From the NCBI GenBank assembly GCA_964459675.1, contig CAYWNP010000002.1, positions 4,665-48,966 on the forward strand: a DNA stretch of 44,302 nt, in the 5' to 3' direction. Under the pieces are notes generated by a model. The model did no database searches. It was not told where the DNA came from and saw only the letters and a program-made list of their open reading frames with translations. Below are positions 1 through 44,302 of the stretch, one piece after another. The DNA is from an uncultured Akkermansia sp. GTDB lineage: Bacteria > Verrucomicrobiota > Kiritimatiellia > RFP12 > UBA1067. The number at the start of each line of letters is the position of its first letter. Within the stretch, counting starts at the first letter, position 1. Both the position numbers and the translations under genes were made by a program.

Positions 1-72
1 GGCGAAGTCGTGATCGTTATCGCCGGCAACAATCCCAAGTTCGCCCGCGAAGAAGCCGAAGAGAAGTTCTAA
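1..72 (+). CDS. 3' end of an unidentified CDS truncated by the window edge
   Basis: Frame 1 is open from base 1 to TAA 70-72 (...GEVVIVIAGNNPKFAREEAEEKF*). Only 23 codons are visible, so the product cannot be assigned. Confidence 0.35.
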   Translation, partial: GEVVIVIAGNNPKFAREEAEEKF

Positions 73-100
73 AGTTCGAGATTTCTAAAGTTCTAAAGTT
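67..100. repeat. Tandem octamer array TTCTAAAG x4 (one degenerate unit)
   Basis: Units are at 67-74, 75-82 (TTCGAGAT), 83-90 and 91-98. The array begins at the stop codon of the upstream CDS. Confidence 0.8.
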
Positions 101-144
101 TTGGATACAGGGAGGAGAAAGCCAATATGGATTTACTCCCCATC

Positions 145-176
145 ATTCCACAATTCCATTTTTCCATTATTCCATT
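145..176. repeat. Tandem octamer array ATTCCATT x4
   Basis: The four units are ATTCCACA, ATTCCATT, TTTCCATT and ATTCCATT, in the spacer upstream of proS. Confidence 0.8.
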
Positions 177-316
177 CTTTTGTCTTGCGGAAACACCCGA
201 AATAAGGTGAAATAGTCTCTTAATTGTTTTGAATGTAATAGGTTAGGTAAATCACTGTCTTTTGGCTGTCCGCTGGAAGGTGTTTGTTTTGTCGGAAAAT
301 AGGAAGGAAATTTTTC

Positions 317-2020
317 ATGCGTTGGTCTCGTACTCTCATCACCACGTTGCGCGATGATCCCCAGGAAGCAGAAATCGCCAGTCACAAATTAATGGTTCGC
401 GCCGGACTGATCCGTAAGCTCTCGGGTGGGCTCTATACCTTTATGCCTTTCGGTGTTCGTGCGTTGCACAAGGTCGCACAGATTGTCCGCGAGGAGATGA
501 ATCGCGCGGGCGCTCAGGAAATTCTCATGCCGGCGCTGCAACCCGCAGAGATGTGGGAACGCTCCGGTCGTCTGGCCACCATGGGCCCAGGCATGTTCCG
601 GTTGAAGGATCGTGCCGAGCGCATGATGGTTCTCGGTCCGACCCATGAAGAGGTTACCACGGAGATGATGTGCAATGAGGTCAGCTCGTATCGCCAGCTT
701 CCCTGCACGGTCTATCAGATCCAGACGAAATTCCGTGACGAGATCCGTCCGCGCTTCGGCTTGATGCGCGCGAAGGAGTTCATCATGAAGGATGCCTACA
801 GCTTTGACGTCTCGTATGAGGCCGCGGATGCTTCGTATCAGGCGATGTATGATGCGTATGTCCGTATTTTCAAACGGTGCGGACTCTTGGCGCGTCCGGT
901 CGAGGCGGACACCGGGGACATCGGCGGTAAGTGGTCGCATGAGTTCATGGTGCTCGCGGACTCTGGCGAGGATGGCGTGATTGATTGCCCCGCATGCGGC
1001 TATGCAGCCAATCAGGAACGTGCGGAACGCAAGGTAGAGGCGACCGGATTGTCGTCCGATGGCGCGCTTGAAGAAGTTGCAACCCCCAATGTCCGTACAA
1101 TCGAACAGCTCATGGCCTTCTTTAAGTGTCCAGGGGATCTGTTCCTGAAAACATTGATCTACGTTGCCGATGGCAAGCCCGTGGCGGTGTTGGTGCCGGG
1201 TGACCGCGAACTGAACGAACCGAAGTTCAAGCGTCTCTTGGGCGTAAAGAAACTGGAGCTTGCAGATGACGCGACGATCCAGAGCGTGACCGGTGCGCCG
1301 GTCGGCTTTGCAGGTCCTGTCGGACTCTCCATCCCGCTCTATGCCGATCAGGCGCTGAAGGATTCCGTGGGCCGTATTTCAGGTGCGAACAAGGCGGATA
1401 CGCATTTAAAGAATGTTTCTTTAACGCGCGATGCAAAGGTTCTGGCCTTTGAAGATCTTGTTATGGTCGGGGCTGGCGATGCGTGTCCCCGTTGCGGTAA
1501 GCCATTGCAGATCAAACGGGGCATCGAAGTGGGCCACGTCTTCAAGCTCGGCACGAAATATTCAGAGTCCTTTGATGCAAAGTTTTTGAGTCCCGAAGGA
1601 CAACGTGAGCTGATGGTCATGGGCTGTTATGGGATCGGCGTGACGCGCACCCTGCAGGCGATCGTCGAGCAGAACCACGACGCAGATGGTATTTGCTGGC
1701 CCGTCTCGGTGGCACCCTTTGAGGTGACGCTGTTGAACTTGGATACCAAGGACGCGGCGGTTTGCGCGGTGGTGGATCAGTTGGAGAAAGAGCTTCAGGA
1801 CGTCGGCATTGACGTTTTTGTGGATGACCGTGAGGATCGCCCAGGCGTGAAATTTAAGGATGCGGATCTTCTCGGCTGTCCGATACGTGTTGTGGTGGGC
1901 GCCAAGGGGTTGGCCAAGGGCGGCGTCGAGGTCAAGATGCGCACCTCTAAGGAGGTCGCGATAGTGCCTGTCGATCAGGCGGTGGCGGATATTGTTGGGC
2001 GTGTGAAAAAGTTTGTTTAA
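317..2020 (+). CDS. proS: Prolyl-tRNA synthetase, bacterial type with editing insertion
   Basis: ORF 284-2020. The best start is ATG 317, preceded by AGGAAGGA at 301-308. The N-terminus is MRWSRTLITTLRDDPQEAEIASHKLMVRAGLIRK. ProRS/class-II blocks are FIMKDAYSF and GCYGIGVTR. The length (~567 aa) is typical. Confidence 0.95.
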   Translation: MRWSRTLITTLRDDPQEAEIASHKLMVRAGLIRKLSGGLYTFMPFGVRALHKVAQIVREEMNRAGAQEILMPALQPAEMWERSGRLATMGPGMFRLKDRAERMMVLGPTHEEVTTEMMCNEVSSYRQLPCTVYQIQTKFRDEIRPRFGLMRAKEFIMKDAYSFDVSYEAADASYQAMYDAYVRIFKRCGLLARPVEADTGDIGGKWSHEFMVLADSGEDGVIDCPACGYAANQERAERKVEATGLSSDGALEEVATPNVRTIEQLMAFFKCPGDLFLKTLIYVADGKPVAVLVPGDRELNEPKFKRLLGVKKLELADDATIQSVTGAPVGFAGPVGLSIPLYADQALKDSVGRISGANKADTHLKNVSLTRDAKVLAFEDLVMVGAGDACPRCGKPLQIKRGIEVGHVFKLGTKYSESFDAKFLSPEGQRELMVMGCYGIGVTRTLQAIVEQNHDADGICWPVSVAPFEVTLLNLDTKDAAVCAVVDQLEKELQDVGIDVFVDDREDRPGVKFKDADLLGCPIRVVVGAKGLAKGGVEVKMRTSKEVAIVPVDQAVADIVGRVKKFV

Positions 2021-2032
2021 TGGAGGGGTTTT

Positions 2033-2344
2033 ATGAAAAAAGAGACAGAGTACACAGGTATGGCTTTGACCAAACGCGATTTGGCCATTCTGATATCAGA
2101 GGAGAGCGGTTTGAATCAACAGCAGGCGTTGCATGCGGTGCAGTTGGCACTGGACAACATCTGCGCTGCGCTCGAGAAGGGACAGCACGTGGAGTTCAGG
2201 GATTTTGGCGTCTTTGAGATCGTGACGCGCAAGGCGCGCATCGGACGTAACCCCAACAAACCTCAGGATACCGTGACGATTCCCGAGCACAAGAGCGTGA
2301 AGTTCAAGCCCGGAAAACGCATGCGCGAAATGTTCGGGAACTAA
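2033..2344 (+). CDS. HU/IHF-family nucleoid-associated DNA-binding protein
   Basis: GGAGGGG lies just upstream of ATG 2033. The HU/IHF beta-arm signature is RKARIGRNPNKPQDTVTIPEHKSVKFKPGKRM. An alternative start is ATG 2060. Confidence 0.85.
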   Translation: MKKETEYTGMALTKRDLAILISEESGLNQQQALHAVQLALDNICAALEKGQHVEFRDFGVFEIVTRKARIGRNPNKPQDTVTIPEHKSVKFKPGKRMREMFGN

Positions 2345-2345
2345 C

Positions 2346-3614
2346 ATGACAGAGCCCCTCTCGTTTGAACCCCCGCGCGGGATGCGTGATTTCTATCCGG
2401 AAGACATGGTCTGGCGTAATCGCGTCTTTGATGCCTGGCGTCAAGCCTCGGTTTCGTTTGGCTTTCAGCCCTATGATGCCTGCGTGGTTGAGAACCTCGC
2501 CCTGCTGCAACGCAAGAGCGGCGAGGAGGTCTCGGAACAGATCTATCACTTTGAAGACAAGAGCGGACGCAAGCTCGCGCTACGGCCCGAGATGACGCCC
2601 ACCTTGGCGCGCATGATTGCCGCCAAGCAAGGCCAGCTCGCCTTCCCTGTCAAATGGTTCACGGTGGCGCAATGCTTTCGTTACGAACGCATGACGCGCG
2701 GACGCAAGCGCGAGCACTATCAGTGGAACATGGATGTCATCGGCGAAGAGAGCGTCTCTGCTGAAGCTGAGTTGCTGGCAGCGGTCGCACTCGCCTTGCA
2801 AAACATGGGCATGCCTGCTAACGGCTATCGCATTCATGTCAACAACCGCGCGCTGCTCTCCGAACTCTTGGCCGCTTCAGGCATCGCGGCGAACCATCAT
2901 GCCGCAGTCTTCCTCGCCTTGGATAAACGCGGAAAGATTGAAGACACAGAGATTCGCGACCTGCTCATCAAAGAGGGGCTCGATGAAACCGCGATTTCAA
3001 AAACCTTTGACCTGCTCTCCGTGCAAACCTTAGAGCAGGCCGCAGCACGGACTGCACCCGACTCGCCTGCAGTGAAGGCGTTGCGCGACCTCTTTGAACT
3101 CGCTGCAATTTATGGCATCGTTGATCGGCTGGTCTTTGACATTTCGGTCATTCGCGGACTCTCCTATTACACGGGCATTGTCTTTGAAGCTTTTGATGCT
3201 GAACGAAAATTCCGCGCCATCTTTGGTGGCGGACGCTATGACAGTCTCCTGACCGCGATCGGTGGACAGCCAACGCCTGCGGTCGGACTCGGCTTCGGCG
3301 ATGTCGTCGTGGTCGAGGTGCTGAAGGAACTGCTGGGCGAGACCGCTGCAACGGAAAAGCGCGGCGTGATCATCGGCTATATGTTTCCCGAACAACGCGA
3401 AGTGGCTACCGCACTCGCGCGTCGTTTGCGTGAGGCCGGTGAAGCGGTCGAGCTCATGCTCGCCAAACAGAAGCCGAAACAATTTTTCGCCCGTGCGAGT
3501 GCAAGTCCGGCTGCAGATGCGATCTTCATCGGACCCGACGATGTGACCAACGGCCGCGCCAAACGCAAAAACTTGACCACACGCGAAGAAGTAGAGATAC
3601 CGCTATGCAAGTGA
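2346..3614 (+). CDS. hisS: Histidyl-tRNA synthetase
   Basis: HisRS blocks are RPEMTPTLARM, FRYERMTRGRKREHYQWNMDVIG (motif 2) and FGGGRYDSLL (motif 3). A C-terminal anticodon-binding-type domain is present, which argues for HisS rather than HisZ. Confidence 0.9.
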   Translation: MTEPLSFEPPRGMRDFYPEDMVWRNRVFDAWRQASVSFGFQPYDACVVENLALLQRKSGEEVSEQIYHFEDKSGRKLALRPEMTPTLARMIAAKQGQLAFPVKWFTVAQCFRYERMTRGRKREHYQWNMDVIGEESVSAEAELLAAVALALQNMGMPANGYRIHVNNRALLSELLAASGIAANHHAAVFLALDKRGKIEDTEIRDLLIKEGLDETAISKTFDLLSVQTLEQAAARTAPDSPAVKALRDLFELAAIYGIVDRLVFDISVIRGLSYYTGIVFEAFDAERKFRAIFGGGRYDSLLTAIGGQPTPAVGLGFGDVVVVEVLKELLGETAATEKRGVIIGYMFPEQREVATALARRLREAGEAVELMLAKQKPKQFFARASASPAADAIFIGPDDVTNGRAKRKNLTTREEVEIPLCK

Positions 3615-4792
3615 TCTCACGTGCGATTCAGAAACAGATGGAGAACGCCTCGTGGATTCGGCGCATGTTCGAGAAGGGCATGGAGCTGAAGAAGCAGTTT
3701 GGCGCAGACAAGGTCTTTGACTTCAGCCTTGGAAATCCTGACATTCCGCCGCCCGCGCGGGCACGCGAAGCATTGTTGGCGATTACGGAACAGGCCGTGA
3801 AGCCGATGGGATTGGGCTATTGTCCGAATGCCGGACTCCCCGCATTTCGCGAAGCGCTTGCCGCGTGGTTGACAAAACAGCAGCAGGTGCCGCTGCAGAG
3901 CGCGCATATCGTTGTGACCTGTGGCGCCGCAGGTGCCTTGACCTCCTTCTTCCGCGCTGTGCTCGAACCCGGCGATGAAGTGCTCTCGCCTGCTCCCTGC
4001 TTTGTCGAGTATGGCGCCTATTGCGGACACTTCGGGGGCGTCCTGAAAACAGTCCCCTCGATGCCGCCCTCCTTTCAGCCGGATCTCGCCGGACTCGAGG
4101 CAGCGATTACGGAGAAGACGCGCGTCCTGATTATTAATTCCCCGAACAATCCGACCGGATGCGTCTACTCGCAAGAGACCTTGACGAAGTTGGGTCAGCT
4201 TGTGGAACGCGTCAATGCGACACGCGAGCGTCCGCTCTTTCTGGTCAGCGATGAGCCCTATCGTTTTCTCGCGTACGATGATGTGACGATTCCGCCCGTC
4301 CTTCCTGTCTCTCCCTTTGCCGTGGTCATGGGCTCCTTTTCAAAAAGCTTGTCCTTGGCTGGCGAGCGCATTGGCTACATTGCCGTAAACCCCGCCTTGC
4401 CGGATGTCGCCTTGCTGGTAAATGCAGTGACCATGACCAATCGCACATTGGGCTTTGTCAATGCGCCGATTTTGGGACAGCGGTTGGCCATGGCGCTGTT
4501 GGATGAGGGCGTGGACCTCTCGATCTATGATCGCCGCCGCAAGGCCATGGCCCAAGTGCTCACAGATGCCGGCATCCATTTTTCCATGCCGCAAGGGGCC
4601 TTCTATTTCTTCCCGAAGGCACCAGGGGGCGATGACCAAGCCTTTGTGCAGGCGCTCCTGCAATACAATGTGCTGGCTGTGCCAGGTACCGGCTTCGGTT
4701 TCCCCGGCTACTTCCGCCTGAGCTTCAGCGTCGAAGACAAAGTCATCGCCGGCTCAGCCTCTGGCTTTGCCGCCGCTGCAAAGCAGTTTTAA
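3605..4792 (+). CDS. PLP-dependent aminotransferase, class I/II (Asp/Ala aminotransferase-like)
   Basis: Fold-type I aminotransferase blocks are INSPNNPTG and GSFSKSLSLAGERIGY (PLP-lysine region). The start overlaps the hisS end by 10 nt. Confidence 0.85.
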   Translation: MQVISRAIQKQMENASWIRRMFEKGMELKKQFGADKVFDFSLGNPDIPPPARAREALLAITEQAVKPMGLGYCPNAGLPAFREALAAWLTKQQQVPLQSAHIVVTCGAAGALTSFFRAVLEPGDEVLSPAPCFVEYGAYCGHFGGVLKTVPSMPPSFQPDLAGLEAAITEKTRVLIINSPNNPTGCVYSQETLTKLGQLVERVNATRERPLFLVSDEPYRFLAYDDVTIPPVLPVSPFAVVMGSFSKSLSLAGERIGYIAVNPALPDVALLVNAVTMTNRTLGFVNAPILGQRLAMALLDEGVDLSIYDRRRKAMAQVLTDAGIHFSMPQGAFYFFPKAPGGDDQAFVQALLQYNVLAVPGTGFGFPGYFRLSFSVEDKVIAGSASGFAAAAKQF

Positions 4793-4822
4793 GGAGTCTT
4801 ATGGCATCTCCTCGTTTCCCGT

Positions 4823-4843
4823 GGGTTCAGGGTTCAGGGTTCA
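4823..4843. repeat. Tandem heptamer array GGGTTCA x3
   Basis: Three perfect units, read directly. Confidence 0.85.
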
Positions 4844-4883
4844 GCTTGGACGTTCAATGTGCCGTAGTCGTATCCGCGAAGGT

Positions 4884-4904
4884 GGATGTTGGATGTTCGA
4901 TGTT
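4884..4904. repeat. Tandem heptamer array GGATGTT x3
   Basis: The units are GGATGTT, GGATGTT and CGATGTT. Reverse-complement words (AACATCGAA x2) occur at 26347-26369. Confidence 0.85.
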
Positions 4905-4935
4905 CTCTTATATTCGTGCCGTTCGCGCAATTCGG

Positions 4936-6294
4936 ATGCTAAAAAATTACCCCCTTCTTTTTTCTTTTTTCTTTTTTCTTTCTTCTTTCCCCGCTTCCGC
5001 CGTCGACTTCACCGGTCCGACCGAGTGGGAGACGGTTCAGACCAACGTGGTCAAGACGTGGCAGGCTCAGCAAGTCGCAGCGACCTCCGCGAATGTGCGC
5101 GTCTGGGCGGGCGTCATTGCTGATCGCGAAAAACGCGAAGTGCGTCTCCTGGCCGAGGCGGTCGGTCATAACCTGGATACCACGATCGAATTTCTGATTG
5201 CAGCGCCACAGAGCAATCGTGCCTATGAGTCAGCCATGATGAGTGTGGCAAAGCCCTCTGACATTGTGCGTGCCCTGGAGTGGATCGGCCTTCCACGAGG
5301 AACCGTGATCAACGGACGTCAGTTCTGTTTCTGGCCCAAGGGCGAACGTGTTTCAGGGACCATCCGTCGTCTCAGCGATAAGCCCCTGTCGGCGCGGCCG
5401 TTGCAATCCGTGATCAAGGATGTCTCCAAGGAAGGGCCCCTGTATGGCGAAGCCGGGCTTGTCTTTACCGGGGGCACGTGGAAGGAGAATACCTGCAGCG
5501 TGGACACCGAGCAGCCTTGCTCCGTGATCGCCCTCTACAATGAAGAGGAGACGCTCTTGGATCTTCCCTTTCTCGCCTCCAAGGGTGTGGCGTATGGTCG
5601 GTCGGTCTTGGCGGAAAAGATGAACTATGGCGAAGTGCTGGAGGTGGTGATCATGCCGATGCTTCTGCCGGATGGCGCCTTGCGCACGACGCACCTTTTT
5701 CTGACTGCACATCCTTCGGAGATAAAGGAGACGACACTGGTTTGTGCCGACAATAAAGGGAAGGTCATTAAGAAGGGGACGTTAACAGAGGTGGTGACGT
5801 GGTTGAAAGCGTTGTCCGATCGTGGCGAAGATCTCTTTGTGACGCTGACCATGTCCGAGGAGATGACTCTGGCGCAGGCGGCTGATCTCGCAAGTCTCTT
5901 TGCATTGTTGGATGGCAAGGGAATCAAATTGTATGGAAAAGAGAAAGCGGGCATCTTTCCTCGCGCCTTTTTGCCACAAGAGGCATGGCGCAAACGGGAA
6001 GGGCGCACACCGCAGCCCTTTGAAGTCTATCTGCTCGGCGATACGAATCGGCTGACCTACATTGAGGAGGACTGGAGCGGAGAGGGGCTGGATCCCAAGC
6101 TCTCGCCAAAGGATTATCCCTTTTCTGAGGTGAGCGAATTGCCAGGGCTTGTCAAACGTGTCGGAGACAAGGATAGCAAAAAGGTCGAGCTGCTCTTTGT
6201 CTTCGCCTCTCGCAACACCCCTCTCAAAAAAGTAATGCCCGCCGTCCGCGCCCTCTCCGACCGCCTCCCCCTCGTCTATATTTTCGCCGAGTAA
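4936..6294 (+). CDS. Hypothetical secreted protein (family not recognised)
   Basis: ORF 4801-6294. ATG 4936 gives a Sec-type signal peptide MLKNYPLLFSFFFFLSSFPASA|VD. The 45 codons upstream of it run through tandem-repeat DNA that looks non-coding. Confidence 0.6.
   Translation: MLKNYPLLFSFFFFLSSFPASAVDFTGPTEWETVQTNVVKTWQAQQVAATSANVRVWAGVIADREKREVRLLAEAVGHNLDTTIEFLIAAPQSNRAYESAMMSVAKPSDIVRALEWIGLPRGTVINGRQFCFWPKGERVSGTIRRLSDKPLSARPLQSVIKDVSKEGPLYGEAGLVFTGGTWKENTCSVDTEQPCSVIALYNEEETLLDLPFLASKGVAYGRSVLAEKMNYGEVLEVVIMPMLLPDGALRTTHLFLTAHPSEIKETTLVCADNKGKVIKKGTLTEVVTWLKALSDRGEDLFVTLTMSEEMTLAQAADLASLFALLDGKGIKLYGKEKAGIFPRAFLPQEAWRKREGRTPQPFEVYLLGDTNRLTYIEEDWSGEGLDPKLSPKDYPFSEVSELPGLVKRVGDKDSKKVELLFVFASRNTPLKKVMPAVRALSDRLPLVYIFAE
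4955..4989 (+). repeat. Pyrimidine heptamer array TTCTTT(T/C) x5 inside the signal-peptide coding region
   Basis: TTCTTTT x3 followed by TTCTTTC x2. The array encodes ...LLFSFFFFLSSF... Confidence 0.8.
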
Positions 6295-6305
6295 CCTTGT
6301 TTTTT

Positions 6306-6410
6306 TCTCACAGAGTCACAGAGGGCACAGAGCTAAGGGATCAACATACTAAAAGCTTTATCTTTCATGCTTGATGAATACGCCTCTGTGACCTCTGTGC
6401 CTCTGTGAGA
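6306..6410. repeat. Inverted arrays of CACAGAG(G) words (x3 each) flanking a 49-bp AT-rich core
   Basis: The left arm TCTCACAGAGTCACAGAGGGCACAGAGC is at 6306-6332. The right arm GCCTCTGTGACCTCTGTGCCTCTGTGAGA is at 6382-6410. The element lies between two convergent gene ends. Confidence 0.8.
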
Positions 6411-6435
6411 AAAGATGTTCGTCAGTGTATTAACT

Positions 6436-6461
6436 GCCAACTGCTACTGCCAACTGCTACT
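6436..6461. repeat. 13-bp direct repeat GCCAACTGCTACT x2
   Basis: Read directly. It overlaps the stop codon of the DUF1080 gene. The related word ACTGCTACTGCCA is at 16956-16968. Confidence 0.8.
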
Positions 6462-7599
6462 TTTTCTTCTCAAAGCCCTGTTCGTCAATGATCTTCTGCA
6501 GGCCGGCGCGCAGTTTGCAGTTCTCTGGGAAAACGGCATTGCTGATGAGAACGAGGGTGTCGCCATGCAAGGCCATGATATCGCCCTTCTTGTTCTTGAG
6601 CTCCTCGGGTGTCAGTTTCGAGAGATCATCCAGATACGACAACGCCAGCTTCACGAAGGGCTCACACCGCGCATCGGTTATCTCATAGCTCAAGACTTCC
6701 ATCATCTGGCGAAGCGTCTCGACCTTATTGGGATTGTCCCACTTGACGTTCTTCTCCAGTTCGGCTGCAGTCGCCTTGCGCAGCGCCATCACATCCTCTT
6801 TCTTCGCGCCAGGACCGCCATGGGTGGTGTTGGCATAACGCGAAGGAATCTCACGGATCCAGATGTTACGGTAGCGCACGGGGCTTCCGTGATACTGGAT
6901 TCGGAGCGGCAACTTCTCCTCATACTTCTTCTTGAGGGGGTTACGCGTCTTATGTGTGGCGGTTCCTTCAAACTCCCAGTGGTCCTGAATCAGGACGCCA
7001 TTATGGAGGACCGTAATGGTGCCGGGGTACTTCATCACATCACCCTCCCAGATGGGCTGGTGGAAGATGATATCATACGTCTGGAACTCGCCCGGCTTGC
7101 GGCAGGCATTGACCAGGGGAGGCGTCTCGCCATAGATCGACCCGGTCTGTCCATCGGCGTAGGTCTCATTGTTGTAACAATCGAGGACCTGCACTTCATG
7201 CTGGCCCATGAGGAAGATGCCGCTGTTGCCGCGTCCCTGTCCGGTTCTTGTACCTGCGGCAGGCGAAGCCCACTCGATATGGAGCTGGCAGTCACCGAAA
7301 GATTGCTTGGTGCGGACTTCGCCCTTGGCGACCTCCATCGCGCCGTCCACGAGTGTCCATTTGCACGGGGACTGATCGCGCGACATGCACCAGGCATCCA
7401 GGTTGGTTCCGTCAAAGAGGACAATCGCATCGGATGGCGGCTTGCCGGCTTCAGCCTGAATCACCTTTGGCCGCGGGCGGTTCATGTCATGAACGCTCCA
7501 CGCATGCGTTGCATTCGGCGTGTCACCATAAAGTGCAGCCAGTGTGGAAAGGGTTGTCGTCGTTGCCGCCACAAAGGCGATCATCATCATCTTGCTCAT
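6457..7599 (-). CDS. DUF1080 (3-keto-disaccharide hydrolase/LamG-like) domain protein, secreted
   Basis: ORF 6457-7887 trimmed to ATG 7599, which has AAGGAG upstream and gives the signal peptide MSKMMMIAFVAATTTTLSTLAA. The blocks FGDCQLHIEWASP, GNSGIFLMGQHEVQVLD and LRIQYHGSPVRYRNIWIREI are typical of the DUF1080 family. There is a helical C-terminal extension. Confidence 0.8.
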   Translation of the reverse strand: MSKMMMIAFVAATTTTLSTLAALYGDTPNATHAWSVHDMNRPRPKVIQAEAGKPPSDAIVLFDGTNLDAWCMSRDQSPCKWTLVDGAMEVAKGEVRTKQSFGDCQLHIEWASPAAGTRTGQGRGNSGIFLMGQHEVQVLDCYNNETYADGQTGSIYGETPPLVNACRKPGEFQTYDIIFHQPIWEGDVMKYPGTITVLHNGVLIQDHWEFEGTATHKTRNPLKKKYEEKLPLRIQYHGSPVRYRNIWIREIPSRYANTTHGGPGAKKEDVMALRKATAAELEKNVKWDNPNKVETLRQMMEVLSYEITDARCEPFVKLALSYLDDLSKLTPEELKNKKGDIMALHGDTLVLISNAVFPENCKLRAGLQKIIDEQGFEKKK

Positions 7600-7650
7600 C
7601 TCTGTTCTCCTTACTATACCTAAAATTTGCCTTATTTGGAAATTCTTCTT

Positions 7651-7688
7651 CATTCGCGCATTCCCGAATTCGCGAATTCGCGCACTTC
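7651..7688. repeat. ATTCGCGN octamer module (CATTCGCGCATTCCCGAATTCGCGAATTCGCGCACTTC)
   Basis: Four 8-bp units. Each 21-nt half recurs exactly near 16.9 kb. Confidence 0.85.
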
Positions 7689-7693
7689 TCTTA

Positions 7694-8257
7694 TTACAGC
7701 ACCTCGAAATAGGCTTGCGGATGTGCGCAGGCCGGACACTTATCCAGTGAGACAGTCCCAGTGTGCAGAAAACCGCAGTTCCGGCAGCGCCAGACCGTCT
7801 TCGCCTCGCGTTTAAAGACCGTACCCGCCTGAACGTTCGCAGCAAACGCGCGATAGCGTTCACCATGATATTTTTCTGCGTTGGCAATGCAGGTCATGAC
7901 GGCAGCGATCTCAGCAAAGCCCTCGTCCTTGGCTGTTGCCGCGAAGGTCGGATACATCGTCTGCCACTCATACTCCTCGCCCTCGGCCGCATGTTTCAAA
8001 TTCTCGAGCGTGGTCGCGATGACACCCGCTGGGAGCGTGACGGTGATCTCGACTTCGCCACCTTCGAGAAACTTAAAGAGGCGTTTGGCGTGTTCCTTCT
8101 CCTGATCCGCGGTTTCGGAGAAGATGGCGGCGATCTGTTCAAAGCCCTCCTTCTTTGCCTGTCCGGACCAATAGGTATATTTGTTGCGAGCTGTGGACTC
8201 TCCGACGAAAGCCTTTAGTAGATTCTTTTCTGTCTCTGTTCCCTTGACTGATGGCAT
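7694..8257 (-). CDS. rbr: Rubrerythrin
   Basis: The N-terminal half is a ferritin-like di-iron domain (EKEHAKRLFKFLEGG, EGEEYEWQTMYP). The C-terminus has a rubredoxin-like CRNCGF...CPACAHP. 187 aa. Confidence 0.9.
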   Translation of the reverse strand: MPSVKGTETEKNLLKAFVGESTARNKYTYWSGQAKKEGFEQIAAIFSETADQEKEHAKRLFKFLEGGEVEITVTLPAGVIATTLENLKHAAEGEEYEWQTMYPTFAATAKDEGFAEIAAVMTCIANAEKYHGERYRAFAANVQAGTVFKREAKTVWRCRNCGFLHTGTVSLDKCPACAHPQAYFEVL

Positions 8258-8361
8258 AAAACCTCCTGTTTTGATAATTGTTTAAGTCTACCACAGAGAA
8301 GGGTTGAGCGTGAAGTCCAAAAAAAGGCAACAGAGGTACGAGTGGTCACACATTTTAAGCA

Positions 8362-8548
8362 ATTGCCTTATTGCGTTATTGCCTTATTGCGTTATTAAGT
8401 GAAGCGAATACTGTTGGTCGTCTTACGCTTTTGGTATTCGCCGAATGGTTTCTTCTTCGCTCCAATGAGTCCATAATAGGTGTACATTCATGAAAACGTT
8501 GTCAAATCCACACAATAAGGCAATAACGCAATAAGGCAATAACGCAAT
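8362..8548. repeat. Inverted octamer arrays (ATTGCCTT/ATTGCGTT x4 and their reverse complement) bracketing a 117-nt core
   Basis: The arms are at 8362-8396 and 8514-8548. A perfect 27-bp stem is possible with a one-unit register shift. The core has an internal inverted repeat GCGAATAC (8404-8411) / GTATTCGC (8434-8441). Confidence 0.85.
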
Positions 8549-8610
8549 TCTCTCAACTTCCGCTTGCAAACGCCCAAGGGAAATGGCAAACTAACGCTCT
8601 CTTTTCTCAT

Positions 8611-8687
8611 GGGCGCTTAACTCAGTTGGTTAGAGTGACAGATTTACATTCTGTATGTCGGGGGTTCGAGTCCCTCAGCGCCTACCA
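8611..8687 (+). tRNA. tRNA-Val (anticodon TAC), CCA encoded
   Basis: The cloverleaf was folded by hand. Acceptor GGGCGCT/AGCGCCT; D-arm ACTC-AGTTGGTTA-GAGT; anticodon stem ACAGA/TCTGT with loop TT-TAC-AT; T-arm GGGGG-TTCGAGT-CCCTC; discriminator A followed by CCA. Confidence 0.9.
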
Positions 8688-8754
8688 TCCTTCGCCTAGT
8701 GGCGAAGGATGCCCGCCGTAGCCAAATTGAGGCAACGCCACAATTTGCGTAGGA

Positions 8755-8788
8755 GGGCTAAAGGACAGCCCTTTTTCGCAGGGCTTTT
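8755..8788 (+). terminator. Possible terminator downstream of tRNA-Val
   Basis: There are two alternative 5-bp GC stems (GGGCT/AGCCC and AGCCC/GGGCT), each followed by a T-run. The stems are short. Confidence 0.35.
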
Positions 8789-8955
8789 ATACCGCCATCC
8801 GTGTTGCGCGCTACTATATTTTGCTGTTGCGTCACGGATGAATATTAGATATCATTTAACAGATTAAAGTAAAAGACGCGTGTCGTGTGTCATTCTCCTC
8901 TGTTGTCATAAGACCGCATACGATCGATTTTTTTATCAGGAGTATAAGGACGATC

Positions 8956-10044
8956 ATGAATAAAATTGTTACCATGGTTCTGGTCTCGCTTGTCTCGACC
9001 TGTTTGTTTGCCCAGCAGACGATCACCGATGCGGAGGTGATCAGTGCATCGGACACGCTGCTGAATACGCAGAATGATCCAAAGTCCTGGCAGACGCTCC
9101 AAAAGATCACCCGCGCCGATAGCTACGATCCCGATGTCCGCAGCCGCGTGATGTACTTGTTCGCGGTTAAAAACCTTCAGCAATTGAACACCAATCTATT
9201 TGTGTTAGCCGTGCAAAAGCTGCAGACGCGTTATCCGGAAGAGGGCGCGGAATTAGCGGGACGTCTGACGACAGCGGATTGGTATGTCCCGTGCCCGGCC
9301 TGCGGGGGCTCGGGATTGAAAAAAATCGTTGTTCCGACTGCAGCGGGCGCCCCCGCCCCGCGCTGCTTAAATTGCGTCGGGTCCGGAAAGATTCTCAAGG
9401 TAAGTACGCGTGTCAACGAGCAGGTCGATATCTTGCTGAACGAGATCAAAGAGCGCTCAAACCAAAATATCCAGTTCGCGGCAGCATCTAAAAAGGCCTT
9501 GGCGGAGAACCATCCGCCGCGCCGCGCTGCGGCGCTAAAGGATGTGGTGAATAAATATGGTCATCGGAAAGACTTGGAAGAGGTGAAGAGTGCGTTGACA
9601 ACCATAGAGGCAGAGATTGTGAAGACAGAGGCAGCCACCCGGAAGAGAGAAGCGGAAATGGCGCTACGCGCGCAGGAAGATAAGGACTATCAGACGATCT
9701 GCTCGAGCCTGGAAAACCTTCCCTTCGCCGGAATCCCCGTGATGACACGGGAGATCGACCGCTTCATTCAAAAGTATCCGGCGTCTGACGAACGTATCGA
9801 GCTGGAAATAATCAAGTCCAAGCTGGAGGCGCGGCGTAAAATGACCGGCTACATGTGGACGGGGTGTTACGTTCTTGCGGGGCTGGCCCTTGTTTCTTTC
9901 TGCTTCGTGTTTATCAAAGAGCAGTTGACGAGAAAAAAGAAAGAGATCGGCCCCCTTACGATTCCTGGCTTGGACCAGATGAACGAGGTCTCCGACCCGT
10001 TGGCTGGCTCCTTTACCGACAGCGATGAGCCCTTAAACAAATGA
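8956..10044 (+). CDS. Hypothetical membrane-anchored coiled-coil protein with DnaJ-type (CxxCxGxG)x2 zinc finger
   Basis: ORF 8887-10044 trimmed to ATG 8956, which gives the signal/anchor MNKIVTMVLVSLVSTCLFAQQ. The zinc-finger string is CPACGGSG-x15-CLNCVGSG. It is followed by a charged helical region and a C-terminal TM helix (WTGCYVLAGLALVSFCFVFI). Confidence 0.6.
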   Translation: MNKIVTMVLVSLVSTCLFAQQTITDAEVISASDTLLNTQNDPKSWQTLQKITRADSYDPDVRSRVMYLFAVKNLQQLNTNLFVLAVQKLQTRYPEEGAELAGRLTTADWYVPCPACGGSGLKKIVVPTAAGAPAPRCLNCVGSGKILKVSTRVNEQVDILLNEIKERSNQNIQFAAASKKALAENHPPRRAAALKDVVNKYGHRKDLEEVKSALTTIEAEIVKTEAATRKREAEMALRAQEDKDYQTICSSLENLPFAGIPVMTREIDRFIQKYPASDERIELEIIKSKLEARRKMTGYMWTGCYVLAGLALVSFCFVFIKEQLTRKKKEIGPLTIPGLDQMNEVSDPLAGSFTDSDEPLNK

Positions 10045-10069
10045 TACCCCATCCGGAAGTGAATGCCCT

Positions 10070-12265
10070 ATGACAACCTTTCACATGCTCCTGCAACAGG
10101 CCTTGGCGCTGAACGCCTCCGACCTCTTCGTCACCGCCACGAAGCCACCCTATTATCGCGTCAAGGGACAGGTCACGCCTGTTGAGGACCCGACCCCCAT
10201 CACGGAAGAGGATCTCTGCGCCTTCCGCCTCTCCGTTCTGGGCGAGGAAAACGAGGCCCTCTATCAACGCAAAGGCACGTATGACACCTCGTTGATGCTG
10301 TCGAAAACGGAGCGCTTCCGTCTGAATTTTTATGCCACGTTGCAGGGCTCTGCTTTTGTCGCGCGTCCGCTGCGTATGGGAGGCGACCTTAATGCGGCTG
10401 CGCTGAACCTGCCGCCCGTCCTGATGGATCTCTGTAATCACGGGCGGGGCCTGATTTTGGTTGTCGGCTCAACGGGTAGCGGAAAGTCCACCACGCTGGC
10501 GGCCATGGTCAATCACATTAACCGGACGGCGAGCAAACACATCCTGACGCTGGAAGACCCCGTCGAGTTTGTTCACGCCGATATTCAATCGTTGATTTCC
10601 CAGCGCGAGATCAATGTGCATGCGGAGAACTTTGTCGAGGCGCTGCGAAGCGGGCTGCGTGAAAATCCGGATGTCATTGTCGTCGGGGAAATGCGCGATA
10701 CGGAGACCATGCAAGTCGCCCTCAACGCCGCGCTCACAGGCCATCTGGTGATTGCGACCGCCCATACCTCGACCGCGATCCAGACGATCGAGCGCATTAT
10801 TACCATGTTCCCTGCGGACGTGCGCAGCCAGATCTCAACGGACCTAGCTCAGGCGTTGGTGGGTGTCGTGGCGCAACGCCTGTTGCCGTCGGCGAAAACA
10901 GCAGGCATGGTTCCGGCCATTGAGGTTCTGTTGACCTCCTCGACCGTCCGCAAGCACATTGAGGACCGCAACTACCTGATGCTGGACGACCTGCTCAGGC
11001 AGACCAGCGTGCCCGGCATGCAAACGTTCTGCCGGGAGCTTTTCCGCCTCTACCAGGCGGGCGAAATCACGCTGGCCGATGCACGGCGCGCGGCCGACAA
11101 CGTCGATGAGTTCGACTTGTTGGTGCGTGGCATGGAGGCCGGCGCGGACACGTTCCGTCAGCACTACGGCGACAAGACCAGCCAAGATGACACGGACACG
11201 CTGGACATGATCGACCTGCTCTCCCTGGCCGCCCACCAACGGGCCAGCGACCTCTTGCTGACGGTCGGCAAACCGCCCACCGTCCGAATCAACGGGGAGT
11301 GGTGCGCCGTCGATTTGCCGCCCTTGTGCGACAGTGACGTGCGCCGTCTCGTCTTGAGCATCATCAACCAGCGCCAGCGTACCGCGCTGGAAGAGAACCG
11401 CGAGCTCGACTTTTCGCTCTCCTTTCTCTTGCCGGGGGAACGCGGAGAAAAAAAGAACAGCCGCTTCCGCGTCAACGTCTTCTATCAGCGGGGCTCCTTG
11501 GGCACTGTTCTGCGCATCGTGAACACGGATATCCCCAAGCCCGAACGCCTCGGAATCCCTCCCCGCGTCATCGAGCTGACGCAGAAGAAACAGGGGCTTG
11601 TCATTATCGTCGGGCCGACTGGCAGCGGAAAGTCCACCACACTGGCCAGCCTGATTGACGCCATCAATCATACGCGCCCCGCGCACATCATCACCATCGA
11701 AGACCCGGTCGAGTTCACCTACACCAATGACCAGTCGATTATCGAGCAGCGGGAGGTTCACTCCGACACCCTTTCTTTTGCGACCGCCTTGAAACACGCC
11801 ATGCGTCAAGCGCCCGATATCATCATGGTCGGCGAAATGCGCGATACGGCGACCATGGCGGCCGCGCTGACCGCTTCAGAAACCGGGCATTTGGTCTTTG
11901 CGACCCTTCACACAAACACGGCACCGCAAACCATCGACCGCATCATCGACTCGTTTTCGGCGGAGCATCAGAACCAGATCCGCCAACAACTGGCGTCCGC
12001 GTTGATCGGAATCGTCTCGCAGCGCCTCATACCCCGCCAGGACGGAAAAGGGCGCATTGCGGCGTTTGAGGTGATGATCGCCACGCCGCCGGTCTGTGCG
12101 CTGATCCGCGACAACAAAACGTTCCAGCTGCAATCCATTATGGAGACCAGCCAGAAGGACGGCATGTTGACGCTCGAATACTACATGAACGCCTTGGCTC
12201 AACGCGGGCTGATCGCCCAGGAAGAGATGGCAAAATATCTGACTGAGGCTAAGAAATTTGGCTAG
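10070..12265 (+). CDS. Tandem-duplicated PilT-family (type IV pilus retraction-type) ATPase, two complete modules in one polypeptide
   Basis: Both halves carry Walker A (GSTGSGKST / GPTGSGKST), Asp box (LEDPVEF / IEDPVEF), Walker B (VVGEMRD / MVGEMRD) and His box (TGHLVIATAHT / TGHLVFATLHT). Only the second half keeps a canonical ALIRDNK motif. 731 aa is about twice a normal PilT. Confidence 0.85.
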   Translation: MTTFHMLLQQALALNASDLFVTATKPPYYRVKGQVTPVEDPTPITEEDLCAFRLSVLGEENEALYQRKGTYDTSLMLSKTERFRLNFYATLQGSAFVARPLRMGGDLNAAALNLPPVLMDLCNHGRGLILVVGSTGSGKSTTLAAMVNHINRTASKHILTLEDPVEFVHADIQSLISQREINVHAENFVEALRSGLRENPDVIVVGEMRDTETMQVALNAALTGHLVIATAHTSTAIQTIERIITMFPADVRSQISTDLAQALVGVVAQRLLPSAKTAGMVPAIEVLLTSSTVRKHIEDRNYLMLDDLLRQTSVPGMQTFCRELFRLYQAGEITLADARRAADNVDEFDLLVRGMEAGADTFRQHYGDKTSQDDTDTLDMIDLLSLAAHQRASDLLLTVGKPPTVRINGEWCAVDLPPLCDSDVRRLVLSIINQRQRTALEENRELDFSLSFLLPGERGEKKNSRFRVNVFYQRGSLGTVLRIVNTDIPKPERLGIPPRVIELTQKKQGLVIIVGPTGSGKSTTLASLIDAINHTRPAHIITIEDPVEFTYTNDQSIIEQREVHSDTLSFATALKHAMRQAPDIIMVGEMRDTATMAAALTASETGHLVFATLHTNTAPQTIDRIIDSFSAEHQNQIRQQLASALIGIVSQRLIPRQDGKGRIAAFEVMIATPPVCALIRDNKTFQLQSIMETSQKDGMLTLEYYMNALAQRGLIAQEEMAKYLTEAKKFG

Positions 12266-15222
12266 GGAAGGACTTCGGCAATGCGCGCCTTTGCTTGATG
12301 CGAGACCCAGATCGGTTCAGAGCGCAACGGTTTGAAGGAGGTCAGCGGGCAGCGCTCTCCAGCGGGCATGGCTGCGGCTTCGGGCGTATGTTGATAGTCG
12401 TAGACCGCGCCGCTCTTCATCGTGCCGCAGGTCTCGGCAGGATCGGACACGAAGACGAACGCGTAGTGCGCCGTGCCGTTCGGCGGATTGGTGTCGCAGA
12501 GGGTTGAACGCTCGGTGCGTCCAATAAGCGTGGTCTCATCGGGTTTAAAATTCGCTGGGGTGCCACGGTGGACTTCTGTGATCAATCCGATCATGCGGGC
12601 GGAAGACTCCCAGTTCAGACGGACAAAGCCATTGACGTCATCGGCTGTCTTAACTTCGGGTAACGGAACAGGCAAGGCCTGCGGCAGGATCTGGCGCGCA
12701 CGTCCAGCCATGATGCCGCCGCCAATGAGGTCAGCATGAGGCATGTCAATGCGCGGCTGGGCAAGGAGCTCTGTCCGTCCGGCGCGAATTATTGCGAGCA
12801 TCTTCTGATAGTGCACATCGTTTGTCGACGTCATCGAGGCAACGGGCTTGCCCTCTGCGGGCCAGCGTGTCGGCCAGACTTGCGTCGGGAACTTATCGAG
12901 ATCCAGAACACTGTGCGCATAACCAAAGCCATAAAAGACGCCACGCCGCGAGAAGGTGGAGTCCACCTTGCGCTCCCGACAGAGGGCTAAACCAAAGCCC
13001 CCTTTCGCCGCAAAGGATTGCGGCAACGACGCGCGCAGAATAATGCTCATCTCAGGCTTATCAAAGTTGATCCAGTTATCAAAACGCTTGATCGCGCCAC
13101 TCTTGTCCGCATGACAGGAGACGCAGCCAGCCTCTTTCATGACCCCCATCAACGCTTGGGCGGTCTTAGGATAGGCAGGCATGCGTGGCGGCGCCCGCGT
13201 GTAATCCCACGTGCCGGCATACATCGCATTGGAATCCATCCAGGCGAAGACCAGCTCCTTTTCGGTTGGGGTGAGGAGATCGGAATGGTTTGGTTTGAGC
13301 AGGGTCTCTGCAAGAATCGCCTTTCCGCTGCCGTGCTCATAAGGTCCGAAAACCTTGCAGGACCAGTAGGCTGTACCGTTCATACCGCAGATGCCACCCA
13401 CCAGGTCTGCCGTATACATCTTCTCCCGGCGCGCCGTCAGGTTTTCGTAGGAAATGTTGAAGACTTCTGTCCAGCCTGCTGAAAGATCAAGTCCCTTGGC
13501 CAAGCCTTTCTCGCCACCATGACAACTCACGCACTTCGTGTTCCAGATGGGCTGGATGCGCGTCGTATAGTCCAGCCAGCCCGAGCCCCAGGATTCGGGT
13601 TTCAGCGGCTTCAGTTTGCGATCAGCCAAACGTGGCATGCCCATCGCTTTGGGAGCATACTCATGGCATCCTGAGCAACTGCGTGTCGTGCCAGGGGCGG
13701 CCTGGATGAAGGATCGCATGCTGCGGACCATCTTGTAATCCTTGTCCAGCAACTGAAAGTAGAGCGCACGTCCAGAGGGCGCTTCAAAATAGACTGAGCC
13801 ATCTTCCTCGACAGGGACGATTCCGTGGAAGATCTTAGCACTCCAGGCAAGTGCCGCTGAAATGGAGAAGGTCTGGTTGAATCCATTACCCCCCGCCGTG
13901 CCACTCACACGCGACGTTTCTTCGAGGACGCGCAGCCACTTGATGGTTCCGCGTTTGACGGTCGGCATCGAGATATAAACATCATTGACAAAAAAGGCAC
14001 CCGTGGTCTTCGTGCGATCCGTCATATCGAGCGTTGTGCGTGGCACGGGACGCGGGACCAGCGGAATCGGATTGTGCAGGTCGATCGTCGGATCACTGTG
14101 AACCACAATCTTCTTGCCCGAGCGGTCAATAAGCATCAGAGCGTTTAGCTTGCTCACCCGTGCACCTTTTTTCATCGAAAGAATAAGCGCAGGGGCATTC
14201 GTTTCTTCCGGAGTGCCGCTGTAGAGAACAACATGGGTGTTGAGGGGCCAGGGATCGCAGGAGTTACCACGGTCAAACGTGGGATTGAGCGGATACTCGA
14301 AATTGGTGATCGCCGTCGGGGTATTCTTGCCGACGCGCGTGTCAATCATGGCGATGGTTCCGCGTGGTGGCGCATTGTGCGGCGCGAAGGTCGCGACCAC
14401 GAGTGCATCGTCGCCCGGCACAGGCTTAGCTTGAAGCACAGCTTCCGGGAAGACCATGTTATTAGCAAAGAGCGCGGTCTCATTGCGCCCGTCTGGTAAT
14501 ACGGTCCAAAGGCTTTGAATCACCAGTGCGTTGCGATCCACATATTCCCAGCGGCCAAAGAGAATGCGCCCGTCTGGCAATACGCACGGGTCGAACTCCG
14601 TGACATTGTTCACCGAGATGGTGTGAATATCACTGCCGTCCGTATGCATCACATGCAGGATAGCCACGCCATTGTTCGCGCACGGGACGAGTCCACTGTA
14701 GCGCGTGGAGGTAAAGAGGATGCGTCCATCTGGCAGGTAACACGGCTTCACATCGTGATGACCGCCGCCACTGCCCTTGTACGGATTACCGTTAGCGTCT
14801 AAGTGAGTGACCTGACGCAGGCCGGTACCATCCACATTGATTTCATAGATGATCGAGTTCCCCTTCGGCTGACCCTTGAAGCAGAAGAGGAGTTTCTTTG
14901 CATCATATGAAAGCGACGGATCAAAATAGATGCCCTCGCCCAGCGTGTTCGTGGTGGTGGCGTCAATGATGGTGCGGATACGCTGCTTCTCCTGCGACTC
15001 GGCAGGATTCTCCAAGACATAGATGCCCCCGCCTGGATGCCACTGATAAAAGGTGTCGTAAATATGCAGCCCTTGGTAATTAAAACGCTTTGTAAAGAGA
15101 ATGGGCGCATTCAGCAAGGCAGGGTCAGCGATCAGCCCGCCAGAAGTTTCCCCTTCTCCCCGGCAGAGTGTGGCTGTTCCTAAAAATAGAATCATCCAGC
15201 GTACAAAACATTTCCCCTGCAT
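12262..15222 (-). CDS. Secreted PD40/TolB-like beta-propeller protein fused to a tri-haem cytochrome c region (HzsA-middle-domain-like architecture)
   Basis: Signal peptide MQGKCFVRWMILFLGTATLC. PD40-like strings are YLPDGRILFTSTR, VLPDGRILFGRWE and TVLPDGRNE. There are three CxxCH motifs (CSGCH, CVSCH, CVSCH). 986 aa. Confidence 0.75.
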   Translation of the reverse strand: MQGKCFVRWMILFLGTATLCRGEGETSGGLIADPALLNAPILFTKRFNYQGLHIYDTFYQWHPGGGIYVLENPAESQEKQRIRTIIDATTTNTLGEGIYFDPSLSYDAKKLLFCFKGQPKGNSIIYEINVDGTGLRQVTHLDANGNPYKGSGGGHHDVKPCYLPDGRILFTSTRYSGLVPCANNGVAILHVMHTDGSDIHTISVNNVTEFDPCVLPDGRILFGRWEYVDRNALVIQSLWTVLPDGRNETALFANNMVFPEAVLQAKPVPGDDALVVATFAPHNAPPRGTIAMIDTRVGKNTPTAITNFEYPLNPTFDRGNSCDPWPLNTHVVLYSGTPEETNAPALILSMKKGARVSKLNALMLIDRSGKKIVVHSDPTIDLHNPIPLVPRPVPRTTLDMTDRTKTTGAFFVNDVYISMPTVKRGTIKWLRVLEETSRVSGTAGGNGFNQTFSISAALAWSAKIFHGIVPVEEDGSVYFEAPSGRALYFQLLDKDYKMVRSMRSFIQAAPGTTRSCSGCHEYAPKAMGMPRLADRKLKPLKPESWGSGWLDYTTRIQPIWNTKCVSCHGGEKGLAKGLDLSAGWTEVFNISYENLTARREKMYTADLVGGICGMNGTAYWSCKVFGPYEHGSGKAILAETLLKPNHSDLLTPTEKELVFAWMDSNAMYAGTWDYTRAPPRMPAYPKTAQALMGVMKEAGCVSCHADKSGAIKRFDNWINFDKPEMSIILRASLPQSFAAKGGFGLALCRERKVDSTFSRRGVFYGFGYAHSVLDLDKFPTQVWPTRWPAEGKPVASMTSTNDVHYQKMLAIIRAGRTELLAQPRIDMPHADLIGGGIMAGRARQILPQALPVPLPEVKTADDVNGFVRLNWESSARMIGLITEVHRGTPANFKPDETTLIGRTERSTLCDTNPPNGTAHYAFVFVSDPAETCGTMKSGAVYDYQHTPEAAAMPAGERCPLTSFKPLRSEPIWVSHQAKARIAEVLP

Positions 15223-15310
15223 ATTTTATCCTCTATTTTTCCCCGTCGCGATAACAAGTAAAGAATACCATATTTTTGTCATCCGTCCAGCCTCATACTC
15301 GCGCATTTCT

Positions 15311-17095
<1,785 letters not shown>

Positions 17096-17096
17096 A

Positions 17097-17133
17097 TAAA
17101 AAAACCGCAGGAAATAAATCCTGCGGTTTTTTT
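17097..17133 (-). terminator. Rho-independent terminator downstream of ilvC (symmetrical, potentially bidirectional)
   Basis: AAAAAAA-CCGCAGG-AAATAAAT-CCTGCGG-TTTTTTT. The 7-bp GC-rich stem is flanked by an A-run and a T-run. It lies about 20 nt after the ilvC stop. Confidence 0.8.
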
Positions 17134-17153
17134 GATCTAGGAATTAACGTTCC

Positions 17154-18254
17154 TTAGTTTGAGCCACGGCCCGAAACGCCCTTAGCCTTAGCAGCATTTG
17201 CTTTGGCCTTCTCGTTCGGACGGAGGCTGCGGCAGGCTGCGCCAGCTTGCCACATTTCGGAATCGCGGATCACCTTGAGTTCCTTCTCGAGCTTCGCCTT
17301 GTAGTCCGGCGTGCCGCAGGTCTTGATGACGTGCTTGGCTTCGCGCTGGCTCTTGACTTCCTCATAGAGCTTTGCAAAGACAGGGAGCGTCGCCTTCTTG
17401 AAGCGGGGCTTCCAGTCGAGTGCGCCGCGCTGAGCCGTAGCCGAGCAGTTGGCGTACATCCAATCCATGCCGTTTTCGTCCACGAGGCGGATCAAGCTCT
17501 GGGTCAGCTCTTCAACGGTCTCGTTGAAAGCTTCCGAAGGGCTGTGACCATTCTTGCGGAGCACATCGTACTGAGCTTCCATGACACCCGCGAGGCAGCC
17601 CATCAGGACGCCGCGTTCGCCGACGAGGTCGGAGGTCACTTCGTGTTCGAAGCAGGTTGGGAAGAGGTAGCCCGAGCCGACGCCAATGCCGATCGAGAGG
17701 GTACGATCCAATGCCTTGCCTGTCGCGTCTTGTGCGATGGCGAAGCTGGAGTTGATGCCCACGCCCGCGAGGAAGTTACGGCGCACCGAGGTGCCTGAAC
17801 CCTTGGGTGCGACCATGATGACATCGACATCCGCGCTCACCTTCACACCCGTCAGCTTGCGATACACCCAGCCGAAGCCGTGCGAGAAATAGAGTGCCTT
17901 GCCTTCGGTCATGAAAGGCTGAATGCGAGCCCACACATGCTTGATGGCAGCGTCGTTCAACAGAATCATGACAATCGAGGCCTTTTCGCAGGCTTCTTCA
18001 ATGTCAAAAAGCGTCTTGCCAGCCTTGAAGCCATCCTTCTCCGCGCGCTTCCAGTCGTTGGCGAACTTCTTGTCCTGTCCGATGATGACGTTGATACCAT
18101 TGTCACGCATATTCAATGCCTGTGCCGGACCCTGAACCCCGTAACCGATAATCGCGATGGTTTCCTTCTTCAGGAACGCTTGCGCCCGCTTCAGGGGATA
18201 CTCTTTACGTGTGACGACGGTCTCGACAACACCGCCGAAATTAATCTTAGCCAT
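17154..18254 (-). CDS. ilvC: Ketol-acid reductoisomerase
   Basis: ORF trimmed to ATG 18254 (MAKINFGG...), with AAGGAG upstream. The NADP-binding block is IAIIGYGVQGPAQALNMRDNG. There is a Lys/Ala-rich C-terminal tail. Confidence 0.93.
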   Translation of the reverse strand: MAKINFGGVVETVVTRKEYPLKRAQAFLKKETIAIIGYGVQGPAQALNMRDNGINVIIGQDKKFANDWKRAEKDGFKAGKTLFDIEEACEKASIVMILLNDAAIKHVWARIQPFMTEGKALYFSHGFGWVYRKLTGVKVSADVDVIMVAPKGSGTSVRRNFLAGVGINSSFAIAQDATGKALDRTLSIGIGVGSGYLFPTCFEHEVTSDLVGERGVLMGCLAGVMEAQYDVLRKNGHSPSEAFNETVEELTQSLIRLVDENGMDWMYANCSATAQRGALDWKPRFKKATLPVFAKLYEEVKSQREAKHVIKTCGTPDYKAKLEKELKVIRDSEMWQAGAACRSLRPNEKAKANAAKAKGVSGRGSN

Positions 18255-18457
18255 AGTTTCGTTACTCCTTTTAGTCCTTTTCAACCTTAGTAAGGGTTAA
18301 AAAAGGAAGCATATATCTTACGACCCTTGTGCCTTTAAAGCAAGCGTGAAAACGTAATAATGAGGTTTTTGCTGGTTTTTGGAGGAAAAAGAGACCCGCA
18401 AAAGGATGAAAATAGGGCTTGCGGGCAGAGGGCTCAAGTCGGTATACTTCCCGCACT

Positions 18458-19672
18458 ATGTTTATTCAAAGAAAGACGTTGATTTTCGTGTCCGTGTTGA
18501 TGTTCCTCCTCTCTGCAGGCGAGAGTAGCCAGGCGCAAGGCGGGCCTTTACAAATTTCCGTTGTCAAAGAGGGTGCGAAGAAGGATTCGGTCTCGCTGGC
18601 TGGCCTGCGTGCTTCGGGTCCGAACGGGCAGCTCTTTGCGCAGACCCTTACGCGCGATTTAGAGCTTTCAGGCTGGTTTAAGGTGTCAACAGGCCGCGAG
18701 GGCACCATTAATGTGGTCGGCGGGTTGCTGGAGACAGGAAGTGGACTGCAAACCAGTGCCAAGGTGACGTGGCCGGGAAAGAATTTCAATTGGGGCCGCA
18801 ACGCCGCAACCAAGGCAGAGGTGCGTCAGGCCGCGCATGCGCTGGCGGACGAGATGGTCAAGCAGATCAAGAATGAAACGGGCATGGCGTCCTCCCGTAT
18901 TGTTTTTATCAATCGTCGGGGCAGTAACAATGGCGATGTCTATGTCTGCGACGCAGATGGCGGCAGTATATTTCAGGTCACGCATGATAGCGCGGGCGTG
19001 ATTGGGCCCCTGTGGGGCATCAACCGGAATGATATTCTCTACACCAGCCTCAAGCCTGGCTATCCCACGCTGCTGCGCCAGACGATCGGTGGCTCCCGCC
19101 GGCCATTGGCAAGTTTTAAGGGCCTTAACACAGGCGGGGCCTTCTCGCCGGATCAGCGGCGTATTGCGCTGATCCTTTCGTACCAAGGCAATGCGGAGCT
19201 CTATGTCCTTGATCTGGGCACGGCCAAGGTCACTCGCATGACCACCACCCCGAGCGGTGCGGAATCCAGCCCCTGCTGGTCGCCGGACGGTAAGAGCATT
19301 GCCTATGTCAGTGATCGTGACAAGTCTCCGCAGGTTTTTGTTGTGGATGTGGCGACGCGTGTCTCGAAGCGCCTGACGGTTAAAGGTTCACAAAATGTAA
19401 ATCCGAGCTGGAGTTGCAAGGATAAAATTTGCTATGCTACTCTGCGAAATGGGATATTTCAGATCGCGATGATGAGTCCATCGGGAGATGGTTCTTCGGA
19501 ACTCATCCCTAATCAGCCCGAGGGGAGTGAAGATCCCTCGTGGGCGCCGAATGGACGGCATATTATTTGTTCGGCGAGGAATACGCTTTACATTCTGGAT
19601 TCACTCGGCGATCCAGCAGTACGGTTGATTCAAGCGTCAGGCAACTGGCGATCACCGGACTGGAGCAAATAA
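18458..19672 (+). CDS. tolB: Tol-Pal system beta-propeller protein TolB
   Basis: ATG 18458 gives the signal peptide MFIQRKTLIFVSVLMFLLSAGESSQA. The protein has an N-terminal TolB domain and PD40 repeats (FSPDQRRIALI, WSPDGKSIAYVSDR, WAPNGRHI). It lies directly upstream of pal. Confidence 0.85.
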   Translation: MFIQRKTLIFVSVLMFLLSAGESSQAQGGPLQISVVKEGAKKDSVSLAGLRASGPNGQLFAQTLTRDLELSGWFKVSTGREGTINVVGGLLETGSGLQTSAKVTWPGKNFNWGRNAATKAEVRQAAHALADEMVKQIKNETGMASSRIVFINRRGSNNGDVYVCDADGGSIFQVTHDSAGVIGPLWGINRNDILYTSLKPGYPTLLRQTIGGSRRPLASFKGLNTGGAFSPDQRRIALILSYQGNAELYVLDLGTAKVTRMTTTPSGAESSPCWSPDGKSIAYVSDRDKSPQVFVVDVATRVSKRLTVKGSQNVNPSWSCKDKICYATLRNGIFQIAMMSPSGDGSSELIPNQPEGSEDPSWAPNGRHIICSARNTLYILDSLGDPAVRLIQASGNWRSPDWSK

Positions 19673-19710
19673 GCCGAAAACGGTTTATCAAAAAAAAGGA
19701 GAGAGGTACA

Positions 19711-20253
19711 ATGATGAATTCACGCATGATGATTGCAAATATCGCACTGGTTTGCGGTTTGCTGGTAGTGGGCACAGGCTGCGAAAGCTGGTGGGGTGGG
19801 GATGATAAGACGGATACTCCTGAGATTACGGATGTCCCGGGTTCGATCACGGATTCCGAAACAGGCAAGAATGTTACGGGAACTCGTTTCGAAGACACCT
19901 GCAAGAAGGTGGATGGTATCACCTTGTCGCCTGTCTATTTTGCTTTTGACAGCTATGCGCTGGCGCCAAGCGAAACCGCAAAGATTGAGCAAGTCGCAAA
20001 GCACCTCCAGTCCAATGCATCGCATGTGTTGGTTGTTGAAGGACACTGCGATGCTCGCGGTAGCGCGGAATACAATCTGGCGCTCGGCGAAAATCGTGCA
20101 CAGTCCATTCGTGGCCACTTGGTCAACTTGGGCATCGATGGCAACCGCTTGCAGACCCGCAGCTTTGGTTCCGAGAAACCCGCGATGGCCGGTTCTGGCG
20201 AAGCCGTGTGGAAGATGAATCGTCGCGGCGAATTCGCTCTGTATCAGAAGTAA
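19711..20253 (+). CDS. pal: Peptidoglycan-associated lipoprotein Pal (OmpA-like)
   Basis: ATG 19711 follows AGGAGAGAGG. The lipobox is LVVGTG|C. OmpA-like domain strings are VYFAFDSYAL and EYNLALGENRAQ. Confidence 0.88.
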   Translation: MMNSRMMIANIALVCGLLVVGTGCESWWGGDDKTDTPEITDVPGSITDSETGKNVTGTRFEDTCKKVDGITLSPVYFAFDSYALAPSETAKIEQVAKHLQSNASHVLVVEGHCDARGSAEYNLALGENRAQSIRGHLVNLGIDGNRLQTRSFGSEKPAMAGSGEAVWKMNRRGEFALYQK

Positions 20254-20285
20254 AGAGAACCGCGTTTGACGCGGAGTTTCACGCA

Positions 20286-20347
20286 CGGCTATCGCATCGT
20301 AGTCGCACACACCTGTGCGGGAAGGTGCATAGCCGTTTGTTGTTTTT
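20286..20347 (+). terminator. Probable intrinsic terminator of the tolB-pal unit
   Basis: A long interrupted stem CGGCTAT(C)GCA...TGCATAGCCG has an inner hairpin CGCACA-CACC-TGTGCG. TTTGTTGTTTTT follows it. Confidence 0.5.
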
Positions 20348-20368
20348 ACGAAGAGAGGATTTTCTCAG

Positions 20369-20818
20369 GTGATGGATATACCTCAGCTCGCATTTTTGTT
20401 TGAATCCGCAGATTTTACGGAATGGATTGTATTGTTGGCGGTCATCCTAATTGTTGTGGGTCCTCAGCGTCTCCCGGAGATGGCGCGCAAGATGGGACGC
20501 TGGGCTGAAACCTTCCGTCGTGCAGCCGATGAGTTTAAGCGGCAGATCATGTCTATGGATGAAGAGGTGCACAAGCAAGAGCATGATTACATGGATTACG
20601 CAAAGAATGAGTATGAGGAGCTCACGCACGATACGTCGTCCGATGAATCTGGAAAGGGTGTCGGCGAGTCCACCCCTGCGACAGAAAACACAACCGAAGA
20701 AAAACACCCCGAGTATCAAGACTCCTATCCAAGCGAAGGGCTCCCAACCCCAGAGCAGACAGATCTGGCCGAGGCGTCTGCACAAGACTTGGAGAAGGAA
20801 GCGGAGAAAACAGTATGA
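20369..20818 (+). CDS. Twin-arginine translocase TatA/TatB-family component with acidic tail
   Basis: A TM helix is followed by the hinge and amphipathic helix IVVGPQRLPEMARKMGRWAETFRRAADEFKRQI. The 149-aa length and acidic C-terminus are TatB-like. The stop overlaps the tatC start (ATGA). Confidence 0.8.
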   Translation: MMDIPQLAFLFESADFTEWIVLLAVILIVVGPQRLPEMARKMGRWAETFRRAADEFKRQIMSMDEEVHKQEHDYMDYAKNEYEELTHDTSSDESGKGVGESTPATENTTEEKHPEYQDSYPSEGLPTPEQTDLAEASAQDLEKEAEKTV

Positions 20819-21591
20819 AGGTGGGACGCTTCGATTTGAATAAACAGGAGGGGGATGAATACAATGATCCGCCTCGTCCCTTTCTAGAACATCTCCTCGA
20901 TTTGCGTGATTGCGTGGTTAAATGTGCGATCTCCTGGGTGGTCTGCTCGCTCATCATCGTTCCTTTTATTCCGAAGATCATCGCCTTTTTAAAAGCTCCT
21001 GCAGGAGTCTCGGCTGATAAGATCCAAGGTCTCGGCTGGACCGTGGGCGTGGATGTGATTTTACGTGTCGTCTTCTGGGGCGGGACAACCTTGAGCCTGC
21101 CCCTGCTCACCTACTTTATTTTACGGTTCATCTTTCCTGGGTTGAAGCGGAGCGAGAAGACTATGATCCTGGTCTGCCTCGTGGGGTCCACCTTCCTCTT
21201 TCTGGGCGGCGTGTGGATGGCGTATGCCACAACCTTGGATATCGCGATTCGGGTGTTAGAGCAGATCACCGCGTGGGTAGGACTTAAAACAGAGATCGTG
21301 CGCATTGATGATCACATCTCCTTCACCTTGAAGATGCTCATCGGTTTCGGCTTAGCCTTTCAATTGCCACTTTTGCTCATGGCGCTCGGCTGGCTCGGGT
21401 TCATCTCTTCTAAGGCGTTGCGTGAAAAACGGCGTATTGCGATTGTGGCCATCTTTGTCATAGCGATGGTCTTGACCCCGCCGGATCCCTTTTCACAAAT
21501 CATCATGGCGGTTCCCATGTGTATTCTGTACGAGGTGTGCATCATCGCAATCTGGCTGAGAGAAAAGGCGCGTCTAAAGGCGCAGGAGTAA
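20815..21591 (+). CDS. tatC: Twin-arginine translocase subunit TatC
   Basis: A six-TM protein with the TatC-type N-terminus PFLEHLLDLRDCVVK. It is translationally coupled to the upstream tatA/B gene. Confidence 0.9.
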   Translation: MKVGRFDLNKQEGDEYNDPPRPFLEHLLDLRDCVVKCAISWVVCSLIIVPFIPKIIAFLKAPAGVSADKIQGLGWTVGVDVILRVVFWGGTTLSLPLLTYFILRFIFPGLKRSEKTMILVCLVGSTFLFLGGVWMAYATTLDIAIRVLEQITAWVGLKTEIVRIDDHISFTLKMLIGFGLAFQLPLLLMALGWLGFISSKALREKRRIAIVAIFVIAMVLTPPDPFSQIIMAVPMCILYEVCIIAIWLREKARLKAQE

Positions 21592-21601
21592 TTTCTTTCC
21601 C

Positions 21602-21625
21602 GCAGAGGCGCTGAGGCGCAGAGGA
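21602..21625. repeat. Tandem octamers GCAGAGGC / GCTGAGGC / GCAGAGGA
   Basis: Located in the spacer between tatC and hisB. TATTTTTCG-like repeats follow it. Confidence 0.7.
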
Positions 21626-21694
21626 GAATTATTTTTCGTATTTTTCGATTATTTCGGATGCTAAAAATTGAAGCTATAGACGAGGAGGTGTGAT

Positions 21695-22279
21695 ATGAGA
21701 AGAGTGACCAAAACACGTACAACACGCGAGACGGACATCAGTATTTCGCTGAACCTTGACGGGACAGGCGTATCGAATATTGCGACCGGCATCGGCTTTT
21801 TAGATCACATGCTGGAGCTCTTTGCGAAACATGCCTTGGTAGATCTTGATGTCCAGGCAACTGGCGATGTCCACGTGGACTACCATCACACAGTCGAAGA
21901 TATCGGCCTGGTGTTGGGTATGTGTATCCAAGAGGCGCTGGGCGATCGTAAGGGGATCCGGCGTTACGGTTTCTTCCAGCTTCCGATGGACGAGTCGCTC
22001 GCAGAGGCAACGCTTGATCTGGGTGGACGTCCCTTCTCTGTCTTTATCTCCACGGTGAAACATGAGAAGGCGGGTGACTTTGATGTGAAGCTTCTGGAGG
22101 AGTTTTTCCGCGCCATCTCGGTTGAGGGACGGATGAATATCCATCTTCGCCATATTTATGGCGATGAGACCCATCATGTCTGCGAAGCGATTTTTAAAGC
22201 CTTTGCGCGCGCCTTCCGCATGGCCGTGGAAAAAGATCCGCGCGAAACTGGGATTCCGTCGAGCAAGGGGACGATCTAG
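21695..22279 (+). CDS. hisB: Imidazoleglycerol-phosphate dehydratase
   Basis: IGPD blocks are GIGFLDHMLELFAKH and DYHHTVEDIGLVLG. GAGGAGG lies upstream of the ATG. Confidence 0.93.
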   Translation: MRRVTKTRTTRETDISISLNLDGTGVSNIATGIGFLDHMLELFAKHALVDLDVQATGDVHVDYHHTVEDIGLVLGMCIQEALGDRKGIRRYGFFQLPMDESLAEATLDLGGRPFSVFISTVKHEKAGDFDVKLLEEFFRAISVEGRMNIHLRHIYGDETHHVCEAIFKAFARAFRMAVEKDPRETGIPSSKGTI

Positions 22280-22284
22280 ACGTC

Positions 22285-23010
22285 ATGATTATCCTACCAG
22301 CGATTGATTTGAAGGATGGCAAGTGCGTGCGCTTGCGCCAGGGCAAGGCCGAAGAGGCCACGATCTATTCGGATGACCCTGTTGCGCAGGCGAAGACCTT
22401 TCTCGGTCAGGGGGCGGAGCAGTTGCATGTGGTGGATTTAGACGGCGCCTTTCAAGGCGAGCCGAAGCATGCCCCTGTGATCGCTGAGATCATCCGCGCA
22501 CTCAAGATTCCGGTCGAAGTGGGCGGTGGCCTGCGGACCGATACCCATATCGAGACGTTACTCAAGGCAGGTGTGGCCCGGGCGATCATCGGCACGCGGG
22601 CGTTGGAGAAGATTGAGACCTTGGCTGCGCTGGTCAAGCGCTTTGGCAACCATCTGGCTGTGGGTATTGATGCGCGTGATGGTTTTGTGCAAGTCAAGGG
22701 CTGGGTTGAGACCACCGGCACCCGTGCCGTTTCTCTTGCGCAGCAGATGGAAGCCGTGGGGGTCAAGACGATCATCTACACCGATACAGCAACCGATGGC
22801 ATGTTGGGCGGACCCAACCTCAAGGCGATGAAGGAACTCTGCCTCGCAGTTCCAGGCTGCAACATTATCGCTTCGGGCGGCGTGAGCGCGCCGGAACATG
22901 TGACGGCGCTGAAAGCTTTGGGCTGTGCCAACCTTTATGGCGCCATTGTCGGCAAGGCGCTCTACGATGGCAAGACAACCCTCGCCGCCATGATGGCCGC
23001 AGCGAAATAG
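22285..23010 (+). CDS. hisA: ProFAR isomerase HisA
   Basis: The N-terminus MIILPAIDLKDGKCVRLRQG and the (beta/alpha)8 phosphate-binding blocks (GGGLRT, ASGGV) are present. Confidence 0.93.
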   Translation: MIILPAIDLKDGKCVRLRQGKAEEATIYSDDPVAQAKTFLGQGAEQLHVVDLDGAFQGEPKHAPVIAEIIRALKIPVEVGGGLRTDTHIETLLKAGVARAIIGTRALEKIETLAALVKRFGNHLAVGIDARDGFVQVKGWVETTGTRAVSLAQQMEAVGVKTIIYTDTATDGMLGGPNLKAMKELCLAVPGCNIIASGGVSAPEHVTALKALGCANLYGAIVGKALYDGKTTLAAMMAAAK

Positions 23011-23015
23011 AACTT

Positions 23016-24293
23016 ATGAAAAACACGAATATTACGATTCTGAAGAACGGGGCCACGATCGTCACCTCTGAGATGGCAGATGCCGAGAGCGTCGCCATCG
23101 GACTCTGGGCCAATGCGGGCGGACGTCACGAGCGCGCCTCAGAGACTGGCCTCAGCCATTTTTTGGAACATCTCCTCTTCAAGGGAACCCCCACACGTAA
23201 CGCCTTGCAGATCTCGCAGGCGATCGAAGGACGCGGCGGTTATCTCAATGCTTTCACGCAGGAGGAGAACACCTGCTACTATGCGCGCTTGCCCTATGAG
23301 TACATGGAACAGGCCGTGGATGTGCTGGCCGATATGTACATGAACGCGAAGATCACAGAGGCGGATCTCCGGCGGGAACGTGCGGTCATCATCGAAGAGA
23401 TCAAGATGTATCAGGACCAGCCCCAGTCGGTTGTCCAGGAGCAACTGCAGGAGGCCATGTATGTCAACCACTCCCTAGGACGTCCTTTGGCTGGTTGTGA
23501 GAAGACGCTGATACCGGTTGACCGGAAGGCCATGCTGGACTACAAGGCGCGCGCCTATACACCCGCGTCCACAGTTTTCGCTTTTGCCGGACGCCTGAAA
23601 CACGAGGCTTGTGTCGCGTGTGTGGAAAAACTGTTTGGTGCGATCCCCAAGAAGAAGGGGCTCTCCTATAAACTCGTTGATGGCAAGACACAACAAAAAC
23701 CCTTCGTGCTGTCGCGTAAGGACATCGGGCAGGTTCACGCGGTTGCAGGCTTTCGCACCTTTGGTCGTCATGACGACCGCCGCTTTGCACTGCGTGTGCT
23801 CAATGGCATTCTAGGCGAGAACATGAGTTCGCGCCTCTTCCAGACCGTGCGTGAAAAAAATGGCCTCTGCTATTCGATCCAGTCCTCGTATCAGCTGTTC
23901 CAGGAAACAGGGATGTTCACGATCAGTGGCGGTTTTGATGTCGCACGCGCAGAGGCTGCACTCAAACTGACCAGCAAGGAGGTGCGGCGCATCATCGACA
24001 CCAAAGTCACTGCTGCGGAACTGAAGCGTACGAAGGATTATTTGCAAGGCACCTTCCGTCTCGGACTCGAAGGCGTCGAACATCAGATGCTATTGTTGGG
24101 AAGCTCCATTCTGAATTATGGAAAACTAATTAAGCCGGAAGAGACGCTTGAGGGGATCCGCAAGGTTACCGTGGAAGATGTCCAGCACGTGGCTGAAACA
24201 GTTTTCACGCCCAGTCGCTTGACCCTCTCGCTCGTGGTTCCGAATGAGCAGAAACAGAGCGAAGCCGATTGGCAGAAGGTGTTTACGATTTAA
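23016..24293 (+). CDS. M16-family (pitrilysin-like) zinc peptidase
   Basis: The inverted zinc motif HxxEH is present as HFLEHLLFKGT. The 425-aa two-domain length is typical of the family. Confidence 0.88.
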   Translation: MKNTNITILKNGATIVTSEMADAESVAIGLWANAGGRHERASETGLSHFLEHLLFKGTPTRNALQISQAIEGRGGYLNAFTQEENTCYYARLPYEYMEQAVDVLADMYMNAKITEADLRRERAVIIEEIKMYQDQPQSVVQEQLQEAMYVNHSLGRPLAGCEKTLIPVDRKAMLDYKARAYTPASTVFAFAGRLKHEACVACVEKLFGAIPKKKGLSYKLVDGKTQQKPFVLSRKDIGQVHAVAGFRTFGRHDDRRFALRVLNGILGENMSSRLFQTVREKNGLCYSIQSSYQLFQETGMFTISGGFDVARAEAALKLTSKEVRRIIDTKVTAAELKRTKDYLQGTFRLGLEGVEHQMLLLGSSILNYGKLIKPEETLEGIRKVTVEDVQHVAETVFTPSRLTLSLVVPNEQKQSEADWQKVFTI

Positions 24294-26274
24294 GGAGCAC
24301 GCGCAGTTTCGCCCCTAAATCCGCCTTGGAGAATGGCTTCTGGATGAAGTGAATGTCTTTCGCTAACAGATCAGAGCGGGTGATGGAATGAGCCGTGTAG
24401 CCTGACATAAACAGGCATTTCATCGCGGGATCGAGAGATAGCAGCGCTTGGGCTAACTCATAGCCTTGCATCTCAGGCATGATCACATCGGTTAAAAGTA
24501 AGTGGATCTTTCCGGTGTGTTCCCGTGCAAGGCGAAGGGCTTCGCTTGGGCTGGATGCGGCAAGCACGTTGTACCCCAGCTTTTCGAGTATTATCCCCGT
24601 CATTCTCAGTATGGCAGGTTCATCCTCTACCAAGAGGATGGTCTCACTTCCGCGCTCAATCTGTGGCCGGGGTTCCTTTGCCTCCGGCTGCCTCTTCGTC
24701 GTATCGCGAGGCAGATATATTTTGAAAGTCGTCCCCTTGTCCGGCTCGCTATAGACATTGATAAAGCCGTTATTTTGCTTGATCGCACCATACAGGGAGG
24801 CCAGTCCCAAACCAGTACCCTTTCCAATCTCCTTGGTGGTAAAAAAAGGTTCGAACAGGTGATCGATGCTCTCCGGGCTCATGCCGCAACCGTTGTCACT
24901 GACCGCCAGCAACACGTAGTCGCCAGGGATAAAGTCCGCGTGGTTTGCGCAGTCGTCTTCATCGAAGGAGGCATTAGACGTCTCAATGGTCACTTTTCCC
25001 GTGCCACTGATGGCATCCCGGGCATTGGCGCAGAGATTGGCCAACATCTGATCAATCTGTGTGGGGTCTATTCTGATAGGCCAGAGACCATGTCCTGGCT
25101 TCCAGGCAAGGGCAATATTTTCGCCGATGAGGCGTCTCAGAATTTTGAGCATTCCTTCAACGGTGTCGTTAAGATCAAGCACTTTGGGCGCCACGGTTTG
25201 TTTGCTGGCAAAGGCCAATAGTTGGCGTGTGAGATCAGCCGAGCGCTGGGCAGCCTCTTGGATCTCCTCTAAGTCAGCATGCAGCGGGCTGAGGGGGGGA
25301 GTCTTCTCCATGGCAAGCTCCGCATAGCCGAGAATCACCCCAAGCATATTGTTGAAATCATGCGCCACTCCACCAGCCAACCTTCCCACGGACTCCATTT
25401 TTTGGGCTTGGGTGAGCTGAGACTGAAGCTTCTCTTGCTCCGCTTCAGCGTGTTTACGATCCGTGATATCTAAAATGGTTCCAGTCATGGCCTCAAGATG
25501 GTTGTTCTGATCGAAAACAATTTTTCCTAGACCGTGTATCCATCTGACAGCGCCATCTGACTTGCGGACAATCCGATATTCTTTGTCGAAGGAATGTCGT
25601 TTAGCAATAACCTCTTCCTTGAAGTATTGATCCATCATTTGCTGATCACTGGGGTATATTAATGCAAGCCACCCTTCGATCGTTCTCGCATAATTCTGAT
25701 CAATGCCAAACAGTGAAAAAAGCACTTCGGATGCTTCCCAGTTGCCAGTCAAAAAATTAAGTTTGTAGGAGCCGATATTTGCCGCGTGTTGTGACTCTTT
25801 AAAAAAGTATTCGCTTTCACGTAATGCTTCTAGCATGTGATTACGCTCGGTAATGTCATTGAAGAAGGCGGCCATTTTGCCGGGTTCGGTCTGGAAGGCC
25901 AAGACTTCAAATACACCCCGGATCTCTCCGCCTGCGTATTCGATCTGCTCGGTTTTCCACGGTTGGCCATCCCGAGCGACCGCCTTGTAGTGGGAGGGTA
26001 CGTCGGTCGAGGCAAGGGAGGGGAATGCTTCTTCGATCCTCTTTCCTACGAACGGAGTGTGATCGACGCCAAGGATCCGTTGGGCGGCAGGGTTCGATCC
26101 AATAAAGATAAGCTCTCCTGCATCCGTCAATTCGTACATATGGATGCCCATCGGAGAGGCGTTCACGATGCTTTTGAAGCGCATCTCGCTTTGTCGCAAC
26201 GCCTTCTCTGTGTCACTGGGGCTATTATCCGCACTTCTCATATCTGCTTTTCCGATGCCTGACGGGTGATACAC
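24283..26274 (-). CDS. Hybrid sensor histidine kinase (PAS x2-3, HisKA, HATPase_c, C-terminal receiver)
   Basis: H-box HDFNNMLGVILGYAEL. ATPase boxes are DNGCGM and GTGLGLA. The receiver domain has ILLVEDEPAILRM...LLLTDVIMPEMQG. No TM segment is seen. The start is uncertain (GTG 26274 or ATG 26241). Confidence 0.88.
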   Translation of the reverse strand: MYHPSGIGKADMRSADNSPSDTEKALRQSEMRFKSIVNASPMGIHMYELTDAGELIFIGSNPAAQRILGVDHTPFVGKRIEEAFPSLASTDVPSHYKAVARDGQPWKTEQIEYAGGEIRGVFEVLAFQTEPGKMAAFFNDITERNHMLEALRESEYFFKESQHAANIGSYKLNFLTGNWEASEVLFSLFGIDQNYARTIEGWLALIYPSDQQMMDQYFKEEVIAKRHSFDKEYRIVRKSDGAVRWIHGLGKIVFDQNNHLEAMTGTILDITDRKHAEAEQEKLQSQLTQAQKMESVGRLAGGVAHDFNNMLGVILGYAELAMEKTPPLSPLHADLEEIQEAAQRSADLTRQLLAFASKQTVAPKVLDLNDTVEGMLKILRRLIGENIALAWKPGHGLWPIRIDPTQIDQMLANLCANARDAISGTGKVTIETSNASFDEDDCANHADFIPGDYVLLAVSDNGCGMSPESIDHLFEPFFTTKEIGKGTGLGLASLYGAIKQNNGFINVYSEPDKGTTFKIYLPRDTTKRQPEAKEPRPQIERGSETILLVEDEPAILRMTGIILEKLGYNVLAASSPSEALRLAREHTGKIHLLLTDVIMPEMQGYELAQALLSLDPAMKCLFMSGYTAHSITRSDLLAKDIHFIQKPFSKADLGAKLRVLLKS

Positions 26275-26346
26275 CTTTATGCTGGTGTATACGACTCGCT
26301 TTTTTTATTTAAGCACTTCATTCTTCAAAAGGGAAGGAAAATTAGA

Positions 26347-26409
26347 AACATCGAACAGTCAACATCGAATTTTTAATAAGGCAATAAGGCAATGAGGCAA
26401 TAAGGCAAT
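26347..26409. repeat. AACATCGAA x2 followed by AATAAGGC octamer array x4
   Basis: AACATCGAA is at 26347-26355 and 26361-26369. AATAAGGC, AATAAGGC, AATGAGGC and AATAAGGC span 26375-26406. The site is the divergent spacer between the sensor kinase and the cupin gene. Confidence 0.85.
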
Positions 26410-26501
26410 TTGCCGAAGTGATTGTTTCCCGCTGAAAGGAGTCTTGCGGAACGGAAAATGAAACGGTATAGTTTGAGATTATTTTAACTACAGGAGCACT
26501 C

Positions 26502-26849
26502 ATGATTACAAAAAATTCAGCGTGTGTCGTCGAAGCGCGGGCCAATATGCGGGGTGGCAAGGGGACCGTGTGCGTGGAGCATTGGTTCAAACCCGAAAAC
26601 TTTAAAGCCAAGGTGCGCCTCTGTGCGCGGCTGGTCATTCCGCCGGGAGCCTCCATTGGCGAACATGCGCATGAGGCCGATGACGAAGTGTATATTGTTC
26701 TTTCCGGCAAGGGTCGTATTCTTGAAAAGGGCGAATGGGTCGAGATCGCCACAGGCGATGCCATCCTGACGGGCAATGGCGGCTCGCACAGTGTTGAGAA
26801 CACCGGCACCGAACCCCTCGTCATCGCCGCCATTATTATGGTTTACTAA
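26502..26849 (+). CDS. Cupin-domain protein
   Basis: The cupin_2-type metal motif is GASIGEHAHEADDEVYIVLSG...GGSHSVENTG. The stop overlaps the next start (TAATG). Confidence 0.75.
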   Translation: MITKNSACVVEARANMRGGKGTVCVEHWFKPENFKAKVRLCARLVIPPGASIGEHAHEADDEVYIVLSGKGRILEKGEWVEIATGDAILTGNGGSHSVENTGTEPLVIAAIIMVY

Positions 26850-27952
26850 TGCCCCTCATCCCAAACACATTACTCTTGCCACAACAGACGATCTCTAAGC
26901 CAGGCGCGGTGCTCTCCCTGGTGAAGGAGGCGAGCCTGTTTGGTCCGCGCGGTGTGCTGGTGCATGGACAGTCGCTGGTGAGGTCAGGGACGGTGGCTGC
27001 GATTGTGCATGGTAGCCCTCTTGTCCGCACCTGGGAACATACAGGCGGCGAACCGACAGTCGAGGGTGTGGACGCCTTGCGCGCGGAACTCAAGCGCGAC
27101 CGGCCGGACTGGGTGGCCGCAGTAGGGGGTGGCAGTGTCATGGATCTGGCCAAGGCTGCTGCAGGATTGGTGGATGCACCCGAAAAGACCGCCTTCTATC
27201 AACGTAATAACAGCTCTATTCCTCCTGCTACACTGCCTTTCATCGCTGTTCCGACAACGGCAGGCACCGGCACGGAGGCAACGGTCGTTTCGGTCCTCAC
27301 CGATCCTGCACTCTGCCTCAAGCAATCCATCCGCCATCCGACCTTCATGCCGAAGCTCGTGCTGCTCGATCCAGACCTCCTGATAGAGTGTCCCCAACCG
27401 ACACGGGCCGCGGCAGGGCTCGATGCGTTTATTCAGGCGTTTGAATCCTACACCAGCAAATATGCGACGCCCTTCACGCGCGCGCTCTCGGAAGTGGCGC
27501 TCGTGCGGATCAGCCAAGCGCTTCTGCCCTTCTACCGGGGTGATCAGAGTGTAGCTGCTGATATGCTGGAAGCGAGTACTATAACAGGCCTCGCCTTTTC
27601 TCATGCGCGCCTTGGCGTGATACATGGCTTGGCGCATCCGCTTGGCGCGCGTTTCCATGCGGCGCACGGACTCACCTGCGCCTGCTGCCTGCCGGCGGCT
27701 CTGGCCTTTAACCGTGAGGTGGTTGCAAAAGAGCTTACCTATCTGAAGGCGCGTTACGGGCTCGACGTGGAGGCGCGTATCACCGAGTGGCTTTCGGAGA
27801 TGGCGCTCGAAAATCCCTTCCGCGGGAAGCAGGTAGAGGACCTCGATGCTTGCGTCGCCGAAGTGCTCGCGTCGGGTTCGACAGCCGCGAATCCGCGTTC
27901 TGTCACTGCCGATGACGCTCGTCACCTTCTTGTAGAGATCCTGTCTCGTTAG
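26849..27952 (+). CDS. Iron-containing (group III) alcohol dehydrogenase
   Basis: Fe-ADH blocks are GGGSVMDLAKAAA, AVPTTAGTGTEAT and the His cluster HGLAHPLGARFHAAHG. Confidence 0.85.
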   Translation: MPLIPNTLLLPQQTISKPGAVLSLVKEASLFGPRGVLVHGQSLVRSGTVAAIVHGSPLVRTWEHTGGEPTVEGVDALRAELKRDRPDWVAAVGGGSVMDLAKAAAGLVDAPEKTAFYQRNNSSIPPATLPFIAVPTTAGTGTEATVVSVLTDPALCLKQSIRHPTFMPKLVLLDPDLLIECPQPTRAAAGLDAFIQAFESYTSKYATPFTRALSEVALVRISQALLPFYRGDQSVAADMLEASTITGLAFSHARLGVIHGLAHPLGARFHAAHGLTCACCLPAALAFNREVVAKELTYLKARYGLDVEARITEWLSEMALENPFRGKQVEDLDACVAEVLASGSTAANPRSVTADDARHLLVEILSR

Positions 27953-27980
27953 TGGAGTATCCACTCCACTGGGTTTTCTC
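27952..27980 (+). terminator. Possible terminator after the Fe-ADH gene
   Basis: GTGGAGT-ATCC-ACTCCAC (7-bp stem) overlaps the stop codon and is followed by TGGGTTTTCTC. Confidence 0.45.
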
Positions 27981-28130
27981 ACAGAGCCATCCACCTTCGC
28001 GGATACGCCTACGGTGGACAGGCAGAGCTCACGGAGGAATCCAATTCAAGGCTCCTTCAATGCCCGCACGCGTGTCACGGCATATCAAATCACCTTGTCA
28101 TGGGAGCAAGCAAAGTGTTATTATTAAAAT

Positions 28131-30050
28131 ATGCGAATGGATTGGGTTCAAACATGGGTCACCACGGTGACGGAGCATGCTCCGTTGTCGGAAAAGCTCT
28201 TGGACGGAGTGAGATATATCTCTGTCTTCTTGGGCGCCCTTGTGCTTGCTTTGATCCTGACGCCCCTCTGCCGTGAGTTGGTTCGAAAGTTGGGGATGCT
28301 TGACAAACCTGATCCGAGGCGTATTCATCAGAAGCCTATTCCTCGAGGAGGAGGGCTCTCTGTCTTCTTTGCGTTTCAAGTGGTGCTGGGTCTTTATATT
28401 GTGTTCACTGGGGCGCCCATCAGTCCGGCCTTCCCCACCTCTTTCCAGATGGCCTTCTTTGTGGGCTCTTCAGGGCTTTTGCTCCTGGGGTTCATCGATG
28501 ATAAGTGGGGAATGTCTGCCATGGTTAAGCTCCTCGGACAGATCCTTGTGGCGACTTTTCTCTTCTCCATGGGCGTGACGATTGGAGGCATTTTTGTCGA
28601 GTTTCCGCTTTGGCTGGATTACATCATCACCGTCCTCTGGATCGTCGGTGCGGTTAACGCCTTTAACTTGATTGATGGGCTCGACGGTCTGGCCTCTGGC
28701 CTAGCGGTGATCGCCTCTGCGGGTATTGCTGGATCGCTCTTTTTCACAGGCCAGTCTTCGAGTGCGATTCCCTATCTTGCGCTTTCCGGCGCCTGCCTGG
28801 GTTTCCTTCGGTATAACTTCCATCCGGCAACGGTCTTTCTCGGGGATACAGGAAGTATGTTCTTAGGACTCTGTATGGCGGTGCTTCCCTTGGAGAGTGG
28901 CTCACGCAAGGAATTGCTGCCGGCCATTGTCGTCCCCTTGCTGGCGATGGGCGTTCCGCTCTTTGATACCCTCCTGGCGATCTGGCGACGGACTGTCCGG
29001 GCATTGCTCCAAAAATCAGCAGTGGGACAGCAGATCGAAAAACGTATCCGCGTGATGCAACCCGACAAGGAGCACCTCCACCATCGTGTCTTACAGAAGA
29101 CGATGAACCAGCGTAATGCCGCATGGGTTCTCTATGGGATCAGTGCATTTCTCGTGCTTGTCGCGTTGTTAGGCGTTATGTTCAAGAAACAGGGGCCAGG
29201 TATCTTCCTGTTGACCTTTATCATTGCCGTGGTCGTGATCGTGCGACATCTGGTGCGTGTTGAACTTTGGGATACAGGGCGCCTGCTCTCTAATCAGCAT
29301 GTCGCCATCCGTAAAGGGCTGATCACCCCTTTGTTTGTCCTCTTTGATCTCGCGGCCTTGACGGGGGCAAGCCTTCTGGCGTACTGGACGATTTATCTGG
29401 TGCTCCCTAGGGACGTCGTGTTAACGCGGTTGCCGATTTTTGTCGTCTCCGTGTTTGTGATGTTGGTTCTCAGCAAGACCTATCTCCGCGTCTGGAGCCG
29501 GACTAGCATTTCTGACTTCTCCTATCTGATTGGCGCGATTCTTCTGGGCGCGCTCGTGGGAAGCGCGTTGTCCTGGCTGTTTTACGGGAGAGAGCAGATT
29601 GTCCGGTTTGTGTTTGCCTTTACGGGTCTGGCAACGGTTCCGATCTTGGGTGTCCGGTTGTTGGGGGAGACGCTACGCGGAGCCATGAACCTGAGCAGAA
29701 GGCGAACGATACTTTTAAACGAAAATGCTGAACGCATCTTGGTGTATGGCGCCGGGACGCGTTTTCGCAATTACCTGCGCAGCCGTGAGGCAAAAATCAT
29801 ATCCGAAGAGAGTGTGATCGTCGGTATTATTGATGACCATTTGGAGTTTTTTGGGCGAGTCATCTATAATTATGAGGTGTTGGGGAATATTCAAAATATA
29901 CCCGAGCTTTGCAAAACTTGGAAGGTCACGCGAATGGTGCTCACGTGCAACCTTCCTCATGAGCGCCTAGAGACCTTGTTGCGTTTTGCGAAAGAAGGCA
30001 ACATTAAGGTCTCGAAGTGGACCTGCGTCCAGCAGGAGATGTCCGTCTAA
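28131..30050 (+). CDS. WecA/MraY-family polyprenyl-phosphate HexNAc-1-phosphate transferase fused to extra TM helices and a Rossmann-like C-terminal domain
   Basis: GT4 (MraY-like) blocks are KPIPRGGG, NAFNLIDGLDGLASG and FLGDTGSMFLG. After about 370 aa there are 4 more TM helices and ILVYGAGTRFRNYL...VIVGIIDD. This resembles the N-terminal module of WbaP/CapD-type proteins. Confidence 0.8.
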   Translation: MRMDWVQTWVTTVTEHAPLSEKLLDGVRYISVFLGALVLALILTPLCRELVRKLGMLDKPDPRRIHQKPIPRGGGLSVFFAFQVVLGLYIVFTGAPISPAFPTSFQMAFFVGSSGLLLLGFIDDKWGMSAMVKLLGQILVATFLFSMGVTIGGIFVEFPLWLDYIITVLWIVGAVNAFNLIDGLDGLASGLAVIASAGIAGSLFFTGQSSSAIPYLALSGACLGFLRYNFHPATVFLGDTGSMFLGLCMAVLPLESGSRKELLPAIVVPLLAMGVPLFDTLLAIWRRTVRALLQKSAVGQQIEKRIRVMQPDKEHLHHRVLQKTMNQRNAAWVLYGISAFLVLVALLGVMFKKQGPGIFLLTFIIAVVVIVRHLVRVELWDTGRLLSNQHVAIRKGLITPLFVLFDLAALTGASLLAYWTIYLVLPRDVVLTRLPIFVVSVFVMLVLSKTYLRVWSRTSISDFSYLIGAILLGALVGSALSWLFYGREQIVRFVFAFTGLATVPILGVRLLGETLRGAMNLSRRRTILLNENAERILVYGAGTRFRNYLRSREAKIISEESVIVGIIDDHLEFFGRVIYNYEVLGNIQNIPELCKTWKVTRMVLTCNLPHERLETLLRFAKEGNIKVSKWTCVQQEMSV

Positions 30051-30670
30051 CGAATCGCCTGCCAGCGCTCCTGAAGTCTGCAAATGGCAGCATACGGATC
30101 CGCGGAGAGACAGACCGGACGGACCACGGCAAAATTCATCGCGCCCGCCTGACGGACCGCCTCCATGTTCGCCTCATTAATACCCCCGATCGCAACCGTC
30201 GTAAAGGGCGCGGCCCGGATGATCGACCCGGCTTGTTCAGGTCCTAAGGCCGGATCCGGAATCTCTTTGGTCGGTGTCACGTAGAGCGGTCCCACCCCAC
30301 AATAGTCTGGTGCCAGAGCTTCGGCTGCCTTGGCTTGATGCGGATTATGCGTTGATAAACCGACGATGCGAAGCGAGGGGAACTGTTGTCGGACTTGCGG
30401 GACAGGCATATCGTCCTGTCCGACGTGTACACCATCAGCCTCCGCCTCAACGGCGAGCACGGGATCATCATTGACAATAAAGAGCGTGGAGGAGCCACGG
30501 GTGATAGCCCGCATGTTCTTGGCGGTCGCAAGGAGGCTCTCTCGTGGCATGTGTTTCATGCGCAACTGGACATACCGTAAGCCAGCCTTGACAGCAGCCT
30601 CTGTGCAGGCCTCATACGAGGTCACAGGATTCGTAATCACCAGATAAAGTCCGAAGGATTCAATCGCCAT
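30047..30670 (-). CDS. thiE: Thiamine-phosphate synthase
   Basis: ORF trimmed to ATG 30670 (MAIESFGLYLVITNP), with AAGGAG upstream. ThiE blocks are YVQLRMK, FIVNDD and ADGVHVGQDDMP. The 3' end overlaps the convergent wecA-like gene by 4 nt. Confidence 0.88.
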   Translation of the reverse strand: MAIESFGLYLVITNPVTSYEACTEAAVKAGLRYVQLRMKHMPRESLLATAKNMRAITRGSSTLFIVNDDPVLAVEAEADGVHVGQDDMPVPQVRQQFPSLRIVGLSTHNPHQAKAAEALAPDYCGVGPLYVTPTKEIPDPALGPEQAGSIIRAAPFTTVAIGGINEANMEAVRQAGAMNFAVVRPVCLSADPYAAICRLQERWQAIR

Positions 30671-30784
30671 CTTTTTCTCCTTAAAAAGGAAACGATCATA
30701 CCATAACCTTATTTTCATGCCCATTGTTTTGTAGGAACTCCTTGCTTTTCCACGCAAAAAGCTGTTAACTAATAAACAGTTTCG

Positions 30785-31975
30785 ATGAATGAGCAGGTTA
30801 TTATGATAAAAGGTTCCCGATTGATGGTGGTGTTGGGTGTTGTCGGATTTGTCTCAGCAAGTACGGGCGGCACGTTCACTCAGAAAGAAGCGGATCACAA
30901 ATTGCTACTTGAGCGCGGGATCCTCGAGTGGGATATGGTTTCAAGCCCTCTTCAAAACCTGCGGCCTCTGATGAAAACCCCTGAGGGGGCCATAGAGCCG
31001 AAGTTTAAAGTCTATTATTCCGCCAAAGGCATGGCTCCGATGCTCCTGCTTTTCAAGAGCAGCAAAGAGTCCAAGATGGTTGATCGCGTGATCCTGGATG
31101 AGAACGGGAACAAGGATTTCACGGATGATCCCGTCCTGACCTTGGATTCCGAGCGACCTCTTGATGTGAAATGGAAGACCAAAGGCGGTGAGGCTGCTGA
31201 CTATCGCATCTATCTGGTTAAGTCGAAGCAAGGCACCACCGGGAATATCGCCTTCCTGCCGATGCTCTGGCGAGAGGGGACCGTCACGCTGGAGGGCAAG
31301 ACAGTCCACGCGTTGCTTCAAAACAATCATATGATGGAAAAAACGCTTCTGATTGACAGGGATGGTGACGGGAAGTTCAATTTTAACTCCCGTGACGATC
31401 AGGTCCGTCTCGCATCCACCACGAAGATCAAGGATACCTTTTATAAGACAATCACGGGTCCTGGAGAGGATGATCTGAGTCTTGAGAAATACACTGGGCC
31501 GTTTGCCAAGCTGGAGTTTACGGGTGAACTGGTTGCCGAGTCCAGCAAGGGTGAGGTGGAGGTGGCGTTGTATGGTATAGAGCCAACAACGAACAGAACG
31601 CCTCCCAGTTTCTTTTCTGTAAAAACAGCAGTTACGAATCAGCCGATTGTGATCCCGGCAGGCGAATACACGATTCGCAATGCGCACATCGCTACGGGAG
31701 GAGAGAAAAGTAAGTCTATCGGCTTCCGTCTGGATAAAAAGATTGTCCTCTCGCCGGAGCAGGTGACCAAGATTGTCTTGGACAATCCCAAGGCTGAGTT
31801 AGCGGTGACCCAGAAGGACCGCAAATTGACGGTCAATCGGAAAGTCATCTCTACGGGCGATCAGGGTGTTACTTATTCATTGGGTCGCGACAAGGAGCCT
31901 CTCGTTGTGGATGTGGTTGAACCGGCAGATCAAAACAAGGTGCTTATTGGCCGAAAAAATATGGAGTATGGCTGA
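30785..31975 (+). CDS. Hypothetical secreted beta-rich protein; may read through UGA 31973-31975 to TAA 32096-32098
   Basis: The signal/anchor is GSRLMVVLGVVGFVSASTGG. No family was recognised. The ORF ends ...NMEYG-TGA and continues in frame for 40 sense codons (see the SECIS-like feature and finding). Confidence 0.6.
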   Translation: MNEQVIMIKGSRLMVVLGVVGFVSASTGGTFTQKEADHKLLLERGILEWDMVSSPLQNLRPLMKTPEGAIEPKFKVYYSAKGMAPMLLLFKSSKESKMVDRVILDENGNKDFTDDPVLTLDSERPLDVKWKTKGGEAADYRIYLVKSKQGTTGNIAFLPMLWREGTVTLEGKTVHALLQNNHMMEKTLLIDRDGDGKFNFNSRDDQVRLASTTKIKDTFYKTITGPGEDDLSLEKYTGPFAKLEFTGELVAESSKGEVEVALYGIEPTTNRTPPSFFSVKTAVTNQPIVIPAGEYTIRNAHIATGGEKSKSIGFRLDKKIVLSPEQVTKIVLDNPKAELAVTQKDRKLTVNRKVISTGDQGVTYSLGRDKEPLVVDVVEPADQNKVLIGRKNMEYG

Positions 31976-31987
31976 GGAGGCACATGC

Positions 31988-32006
31988 GGATGCTCGGTGA
32001 GCATCC
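31988..32006 (+). other. SECIS-like hairpin (candidate selenocysteine insertion element)
   Basis: GGATGCTC-GGT-GAGCATCC forms a perfect 8-bp stem with a GGU apical loop. The stem starts 12 nt after UGA 31973-31975. This geometry is similar to the minimal bacterial SECIS. Confidence 0.4.
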
Positions 32007-32218
32007 CCTCGGAAATCAAGGCTGGCCAAAAGATCCTGATACGTCTTCAGAAGGGCAGTGATGAGAACCGGCTCGTCAAAGAGTTTATCGTGAAGTAAAA
32101 AGTTTCGTCCCTTCGAAGAAAGTATTCTTCCTTTTATAAGAACGCTGTACTTTTACCGTAGAAAACGTGTAAAATTGCGCTTCTAAAAAGGAAACGACGA
32201 CGATGTCCACGATACCCG

Positions 32219-33280
32219 TTGCTCGCTAAAGAATCTATGCGGTACCTCCAGCAAAGTCTCGCGATCGCAAAGGCGACGGTTGTTGAATCCATTCAGCAGC
32301 CCATCGCCTTCTTAATCGTCGCCTCTGGCATCCTTTCCACCTTGCTGGTCCCCCTCTTTCAGTTCCATCGGTTTAGTGAGGACGGACGTTTGGCGCGTGA
32401 TTCAGGTTTTTCAACCATGATGGTCTTTGGTCTGGCCCTTGCGGTCACGACGGCGGGCCGAGCCGTTGCCGTGGAGATCCGGCGGGGAACCGCTGCGGCC
32501 ATCATCGGTAAACCTGTGGCTCGCTCTCTCTTTGTGGTTTCAAAATGGTTGGGCGTCTGCGGGGTGCTTCTTCTCTTCTGGCTGGGATTGATTGCGGCCA
32601 CGCTCTTAGCGGAACGGGGCTCCTCTCACTTCATGCTGAATGAGGTTTGCACGCATAGCCAGCACGGTGGCGATGATCTCTGCGAAACCTCGGGTTACGT
32701 GATGGACTATCTGACTCTGGGACTGGGAATAGGAGGCGTCTTGGTTGCGCTTCTCTATGCTGCCTCCCAACAGTATTTCAAGCGCCGGCGTTTTGGCGTC
32801 CATGCTTTTGTCGGCATTACCGTCTCCCAGTGGATTGTTGTTGGACTCTGCGGCCTCTATGACCGTACAGGACACCTCCTGTTTCTGCTCAAAGGAAGCC
32901 CCGTCTTTGTCAGTGATTTGGATTGGCGCATTCTTCCTGTTGGAGCCTTGGTTCTCCTGGCGTTGTTGATCTTTGCCGCGCTGGCAACAGCGTTGGCCAC
33001 ACGCTTGCAGACAGGCGCGACGCTGGCGCTCTGCGTGTTGGTTCTTCTGTTGGGACTGACGGGCGATCTCCTGGCTGCACAGACATCCCTTCTCTCAATC
33101 CAAGGCTGGTGTGCAGGCCTCTTGCCAGATCTTCAACACTTCTGGCTCTGTGACGCCTTGGCGCAAGGAGGCAGCCTTTCATGGGGATATGTTGCGGAGG
33201 CAGGGCTTTATGCGTTAAGCTGTTGCACCTTGTTCCTCACAGCGGGATGCCTCTCTTTTGCCAATCGGGATTTAGGATAA
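32219..33280 (+). CDS. ABC-2-type transporter permease-like polytopic membrane protein
   Basis: Multiple hydrophobic helices. It lies immediately upstream of, and is translationally coupled to (TAATG), an ABC ATPase. The start is TTG 32219 or ATG 32237. Confidence 0.6.
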   Translation: MLAKESMRYLQQSLAIAKATVVESIQQPIAFLIVASGILSTLLVPLFQFHRFSEDGRLARDSGFSTMMVFGLALAVTTAGRAVAVEIRRGTAAAIIGKPVARSLFVVSKWLGVCGVLLLFWLGLIAATLLAERGSSHFMLNEVCTHSQHGGDDLCETSGYVMDYLTLGLGIGGVLVALLYAASQQYFKRRRFGVHAFVGITVSQWIVVGLCGLYDRTGHLLFLLKGSPVFVSDLDWRILPVGALVLLALLIFAALATALATRLQTGATLALCVLVLLLGLTGDLLAAQTSLLSIQGWCAGLLPDLQHFWLCDALAQGGSLSWGYVAEAGLYALSCCTLFLTAGCLSFANRDLG

Positions 33281-34245
33281 TGGAGACTATGAACCACGTC
33301 ATTCAAATAAAGAACCTGGGAAAGACCTTCAAGGACTTTTGGCGCCGGCCTGTCGTCGAGGCTGTGAAGGATTTGAACCTGACCATTCAACAGGGCGAGG
33401 TCTTCGGACTTCTGGGGCCGAATGGCTCCGGCAAAAGCACCACATTGAAGATGATGCTCGGGCTTCTGCGTCCGACGCAGGGAACCATTGAGCTTTTTGA
33501 GGGCTGCGGACCGGAGGATGTCGCGGCCAAAGCGCGGGTGGGATATCTGCCCGAAGTTTCACATCTTCATGAATTTCTGACCCCGCGTGAAACGCTCCTG
33601 TACTATGCCTCTCTTTTTGGTCTTCCACAGGCTGATGCTAAGCGCCGCACAAAGGAACTCTTGCAGATGGTCGGACTCGAGTCTGTCGCCGATCGCGCCG
33701 TCGGAAAATTTTCAAAAGGCATGGCGCGTCGTGTGGGTCTGGCGCAGGCCCTCATTAACGCGCCGGAGTTGCTGATCCTGGATGAACCGACCTCTGGGTT
33801 GGATCCGATCGGTTGTCGCGAAGTCAAGGATCTGGTTCGTCTGTTGGCCAAGAGTGGCGTCACGGTACTGATGACCTCTCACCTGCTGGCAGATGTTGAG
33901 GATGTCTGTGATCGCGTGGCGATTATGAATCGAGGAGAGCTCTGTGCTTACGGTTCCACGCGCGACCTGCTGCGTAATCCCGATGTGGTGCGCTTCTCGA
34001 TCCCTGGGCTCTCGGCTGAAGCTGCCACGGAGATTCGCCATCAACTCGAACAACGCGCGGCACGACCTGTGCATCAAGATTTTCCGGAGATGAGCCTCGA
34101 AGCCTACTTCCTAAAAGTCGTCTCCCCTGAATCGGATAACACAGCCTTTAAGGTGGCACCCTTCCTCGAGAAGCTCCCGGCCTCCCTGGCCGCCGTAGCC
34201 TTGGCGGAGGGGACCGACCTCCGACCTCCGACCTCCGACCTCTGA
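33280..34245 (+). CDS. ABC transporter ATP-binding protein
   Basis: ORF trimmed to ATG 33280, which overlaps the upstream stop. Walker A GPNGSGKST, signature-region FSKGMARRVGLA, and Walker B LLILDEPTSGLD are present. The last ~10 codons and the stop lie in a heptamer repeat. Confidence 0.9.
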   Translation: METMNHVIQIKNLGKTFKDFWRRPVVEAVKDLNLTIQQGEVFGLLGPNGSGKSTTLKMMLGLLRPTQGTIELFEGCGPEDVAAKARVGYLPEVSHLHEFLTPRETLLYYASLFGLPQADAKRRTKELLQMVGLESVADRAVGKFSKGMARRVGLAQALINAPELLILDEPTSGLDPIGCREVKDLVRLLAKSGVTVLMTSHLLADVEDVCDRVAIMNRGELCAYGSTRDLLRNPDVVRFSIPGLSAEAATEIRHQLEQRAARPVHQDFPEMSLEAYFLKVVSPESDNTAFKVAPFLEKLPASLAAVALAEGTDLRPPTSDL

Positions 34246-34250
34246 CCTCT
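34214..34250 (+). repeat. Tandem heptamer array CCGACCT x4 + CTGACCT
   Basis: Read directly. The ABC ATPase stop codon TGA (34243-34245) lies in the variant fifth unit. Confidence 0.85.
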
Positions 34251-34253
34251 GTT

Positions 34254-35600
34254 ATGCACTCCCTCCGTAAAATCTTTGGTATTTTCCTCCTCGCCTTGCG
34301 CGCGTCATTGCGTACCAAGACGGTCTTTGCCTTATTATTGCTGATGGTGACTTGTGTTCTCCTCTTGCCTGCGGTGGTGAAAGGGGATGGCACACCTCAA
34401 GGGGACTGCCAAATCTTGATTCTCTACACACTTGGGTTTTCGTTTGCGCTTCTCTGTCTCTCGACGCTCTGGGCGGCATGTGCGCTCTTTGCGGCAGAGA
34501 TCGACACTCAACTCATTCAGCTCTCGGCTGTGAAGCCGGTGCGTGCCGTGGAGTTCTGGCTGGGCAAATGGTTCGCGCTCTTACTGCTGAATGCGCTCGC
34601 GCTGTCTGCTGTTTATGGTGCTGTTTATGTGCAGCTCCGTTGGAAACAGCGCCAGCCTGGCTGGCGTGAGAGCGTCCAGTTGGTGAGTCGGAGTGTTGTG
34701 CATCCACTATTGCCCACACCACAAGAGGAGGCGCAAGAAACGTATGCGTTCCTGGAGAAACAAAAGGCGCTTCCACAAGGGCTCAGCAAAGGTCAGGTCA
34801 TGCGGGCATTGACGACGAAGGCGCAAGAACGCTATACGATTGTGAATCCAGGAGAGTCGGCCGCTTGGCGCTTCCAGTTGGCGCGGCCGGTTACGATACA
34901 CGAGCGACTCACCGTCCGTATTCGTTTTGATACGGAATACAGCACGCGGACTCAAGTGACCGGGGTTTGTCGGGTCGCCCCGGCTGATTCCCAAGCCAAA
35001 GCTTTGGAGATCCCACTCGATGACTTTTCCCTCCAGGAGATTGAATTTGATCTCGCGTGCGAGGCCTTTCATCGGACACAGGACCTCTCAGCCATCAACC
35101 TGAGCTTCACGCATACGGGCGATCCGACCAAGTCCTCTGCCTTGATGCTGCGCTTTCGCAAGGATGTGGTTGTGTTGACCCAGGGAGGCTCCTTCGAGGC
35201 GAACCTTCTACGTTCAGCCCTTGTCCATTGGAGTGTGCTTGCGTTGCTGGCGGCCTTTGGCCTGACTCTCAGCGCCTGCTTCTCCTTGCCGGTCGCGGTC
35301 TTCACCTCGACGATCCTGTTACTGCTTGTGATGATCGGGACCTCCGTGAACGAGGTGGTCTCAGCCGAAGACGAAAAAGAGTGGTTAAAAAAACCAGGCA
35401 TTCTGGTCTCGCGCGGGGTGAGTGCGATCGCCCAGCATGCGTTGCGGTTCGATCCGCTCGAGGCGGTGGTTAACGGGGAACGAATTGAAAATCAGGCTTT
35501 GCGAGAGCTTCTTCTTTGGAATGTGTTGTTGACCCCGGCCGTTTTTGGGCTCGTGGGCATCCTGATTTTAAGACGCCGTGAACTGGCCGCTGGCGATTGA
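34254..35600 (+). CDS. Membrane protein with a large extracytoplasmic loop, putative second permease/accessory subunit of the ABC system
   Basis: There are N-terminal TM helices, a soluble segment of about 170 aa, and C-terminal TM helices. It is tightly linked to the ATPase (8-nt gap). Confidence 0.6.
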   Translation: MHSLRKIFGIFLLALRASLRTKTVFALLLLMVTCVLLLPAVVKGDGTPQGDCQILILYTLGFSFALLCLSTLWAACALFAAEIDTQLIQLSAVKPVRAVEFWLGKWFALLLLNALALSAVYGAVYVQLRWKQRQPGWRESVQLVSRSVVHPLLPTPQEEAQETYAFLEKQKALPQGLSKGQVMRALTTKAQERYTIVNPGESAAWRFQLARPVTIHERLTVRIRFDTEYSTRTQVTGVCRVAPADSQAKALEIPLDDFSLQEIEFDLACEAFHRTQDLSAINLSFTHTGDPTKSSALMLRFRKDVVVLTQGGSFEANLLRSALVHWSVLALLAAFGLTLSACFSLPVAVFTSTILLLLVMIGTSVNEVVSAEDEKEWLKKPGILVSRGVSAIAQHALRFDPLEAVVNGERIENQALRELLLWNVLLTPAVFGLVGILILRRRELAAGD

Positions 35601-35607
35601 GAAAAAC

Positions 35608-36201
35608 ATGTTAAAACTGGCATACGTCTTTATCAAAATCGGACTGCTGACCGTCGGGGGCGGACTAGCCATGATCCCGATTGTCCAGCACGAGATGATT
35701 TCGCGCGGCTGGCTGACGCATCAGCAGTTTCTCGAGATTCTCGGCGTCTCCCAGATGACGCCGGGGCCGCTTGCGGTTAACACCGCCACCTTTGTCGGAT
35801 ACCGTGTCACATCTTTAACGAATCCCGAAGGCGGCGTCCTGCTGGCGATCGTCGGCGCCCTCTGTTGTACAATCGCGGTCTGCCTTCCCTCTGTCCTCTG
35901 TGTCAACCTGTTCGGACGGTTTTGGACGACACATCGCAACCATCCTTGTCTCCAGCGCATCTTTGATCTGCTTCGCCCCATCGTCACCGGTCTCGTCGCT
36001 GTAGCAGGTATCATGTTGATCGTCAATAGCCTGTGGGACGTGGAGACCTTGAGTGTCACGCTGCTCAAGACAAGGCCTGATCTCCCCGCTCTGGTCATTG
36101 CTAGCGCCGCTTTTGTTCTGACTGCTTTCACACGGGTAGCGCCTGTCCGCATTGTCTTTGCAGGCCTCTTCGCTGGCCTGTTGGTCGGAATGATGGGGTA
36201 G
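35608..36201 (+). CDS. Chromate-transporter (CHR) family protein, single short-chain half
   Basis: ORF trimmed to ATG 35608. The CHR signature is IGLLTVGGGLAMIPIVQHEMISRGWLTHQQFLEILGVSQMTPGP. The ~197-aa length equals one CHR domain. Confidence 0.8.
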   Translation: MLKLAYVFIKIGLLTVGGGLAMIPIVQHEMISRGWLTHQQFLEILGVSQMTPGPLAVNTATFVGYRVTSLTNPEGGVLLAIVGALCCTIAVCLPSVLCVNLFGRFWTTHRNHPCLQRIFDLLRPIVTGLVAVAGIMLIVNSLWDVETLSVTLLKTRPDLPALVIASAAFVLTAFTRVAPVRIVFAGLFAGLLVGMMG

Positions 36202-36214
36202 AAAAAAGGAAAAC

Positions 36215-37810
36215 ATGAACAAACGTATTTTTGTTACCCTGCTGTCGATGGGGTGCGTGCAGATGTGCATGGCCAAGTCGCAGCCGAATATCGTCATGAT
36301 GTTTGCGGATGATCTGGGACGTTATGCCTCTGCCTATGGGGATCCCAGAAGGCCCTCACCCAACGACATCATCAAGACCCCGGTCTTTGATCGGATCGCC
36401 CGCGAGGGGGCTCGGTTTGACAATGCATTCATCAGTGCTCCCTCCTGTACCCCTTCGCGCGGCGCCCTTGCCACGGGTCGCCATTTTTTTCGGAACGGCT
36501 CCAATGCGCAATTGCATCATCCCTGGTCCGGTCCTGAGGTTGACCCCATTACAACCATCAAAGGCGTAGCAGAACAACTGCGCGACTCAGGTTATCACAT
36601 CGGCCACACCTACAAGATTCATATTACGGAGAGACTGATTGGCGGCAAGGAGTGCGTCTATGATGCGGCAGGCAGTGCCCTGAACGATTACTCTGAGAAT
36701 GTAACGAGGGCCACAGATAAAGAGGCAGCCAAAGCGAAGATTTTTAATCAGGTGCGTGATAACTTCCGCGCCTTTCTTGCGAAGCGCAAACCCGGTCAAC
36801 CCTTCTACTATTCGTTTCATCCAACCAATACGCATCGCAAATGGGAGAAGGGGTCTGGCAAGGCACTGTGGAATTTAGACCCTGAAGCGCTCAAGGGAAA
36901 GCTGGATCCCTGCTTGCCGGATGTTCCTGAAATTCGAGAGGATTTCGCTGATTATCTGGGCGAAGCCCAGGCCTTTGATGCCGCGTGCGGAGTGATTATC
37001 GAAGAGCTTGAAAAGCTTGGCGAACTGGATAATACGGTCGTGGCCATTTCGGGCGACCACGGTGCCCCGGGCTTTCCGCGTGGCAAGTGTAACACCTGCG
37101 ACTTTGGGGCGCGTGTCTTGCTGGGGTTGCGCTGGCCAACGGGCATTGAACCGGGCAAGGTTATCAAGACACCGGTCTCACTGGTGGATATGACGCCGAC
37201 TTTTTTGGCGGTGGCAGAGGTTTCTGCGATTCCTGAGATGGACGGCAAAAGCCTGCTTCCTGTTCTGGCAAAGGGCGGGCGCGAGGAGAGCTTGCGCGGT
37301 TGGGCGCTGATCGGACGTGAAGTTCATGCGCATCCCGCACGCGCAGGAAACCTGCCTTATCCGGTTCGGTCACTGCGGACCCGCGATTTCCTCTATACGA
37401 TTAACTTCAAGCCCGACCGTTGGCCTGCGGGTGATCCGCGCGCTGCAACAGAGGGAGGCACCTCTACTTCCGCTGATTGGGAGAAGAGCACCTATACGGG
37501 TTATGCGGATATGGATGCCTCGCCCACCAAAGCGTGGCTTGTCGGAAACAGTACCCATCTGATTGTCGCTGAAGCGTGGCGGCTCGGCATTGAAAAGCGT
37601 CCCGGCGAAGAGCTTTACGACTTGAATAAAGATCCCTATCAGCTTCGTAATGTCGCCGAAGATCCTGCCTATAAGGACCAGAAGCAAGCCCTGCATAAGC
37701 AGGTCATGGCCATCCTTGAAAAAGGCCATGACCCTCGCCTCGACAACGACGCCTTCGACCGTCCTCCCTATCTCGCCACGGCTAAAGCTAAAAAGGCCGC
37801 TAAAAAATAA
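36215..37810 (+). CDS. Sulfatase (formylglycine-dependent, S1 family)
   Basis: A signal peptide is present. Other features are the MMFADDLG metal-binding start and the FGly motif SAPSCTPSRGALATGRH (CxPxR). Confidence 0.9.
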   Translation: MNKRIFVTLLSMGCVQMCMAKSQPNIVMMFADDLGRYASAYGDPRRPSPNDIIKTPVFDRIAREGARFDNAFISAPSCTPSRGALATGRHFFRNGSNAQLHHPWSGPEVDPITTIKGVAEQLRDSGYHIGHTYKIHITERLIGGKECVYDAAGSALNDYSENVTRATDKEAAKAKIFNQVRDNFRAFLAKRKPGQPFYYSFHPTNTHRKWEKGSGKALWNLDPEALKGKLDPCLPDVPEIREDFADYLGEAQAFDAACGVIIEELEKLGELDNTVVAISGDHGAPGFPRGKCNTCDFGARVLLGLRWPTGIEPGKVIKTPVSLVDMTPTFLAVAEVSAIPEMDGKSLLPVLAKGGREESLRGWALIGREVHAHPARAGNLPYPVRSLRTRDFLYTINFKPDRWPAGDPRAATEGGTSTSADWEKSTYTGYADMDASPTKAWLVGNSTHLIVAEAWRLGIEKRPGEELYDLNKDPYQLRNVAEDPAYKDQKQALHKQVMAILEKGHDPRLDNDAFDRPPYLATAKAKKAAKK

Positions 37811-37826
37811 GCGAAACGAGAAACAG

Positions 37827-38306
37827 GTGCTGGTGACAGATAATAAACAACAGGGTCTAGTTATCATCGCCTTTTGGCTTGCGCTTTCAAGCGTAACGCT
37901 CAGGATTATGCCATTACTGATCCTCTGTGCACTTGAGGCACTTGCAAAACCCTTTGCGGACGCGACAGAGCGCGTCCCTCCAGTGCATGAAAGCCCGTTC
38001 TCCTTGATTTTTGGAGGGCCACGCTCTGTCGTGGCCGTTTTCGTTGGAGGTTTTGCAAGTGCCTCACTTGTCTATTTTCAGGGTCAAACTAGTTTTGCAG
38101 GTCTTGCCGGATTTAGCGTGTTTATGTTGTTACCCATGTGGTTTGGTAGTCTGCTGGCTTGGCTTACAAGTCTAGTTATGGTGGTCATTATTGCTTTCCG
38201 TTGTCGTCCCTTACTGTTTACCAAAATGGGCATTGCCACGCTACTCATGCAGGAGGGGATTCTGGTTTGCATTGGAGCCATAGCTGTTTCAATCATCTAT
38301 AAGTGA
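37827..38306 (+). CDS. Doubtful small 4-TM membrane protein
   Basis: This is the part of ORF 37650-38306 downstream of the sulfatase stop, starting at GTG 37827 or ATG 37908. It has hydrophobic helices, but its third positions are AT-rich, unlike the neighbouring genes. A 131-nt imperfect palindrome lies inside it. Confidence 0.4.
   Translation: MLVTDNKQQGLVIIAFWLALSSVTLRIMPLLILCALEALAKPFADATERVPPVHESPFSLIFGGPRSVVAVFVGGFASASLVYFQGQTSFAGLAGFSVFMLLPMWFGSLLAWLTSLVMVVIIAFRCRPLLFTKMGIATLLMQEGILVCIGAIAVSIIYK
37935..38065. repeat. 131-nt imperfect palindrome with two internal hairpins
   Basis: The outer arms GAGGCACTTGCAAAACC (37935-37951) and GGTTTTGCAAGTGCCTC (38049-38065) are perfectly complementary. 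The inner hairpins are GGACGCG-ACAGAG-CGCGTCC (37958-37977) and GGCCACG-CTCTGT-CGTGGCC (38017-38036), and their loops are complementary to each other. Confidence 0.75.
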
Positions 38307-38308
38307 CC

Positions 38309-38334
38309 CTATCACAGTTTATAAACTGTGATAG
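38309..38334. promoter_or_regulatory. 26-bp perfect palindrome CTATCACAGTTTATAAACTGTGATAG (copy 1)
   Basis: Read directly. It starts 3 nt after the stop of the doubtful membrane ORF. It is a candidate dimeric-regulator operator. Confidence 0.55.
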
Positions 38335-38444
38335 AACGGTATGGATTCATTAACCGAAATGAACGATGGATTTAGCTAATAAAAACAAGTCATTCTTGAA
38401 AACAGGCAGCTTCATATTTAATAAAAATAACCAGCAAACAGTTA

Positions 38445-38468
38445 TATCACAGTTTATAAACTGTGATA
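38445..38468. promoter_or_regulatory. 24-bp perfect palindrome TATCACAGTTTATAAACTGTGATA (copy 2)
   Basis: Read directly. It ends 6 nt before the ArsR-like gene stop. GGGG follows it, mirroring the CCCC that precedes copy 3. Confidence 0.55.
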
Positions 38469-38474
38469 GGGGTG

Positions 38475-39047
38475 CTAACTTTTCTCTAAAACGAGATTGA
38501 GCAATTTTTTAGCCAAAGGACGTGCGGGAATGCATAAAGTTACGCTGGATTCTGACAAGGCGACCACGGCCCGATTTTCGAGTTTCTTCAATTGCCGATG
38601 GAGGGTTTGGTAGGGCACACGACAAAGCGTGGACAATTCAGAGGGTGAACAATCTGGATTGGCTTCGATGACACGGACCATCAAAATCCGCTTGGGGCAG
38701 GTAAAAATAGTCAGGTCTTTTAATACGATCGCGTATGCTTTGGCATCTGTACAACTCCGTAAGGTAGTAATGACGGTCTTTAAAAGGGTGTCTGCGTGTT
38801 TGACTCTGGGGTTAGCTCCCAGGGAGTAATCAACCCATCGCCCACGTCGGCTCGCCTGTAAAAACCCGCGTGCGTTCAGGATGCGCAGGTACTGGCTGCA
38901 GACGCTCTTTTTCAATTTACAACGTGCCGCTAGTGTCTGAACGCACAAAGGCGATTCATCGATCATGGCTTTCAATAATGACAGCCGGGTGCGATTGGCC
39001 AATGCCCGGCAACTTCTCCATACAGTTGGTTCTAGTATTTTGCTCAT
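38475..39047 (-). CDS. ArsR/SmtB-like transcriptional regulator with two tandem winged-HTH domains
   Basis: ORF trimmed to ATG 39047 (MSKILEPTVW). The first wHTH is ALANRTRLSLLKAMIDESPLCVQTLAARCKLKKSVCSQYLRILNARGFLQASRRGRWVDYSL. The second is CPKRILMVRVIEANPDCSPSELSTLCRVPYQTLHRQLKKLENRAVV. Confidence 0.75.
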   Translation of the reverse strand: MSKILEPTVWRSCRALANRTRLSLLKAMIDESPLCVQTLAARCKLKKSVCSQYLRILNARGFLQASRRGRWVDYSLGANPRVKHADTLLKTVITTLRSCTDAKAYAIVLKDLTIFTCPKRILMVRVIEANPDCSPSELSTLCRVPYQTLHRQLKKLENRAVVALSESSVTLCIPARPLAKKLLNLVLEKS

Positions 39048-39058
39048 ATAAACAACCC

Positions 39059-39084
39059 CTATCATAGTTTATAAACTGTGATAG
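39059..39084. promoter_or_regulatory. 26-bp palindrome CTATCATAGTTTATAAACTGTGATAG (copy 3, one mismatch), probable operator
   Basis: It lies 12 nt upstream of the ArsR-like start codon, in the divergent spacer shared with the Cys4-protein gene. Confidence 0.6.
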
Positions 39085-39229
39085 TATGATACAAGGTCGC
39101 TCTGGGTTATCGCAATGACAAAATAGGGAAGAAACTGGCCCCAAACTGAGATTGATATCAAAAACGCGATTATGGTAATCTTAAAAAAAGAGTATTTTGT
39201 ATAGGTCGTCAACTTATTGAGTAGCGCTG

Positions 39230-40093
39230 ATGTTTAAAGATATCGGCCATGAAAGGGAACGCATGGAAAAAGAACGGTTTATTACTGGTATTTATAACTA
39301 CTGTGATTATTGGTGTGAGCGGTGCGCATTTACGCGACAATGCCGTACATTTGCGATGGGTAAGGAAATGGAGGCGGAACAGAAGTCAGATCGGGACGAT
39401 GCCACGAACATGACCTTCTGGAACAAGCTCGCAGGCAAGCTGAGTCAGGCTTCAATGATGTCAAGCGAACAGGGGTGGTTGCAAACGGATTGGCAGGATG
39501 AGGATGGCTTGGATGCAAATGACTTTCTGCATGAGGAAGAGGACGATGCGGAGATGGATGAATATATGCGTCAGGACGAGGCGCGTCAGCAGAAAGTACG
39601 TCAAAGCCCACTCTCCCGTATGGCCATGGAGTATATGCAACGTGTCCAAGCGTGGCTGAAAGACTCGGATGCGGATTTAAAGGCACTTGCCCAGGAGTGG
39701 CTCGAGGCCGCGAAAACGCGTGAGCAAGATTGTGATTATGAGGAACTGGCCCACTGCGTGGGGGATATGCTCGAAGTAATCACGTGGTACCATACATTCT
39801 TACCCCCGAAGGTCAACCGGGCGTTGCGCAGCAATTTTGAAATGAAAACCAGAGAATCCGGTATCCTTGCAGAATCAAGCCAGTTTGATGCCAATGGCTC
39901 TGGCAAGGTGGTTTTAATCGCCGTGGAACGTTCCATCTCTGCTTGGCTGTTTCTTCGCGACCACTTGTCCAAACAGGAGGATACGATCTTATCCATGCTA
40001 GTGATTCTAGGTCGCATCCGAAATGGGATTCAGGAAGAGATTCCAAACGCGAAGACTTTCCGCCGACCTGGGTTCGAGAATGGTAAGTTCTAA
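39230..40093 (+). CDS. Hypothetical protein with N-terminal CX3CX2CX5C cluster and a strongly acidic linker
   Basis: The N-terminus is ERFITGIYNYCDYWCERCAFTRQC. An acidic stretch DWQDEDGLDANDFLHEEEDDAEMDEY follows, then a helical C-terminal domain. No family was recognised. An alternative start is ATG 39263. Confidence 0.55.
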   Translation: MFKDIGHERERMEKERFITGIYNYCDYWCERCAFTRQCRTFAMGKEMEAEQKSDRDDATNMTFWNKLAGKLSQASMMSSEQGWLQTDWQDEDGLDANDFLHEEEDDAEMDEYMRQDEARQQKVRQSPLSRMAMEYMQRVQAWLKDSDADLKALAQEWLEAAKTREQDCDYEELAHCVGDMLEVITWYHTFLPPKVNRALRSNFEMKTRESGILAESSQFDANGSGKVVLIAVERSISAWLFLRDHLSKQEDTILSMLVILGRIRNGIQEEIPNAKTFRRPGFENGKF

Positions 40094-40199
40094 TTAGTGG
40101 ATGCATGCTGGCTGGAGTACCTCTGGCTGTAGTGAGTTACAAGTGGGTTCCAACCTCTAGGCTTGAGTCTCGTGTGTGTCCGTGTTATTGTTTTTGCAA

Positions 40200-40958
40200 A
40201 TGCAATCAGAACGGAAAATAGTGGCTGGGCATGTGGTGCCGTTCGCGCTGTGGATCAGCGTGATCTTTTTGCTGCAGGGACTGGAGGGTCTCGGGGTGAC
40301 GTCGCGTCTCCTGTTGCCGTGGAGTTATGCGCTTAAGACTGTCGCCTGCGTAGCCCTCTTTCTCTTGTTAAAGCCGTGGACCGTCTATCCGTCGCTGAAG
40401 CTCTCCAACGTGCCGTTGGCCCTTTTTGCCGGTGTCGTTGTGACGCTCGCCTGGGTGGTGCCTGAGACGCCGTGGTTCGGAAGACTCCTGCCCGACGTGC
40501 AGCTCTTTTATAACAGATGGTGTATCATGATGCCCGGCGAGCTGCCGAGTTATTACAATCCAGACTTCTTCCCTGCTCTCCCGCCGGGCCATGCGTCCCT
40601 CGCCTATTCTCCCGCTGAGGCGGGCTGGCCGTTGACGATCATGAAGCTGATCGGTTCCGCATGTGTCATTGCGGTCATCGAGGAATTTTTCTTCCGTGGC
40701 TTCTTCTATCGCTGGTTACGGCAGGGACAGTTTTGGAACGTGCCGCTCAAGCTTCTTGATCAACAGGCCTTCTGGACCGTGGTCGCGGTCTTCGGTCTTG
40801 AACATGACCGCTGGCTCGCCGGGCTTTTTGCTGGCGTAGTCTACGGCTGGCTGACCGTCCGCACAGGCGATATCTGGTGCGCGGCACTTGCTCATTTCAT
40901 CACCAATCTCCTCCTTGGCCTCTATGTGATCTGTTCCGGCCAGTATGGTTTTTGGTAA
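40200..40958 (+). CDS. CPBP-family (CAAX-protease-like) intramembrane glutamic endopeptidase
   Basis: ORF 40176-40958 with the first ATG at 40200. CPBP motifs are EEFFFRGFFYRW (EExxxR), FGLEHDRW (FxxxH) and HFITNLL (HxxxN). Confidence 0.8.
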   Translation: MQSERKIVAGHVVPFALWISVIFLLQGLEGLGVTSRLLLPWSYALKTVACVALFLLLKPWTVYPSLKLSNVPLALFAGVVVTLAWVVPETPWFGRLLPDVQLFYNRWCIMMPGELPSYYNPDFFPALPPGHASLAYSPAEAGWPLTIMKLIGSACVIAVIEEFFFRGFFYRWLRQGQFWNVPLKLLDQQAFWTVVAVFGLEHDRWLAGLFAGVVYGWLTVRTGDIWCAALAHFITNLLLGLYVICSGQYGFW

Positions 40959-40969
40959 GCGCTATTCTT

Positions 40970-42154
40970 CTACGTTCGCTCACGAGAGGGGATGACGCCG
41001 GGCGAGATTGCGCTATCGCCTAACTTGGCGCGTAAGGCATCCATCGTATGACACAACTTCTCGCGCTTGGCACGGCTGGCGCGCGCGTTGTCAAAGAGGG
41101 TCAGCTGTTCGCGCGGATTCGGAGTGAGACCTGTCACACCAAAGCCGATCAGGCGGACGGGCTGGATCAGTTGTTCGGTGTCAAAGAGTTTCAGGGCCAG
41201 CGCGCGAAAGGAAAAGTCGTCACACACCGGTACGTCAAAGGGTGCCTGGCGCGTAATGGTCTTAAAATCGGCCCAGCGGAGTTTCAGGCGTCCTGTCGCC
41301 GCATAAAAACCATGACGGCGCACGCGCTCTCCCACATCGACGACAAGGCCGCGCAGGACATCGCGAAGCAACTCGGGGTCGGAGCAGTCTGTCAGAAAGG
41401 TGTATTCCCTTGAAACGCTCTTTTCGACGTTTTCAGTCTCGACCGCCCGGCTGTCCTCGCCAAAGGCCAGGGACATGAGGTGCTCTGCGAAGGTTGCGCC
41501 AAAGAGGCGCTCCAGTTTTTTGGGATCGCCCTTCTGGATATCCGCGACCGTCTGGTAGCCGGCGTTCACTAGGGCTTCGCCGGTCACCTTGCCGACACCC
41601 CAGAGACTCCCGACCTTCAGGGCGCCCAGGAAACGGATGACGCCCTCGCGCGTATGCGGCACCACAAAGAGACCATCGGGTTTTGCGCGTTCACTCCCCA
41701 GCTTGGCTAGGAACTTGTTGTGTGCCACCCCCACGGAGGCCGCGAGATGGACCTCCGTGTGAATCAAGGCGCGCAGTTGTTTGGCGATGGCTTCGCCTGA
41801 ACCGAAGAGGGTATGCGCGCCGGTCACATCAATAAAGGCTTCATCACAGGAGATGGGTTCGATCAGCGGAGAGAAGCGCTCGAAGATTTCAAAGACTTTG
41901 CGGGATGCCTCGTCGTAGCGCGCCATGTCCGGCGGGCGGAAGACGGCATGGGGACACCGCCGATAAGCTTCGCGGGAGGGCATGGCTGAGTGGATGCCAA
42001 AGGCTCGCGCTTCATACGAACAGGTGCAGACGACGCCCCTCTGATCTGGAGGGGAGCCGACGACTACGGGCTTGCCGCGCAATTCCGGCCTGTCGCGTTG
42101 TTCAACCGACGCGAAAAAGGCATCCATGTCGATATGGAGAATGCAACGGGCCAT
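40970..42154 (-). CDS. dinB: DNA polymerase IV (Y-family)
   Basis: ORF trimmed to ATG 42154 (MARCILHIDMDAFFASVEQRD). Y-family blocks include SCDEAFIDVT and the little-finger region. Confidence 0.92.
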   Translation of the reverse strand: MARCILHIDMDAFFASVEQRDRPELRGKPVVVGSPPDQRGVVCTCSYEARAFGIHSAMPSREAYRRCPHAVFRPPDMARYDEASRKVFEIFERFSPLIEPISCDEAFIDVTGAHTLFGSGEAIAKQLRALIHTEVHLAASVGVAHNKFLAKLGSERAKPDGLFVVPHTREGVIRFLGALKVGSLWGVGKVTGEALVNAGYQTVADIQKGDPKKLERLFGATFAEHLMSLAFGEDSRAVETENVEKSVSREYTFLTDCSDPELLRDVLRGLVVDVGERVRRHGFYAATGRLKLRWADFKTITRQAPFDVPVCDDFSFRALALKLFDTEQLIQPVRLIGFGVTGLTPNPREQLTLFDNARASRAKREKLCHTMDALRAKLGDSAISPGVIPSRERT

Positions 42155-42214
42155 GGAGAGAATTACCGCTTCGCTTTCGACTTTCGTCGAATGGTTTCCG
42201 CTTCGCTTCAACGA

Positions 42215-42266
42215 GCCTTATTGCGAAATTGCCTTATTGCCTTATTTGATCCTTAAGGCAATGAGG
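42215..42266. repeat. ATTGCCTT-family words (direct x3) plus one inverted AAGGCAAT
   Basis: GCCTTATTGCGAAATTGCCTTATTGCCTTATTTG is followed by AAGGCAATGAGG. The site is the spacer between the dinB start and the infC stop. Confidence 0.8.
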
Positions 42267-42336
42267 AGGCAAGAAGAAAAGAAGGGCGGCACGGTCGGAG
42301 ACCGTTGCCCTGCCCTTTTAAAAACAAACGGCATCC

Positions 42337-42981
42337 TTAGATCTGAAGCGGATCAAAATCTTTTGAGAGCTTGGGCTGAACCTTAGGTTGCGCCTGTTGC
42401 TGTTGCTGCTCGGTTTTGGGCGCGGCCTGTGTTTGATGACCGCCGCCACCGCCACCACTACTGCCAGGCTTGACTGGTTTTGGTGCGAGCATACAGCCCA
42501 GTACACGGCCAATGAGTTTCGGGGGTTGCTCCGTGATGGCGAATGCTAAGCAAGCTTCAACAACCTTATTCACGAGCTCTACACCGATCTCTTTGTGCGC
42601 ATTCTCACGACCGCGATATTGCAAGGTCACCTTGACCTTGTCGCCCTCTTCGATGAATTCCCGGATCTGGCGCAGCTTGTGATCAATATCCCCGGCATCC
42701 GTGGTGGCATGGAATTTGACTTCCTTGATCTGGACCACCTTCTGGTGCTTGCGCGCTTGCTTGCGCTTGATGCTCTCCTCGTAACGGAACTTGCCGTAGT
42801 CCATAATTTTACAGACTGGCGGTTCAGCATTGGGGGAGACCTCAACGAGGTCAAGGCCTTGTGCATCAGCGAGGCGTTGCGCCTCACGTGTCGGCATGAC
42901 GCCGAGCATTTGCCCTGCGGGGTCCAGCAAGCGAACTGTCTGGACTCTAATCTTGAAGTTTACACGAATAAACGAAGCGAT
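42337..42981 (-). CDS. infC: Translation initiation factor IF-3, probable non-AUG (AUC) start
   Basis: The track ORF starts at TTG 42930, but the frame stays open upstream (IASFIRVNFKIRVQTVR-LLDPAGQMLGV) and matches the conserved IF3 N-terminus. Codon ATC 42979-42981 lies 3-4 nt after GAGGTGA (42985-42991). The C-terminal tail is Gly/Gln-rich. Confidence 0.85.
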   Translation of the reverse strand: MASFIRVNFKIRVQTVRLLDPAGQMLGVMPTREAQRLADAQGLDLVEVSPNAEPPVCKIMDYGKFRYEESIKRKQARKHQKVVQIKEVKFHATTDAGDIDHKLRQIREFIEEGDKVKVTLQYRGRENAHKEIGVELVNKVVEACLAFAITEQPPKLIGRVLGCMLAPKPVKPGSSGGGGGGHQTQAAPKTEQQQQQAQPKVQPKLSKDFDPLQI

Positions 42982-43082
42982 AGCTCACCTCTTTTTTTCG
43001 GCCGATTTCGCGGCCTTTTGTTGTTCTTGTTGTTATGAGTGTTCCACCCTGTCGATCAGACAGCATAGACCGCTCAGTAAAA

Positions 43083-44302
43083 TCACGCCTTCAAGGTCTC
43101 CTTGAAGAGCTCCATAAATGCTTCCAAGGTCATGGCACCCTTGTCACCTGTCTCGCGGCTCCGCACGGAGACCACGCCGGCCTCGACGTCACGTCCGCCA
43201 ACGACAAGCATGAAGGGCACCTTCTCGAGTTGCGCCCGGCGAATCTTGGCGCCCAGCTTTTCATTATCCGCATCCACGCCGACGCGTATATCCATTTCGC
43301 GCAGTTTGTCTGCCAACGCATTGACATGGTCAACCTGTCCCGAGGTAATGGGGAGGAAGCGCACCTGCTCCGGGGCCAGCCAGAGCGGGAAGGCGCCGCC
43401 ATAATGTTCGATCAAGATACCGAAGAAGCGTTCCAAGCTACCCAGCAGTGCGCGATGCACCATGTAGGGCTGATGTTCCTTGCCGTCTTCGCCGACGTAG
43501 GTCATGTTAAAGCGCTCGGGCAAGTTAAAGTCGAACTGGATCGTCCCGAGTTGCCACGGACGTCCCAGCGCATCCTTGATCTTGAGATCGATTTTGGGAC
43601 CGTAAAAGGCACCGCCGCCTTCATCAACCTGATAGGCAATCTTTTCGGCGTCCAGTGCGCTGCGTAGGGAGGCGGTCGCCTGATCCCAACGCTCGGGAAG
43701 ACCGACGGCCTTTTCCGGACGGGTCGAGAGAAACGCGGTGATATCCGTGAAGCCGAAACGGCGCAAGATGCTCAAGGCGAAATTCACGGTCCGGCGGACC
43801 TCGCCTTCGATCTGTTCCGGCGTACAGAAGATATGCGCATCGTCCTGGGTAAAACCACGGACGCGGAGGAGTCCATGGCGCACGCCCTCCTTCTCGTAAC
43901 GGTAAACCGTGCCGAGTTCGGCCCAGCGGAGTGGCAGATCGCGATACGAATACTTGCGCGTATTATAAATCTGGATGTGGAAGGGGCAGTTCATGGGCTT
44001 CACATAATACTGCTCGGCTGAGGTGTGTGAACCCTCTCCCTCCTGCACGTTCATGCAGGGAAACATGCCTTCACGATAAAAGCTGAGATGGCCGGAGGTC
44101 TCCCAAAGTTGGGCGCGTCCCACATGAGGAGTGAAGACCATTTCATAGCCAGCGCGATAGTGCTCCTTGCGCCAGAAGTCTTCAATCGCGATACGGATAC
44201 GCGCGCCTTTGGGGTGCCAATGGGCAAGACCAGGTCCGACATCCTCGCTGATGCTGAAGAGTTCGAGCTCTTTGCCCAGCTTACGATGGTCGCGCTTCTT
44301 CG
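43083..44302 (-). CDS. thrS: Threonyl-tRNA synthetase (5' part lies beyond the window)
   Basis: The frame is open to the window end (KKRDHRKLGKELELFSISEDVGPGLAHWHPKG...). Class-II catalytic blocks (GFTQDDAHIFC) and a C-terminal anticodon-binding domain are present. Confidence 0.93.
   Translation of the reverse strand, partial: KKRDHRKLGKELELFSISEDVGPGLAHWHPKGARIRIAIEDFWRKEHYRAGYEMVFTPHVGRAQLWETSGHLSFYREGMFPCMNVQEGEGSHTSAEQYYVKPMNCPFHIQIYNTRKYSYRDLPLRWAELGTVYRYEKEGVRHGLLRVRGFTQDDAHIFCTPEQIEGEVRRTVNFALSILRRFGFTDITAFLSTRPEKAVGLPERWDQATASLRSALDAEKIAYQVDEGGGAFYGPKIDLKIKDALGRPWQLGTIQFDFNLPERFNMTYVGEDGKEHQPYMVHRALLGSLERFFGILIEHYGGAFPLWLAPEQVRFLPITSGQVDHVNALADKLREMDIRVGVDADNEKLGAKIRRAQLEKVPFMLVVGGRDVEAGVVSVRSRETGDKGAMTLEAFMELFKETLKA

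Follow-up and report, generated by a model that had tools for sequence, protein, structure and literature searches.

The window, which is the whole 44,302-nt stretch of DNA that was analysed, belongs to a 2.67-Mb Kiritimatiellia MAG (G000; 86% complete, 232 contigs) and was compared with five congeners (G001-G005). Its spacers are populated by short words repeated head to tail. These arrays had been reported in a preliminary description, and Tandem Repeats Finder (TRF) recovers them in place at 64-100, 140-176, 4823-4844, 4883-4904, 6308-6332 and 6383-6408 (inverted), 6433-6461, 7652-7682, 8362-8396 and 8513-8548 (inverted), 16844-16871, 17049-17095, 21601-21624, 26375-26409, 34214-34249 and 42215-42246. 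Direct reading of the sequence confirmed the smaller items (26347-26369, 27976-27986, 16956-16988, ~7628 and 4908-4935). The features of the window are as follows, with the evidence used for each.

64-100, + strand: TTCTAAAG x4.6 array (variant TTCGAGAT), probable solo arm of the TTCTAAAG family (TRF, sequence)
140-176, + strand: ATTCCATT-type x4.6 array (TRF)
4823-4844, + strand: GGGTTCA x3 array (TRF)
4858-4884, + strand: copy of a ~33-nt REP-like hairpin module, reverse complement of ..CCTTCGCGGATACGACTACGGC.. (sequence)
4883-4904, + strand: GGATGTT x3 array of the AACATCC/AATATCC word family (TRF)
4906-4947, - strand: ATTCGYG..TTCGGATGCTAAAAAA module, an arm type of GxxExxY cassettes (same arms elsewhere, 12-mer match)
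4955-4988, + strand: TTCTTTT x4.9 array encoding the hydrophobic core of a signal peptide (TRF, ortholog comparison)
6300-6416, + strand: gene-less foldback, CACAGAG(N1-2) x3 arms (6308-6332 and 6383-6408) and a 50-nt core (TRF)
6433-6461, + strand: ACTGCCAACTGCT x2.2 array, probable solo arm of the GGCAGT family (TRF, 12-mer match)
7652-7688, + strand: ATTCGCG(N) x4 array (TRF)
8362-8548, + strand: gene-less foldback with a 117-nt core; left arm ATTGCCTT/ATTGCGTT x4.4 (8362-8396), right arm AAGGCAAT/AACGCAAT x4.5 (8513-8548) (TRF, ortholog)
16844-16988, no strand assigned: probable stacked arm remnants upstream of the gene at 15311-16969, in the order CGCGAATG-type array (16844-16871), ACTGCTACTGCCA word (16956-16968) and ATTCGCGAATTCGCG (16968-16988) (TRF, sequence)
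16997-17095, no strand assigned: gene-less foldback of CATACATGCC and GGCATGTATGG words (TRF, sequence, 12-mer match)
21601-21624, + strand: CGCAGAGG x3 array, an arm type of GxxExxY cassettes (TRF)
21630-21668, + strand: TATTTTTCG x3 followed by TTCGGATGCTAAAAA, a variant of the ATTCGYG..GGATGCTAAAAA arm (TRF, sequence, 12-mer match)
26347-26409, + strand: AACATCG words (26347-26369), then AAGGCAAT x4.4 (26375-26409) (TRF, sequence)
27976-28034, + strand: CACAGAG array, interrupted by a 33-nt REP-like hairpin nested in it (~27991-28023) (sequence, ortholog)
34174-34249, + strand: ~70-nt insertion of a REP-like hairpin and CCGACCT x5 at a gene junction (TRF, sequence, alignment)
42215-42266, no strand assigned: miniature foldback, ATTGCCTT x4 followed by a short AAGGCAATGAGG stretch (TRF, sequence)

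Genome-wide, TRF finds 485 arrays of period 7-9, with more than 100 different words. Non-coding DNA, which makes up 10.5% of the genome, holds 372 of them (77%), and another 46 are found within the initial 200 nt of called genes. When all intergenic DNA was simulated with a first-order Markov model (TRF score at least 36, period 7-9), 0-2 arrays resulted, against 370 real ones. The view that arrays are almost confined to non-coding DNA is only roughly right, as some lie within genes: in-frame arrays occur inside glycosyltransferase genes on contig C72, and in the window the arrays at 4955-4988 and 34214-34249 encode the signal-peptide core and a C-terminal tail, respectively. Position relative to genes is also biased. 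The 3' ends of genes are favoured and divergent promoter spacers are avoided, with a density of 0.59 arrays per kb in divergent (promoter-only) spacers compared to 2.4 per kb in convergent ones (chi-square p = 2e-11). Inverted array pairs with gaps of 1-400 nt number 39. In the CACAGAG family the conserved ends reach past the arrays themselves. Solo arrays are unstructured (fold z between -2 and +2), and an Rfam search of the window and four syntenic loci at the gathering threshold returned tRNA and no other structured RNA.

The arrays of this genus are associated with two families of small genes. A full cassette consists of a word array, a small gene and the same array inverted, each arm having 3-5 or more tandem units of 7-9 nt. 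It lies precisely in the gap that separates the stop codon of one host gene from the start codon of the gene that follows. The first cargo is a four-helix-bundle protein of the '23S rRNA intervening-sequence protein' or Avd type (PF05635, TIGR02436), whose nearest solved relative is PDB 2rld; the second is a GxxExxY PD-(D/E)XK nuclease (PF13366, TIGR04256). In one case the cargo is a higBA toxin-antitoxin pair. Inverted arrays with a period of 7-9 nt, or double that, bracket all three PF05635 genes of this genome (on contigs C14, C200 and C47) and 32 of 32 in the five congeners, the arm words being TTCTAAAG, AAGGCAAT, ACTGCCAACTGCT, CATACATGC and AATATCC. In the C14 and C200 cassettes one arm is the exact reverse complement of the other over 32-36 nt, variant units included. 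Across the order, sampled at one locus per genome, 19 of 30 PF05635 genes have flanking inverted repeats of at least 18 nt, 14 of which are periodic; among 378 size-matched control genes of this genome, 13 have such repeats and two have periodic arms. The clades of the PF05635 protein tree match the arm words, and this holds for paralogs at non-orthologous loci and across species. PF13366 genes are bracketed in 19 of 20 cases in the genus, by the words CACAGAG, CGCAGAGG, CGCAAAGAA and ATTCGTG..GGATGCTAAAAA.

The 485 arrays of this genome far outnumber its gene-carrying cassettes (3 + 4 + 1). An exact 12-mer is common to an array and the cassette-gene flanks of other species for 263 of the 485 arrays, as opposed to 17 unit-shuffled controls; this figure of 54% overstates the specific links, since the flanks hold nested arrays and 13.7% of random intergenic 30-mers also match the flank library. 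The remaining 222 arrays (46%) have no 12-mer in common with the sampled flanks, and the words ATTCCATT, GGGTTCA and CCGACCT were never found around a gene. No paper linking word arrays to these cassette genes was found in the literature.

Within the window there are gene-less and solo forms only, and no element with a PF05635 ORF. Many of them have arms that bracket genes elsewhere. The array at 64-100 has the probable TAA stop (70-72) of the upstream ORF in its first unit and a 12-mer in common with cassette flanks of congeners; its word, TTCTAAAG, supplies the inverted arms of PF05635 cassettes at C14 and C200 and in G002. Likewise, PF05635 genes are bracketed by AATATCC/AACATCC-type arms (as at 4883-4904) at C47 and in G005, by GGCAGT/ACTGCC arms (as at 6433-6461) at loci L179, L180, L187 and L191, by the arm words of the 8362-8548 foldback in G002 (L182) and G005 (L195), and by ATAGCATGTATAGCAG and CCTGCCATACATGC arms, corresponding to the 16997-17095 foldback, at G004:C33:15105 (L161). 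The arms at 8362-8548 are 100% conserved in G001, compared to ~70% for the core. Matches of 12 nt to PF05635 flanks also occur at 16956-16988 and 42215-42266, and the array at 26347-26409 is a solo in right-arm orientation, 92 nt upstream of the start at 26502.

The nuclease family is represented in the same way. The ATTCGYG..TTCGGATGCTAAAAAA module, of which the genome has 54 copies, forms arms around PF13366 genes at L218, L221, L222, L229 and L232; the copy at 4906-4947 contains the likely ATG start (4936) of the downstream secreted protein, and orthologs of the adjacent array at 4955-4988 have other heptamers (TTTTCAC) in the same place. The words of the 6300-6416 foldback bracket a GxxExxY gene at G000:C68:7763-8116 and in G005. 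This foldback is kept in G001 and G004 at ~95% identity, and its RNA folds at -52.2 kcal/mol (z = -7.4). Arms of CGCAGAGG and CCTCTGCGCCTCAGCGCCTCTGCG (compare 21601-21624) are found at L220 (G000:C15) and L217, and the TATTTTTCG/TTCGGATGCTAAAAA variant of 21630-21668 brackets a PF13366 gene in G001 (L219). Other modules are composite: the array at 4823-4844 is the distal module of a reverse-oriented element whose module order is repeated at other loci, and the ~33-nt REP-like hairpin family represented at 4858-4884 is found inserted into arrays. In G004 the array corresponding to 27976-28034 is unbroken, with an independent hairpin copy in the other arm.

Comparison of orthologous junctions shows that a single gene junction can be empty or occupied by a full cassette, a gene-less foldback or a solo arm in different sister species. 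At G000:C55 the junction is empty, with a stop/start overlap (TAATG) and no array; in G005 and G003 it is filled by the gene and its two arms. Where congeners carry full cassettes, C58 has a gene-less foldback and C81 a solo arm; C28 retains the right arm alone, G005 having the full cassette; and C14 carries a AATGCGCG/CATTCGCG foldback where G001 and G004 have a PF05635 cassette. Neither this genome nor G005 has an element at the window junction at 3605, where G001, G004 and G002 carry three different foldbacks. The proS-distal spacer (140-176) has different arrays in each sister species; GGAATNNT/CCATCATT arms belong to gene-less foldbacks in G002 and G004. The spacer of 7652-7688 contains a ~230-nt structured element in G001 and a CACAAAG foldback in G004, and that of 21601-21624 contains AAGGCAAT x2 in G001 and a GGAATNNT foldback in G004. 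The empty and filled pairs examined show no clear target-site duplication or other definable mark of insertion. Genes between long-range array pairs are housekeeping genes, and the closed genome G002 has no kb-scale inverted CACAGAG pairs.

The word arrays are thus probably the inverted arms that end small selfish gene cassettes, or what is left of such cassettes after decay. Gene and arms would be inherited and moved together, each cassette lineage having its own word; loss of the gene would leave a gene-less foldback, and further deletion a solo arm. Repeated insertion, nesting (including that of the 33-nt REP-like hairpin) and decay could then produce the stacked arms that appear as concatenated arrays in spacers. 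By analogy with rRNA intervening sequences (IVSs), base pairing between the two arms may give the host transcript a ~25-36-bp stem that RNase III would cut, so that the insertion is removed or neutralised in the RNA. Such removal would explain why host genes tolerate cassettes between them and, at times, within them. In predicted folds of whole cassettes the structure is closed by the outer arms (-164.8 kcal/mol, z = -5.4; -136.8 kcal/mol, z = -2.4), and an RNase III gene is present at G000:C1:2703-3092. The obvious candidates for moving the cassettes are the nuclease and the nucleic-acid-binding pentamer.

Another possibility is that pre-existing host arrays serve as landing pads, in which the small gene cassettes and the 33-nt hairpin preferentially insert. 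The arrays are far more numerous than the genes, a ~50-nt module lies between AAGGCAAT units, and the REP-like hairpin has inserted inside arrays at CA^CAGAG in two independent events. This is an unlikely account of the arrays as a whole, since the empty site at C55 lacks any array and its filled counterparts have both arms and the gene, protein clades track the arm words across non-orthologous loci and species, and each cassette arm is the exact reverse complement of its partner, down to the variant units. Still less likely is an origin of the arrays as ordinary long simple-sequence repeats, like STRR or the Xanthomonas and Nostoc heptamers, which polymerase slippage would make in place and non-coding DNA would tolerate, with a secondary cassette association. 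The arrays do share with such repeats (units of 5-11 nt) the head-to-tail order, the mainly intergenic position and the lineage-specific words; heptamers are over-represented in many bacteria, for which slippage has been proposed as the origin (PMC4692102); heptamer number is strain-variable in the Coxiella IVS; and 46% of the arrays have so far no tie to a cassette. However, the unit number is tightly 3-5 (at most eight copies) and is kept in orthologous arrays, with the single exception of 6433-6461, which differs by one unit from its G004 ortholog. The same words recur at unlinked loci, as the preliminary description had noticed: an exact 24-mer is common to another array locus in 218 of 406 arrays, variant units included, and the same ordered variants are found at up to 20 unlinked loci. 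Orthologous arrays are 95-100% identical, compared to 70-85% for neighbouring DNA, and the spacers of sister species differ by whole modules rather than units. The unit range and the common 24-mers speak against STRR-type slippage in place at independent loci, and the earlier suggestion of slippage-generated elements is disfavoured.

The least likely of these readings is that the arrays are selected cis-acting sites for a host DNA- or RNA-acting protein, such as a regulator of translation or mRNA stability. Binding of S1, Csp or Csr has been proposed for TAACTGA repeats (MacGregor 2015), the arrays are more conserved than the flanking spacer DNA, and AAGGCAAT arrays, which contain the Shine-Dalgarno-like UAAGG, favour the coding strand by 19:6, with a median distance of 28 nt to the start codon downstream. 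That placement is accounted for by AAGGCAAT being the right arm of a cassette that stops just ahead of the ribosome-binding site of the next gene. More than 100 words in one genome, orthologous junctions that have other words or nothing in sister species, and the depletion in divergent spacers all argue against such sites, and the last of these also speaks against the regulatory or nucleoid protein binding proposed earlier. A role as recombination substrate may be partly true, because modules are swapped at array joints, and the proposal of a lineage-specific class of elements is upheld.

The cassette-arm interpretation has its closest parallel in the ORF-bearing 23S rRNA IVSs of Coxiella burnetii and Leptospira, which encode S23p (PF05635); in the Coxiella IVS, RNase III cuts a terminal stem of 28 bp, and the 5' arm contains GACAGAT heptamers in 3-4 tandem copies, a number that varies between strains (PMC4990558). 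Full cassettes similarly have long terminal inverted repeats that close a stem-loop, a four-helix-bundle S23p-type gene in the loop, tandem heptamers in the arms and sense orientation inside the host transcript. In contrast to rRNA IVSs, all copies examined lie between or occasionally inside protein-coding genes and none in helix 25 or 45 of 23S rRNA; the cassettes are therefore IVS-like, but are not rRNA IVSs. They also differ in forming many lineages, each with its own word, in being mostly gene-less or solo, and in having a second cargo, the GxxExxY nuclease, in the same architecture.

Other classes of repeat are less similar. MITEs, foldback elements and the Rickettsia palindromic elements are likewise small, non-autonomous and bounded by inverted repeats; they too differ between relatives by insertion and deletion, multiply in lineage-specific bursts and occasionally reside in frame within genes. 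The terminal inverted repeats and small size are found here too, but each arm is built of tandem sub-repeats, no parent element encoding a transposase came to light, and in place of a DDE transposase the gene-carrying form has a four-helix bundle or a PD-(D/E)XK nuclease. REP/BIME and REPIN-RAYT sequences (PMC3116915, PMC3733652) are extragenic, mosaic and biased to gene 3' ends, as are the word arrays, which are, however, direct repeats and not palindromes of 20-40 nt. The Y1/RAYT genes of this genome have ordinary GC-rich REP hairpins at their flanks and no word arrays, which bears out the earlier exclusion of REP/BIME; a REP-like 33-nt hairpin with a CTAC/GTAG tag occurs alongside the arrays and also nested within them. 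Small mobile repeats in Nostoc were reportedly found by Elhai et al. in 2008 to insert within heptamer arrays and each other, a likeness that concerns the nested hairpin and not the arrays themselves. We know of no cassette genes described for these repeats. The arrays are not CRISPR either, as had been recognised: CRISPR has repeats of 24-48 nt with unique spacers of similar length, whereas the 7-9-nt units here abut head to tail.

Tandem heptamer repeats in bacteria have been known since 1990, when Mazel reportedly described the intergenic STRR of cyanobacteria. Further examples are GGGAATC in Xanthomonas and GGGGAYT in Nostoc (PMC4692102), and TAACTGA in Beggiatoaceae, cyanobacteria and Bacteroidetes (PMC4679880). 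Like the arrays described here, these are short tandem runs of 7-9-nt units, ~80-90% intergenic and close to the end of the neighbouring ORF, with genus-specific words, some inverted pairs and an unexplained function. They have been treated as simple-sequence DNA or regulator sites with no cargo gene reported, whereas here many words coexist as dispersed copies and are tied to two gene families. In many genomes heptamer repeats are statistically more frequent than expected, and they have so far lacked an explanation (PMC4692102, PMC4679880). In this genus the words can be traced to the arms of two IVS-like cassette families, and the cassette-arm reading offers an origin for them. It is possible, as a tentative extension, that word-armed cassettes with either cargo, the four-helix-bundle gene or the GxxExxY nuclease gene, are widespread and essentially undescribed mobile elements of transcribed operon spacers, neutralised by RNase III excision, of which the rRNA IVS is a special case and the unexplained heptamer and octamer repeats in numerous phyla (STRR, GGGAATC, TAACTGA and others) are orphaned arms. 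RNase III excision would then resemble a protein-independent intron. This raises the questions of whether RNase III excises the cassettes from mRNA, whether the S23p-like pentamer or the GxxExxY nuclease recognises its own words, and how the cassettes move.

For annotation, spacers containing arm remnants should not be taken for promoters or regulatory arrays, and arrays that enter ORF ends or signal peptides lead to spurious or extended gene calls. The 34174-34249 insertion, which is missing from the orthologous junction in G001 and G004 and has no copy in any fetched locus, lengthens the upstream ORF and provides its stop codon.

The genome that holds the window (G000, contig C2:4665-48966) is a fragmented MAG of 2.67 Mb in 232 contigs, 86% complete and with 53% G+C; the closest relative of its proS (79% identity) is from a 'Kiritimatiellia bacterium' MAG. 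The same structures are found in G002, the closed genome of a congener. Tandem Repeats Finder (TRF) reproduced the head-to-tail arrays of short words given in the preliminary description, at the positions listed there, and its smaller items were confirmed by direct reading of the sequence. Genome-wide there are 1404 arrays (TRF score of at least 30), and periods 7, 8 and 9 are strongly over-represented (171, 340 and 327 arrays versus 43, 47 and 50 in a block-shuffled genome). Gene calls made for this analysis (2276 genes) leave 10.5% of the DNA non-coding, and 372 of the 485 arrays with period 7-9 and a score of at least 36 are intergenic, while a further 46 lie in called genes, within their first 200 nt. 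Simulated intergenic DNA (first-order Markov) holds 0-2 such arrays versus 370 in the real sequence; the enrichment of word arrays in spacers is therefore borne out, far above chance. The many words reduce to a few superfamilies.

Word superfamilies in G000
C[AG]C[AG][AG]AG plus 1-2 nt
TTCTAAAG
AAGGCAAT
AACATCC / AATATCC
ATTCG[CT]G
GGCAGT
GACAGGATT

The arrays are copies, not stutters. Arrays typically have 3-5 units, and only nine of the 485 have six or more. An exact 24-mer is common to another array locus in 218 of the 406 arrays of at least 24 nt, as expected from the claim that the same words recur at unlinked loci, and almost all recurrent 24-mers hold variant units in a fixed order; TTCTAAAGTTCTAAAATGCTAAAGTTCTAAAG has 11 exact occurrences and CACAGAGGCACAGAGAGCACAGAG is found at 20 loci. 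Both the unit number and the ordered variants speak against the earlier suggestion that the elements arise by slippage. The other five species of the genus (G001-G005) all have the same words, with 15-133 matches per congener for three units of AAGGCAAT and 3-175 for three units of TTCTAAAG, and controls with reversed patterns gave almost no matches. They are only sporadic in other genera of the family, where samples of 58-100 kb contain similar arrays built from other or related words (32, 19 and 19 arrays per 100 kb in G008, G013 and G024); two order-level relatives are sparser (10 and 5).

The architecture to which these arrays probably belong is a cassette, in which a word array is followed by a small gene and by the same array inverted. 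One such gene encodes PF05635, the 23S rRNA intervening-sequence protein (TIGR02436, 'four helix bundle protein'), with three clear matches in G000.

PF05635 genes of G000
C14:30528-30827, arms are TTCTAAAG arrays, exact reverse complements
C200:1659-1952, arms are TTCTAAAG arrays, exact reverse complements
C47:2180-2488, arms of AATATCC/AACATCC type

Inverted word arrays flank each of the 32 PF05635 genes found in the five congeners at E < 1e-9, and the arm words include families named in the preliminary description.

PF05635 arm words in congeners
ATTGCCTT/AAGGCAAT, in G002 and G005
GGCAGT/ACTGCCAACTGCTACT, at four loci
TTCTAAAG
ATAGCATGTATAGCAG/CCTGCCATACATGC
AATATCC

An order-wide survey of one PF05635 locus per genome (n = 30) found flanking inverted repeats of at least 18 nt at 19 loci, 14 of which have arms of period 7-8 (one case 10). 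Among 378 control genes of 90-200 aa in G000, 13 have such repeats and two are periodic, one of these being the C200 cassette itself. The arm words coincide with clades of the PF05635 protein tree, also for paralogs at non-orthologous loci (L179/L180 in G001, C14/C200 in G000). Gene and arms therefore travel together and are co-inherited. TTCTAAAG arms are concentrated in polysaccharide-biosynthesis clusters (G000:C14:22.9-31.8 kb, C72:1-8.5 kb; G002:C1:2.857-2.871 Mb), bracketing almost every gene there; these may be hot spots of cassette traffic, or of gene shuffling between arms.

The second cargo is PF13366 (TIGR04256, 'GxxExxY protein'), a PD-(D/E)XK nuclease family (PMC3424549), with four copies in G000 and 18 in four congeners. 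Inverted arrays bracket 19 of the 20 loci examined, and the arms are of three kinds.

PF13366 arms
C[AG]C[AG][AG]AG family, TCACAGAGGCACAGAG.../...CCTCTGTGAG at G000:C68:7763-8116
C[AG]C[AG][AG]AG family, CGCAGAGG/CCTCTGCGCCTCAGCGCCTCTGCG at G000:C15
TTAGCATCCGAAT..CACGAAT / ATTCGTG..ATTCGGATGCTAAAAA, a spacer module with 54 copies
GACAGGATT

A TTTTTCG variant of the 54-copy module lies at 21630-68 of the window. The same architecture has a third kind of cargo, a higB/higA pair (HigB-like toxin PF05015 and HTH antitoxin) within inverted TTCTAAAG arrays at G000:C226:1-780.

The window itself carries only gene-less foldbacks (two inverted arms) and solo arms. When cassette loci of the congeners were mapped back onto G000, presence, absence and decay states were found at the same junctions, and at other sites a different foldback stands in place of the congener cassette.

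Sites in G000 orthologous to congener cassettes
C55, empty (cccaTAATGgcc); G005 and G003 have a full PF05635 cassette exactly between stop and start codons
C58, both arms, gene absent
C81, single arm
C28, right AAGGCAAT arm only, directly before the next gene's ribosome-binding site

Of the 485 arrays, 263 have an exact 12-mer in common with the 220-240 nt that flank a PF05635 or PF13366 gene in another species, versus 17 of 485 unit-shuffled arrays and 13.7% of random intergenic 30-mers. The other 46% are without such a link, and none of the ATTCCATT, GGGTTCA or CCGACCT arrays was seen around a gene in the loci examined. An insertion signature of the cassette was not definable from the sites compared.

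Turnover is also seen in the window, which is syntenic with G001 and G004 at 82-92% nucleotide identity. Array-free spacers show normal conservation, whereas array-bearing spacers are exchanged by whole modules. At 21592-21694, the window has three units of CGCAGAGG and a TTTTTCG..GGATGCTAAAAA module, while the ortholog is two AAGGCAAT units in G001 and a 166-nt GGAATNNT foldback in G004. Stop and start codons overlap at the 3605 junction in the window and in G005; G001, G004 and G002 have foldbacks of 140-240 nt there, built from three different words. A 70-nt insertion, made up of the CCGACCT array at 34214-49 and the adjacent hairpin, is missing from G001 and G004. In retained elements (6300-6416 and 8362-8548), the arms are 95-100% identical with unit number kept; identity falls to 70-85% in the core and the neighbouring genes.

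Binding sites for a regulatory protein had been proposed for the arrays. Array density is 2.4 per kb in convergent, 1.63 in co-directional and 0.59 in divergent spacers (chi-square p = 2e-11); such a distribution is typical of elements that are tolerated near the ends of genes, and the scarcity in divergent spacers speaks against promoter-bound regulators. The AAGGCAAT arrays are an apparent exception (coding strand 19:6, median 28 nt upstream from a start codon), a bias explained by the right cassette arm adjoining the next gene's ribosome-binding site, as at G000:C28. A recurring module order in the spacers is TTTTTTAGCATCCGAATGRCRCGAACCACACGAATG (54 copies), AACATCS units, a 33-nt hairpin, AAGGCAAT units, and the ribosome-binding site and ATG. 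A promoter or 5'-UTR module was rejected, since the GAAGTTATAGACAAGGAG motif adjoining AAGGCAAT arrays precedes only about 25 genes; neither a sigma-70 nor a sigma-54 reading fits, and consensus scans found no excess of promoters or terminators. A strict orientation rule for the 54-copy TTAGCATCCGAA module was likewise rejected, as 33 copies point towards a start codon and 19 towards a stop codon, which is a bias only. Hairpins are not a general rule, since within 300 nt an inverted partner exists for only about 16% of the arrays.

Other sources of mobility were also considered. A hairpin of about 33 nt (TCCACCTTCGCGGATACGCCTACGGTGGACAGG / (T)CCRCCTTCGCNNNNNNCTACGGYGGACAGG, with a CTAC/GTAG tag and co-varying stem ends) is nested in the word arrays, which it enters at CA^CAGAG; it occurs inside a CACAGAG array of the window (about 27991-28023), at about 34174-34213 and at many other loci, and the G004 ortholog of the first has an independent copy in the other arm. 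It resembles REPs of the GTAG-tagged type. G000 has several Y1/RAYT-like genes, and a REP/RAYT reading is plausible for this nested hairpin. As a source of the arrays REP/RAYT was rejected: PF01797 genes are common order-wide regardless of arrays, and the Y1/RAYT genes are flanked by their own ordinary GC-rich REPs. A transposon parent with CACAGAG ends was dismissed, as the closed genome G002 is without kb-scale pairs; the genes between long-range CACAGAG pairs in G000 are PrmC, riboflavin synthase, HAD hydrolase and the like. PF05635 resembles Avd, a pentameric protein found in diversity-generating retroelements (PMC10053308, PMC6182149), and by sequence the C14 protein has its nearest solved relative in PDB 2rld, which was deposited as five chains. 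Retro-mobility via a DGR-type reverse transcriptase was rejected, as there is no RVT_1 match in the 86%-complete G000 assembly.

Predicted folds suggest that the two arms would pair in the host transcript. The whole C200 and C68 cassettes are predicted to close on their outer arms (-164.8 kcal/mol, z = -5.4, and -136.8 kcal/mol, z = -2.4), and the window foldback at 6300-6416 gives -52 kcal/mol (z = -7.4). In the Coxiella 23S IVS, a 28-bp terminal stem is cut by RNase III, the element contains an S23p ORF, and the arm includes 3-4 tandem GACAGAT heptamers (PMC4990558). Cassette arm pairing would match this arrangement, and G000 has an RNase III gene. The cassette might then be removed at the RNA level, which would explain why it is tolerated where stop and start codons meet, and in frame within genes such as the C72 glycosyltransferases. 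Build and one cargo are shared with rRNA intervening sequences, but the location differs. The arrays are nearest to the intergenic heptamer repeats of Nostoc/Calothrix, Xanthomonas and Beggiatoaceae, which are unexplained (PMC4692102, PMC4679880). No account of word-armed cassettes turned up in the literature searched on Kiritimatiellota repeats, PF05635/TIGR02436 and GxxExxY, for which journal coverage is incomplete, and Rfam matched only tRNA in the window and four syntenic loci.

Some arrays lie inside coding sequence. Glycosyltransferase and epimerase ORFs at G000:C72:909-2306 and C72:4335-6386 stay open through several inserted arrays or composites, translated as EVLKFESAKVLKL, ENIEHSTSSF..YAKATVDETADR and similar, a situation that recalls Rickettsia palindromic elements. 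In TTCTAAAG variants that contain TTCGAAAG or TTCGAGAG units, one frame is stop-free. The protein at 4936-6294 of the window takes its hydrophobic signal-peptide core from a heptamer array (TTCTTTT x5, within 4936-4990), its orthologs in G004, G005 and G002 from other heptamers (TTTTCAC x4), and its start ATG likely lies inside the GGATGCTAAAAA module. ORFs of 1100-1230 aa that combine segments resembling Y1 transposases with 43-50-nt internal repeats (G000:C82:7550-8673 and C163) may be artefacts of reading across repeat DNA and scaffold gaps.

Two further repeat types were noted. GC-rich ggagggacgcgctctgtcgcgtcc / ccacgacagagcgtggccctcc repeats, tandem or inverted (G000:C4:15607-16223; window 37990-38090), constitute a further REP-like family that is separate from the word arrays. 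A highly structured family of about 230-330 nt has long-range complementarity (cgcgaagatcgctat...atagcgatcttagcg; gtgcttgcacg...cgtgcaagcac), often lies downstream of the TTAGCATCCGAA module, is without Rfam match in the loci searched, and may represent either a structured RNA or a further class of foldback.

Locations of the structured family
G000, C1:30011-30938; C3:17390-17964; C30 about 17152; C46 about 1849; C97 about 826
G001 ortholog of window 7600-7693 (L093:8075-8340)
G001 and G002 orthologs of window 4792-5005

The proS-proximal part of the proS upstream spacer (window 178-316, cttttgtcttgcggaaa..gaaataaggtgaaatagtc.cttaattgttttgaatgtaataggttagg) is without Rfam match and is kept in five species; it is probably the real promoter or leader. 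The distal part of this spacer is replaced by differing arrays across the five species.

Follow-up and report, generated by a model that had tools for sequence, protein, structure and literature searches.

Known recoding systems and the present locus

Bacterial genes with an in-ORF selenocysteine (Sec) insertion element (bSECIS) have E. coli fdhF as their archetype, and the consensus of Zhang and Gladyshev for such elements is summarised in PMC13188914. The constraints given there (Fig. 2) are an apical loop of 3–9 nt with G[G/U], a stem of 4–16 bp, a spacing of 16–37 nt and an energy of ≤ −7.5 kcal/mol. As in these genes, the locus described here has an in-frame UGA and a stem-loop directly downstream within the coding sequence, with an apical loop starting G-G/U, 20 nt from UGA to loop and an 8-bp upper stem; synonymous sites are constrained by the hairpin and a Cys lies nearby (U-x-x-x-C). 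Unlike the usual bSECIS genes, the family yielded no Cys homologue, its UGA form is the overwhelming majority rather than a minority, and the predicted product is an exported tandem Ig-like beta-sandwich rather than a thioredoxin-like or metalloenzyme fold.

Some Planctomycetes carry the full Sec machinery, and Gly-for-Sec homologues have been reported in this group (PMC4807772). The Planctomycete ASPIC/UnbV FG-GAP proteins and FmdB are selenoprotein candidates with Gly homologues (PMC4807772, S9 Table); they share with the present gene an origin in PVC bacteria, an annotated gene split by an in-frame UGA, a predicted SECIS, and nearest sense homologues with Gly, not Cys, at the site. The present family is a separate one, not reported in that work and with no ASPIC, UnbV or FG-GAP Pfam match. 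It also resembles the UGC-motif DUF1573 (PF07610) and other “hypothetical” families of the PMC13188914 catalogue, some of which come from related environmental bacteria, in being uncharacterised and in having the proposed Sec adjoining Gly and Cys. The motif here is, however, U-G-G-T-C and not U-G-C, and neither PF07610 nor any NCBIfam selenoprotein model matches.

A further system to consider is the programmed UGA read-through of phage Q-beta A1. There, as here, a functional C-terminal extension lies in frame behind a UGA, but read-through in Q-beta occurs at a low level, puts Trp at the site and does not depend on a hairpin of the SECIS type. The present family has a conserved SelB-type hairpin, and its flanking motif co-varies with UGA presence.

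The gene and its read-through frame

The features below lie in the window, by which we mean the whole stretch of DNA analysed (44,302 nt).

30785–31972, + strand: recoded gene, 5′ 396 codons (from the ORF list, close homologues and a deep HMM search)
30803–30868, + strand: predicted Sec-type signal peptide (MIKGSRLMVVLGVVGFVSAS/TGG), read from sequence, boundaries approximate
31958–32006, + strand: nucleotide-frozen block in close clades (AAT ATG GAG TAT GGC TGA GGA GGC ACN TGY GGA TGC TCG GTG AGC ATC)
31973–31975, + strand: in-frame UGA, proposed Sec-397 (TGA in 11/11 loci with DNA)
31976–32095, + strand: in-frame extension of 40 codons, C-terminal part of the last predicted beta-domain (GGTCGCSVSIP...KEFIVK)
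31985–31987, + strand: Cys at +4 (TGC), partner within the U-G-G-T-C motif, family-wide
31988–32006, + strand: bSECIS-like hairpin, 8-bp stem and GGU apical loop (C-GGU-G), from fold, conservation and bSECIS fit
31991–31993, + strand: Cys at +6 (TGC), clade-specific
32096–32098, + strand: true terminator TAA of the 437-codon gene
32219–35600, + strand: ABC-type cluster of permease-like protein, ATPase and 448-aa membrane protein (Pfam, NCBIfam; context only)

With its stop, the ORF covers 30785–31975 (+) and encodes 396 aa with the C-terminus ...GRKNMEYG before the TGA. Comparison with the homologue P0001 (MIKGSRL...) indicates that the real start is likely the ATG at 30803, and we infer a Sec-type signal peptide at 30803–30868, in line with an earlier description of the product, made from the letters of the DNA (the sequence-only reading), as a secreted protein. 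Several distant homologues have lipoprotein-type signal peptides. After the TGA the frame, which would translate as GGTCGCSVSIPSEIKAGQKILIRLQKGSDENRLVKEFIVK, is open up to TAA 32096–32098. The ORF end, the 40-codon open frame and the hairpin were all found at the positions previously reported, and the earlier hand counts of third-position G/C (27/40 in the extension versus 12/25 in a +2-frame mini-ORF) proved exact on recount. Among the 32 other genes of the window TGA is the rarest stop (TAA 16, TAG 10, TGA 6).

Conservation of the UGA and of the extension

Homologue searches spanning 5.8 billion and 1.84 billion proteins gave 26 close homologues and, with the deep HMM search, about 60 representative clusters (50% identity). 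The protein ends exactly at the UGA motif in 52 of 60 family representatives; TGA is seen in DNA at 11 loci, and at least 46 other distant clusters are represented by their protein ends. Four family loci only came from genome and metagenome contig scans, and searches of viral contigs and plasmids found no family locus.

The comparative set consists of 11 related loci with DNA, ten of which run beyond the junction. TGA occupies the homologous codon in all 11, over protein identities from 100% down to roughly 20% in the most distant locus, L018, and the in-frame extension and hairpin are present in all ten that run on. The extension is equal in length and frame in the eight close-clade UGA loci complete there, which excludes L006, where the contig end falls inside the extension; in L018 it is longer than the 40 codons of the close clades. 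The terminal stop differs between homologues (mostly TAA, one TAG, one TGA) while the internal TGA is invariant. Since the extension of L016 itself terminates with TGA, and 6 of the 32 window genes stop at TGA, UGA remains a stop and a global reassignment of UGA is ruled out.

Synonymous variation is strongly suppressed around the junction. In codons −5 to +10 variation is seen in just 2 of 14 amino-acid-invariant degenerate columns, compared with 98/103 elsewhere (Fisher p = 7e-11), whereas extension codons +11 to +40 show normal synonymous variation (16/18 amino-acid-invariant columns vary). In the alignment of loci this freezing, which covers 31958–32006, holds within the close clades. Between UGA and hairpin L018 reads GGC GGG ACC TGC where the window reads GGA GGC ACA TGC; these differences are purely synonymous, which shows that GGTC is translated. 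The extension is also homologous to the C-termini of the sense forms P0017, P0022, P0027, P0040, P0044 and P0053, in which a sense codon stands in place of the UGA. Judged from the alignments, the extension is under protein-level purifying selection.

On this comparative evidence ribosomes almost certainly read in frame through the stop of the secreted-protein gene, and the aligned loci demonstrate a conserved recoding site at the UGA and in-frame translation of the 40-codon extension. The earlier proposal of a recoded UGA with a coding extension is thereby upheld (TGA in 11/11 loci, frame in 10/10, purifying selection). It had named as adverse a family whose members all end at ...MEYG with no downstream frame; we find instead that the extension is conserved in 10/10 loci.

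The same alignments bear on a split gene, in which the UGA would be a true stop, the C-terminal ~33 aa would be made by reinitiation at GTG 31997 with GGAGG as Shine-Dalgarno sequence, and the two polypeptides would associate. GGAGG is indeed found at 31976–31980, the GTG (codon +8) is conserved in close clades and replaced by ATG in P0015, and automatic gene calling has listed the 33-aa ORF on its own (L011; P0074). L018, however, has TGG for GTG and GGCGG for GGAGG and still retains the extension, on which ground reinitiation at GTG 31997 was rejected. Moreover, the changes in the GGTC codons, which precede the GTG, are synonymous and leave the protein sequence intact, the GTG lies within the hairpin at a Shine-Dalgarno spacing of 16 nt, and all sense forms are single fused polypeptides. 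We consider a split gene very improbable.

The downstream hairpin

The hairpin (GGATGCTC/GGT/GAGCATCC) begins 12 nt past the TGA, its loop begins 20 nt past it, and its folding energy in the window is −11.4 kcal/mol. The geometry had been likened to a minimal bacterial SECIS, and the hairpin does fall within the published bSECIS limits (GGU loop, 8 bp, 20 nt, −11.4 kcal/mol). It is also conserved, being 100% paired in ten UGA loci with spacing unchanged. In L018 two compensatory changes convert G-C to A-U pairs, with nonsynonymous 5′-arm changes matched by synonymous 3′-arm changes, a covariation that stems from this one distant sequence. The L018 hairpin has a GUG loop (C-GUG-G), 8 bp and the same spacing as in the window; its energy of −7.0 kcal/mol is marginally short of the −7.5 threshold. 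In sense-codon relatives the hairpin is weaker (−8.5, −4.4 and −3.1 kcal/mol) and the flanking NMEYG/GGT sequence is eroded. This comparison of UGA and sense forms establishes the hairpin as a conserved element coupled to the UGA.

The hairpin by itself is no more than chance: a loose-bSECIS hairpin follows 236 of 5361 (4.4%) TGA trinucleotides in the DNA examined, and shuffled sequence folds as well as the 81-nt region does (z = −0.3). These figures would suit a reading in which the TGA is a nonsense mutation (or the gene a pseudogene), the open frame is due to chance, or the real downstream gene is the +2-frame mini-ORF. Conservation lifts the case far above chance, with the UGA in 11 loci, the frame and hairpin in ten, 52/60 representatives ending at the motif and the extension under purifying selection. 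The sequence-only reading had held that non-Cys sense codons together with an unconserved hairpin would point to nonsense mutation or chance; since hairpin and UGA persist across the great majority of the family, with decay confined to sense forms, that reading does not follow. The mini-ORF was rejected as a gene because it is not conserved across loci: its ATG is lost in L012, L016 and L018, and it is broken after 8 codons in L012, L013 and L015. We give these explanations next to no probability.

A larger conserved RNA structure was also considered and rejected, the extra structure given by RNAalifold being one small, weak stem around the UGA that shows no covariation. Rfam gave no relevant match at the gathering or a permissive threshold. 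A search of all DNA examined for other in-frame-TGA genes with SECIS-like hairpins found antisense or junk-frame matches only.

Sense forms, predicted fold and read-through independent of SelB

Eight read-through-length homologues have a sense residue at the site, namely Gly, Gly, Gln, Glu, Glu, Thr, Lys and Trp. For Gly, Gly and Gln the DNA has genuine GGA, GGT and CAA codons, and the idea that the Gly homologues are gene-caller artefacts of code 25 (UGA = Gly) is rejected. The Trp of P0053, which is known as protein, might be a code-4 reading of UGA by the gene caller. Cys is aligned to the UGA in none of the eight sense forms from the 5.8 billion and 1.84 billion proteins searched. The search for Cys homologues called for by the earlier reading thus came out negative (G, G, Q, E, E, T, K and W at the site), which deprives a Sec assignment of its usual main support. 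The U-GGT-C-G-C motif proposed in that reading stands in part: Cys +4 is family-wide, being shared by every UGA form, L018 among them, and by 6/8 sense forms, but Cys +6 is confined to the close clades and replaced by Tyr in the distant L018, P0040, P0044 and P0053.

An AlphaFold2 model of the homologue P0017 is all-beta (pLDDT 82) with an N-terminal helix at 4–17, and its extension region forms three confident beta-strands. The predicted fold is a tandem Ig-like beta-sandwich, unlike the thioredoxin-like fold of most selenoproteins. Foldseek returned generic Ig-like tandem matches only (E > 1e-3), and no function could be read from the fold. A thioredoxin-like fold with a U/C-x-x-C motif is absent from the body of the protein, thioredoxin-fold domains occurring only in two independent fusions, P0015 (ResA/TlpA-like) and P0084 (DUF255/DsbH-like).

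The absence of Cys has to be weighed together with programmed UGA read-through that does not involve SelB, in which the hairpin, possibly together with its context, would slow or weaken RF2 termination and a near-cognate tRNA, typically tRNA-Trp, would decode the UGA. Such read-through would yield a 396-aa short and a 437-aa long form, with the identity of residue 397 unimportant. Consistent with it, the sense forms vary at the site, are never Cys and include one Trp; neither the 44-kb window nor the fetched loci contain Sec machinery; and the frozen synonymous sites that precede the UGA in the close clades could reflect a need for a particular termination context. Several observations argue the other way. 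The apices (C-GGU-G, C-GUG-G) and the 20-nt spacing are exactly of the SelB-type bSECIS, and the one Trp might come from a UGA translated under code 4. NMEYG and GGTC are kept as protein, with synonymous differences, in the UGA forms and decay in the sense forms, which fits an active site around a special residue better than a neutral position. With three confident strands in the modelled extension, part of the last beta-domain would probably be missing from a truncated isoform. Deeply conserved read-through stimulated by a hairpin is, as far as we know, unprecedented among gene families of cellular bacteria. Read-through of this kind is in our view unlikely, though it deserves consideration. 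The lack of Cys homologues and the freely varying sense residue also leave room for a broader proposal, that SelB-independent, hairpin-dependent read-through (or some other undescribed recoding) operates family-wide in PVC bacteria and, whichever residue is inserted, sets the ratio of short to long exported isoforms; we hold this to be quite unlikely.

Proposed decoding as selenocysteine and genome context

Our preferred reading, to which we assign a probability of roughly 0.65, is that the UGA is decoded as Sec by standard bacterial insertion, with the hairpin as in-ORF SECIS. The gene from 30785 (or 30803) to 32098 would then specify a protein of about 437 aa, all-beta and exported, with codon 397 decoded from UGA. 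The 8-bp C-GGU-G hairpin, 12 nt downstream, would bring SelB-GTP-Sec-tRNA(Sec) to a ribosome with the UGA in its A site. Sec would sit in a Gly-rich loop (N-M-E-Y-G-U-G-G-T-C) midway through the last predicted beta-domain and four residues before the conserved Cys, a geometry that could permit selenenylsulfide redox or a ligand-binding site outside the cytoplasm. We infer Sec as the inserted residue, SelB as the reader of the hairpin and a role in redox or chalcogen chemistry at the site.

We counted in favour of Sec the conserved UGA, its continued use as a stop elsewhere, the purifying selection on the extension, the fit and compensatory pairs of the hairpin and its weakening in sense forms, the 52/60 proteins ending at the motif, the thioredoxin-fold fusions, and the Sec machinery and Gly-for-Sec homologues of some Planctomycetes. 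Counted against it were the lack of a Cys homologue, the non-thioredoxin fold, the covariation from a single sequence and the −7.0 kcal/mol of L018, together with the content of the loci: no selA, selB, selD or selC (tRNA-Sec), and no second selenoprotein gene, was found within the 44-kb window or the fetched loci.

The sequence-only reading had linked the gene to an ABC-2 exporter. This linkage holds for one clade, the ABC cluster being present in the window, L009, L011 and L016, but does not extend to L012, L013, L015 or L018, where it is absent.

Pfam and NCBIfam contain no model, PF07610 included, that matches the family body, and the 119-family catalogue (PMC13188914, Table 1) has no U-G-G-T-C or U-x-x-x-C entry. 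The family had been suspected to be undescribed, and these comparisons agree: it is a large, uncharacterised family of PVC-group (Planctomycetes-like) bacteria, absent from this 2026 catalogue of 119 prokaryotic selenoprotein families.

Implications

Database entries for the family are essentially all too short, by about 40 residues (about 360 in L018), and the missing residues would add three predicted strands to the C-terminal beta-region. If the residue is Sec, this would be an undescribed large selenoprotein family, in which UGA forms make up almost all of the roughly 60 clusters (50% identity), and one with unusual traits: exported or lipoprotein-anchored, of a non-thioredoxin all-beta fold, and with no Cys counterpart. 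Because it lacks a Cys counterpart, the family is invisible to the Sec/Cys-pair searches behind most of the current catalogue, and selenoproteome surveys would thus have a blind spot. With Cys apparently unable to replace Sec in it, the family would also bear on why Sec is retained at all.

An in-frame UGA is followed by a conserved coding extension

The sequence-only reading had proposed that a secreted-protein gene continues through an in-frame UGA (31973–31975, codon 397) into a coding-like extension. The end of the upstream ORF, the 40-codon open frame and the closing TAA are all present as claimed, and the third-position G/C counts are exact (27/40 in the extension, 12/25 in a +2-frame mini-ORF). 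The features are:

30785–31975, + strand: upstream ORF, 396 aa, C-terminus ...GRKNMEYG-TGA
After the TGA to TAA 32096–32098, + strand: in-frame extension of 40 sense codons, GGTCGCSVSIPSEIKAGQKILIRLQKGSDENRLVKEFIVK
31988–32006, + strand: perfect hairpin GGATGCTC-GGT-GAGCATCC, starting 12 nt past the TGA, folding energy −11.4 kcal/mol

TGA is the least used stop in the 32 other window genes (TAA 16, TAG 10, TGA 6). Yet the internal stop is TGA in every locus with DNA, while the stop that ends the extension differs from homologue to homologue (mostly TAA, one TAG, one TGA). The extension of the homologous locus L016 ends with TGA, and thus UGA remains a stop in these organisms.

Using the read-through product as query, we found that 23/26 close homologues stop at ...MEYG and 3/26 run through. 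Beyond the window, ten distinct UGA-type loci were fetched (L005, L006, L009, L011, L012, L013, L014, L015, L016 and L018), and the homologous codon is TGA in all ten. L014 is cut 11 nt past its TGA, leaving nine loci readable beyond the junction, and in all nine the extension is in frame. Seven complete close-clade loci have exactly 40 extension codons, as in the window (GGTCGCSVSIP...KEFVV[KQ]); in L006 the contig ends after 33 codons, and the L018 extension is longer.

Nine UGA genes were aligned by codon, and their amino-acid-invariant degenerate columns were scored for synonymous variation. Such variation occurs in 98/103 columns outside the junction and in 16/18 within extension codons +11 to +40, indicating in-frame translation of the distal extension and purifying selection on it. 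At codons −5 to +10 only 2/14 columns vary (Fisher p = 7e-11), which points to an RNA-level constraint overlying the junction. In the close clades synonymous sites are frozen at 31958–31972 (codons −5 to −1) and 31976–31987, well beyond the needs of the 8-bp hairpin, although L018 does show synonymous differences there. A small extra stem with the UGA in or beside its loop (G UAU GGCU / GGC AC AUGC) is suggested by RNAalifold and shows no covariation.

The distant relative L018 encodes P0041 (~20% identity); the surrounding genes, which include DUF1559, are planctomycete-like. The L018 junction reads AAC ATG GAA TAC GGC TGA GGC GGG ACC TGC GAA TAC TCG TGG AGT ATT. NMEYG and GGTC are the same amino acids as in the window, with synonymous codon differences only, and the differences within GGTC imply that the codons between UGA and hairpin are translated. 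Termination followed by reinitiation is rejected, since the close-clade GGAGG and GTG 'start' are replaced in L018 by GGCGG and TGG. We consider it very likely (probability about 0.9) that the UGA is decoded in frame.

In L011 (1405–1506), and likewise in protein P0074, the distal extension is called as a separate 33-aa ORF from a GTG inside the hairpin, an annotation artefact of unrecognised recoding. In L018 (5015–6088, following gene 3818–5014) the read-through frame lacks a stop after ~45 codons and runs for 357 codons into the gene annotated as the next one (same frame, called start 5054). The resulting protein of 756 aa has in its C-terminal part a DUF1559 (SBP_bac_10) segment that lacks the customary prepilin-type N-terminus. 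Just upstream, on the opposite strand, is an FdhD-NarQ gene.

The hairpin fits a bacterial SECIS

The perfect 8-bp, GGU-capped stem reported 12 nt after the UGA was found, but its structure taken alone says little: the fold of the 81-nt region is no more stable than that of shuffled sequence (z = −0.3), and a loose bSECIS (bacterial SECIS) hairpin follows 236/5361 TGA trinucleotides (4.4%) in the DNA examined. The bSECIS model has an apical loop of 3–9 nt, an upper stem of 4–16 bp, a G at loop position 1 or 2 (commonly as N1-G-[G|U]-N-N2, where N1 pairs with N2), a UGA-to-loop distance of 16–37 nt and an MFE <= −7.5 kcal/mol (2026 review PMC13188914, Fig. 2). The window hairpin fits this model (apex C-GGU-G, 8 bp, 20 nt spacing, −11.4 kcal/mol). 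The L018 hairpin, GAAUACUC-GUG-GAGUAUUC, has the same spacing and agrees with the model (apex C-GUG-G) except in energy (−7.0 kcal/mol). When 10 sequences are aligned, pairing in the helix is 100%, and two pairs are compensatory, both from L018 alone. These are pairs 2 and 5, where G-C has become A-U through a change in each arm; the substitutions alter the amino acid in the 5' arm (Gly to Glu, Cys to Tyr) and are synonymous in the 3' arm (ATC to ATT, AGC to AGT). No Rfam family matches the hairpin.

Protein fold, fusions and genomic context

The sense homologue P0017 was modelled at full length with AlphaFold2, giving a confident all-beta structure (pLDDT 82, pTM 0.72). In it the extension forms three strands (402–407, 417–424, 428–436) directly after strands 375–380 and 387–393, and thus the recoded residue is predicted to occupy a turn of the last beta-domain, of which the 396-aa annotation probably lacks a part. 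Foldseek against the PDB gave generic tandem Ig-like matches only. N-termini, read by eye, are signal peptides, several of lipoprotein type. Two independent thioredoxin-fold fusions hint at thiol/selenol redox chemistry: P0084, where the family N-terminal region is joined to a DUF255/DsbH-like CxxC domain, and P0015 (L004:427–2262), with a ResA/TlpA-like domain. In P0015 this domain is a C-terminal gain, while CAA has replaced the UGA and both the Cys residues and the hairpin are gone.

From its gene content (sulfatase, DUF1080, HZS-alpha/cytochrome c protein, rubrerythrin) the window looks like part of an anaerobic PVC-type genome. The 986-aa protein at 12262–15222 (− strand), with a hydrazine-synthase-alpha-like middle domain and a cytochrome c motif, has an architecture typical of PVC bacteria and no relation to the UGA. 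At 10070–12265 (+ strand) a 731-aa protein combines a T2SSE-type secretion ATPase domain with another P-loop region further along (~residue 500), in what looks to be two ATPases in tandem. The suggested linkage to an ABC exporter holds in one clade, where the downstream ABC-type cluster is syntenic, but is limited to that clade. The longest ABC ATPase ORF (33181–34245) overlaps the upstream permease-like ORF (32219–33280) by 100 nt; its true start is probably an internal ATG near 33292 (METMNHV...), matching the start of the 300-aa L009 and L011 homologues.

Selenocysteine or programmed read-through

Sixty clusters came out of a full HMM search against 1.84 billion representatives: 47 have G-x-[ML]-x-[YF]-G as their exact C-terminus, five stop there on a close variant of it, and four continue through. 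Two N-terminal fragments, one 33-aa mini-ORF that had been called on its own, and P0084 (matching in the N-terminal region only) make up the remainder. Across all searches, the residue that replaces the UGA in read-through-length proteins is Gly (GGA), Gly (GGT) or Gln (CAA) in the three verified in DNA, and Glu, Glu, Thr, Lys or Trp in the others; the Trp, in P0053, could be a code-4 gene call. The metagenome of JGI sample 3300028549 contains both the GGT form (L003) and a UGA form (L016), on separate contigs in different gene contexts.

None of these eight forms has Cys at the site, which contradicts the usual rule that selenoproteins possess Cys homologues, which usually outnumber the Sec forms. 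There are earlier reports of Gly-for-Sec homologues in Planctomycetes (PMC4807772), and some Planctomycetes have full Sec machinery. UGA forms as distant as 20% identity hold strictly to N-M-E-Y-G-U-G-G-T-C. In every sense form this flank has decayed (SMEYG-G-RDS, NMGNG-G-GGT, NMNYG-E-GNR, ALSYN-T-DGS, ALECW-K-GQN, RMQYD-W-GGE, LAYG-Q-KNS), and among sense forms the hairpin falls to −8.5, −4.4 and −3.1 kcal/mol; these sequence patterns argue that the UGA site matters and is not neutral.

The claim of a new selenoprotein starts from well-supported in-frame decoding and is weakened by the missing Cys homologue. SelB-independent programmed read-through is a serious rival on that account, and because selA, selB, selD and tRNA-Sec, like a second credible selenoprotein gene, are absent from the window and every fetched locus. 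We nevertheless regard it as rather unlikely and favour selenocysteine as the probable mechanism, given the SelB-type hairpin, the specificity for UGA, the UGA-coupled U-x-x-x-C motif and the thioredoxin-fold fusions. The family is indeed undescribed, having no match in Pfam or NCBIfam and no entry in a 119-family catalogue (PMC13188914). If the residue is selenocysteine, this would be a new selenoprotein family, undetectable by methods that rely on Sec/Cys pairs.

Follow-up and report, generated by a model that had tools for sequence, protein, structure and literature searches.

Genes and repeats at the locus

The window, by which we mean the whole stretch of DNA analysed (44,302 nt), contains a small regulator gene on which a sulfatase gene and a membrane-protein gene converge. 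A 26-bp palindrome, CTATCACAGTTTATAAACTGTGATAG, is repeated three times around this gene, and its two arms are laid out as a 12-2-12 inverted repeat (CTATCACAGTTT-AT-AAACTGTGATAG). The features of the segment are as follows.

38309-38334, no strand: palindrome copy 1, 0 mismatches; distal member of the downstream array
38335-38443, no strand: array spacer, GC 0.32, with an A/T-rich element with G/C flanks near its midpoint (~38375-38392)
38444-38469, no strand: palindrome copy 2, 1 mismatch (first base), the 24-bp core being perfect; opens the downstream array
38475-39047, minus strand: regulator gene, 190 aa, two winged helix-turn-helix (wHTH) domains
39059-39084, no strand: palindrome copy 3, 1 mismatch (C>T); proposed autoregulatory operator
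39086-39115, minus strand: sigma-70-like promoter of the regulator gene, predicted by consensus scan: TTGCGA (39115-39110), 18-nt spacer, TATCAT (39091-39086)
39230-40093, plus strand: gene of a Cys4 protein, the divergent neighbour, 287 aa; CX3CX2CX5C motif at the N-terminus, then an acidic linker, then a helical bundle at the C-terminus

An earlier note on this DNA had reported the three palindromes and their positions relative to the genes, and both were confirmed. Copy 1 starts 2-3 nt past the stop of the convergent membrane-protein gene, copy 2 lies 5-6 nt past the regulator stop codon (38475-38477), and copy 3 ends 11-12 nt ahead of the regulator ATG (39047). Copies 2 and 3 do carry the mirrored GGGG/CCCC extensions. 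When the window was shuffled 100 times with dinucleotides preserved, the expected number of palindromes was 0.00, against the three found. A genome-wide count, which had been proposed as a check, gave only 4 copies in the 2.67-Mb assembly (G000), even with 6 mismatches in 24 allowed; three surround the regulator gene, and the fourth is located on contig C169 (947-970), upstream of a SEC-C/TPR gene. The segment had also been described as an AT-richer islet. Its GC content is indeed lower than that of the flanks, but the difference is mild: GC is 0.37-0.43 in both intergenic stretches and about 0.47-0.53 over both genes, while the flanks have 0.55-0.60 and the genome average is 0.529, so the segment is merely mildly AT-richer.

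The neighbouring genes required two corrections. The membrane ORF, previously regarded as doubtful, proved to be a real, conserved gene into which a repeat element has inserted. The Cys4 protein, previously regarded as an orphan, has homologues in at least 154 clusters at 90% identity, all named hypothetical, and matches no Pfam or NCBIfam family. Four of its residues are invariant (C25, C29, C32 and C38). AF2 models the helical bundle (residues 106-270) with a pLDDT above 90 and the Cys region with one below 50, and no fold match was found in the PDB at E ≤ 0.1. The Cys4 gene adjoins the regulator gene divergently in eight of the ten orthologous loci (it is missing in G001 and L127) and is never found beside more distant regulator paralogues. 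Neither the regulator nor the palindrome was detected near Cys4 homologues elsewhere, and three distant loci had no conserved context. The proposed unit of regulator, palindrome and Cys4 protein is thus a feature of most orthologous loci and does not extend to the wider family.

Four genomes of the genus show synteny at the locus. The CPBP gene of G005 stands in a wholly different context, and G004 lacks both; no clean comparison with an empty site was obtained from these two relatives. A genuine MITE of G000 is found 250 bp from the palindromes.

The tandem-wHTH regulator and its predicted promoter

The regulator consists of an ArsR/SmtB-like domain (residues 9-97) and a second wHTH domain (residues 102-187). 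Pfam families HTH_20 and HTH_5 matched residues 16-63, and HTH_24 and MarR_2 matched residues 124-166, while NCBIfam NF033788 scored 65.4 bits over residues 13-78, against a cut-off of 55. A profile search of the PDB returned ArsR and SmtB at E values of 1e-11 to 1e-10. The AF2 model (pLDDT 93.8) shows two α1-α5 units. Foldseek gave single-domain matches to SqrR, HlyU, CzrA and SmtB, with target TM-scores of 0.65-0.73 for one domain in the case of the first three; no solved structure in the PDB matched both domains, the query-normalised TM-score being 0.39 or lower. No catalytic, transposase or nuclease domain was found with Foldseek or among the Pfam and NCBIfam hits, all of which are HTH families. 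Since BLASTP detected no similarity between the two halves, an internal domain duplication was rejected. As two unlike domains face a perfectly symmetric site, the two-domain protein has to be taken to act as a dimer.

In fold and sequence family the N-terminal half agrees with the ArsR/SmtB repressors (SmtB, ZiaR, CzrA, AzuR, and the thiol/persulfide sensors SqrR, BigR and HlyU), and the regulator fits both the profile of this family and its α1-α5 topology. The operators of the family have been defined as 12-2-12 inverted repeats at or near the transcription start (PMC8790569). The palindrome shares this layout and in its upstream position begins 1 nt past the predicted −10 box. In contrast, ArsR/SmtB proteins are dimers of subunits of about 100 aa (90-125 aa), whereas here two wHTH domains lie in one 190-aa chain. 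With regard to a metal- or thiol-sensing site (α3 CXC, α5 His/Asp/Glu, or a Cys pair), Cys13 is the sole invariant Cys among 81 sequences of the regulator family, and because no other Cys column is invariant or nearly so, the canonical α3 and α5 motifs are not conserved. Finally, the palindrome is perfect here, and extra copies follow the stop codon every 135 bp.

The TTGCGA-N18-TATCAT block ahead of the regulator gene is kept in six orthologous loci, including G001, which has no Cys4 gene, and presumably acts as a promoter. Copy 3 begins 1 nt past the −10 hexamer, and the expected transcription start therefore falls inside it. In the half of copy 3 closer to the start codon, TATGATA stands in place of TGTGATA, and this imperfection is kept in G001, G002, G003, L123 and L125. 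The position is that expected for the operator of an autorepressor. Copy 3 had been suggested as an auto-operator in the earlier note, and the retention of the palindrome in the orthologues, directly past a conserved promoter, makes this suggestion plausible.

Partnership of palindrome and protein family

The regulator family comprises 391 clusters at 50% identity (E ≤ 1e-30), and its members span Verrucomicrobiota, Kiritimatiellia and Lentisphaerae (PVC group). Orthologues of the regulator (66-84% identity, from nine other genomes or contigs) have the palindrome at the same places, and around more distant relatives the brackets consist of variants of TnTCACACTTTG|CAAAGTGTGAnA specific to each paralogue, TTCTCACACATTATAATGTGTGAGAA being an example. 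When palindromes with arms of at least 10 bp were counted in 80 PVC loci, one was present upstream of the gene in 47, downstream in 38 and on both sides in 27; at this stringency 22 loci had none. The downstream copy lies 0-30 nt past the stop codon in all 38 loci, whichever way the next gene points. The exact framing of the gene, first seen in the window, is therefore a conserved trait of the family. The palindrome pattern occurred 50 times in ten genomes with the regulator, whereas five related genomes that lack it had 0, 0, 0, 0 and 1 occurrences, and a reversed control pattern gave 0 in all genomes. The number of matches per relative genome ranged from 1 to 18. These results support the view that the palindrome belongs to the regulator, as had been supposed: it is kept in orthologues, it takes its own variant in each paralogue, and genomes without the regulator contain at most one match.

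Palindrome and protein also change together. Up to seven or more paralogues are present per chromosome, with 42-63% identity within one genome (hence called old), and a single genome holds several gene-palindrome pairs that differ in sequence. Between the two copies belonging to one gene 6.1 of the 7 variable positions agree, against 2.8 of 7 between loci. The 18-bp core CACAC-N8-GTGTG is conserved as sequence, beyond the pairing of its arms, across family proteins of 31-45% identity, while the flanks vary by paralogue. Without correction for phylogeny, and at a strength that is only moderate at the level of segments, the best covariation of the inner part of the half-site is with residues 46-58 (K47, S48, V49, Q52, Y53, N58), in the recognition helix of the N-domain; the outer part covaries with residues 145-152 (Q147, T148, Q152), in the helix of the C-domain. 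Two protein chains per palindrome would agree with this pattern. Among 578 ORFs from the 80 loci there was no conserved neighbour gene for the family. Protein family and palindrome are thus partners, the gene is bracketed by the sites, and in the array described below the sites keep a fixed spacing. Most likely, the two-domain DNA-binding protein docks on the 26-bp palindrome between whose copies it is encoded.

Another explanation is that the palindromes work as RNA hairpins without any protein, namely as bidirectional terminators or 3'-end stabilisers past convergent genes, with one more hairpin in the 5'-UTR of the regulator mRNA. Such a role would suit the position of copies 1 and 2, each right behind the stop codon of a convergent gene. 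However, a T-run follows only 1 of the 38 downstream copies, and a terminator scan does not call the palindromes. Hairpins would also agree with the greater length of the downstream palindrome compared with the upstream one in 18 of 27 loci, and with the symmetric alteration of position −11 in both halves of 32 of 35 copies. Yet complementarity ends at 13 bp per arm, a bare stem needs no core conserved as sequence among such divergent proteins, and the near absence of the palindrome from relatives without the regulator is hard to reconcile with a role that involves no protein. The copies found far from the regulator gene point both ways: in G026 most of them (4-5 of 7) lie between convergent genes, but in G005 five of six lie between divergent genes. 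We consider this explanation quite unlikely.

The downstream array, remote copies and a proposed mechanism

Copies 1 and 2 are 135 bp apart from centre to centre and form an array between two convergent genes. Array units were taken from nine orthologous loci and two remote pairs; all 15 measured 133-136 bp, and 11 of the 15 were exactly 135 bp. The arrays hold 2-4 repeats. Their spacers (110-111 nt) have diverged in sequence, homologous spacers follow each other in the same order across species, and the A/T-rich element in mid-spacer is visible when the units are stacked. Tandem copies in other lineages are 60-113 bp apart, with no common helical phase. At least three genomic contexts, those of the window type, of L124 and of L127, harbour the module of regulator and array. 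In the spacers we found no conserved small ORF, no sigma-70 promoter at a fixed position and no structured RNA (z-scores near 0 on both strands); Rfam gave just two matches at chance level, and no match to the IHF consensus appeared in a pattern search that was possibly faulty.

CRISPR arrays consist of 24-47 bp repeats separated by unique spacers of about 26-72 bp, are accompanied by cas genes and turn over their spacers. A CRISPR identity was rejected here: the spacers are 110-111 nt long and keep their order across species, there are 2-4 repeats, and neither the ORFs at 36.5-41.5 kb nor the clusters of conserved neighbours included a cas-like gene. The multi-HTH protein Cbp1 of Sulfolobus, which binds CRISPR repeat DNA, resembles the present case in combining a tandem-HTH protein with regularly spaced short repeats, but differs from it in the same respects, namely the cas genes, the length and vertical inheritance of the spacers and the small number of repeats.

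Arrays of identical sites immediately downstream of the gene of their binding protein might also be structural DNA sites, centromere-like or nucleoid-organising (compare parS/ParB and sopC/SopB), on which the protein is loaded for a non-transcriptional purpose. The sites are near-perfect and independent of orientation, and the fixed 135-bp spacing suggests wrapping or stacking. However, no partner NTPase gene, and indeed no conserved neighbour of any kind, accompanies the regulator gene; seven or more paralogues may share a chromosome, the upstream copy overlaps the promoter of the regulator itself, and the domains have ordinary ArsR/MarR-type repressor folds. It therefore seems highly improbable that the arrays are such structural sites.

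Overall, the remote copies in relatives do not favour promoter regions. They are perfect identities, with nothing in common beyond 26-30 bp and no flanking homology; perfect identities of 28-30 bp of this kind are unusual for binding sites that arise by point mutation. MITE or insertion-sequence ends were rejected as an identity of the palindromes, because the spacers between them differ and the remote copies share the palindrome alone. The related suggestion in the earlier note, that the copies are the ends of a cassette or mobile element, finds no support, in view of the synteny of the locus in four genomes, the age of the paralogues, the restriction of homology to 26-30 bp and the lack of a catalytic domain. 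A further possibility is a self-propagating partnership like that of REP and RAYT, in which the palindrome is copied to intergenic sites with the help or protection of the protein. The likeness to REP/RAYT is clear: a gene is flanked by its own short palindrome, both change sequence together, several differing pairs exist in one genome, and extragenic copies, intergenic in any orientation, are alike over the palindrome only. The presence of the regulator-plus-array module in different contexts fits as well. In contrast to REP/RAYT, the protein has two DNA-binding domains and nothing else, with HTH hits only and no IS200/IS605-type Y1 transposase, and there are 4-18 copies per genome (4 in G000) instead of hundreds; membership in the REP/RAYT system was rejected on these grounds. 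In addition, self-propagation does not agree with the age of the paralogues, with synteny within the genus, or with the conserved, position-specific imperfection of the upstream copy beside a conserved promoter. Such propagation is, in our view, a distinctly unlikely explanation.

Preferably, the palindrome would be the cognate site of the tandem-wHTH protein, with autorepression, looping or roadblock functions of the downstream copies and a tiny regulon; we regard this proposal as a whole as fairly probable. The regulator is predicted to bind the palindrome as its cognate site. The upstream copy lies directly past the −10 box, and so the bound protein should block initiation or promoter escape, which would lead to negative autoregulation. 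The perfect copy past the stop codon, with further copies every 135 bp, would complete a site-gene-site module. These downstream copies may cooperate with the upstream operator by protein-protein contacts, through DNA looping or a higher-order complex whose geometry would set the 135-bp spacing. They may also, or instead, stand as protein roadblocks and so shield the small gene from transcription entering or leaving it. The few identical sites elsewhere would make up a very small regulon, with one member in G000, the site on contig C169. The protein may in addition respond to an effector and regulate the divergent Cys4 gene.

Several observations speak against this proposal: the array lies between convergent genes, where no promoter needs control; the remote copies have no preference for promoters and are unusually perfect; tandem spacing elsewhere follows no helical phase; and 22 of the 80 loci had no palindrome at the stringency used. 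Alternatively, family and palindromes might constitute an independent DNA-protein module of a new type, in which the protein would assemble on the spaced palindromes (135 bp in the genus) as a looped or wrapped insulator or terminator at gene ends, with the palindromes being copied to new intergenic sites by an unspecified mechanism. Copying would explain both the perfect remote copies and those between convergent genes. We hold this version to be unlikely.

For the favoured reading, autorepression with cooperating or roadblocking downstream sites, the lac repressor offers a known parallel with respect to the 3' site. The lac repressor uses several operators (O1, O2, O3), which cooperate by looping. 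LacI is reported to regulate its own gene through O3, which lies at the 3' end of lacI and acts as a roadblock (PMC3711431). The likeness consists in a site at the 3' end of the repressor's own gene. In contrast, the protein family is a different one, the 3' site here lies past the stop codon, the sites are identical perfect palindromes, and the bracket is conserved across a whole family. Literature searches on ArsR-like proteins with tandem wHTH domains, and on this palindrome in Verrucomicrobia, turned up nothing relevant, and we found no published description of a site-gene-site layout with extra sites every 135 bp.

To our knowledge, next to nothing is known of transcription factors, or of the sites they bind, in Verrucomicrobiota, Kiritimatiellia and Lentisphaerae. 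In the present case a whole regulator family can be paired with its predicted binding sites by sequence alone, and the paralogue-specific variants of the site would amount to a natural specificity code for a single-chain, two-domain ArsR-type protein. If the paralogues do not cross-bind, they are candidates for mutually independent repressor-operator pairs. The strict 135-bp spacing may also offer a way to test whether a small bacterial repressor loops or wraps DNA. As a separate observation, the 135-bp period corresponds to 45 codons, and the centre of the palindrome supplies a TAA.

Palindromes around the regulator gene

Three sites in the window carry the 26-bp palindrome CTATCACAGTTTATAAACTGTGATAG, against none expected in shuffled sequence. 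The three copies and their placement relative to the ORFs agree with the earlier note. The features concerned are the following.

38309-38334: palindrome copy 1 (CTATCACAGTTTATAAACTGTGATAG, 0 mismatches), after the stop of the membrane ORF
38444-38469: palindrome copy 2 (1 mismatch, at the outermost base), 5-6 nt past the regulator stop codon
38475-39047, minus strand: gene for the regulator
39059-39084: palindrome copy 3 (1 mismatch), ending 11-12 nt before the regulator ATG
39115-39086, minus strand: predicted sigma-70-like promoter of the regulator, TTGCGA-18-TATCAT
39230-40093, plus strand: divergent gene for the Cys4 protein

A genome-wide count in the source assembly (2.67 Mb, 232 contigs, 86% complete) found one more copy, on contig C169 (947-970), and no degenerate copies even when 6 mismatches in 24 were allowed. 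With four copies in the assembly, the palindrome does not qualify as a high-copy repeat. The AT-richer islet described earlier holds for the intergenic stretches (GC 0.37-0.43), while the regulator and Cys4 genes lie merely slightly under the genome mean of 0.529.

Orthologues of the regulator at 76-84% identity were found in three same-genus genomes (G001-G003), which share the gene order sulfatase, membrane gene, palindromes, regulator, (Cys4), CPBP protease, as judged from our own crude ORF calls in the related loci. In all three, the same palindrome lies upstream of the regulator start codon and two to four copies lie downstream. Five metagenomic contigs with orthologues (66-82% identity) have the same layout. 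A scan of species-representative genomes gave 193 relatives, whose named records are mostly of the PVC group (Verrucomicrobiota, Kiritimatiellia, Lentisphaerae/Victivallales, a few Planctomycetota), with a few MAG records labelled otherwise; a single genome often has several of them as paralogues. Clustered at 50% identity, the whole family amounts to 391 clusters (E <= 1e-30). Literature searches gave no account of this family, its palindrome or the bracket.

For a survey of the wider family, 80 loci were kept and palindromes whose arms reach 10 bp or more were sought, within 250 nt upstream; the strict pattern undercounts variants. A palindrome was present upstream in 47 loci (typically 5-35 nt before the start), downstream in 38 (typically 0-30 nt after the stop), on both flanks in 27 and on neither in 22 at this stringency. 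The framing of the gene pointed out earlier thus recurs in orthologues and, on both sides, in 27/80 family loci. The half-site consensus, reading up to the symmetry centre, is TnTCACACTTTG, in which CACAC is near-invariant across the family, while positions -13 to -10, -4, -2 and -1 vary between paralogues. At these variable positions, the copies flanking a given gene match each other at 6.1/7, against 2.8/7 across different loci. The gene beyond the downstream copy lies on either strand about equally (19 minus, 17 plus), which indicates that the downstream copy belongs to the regulator gene and not to a target gene. Across the regulator family no conserved neighbouring gene family was found.

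The resemblance of such framing copies to cassette or mobile-element ends, raised in the earlier note, was not borne out. Synteny of the locus is kept in the genus; moreover, paralogues within one genome are 42-63% identical, the encoded protein has no catalytic domain, and the copies share no homology past the palindrome. On the other hand, the regulator and its downstream palindromes form a module seen in at least three genomic contexts, so that some movement over long times is likely. At the locus of the 66%-identity orthologue (L124, 5502-8576), the module adjoins an SLFN-like helicase gene and one for a large UvrD/DEAD helicase, surroundings that look like a defence-island context.

The regulator and its probable reading of the palindrome

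The regulator has 190 aa and two winged helix-turn-helix (wHTH) domains. The N-domain is of ArsR/SmtB type (NF033788, 65.4 bits, cut-off 55), with ArsR and SmtB as best PDB sequence matches, and the C-terminal domain matches HTH_24/MarR_2. An AlphaFold2 model (81 sequences, pLDDT 93.8) contains two alpha1-alpha5 wHTH units. Foldseek matched it to single-domain proteins only (SqrR, HlyU, NolR, CzrA, SmtB) and found no solved chain spanning both domains. Since the N-domain profile and the operator layout fit ArsR/SmtB, while the chain is not a single-domain subunit and no sensing site was recognised in it, the protein is assigned to an ArsR-related tandem-wHTH family, not to ArsR/SmtB in the strict sense.

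Comparative evidence of several kinds suggests that the regulator recognises the palindrome. According to the description of ArsR/SmtB repressors in PMC8790569, these bind inverted repeats of 12-2-12 layout close to the transcription start, and the window palindrome is a perfect 12-2-12. Copy 3 starts 1 nt after the predicted -10 hexamer. The promoter-operator block is conserved whole in six orthologous loci, where the imperfect palindrome half nearest the start codon is identical, L126 excepted. With the palindrome kept in orthologues behind a conserved predicted promoter, the suggestion that copy 3 is an auto-operator remains plausible at the level of sequence.

The palindrome might also be read as a mere hairpin, but its complementarity stops at 13 bp per arm. 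A hairpin would not need conservation of the core sequence, yet the core is kept though the proteins are just 31-45% identical, which disfavours this reading. Matches to TCACASNTTNNAANSTGTGA numbered 0, 0, 0, 0 and 1 in five related genomes that lack the family and 50 in ten genomes that have it; the reversed control pattern had none in these genomes. Among 56 protein-site pairs (shared ancestry uncorrected, segment-level contrast moderate), covariation of the inner positions (-4, -2, -1) is strongest with K46-N58 in the N-domain recognition helix. The outer positions (-13 to -10) covary with P145-Q152, where the C-domain recognition helix begins, and also with some residues near 76-85. Such a pattern would fit recognition by protein with one chain per half-site and the N-domains toward the centre.

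The downstream array and remote copies

In the orthologue group, 15 palindrome-to-palindrome units were measured, from nine loci and two remote pairs of the complete genome G002. The centre-to-centre distance is 133-136 bp in all of them and exactly 135 bp in 11. The spacers, of 109-112 nt (mostly 110-111), can be sorted into three or more sequence types, which run A-B-C in G002, A-C in G001, A in G003 and B in the window. The order is the same between species and single units are lost in some lineages; therefore, the arrays were inherited vertically and shrank by whole units. In the spacers there was no conserved ORF, no promoter at a fixed position, no RNA-structure signal and no Rfam match of note; their sole common feature is an A/T-rich element with G/C flanks near the midpoint. 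Because length is conserved where sequence is not, the spacers point to a geometric constraint between bound proteins, for example looping, stacking or wrapping. In other lineages tandem copies are spaced 60-113 bp apart and do not share a helical phase.

In the source genome (G000) and in G001-G003 alike, the array is flanked by convergent genes. Among the 27 loci with both flanks occupied, the downstream copy is the longer palindrome in 18, and a T-run follows the downstream copy in just 1/38. We favour the view that the downstream copies would act as cooperative partners of the upstream operator and/or as protein roadblocks insulating the gene. The roadblock role has a known precedent in O3, the LacI site located at the lacI 3' end (PMC3711431). 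In function the module may be likened to an autoregulated ArsR/SmtB repressor with a 12-2-12 operator, and to lac with its auxiliary operators.

The sole remote copy of the source genome, on C169 (L003, 1-2470), lies 127 nt upstream of a gene for an N-terminal SEC-C zinc motif with TPR repeats and downstream of an XRE-HTH and SocA/Panacea antitoxin-like gene. The SEC-C/TPR product is another Cys-motif protein adjoining the palindrome. G002 has two remote pairs, 135 and 136 bp apart, and one single copy, upstream of unrelated genes. Remote copies of paralogues' palindromes lie between divergent genes in 5 of 6 cases in the related genome G005 and between convergent genes in 4-5 of 7 in G026. 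Over 28-30 bp the remote copies are perfect, and outside this stretch they have no sequence in common; position -11 is changed symmetrically in both halves in 32/35 copies, with few independent events behind it. Taken together, these observations would fit a very small regulon, but room is left for a copy mechanism, or for a role other than at promoters.

On one G026 contig (C66, L143, about 1960-2080), two copies of a paralogue palindrome lie 54 bp apart within a tandem duplication of about 54 bp, and may fall inside an ORF by the crude call. G004 is the sole genus genome that yielded no family member in the search, but it does contain one TCACACTTTGTAAAGTGTGA palindrome (C44, 2519-2538), which could be a relic site or the site of a regulator gene missed by the search.

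Neighbouring genes

The membrane ORF (37827-38306, start most likely GTG 37827), considered doubtful before, is a real gene: it aligns end to end with 112-aa orthologues, save a 45-codon insertion. This in-frame insertion (residues 36-80) is a 131-134-nt inverted-repeat element (37934-38066), a multi-copy MITE of the source genome with copies 100% identical over 131-134 nt on contigs C63, C15, C22, C8 and C24 and diverged ones on C182 and C16. The 112-aa orthologues of G002 and the orthologous locus L123 are without the insertion, and inspection of the equivalent position in G001, G002 and L123 showed no such inverted repeat.

The Cys4 protein matched no Pfam or NCBIfam family. Contrary to what had been supposed, it is no orphan: its matches include at least 154 clusters (90% identity), every one of them annotated as hypothetical. 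All four Cys of its CX3CX2CX5C are invariant, and its C-terminal helical bundle is well predicted, with no significant match to the PDB. The proposed unit of regulator, palindrome and Cys4 protein holds in part: the Cys4 gene is the divergent neighbour in 8/10 orthologous loci, including L124 although its remaining context differs, and is missing in G001 and L127. Cys4 homologues in other families (35-52% identity) have no regulator, palindrome or conserved context nearby. The pairing thus characterises the orthologue group, not the wider family. Copy 3, about 145 nt from the Cys4 start codon, lies upstream of a conserved block that probably holds the Cys4 promoter, so that direct repression by occlusion is not evident. 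In the orthologous locus L125 (1235-2883), the Cys4 and CPBP protease genes are separated by an insertion of two toxin-antitoxin-like pairs, one of PIN plus a small partner and one of DUF3368 plus UPF0175.
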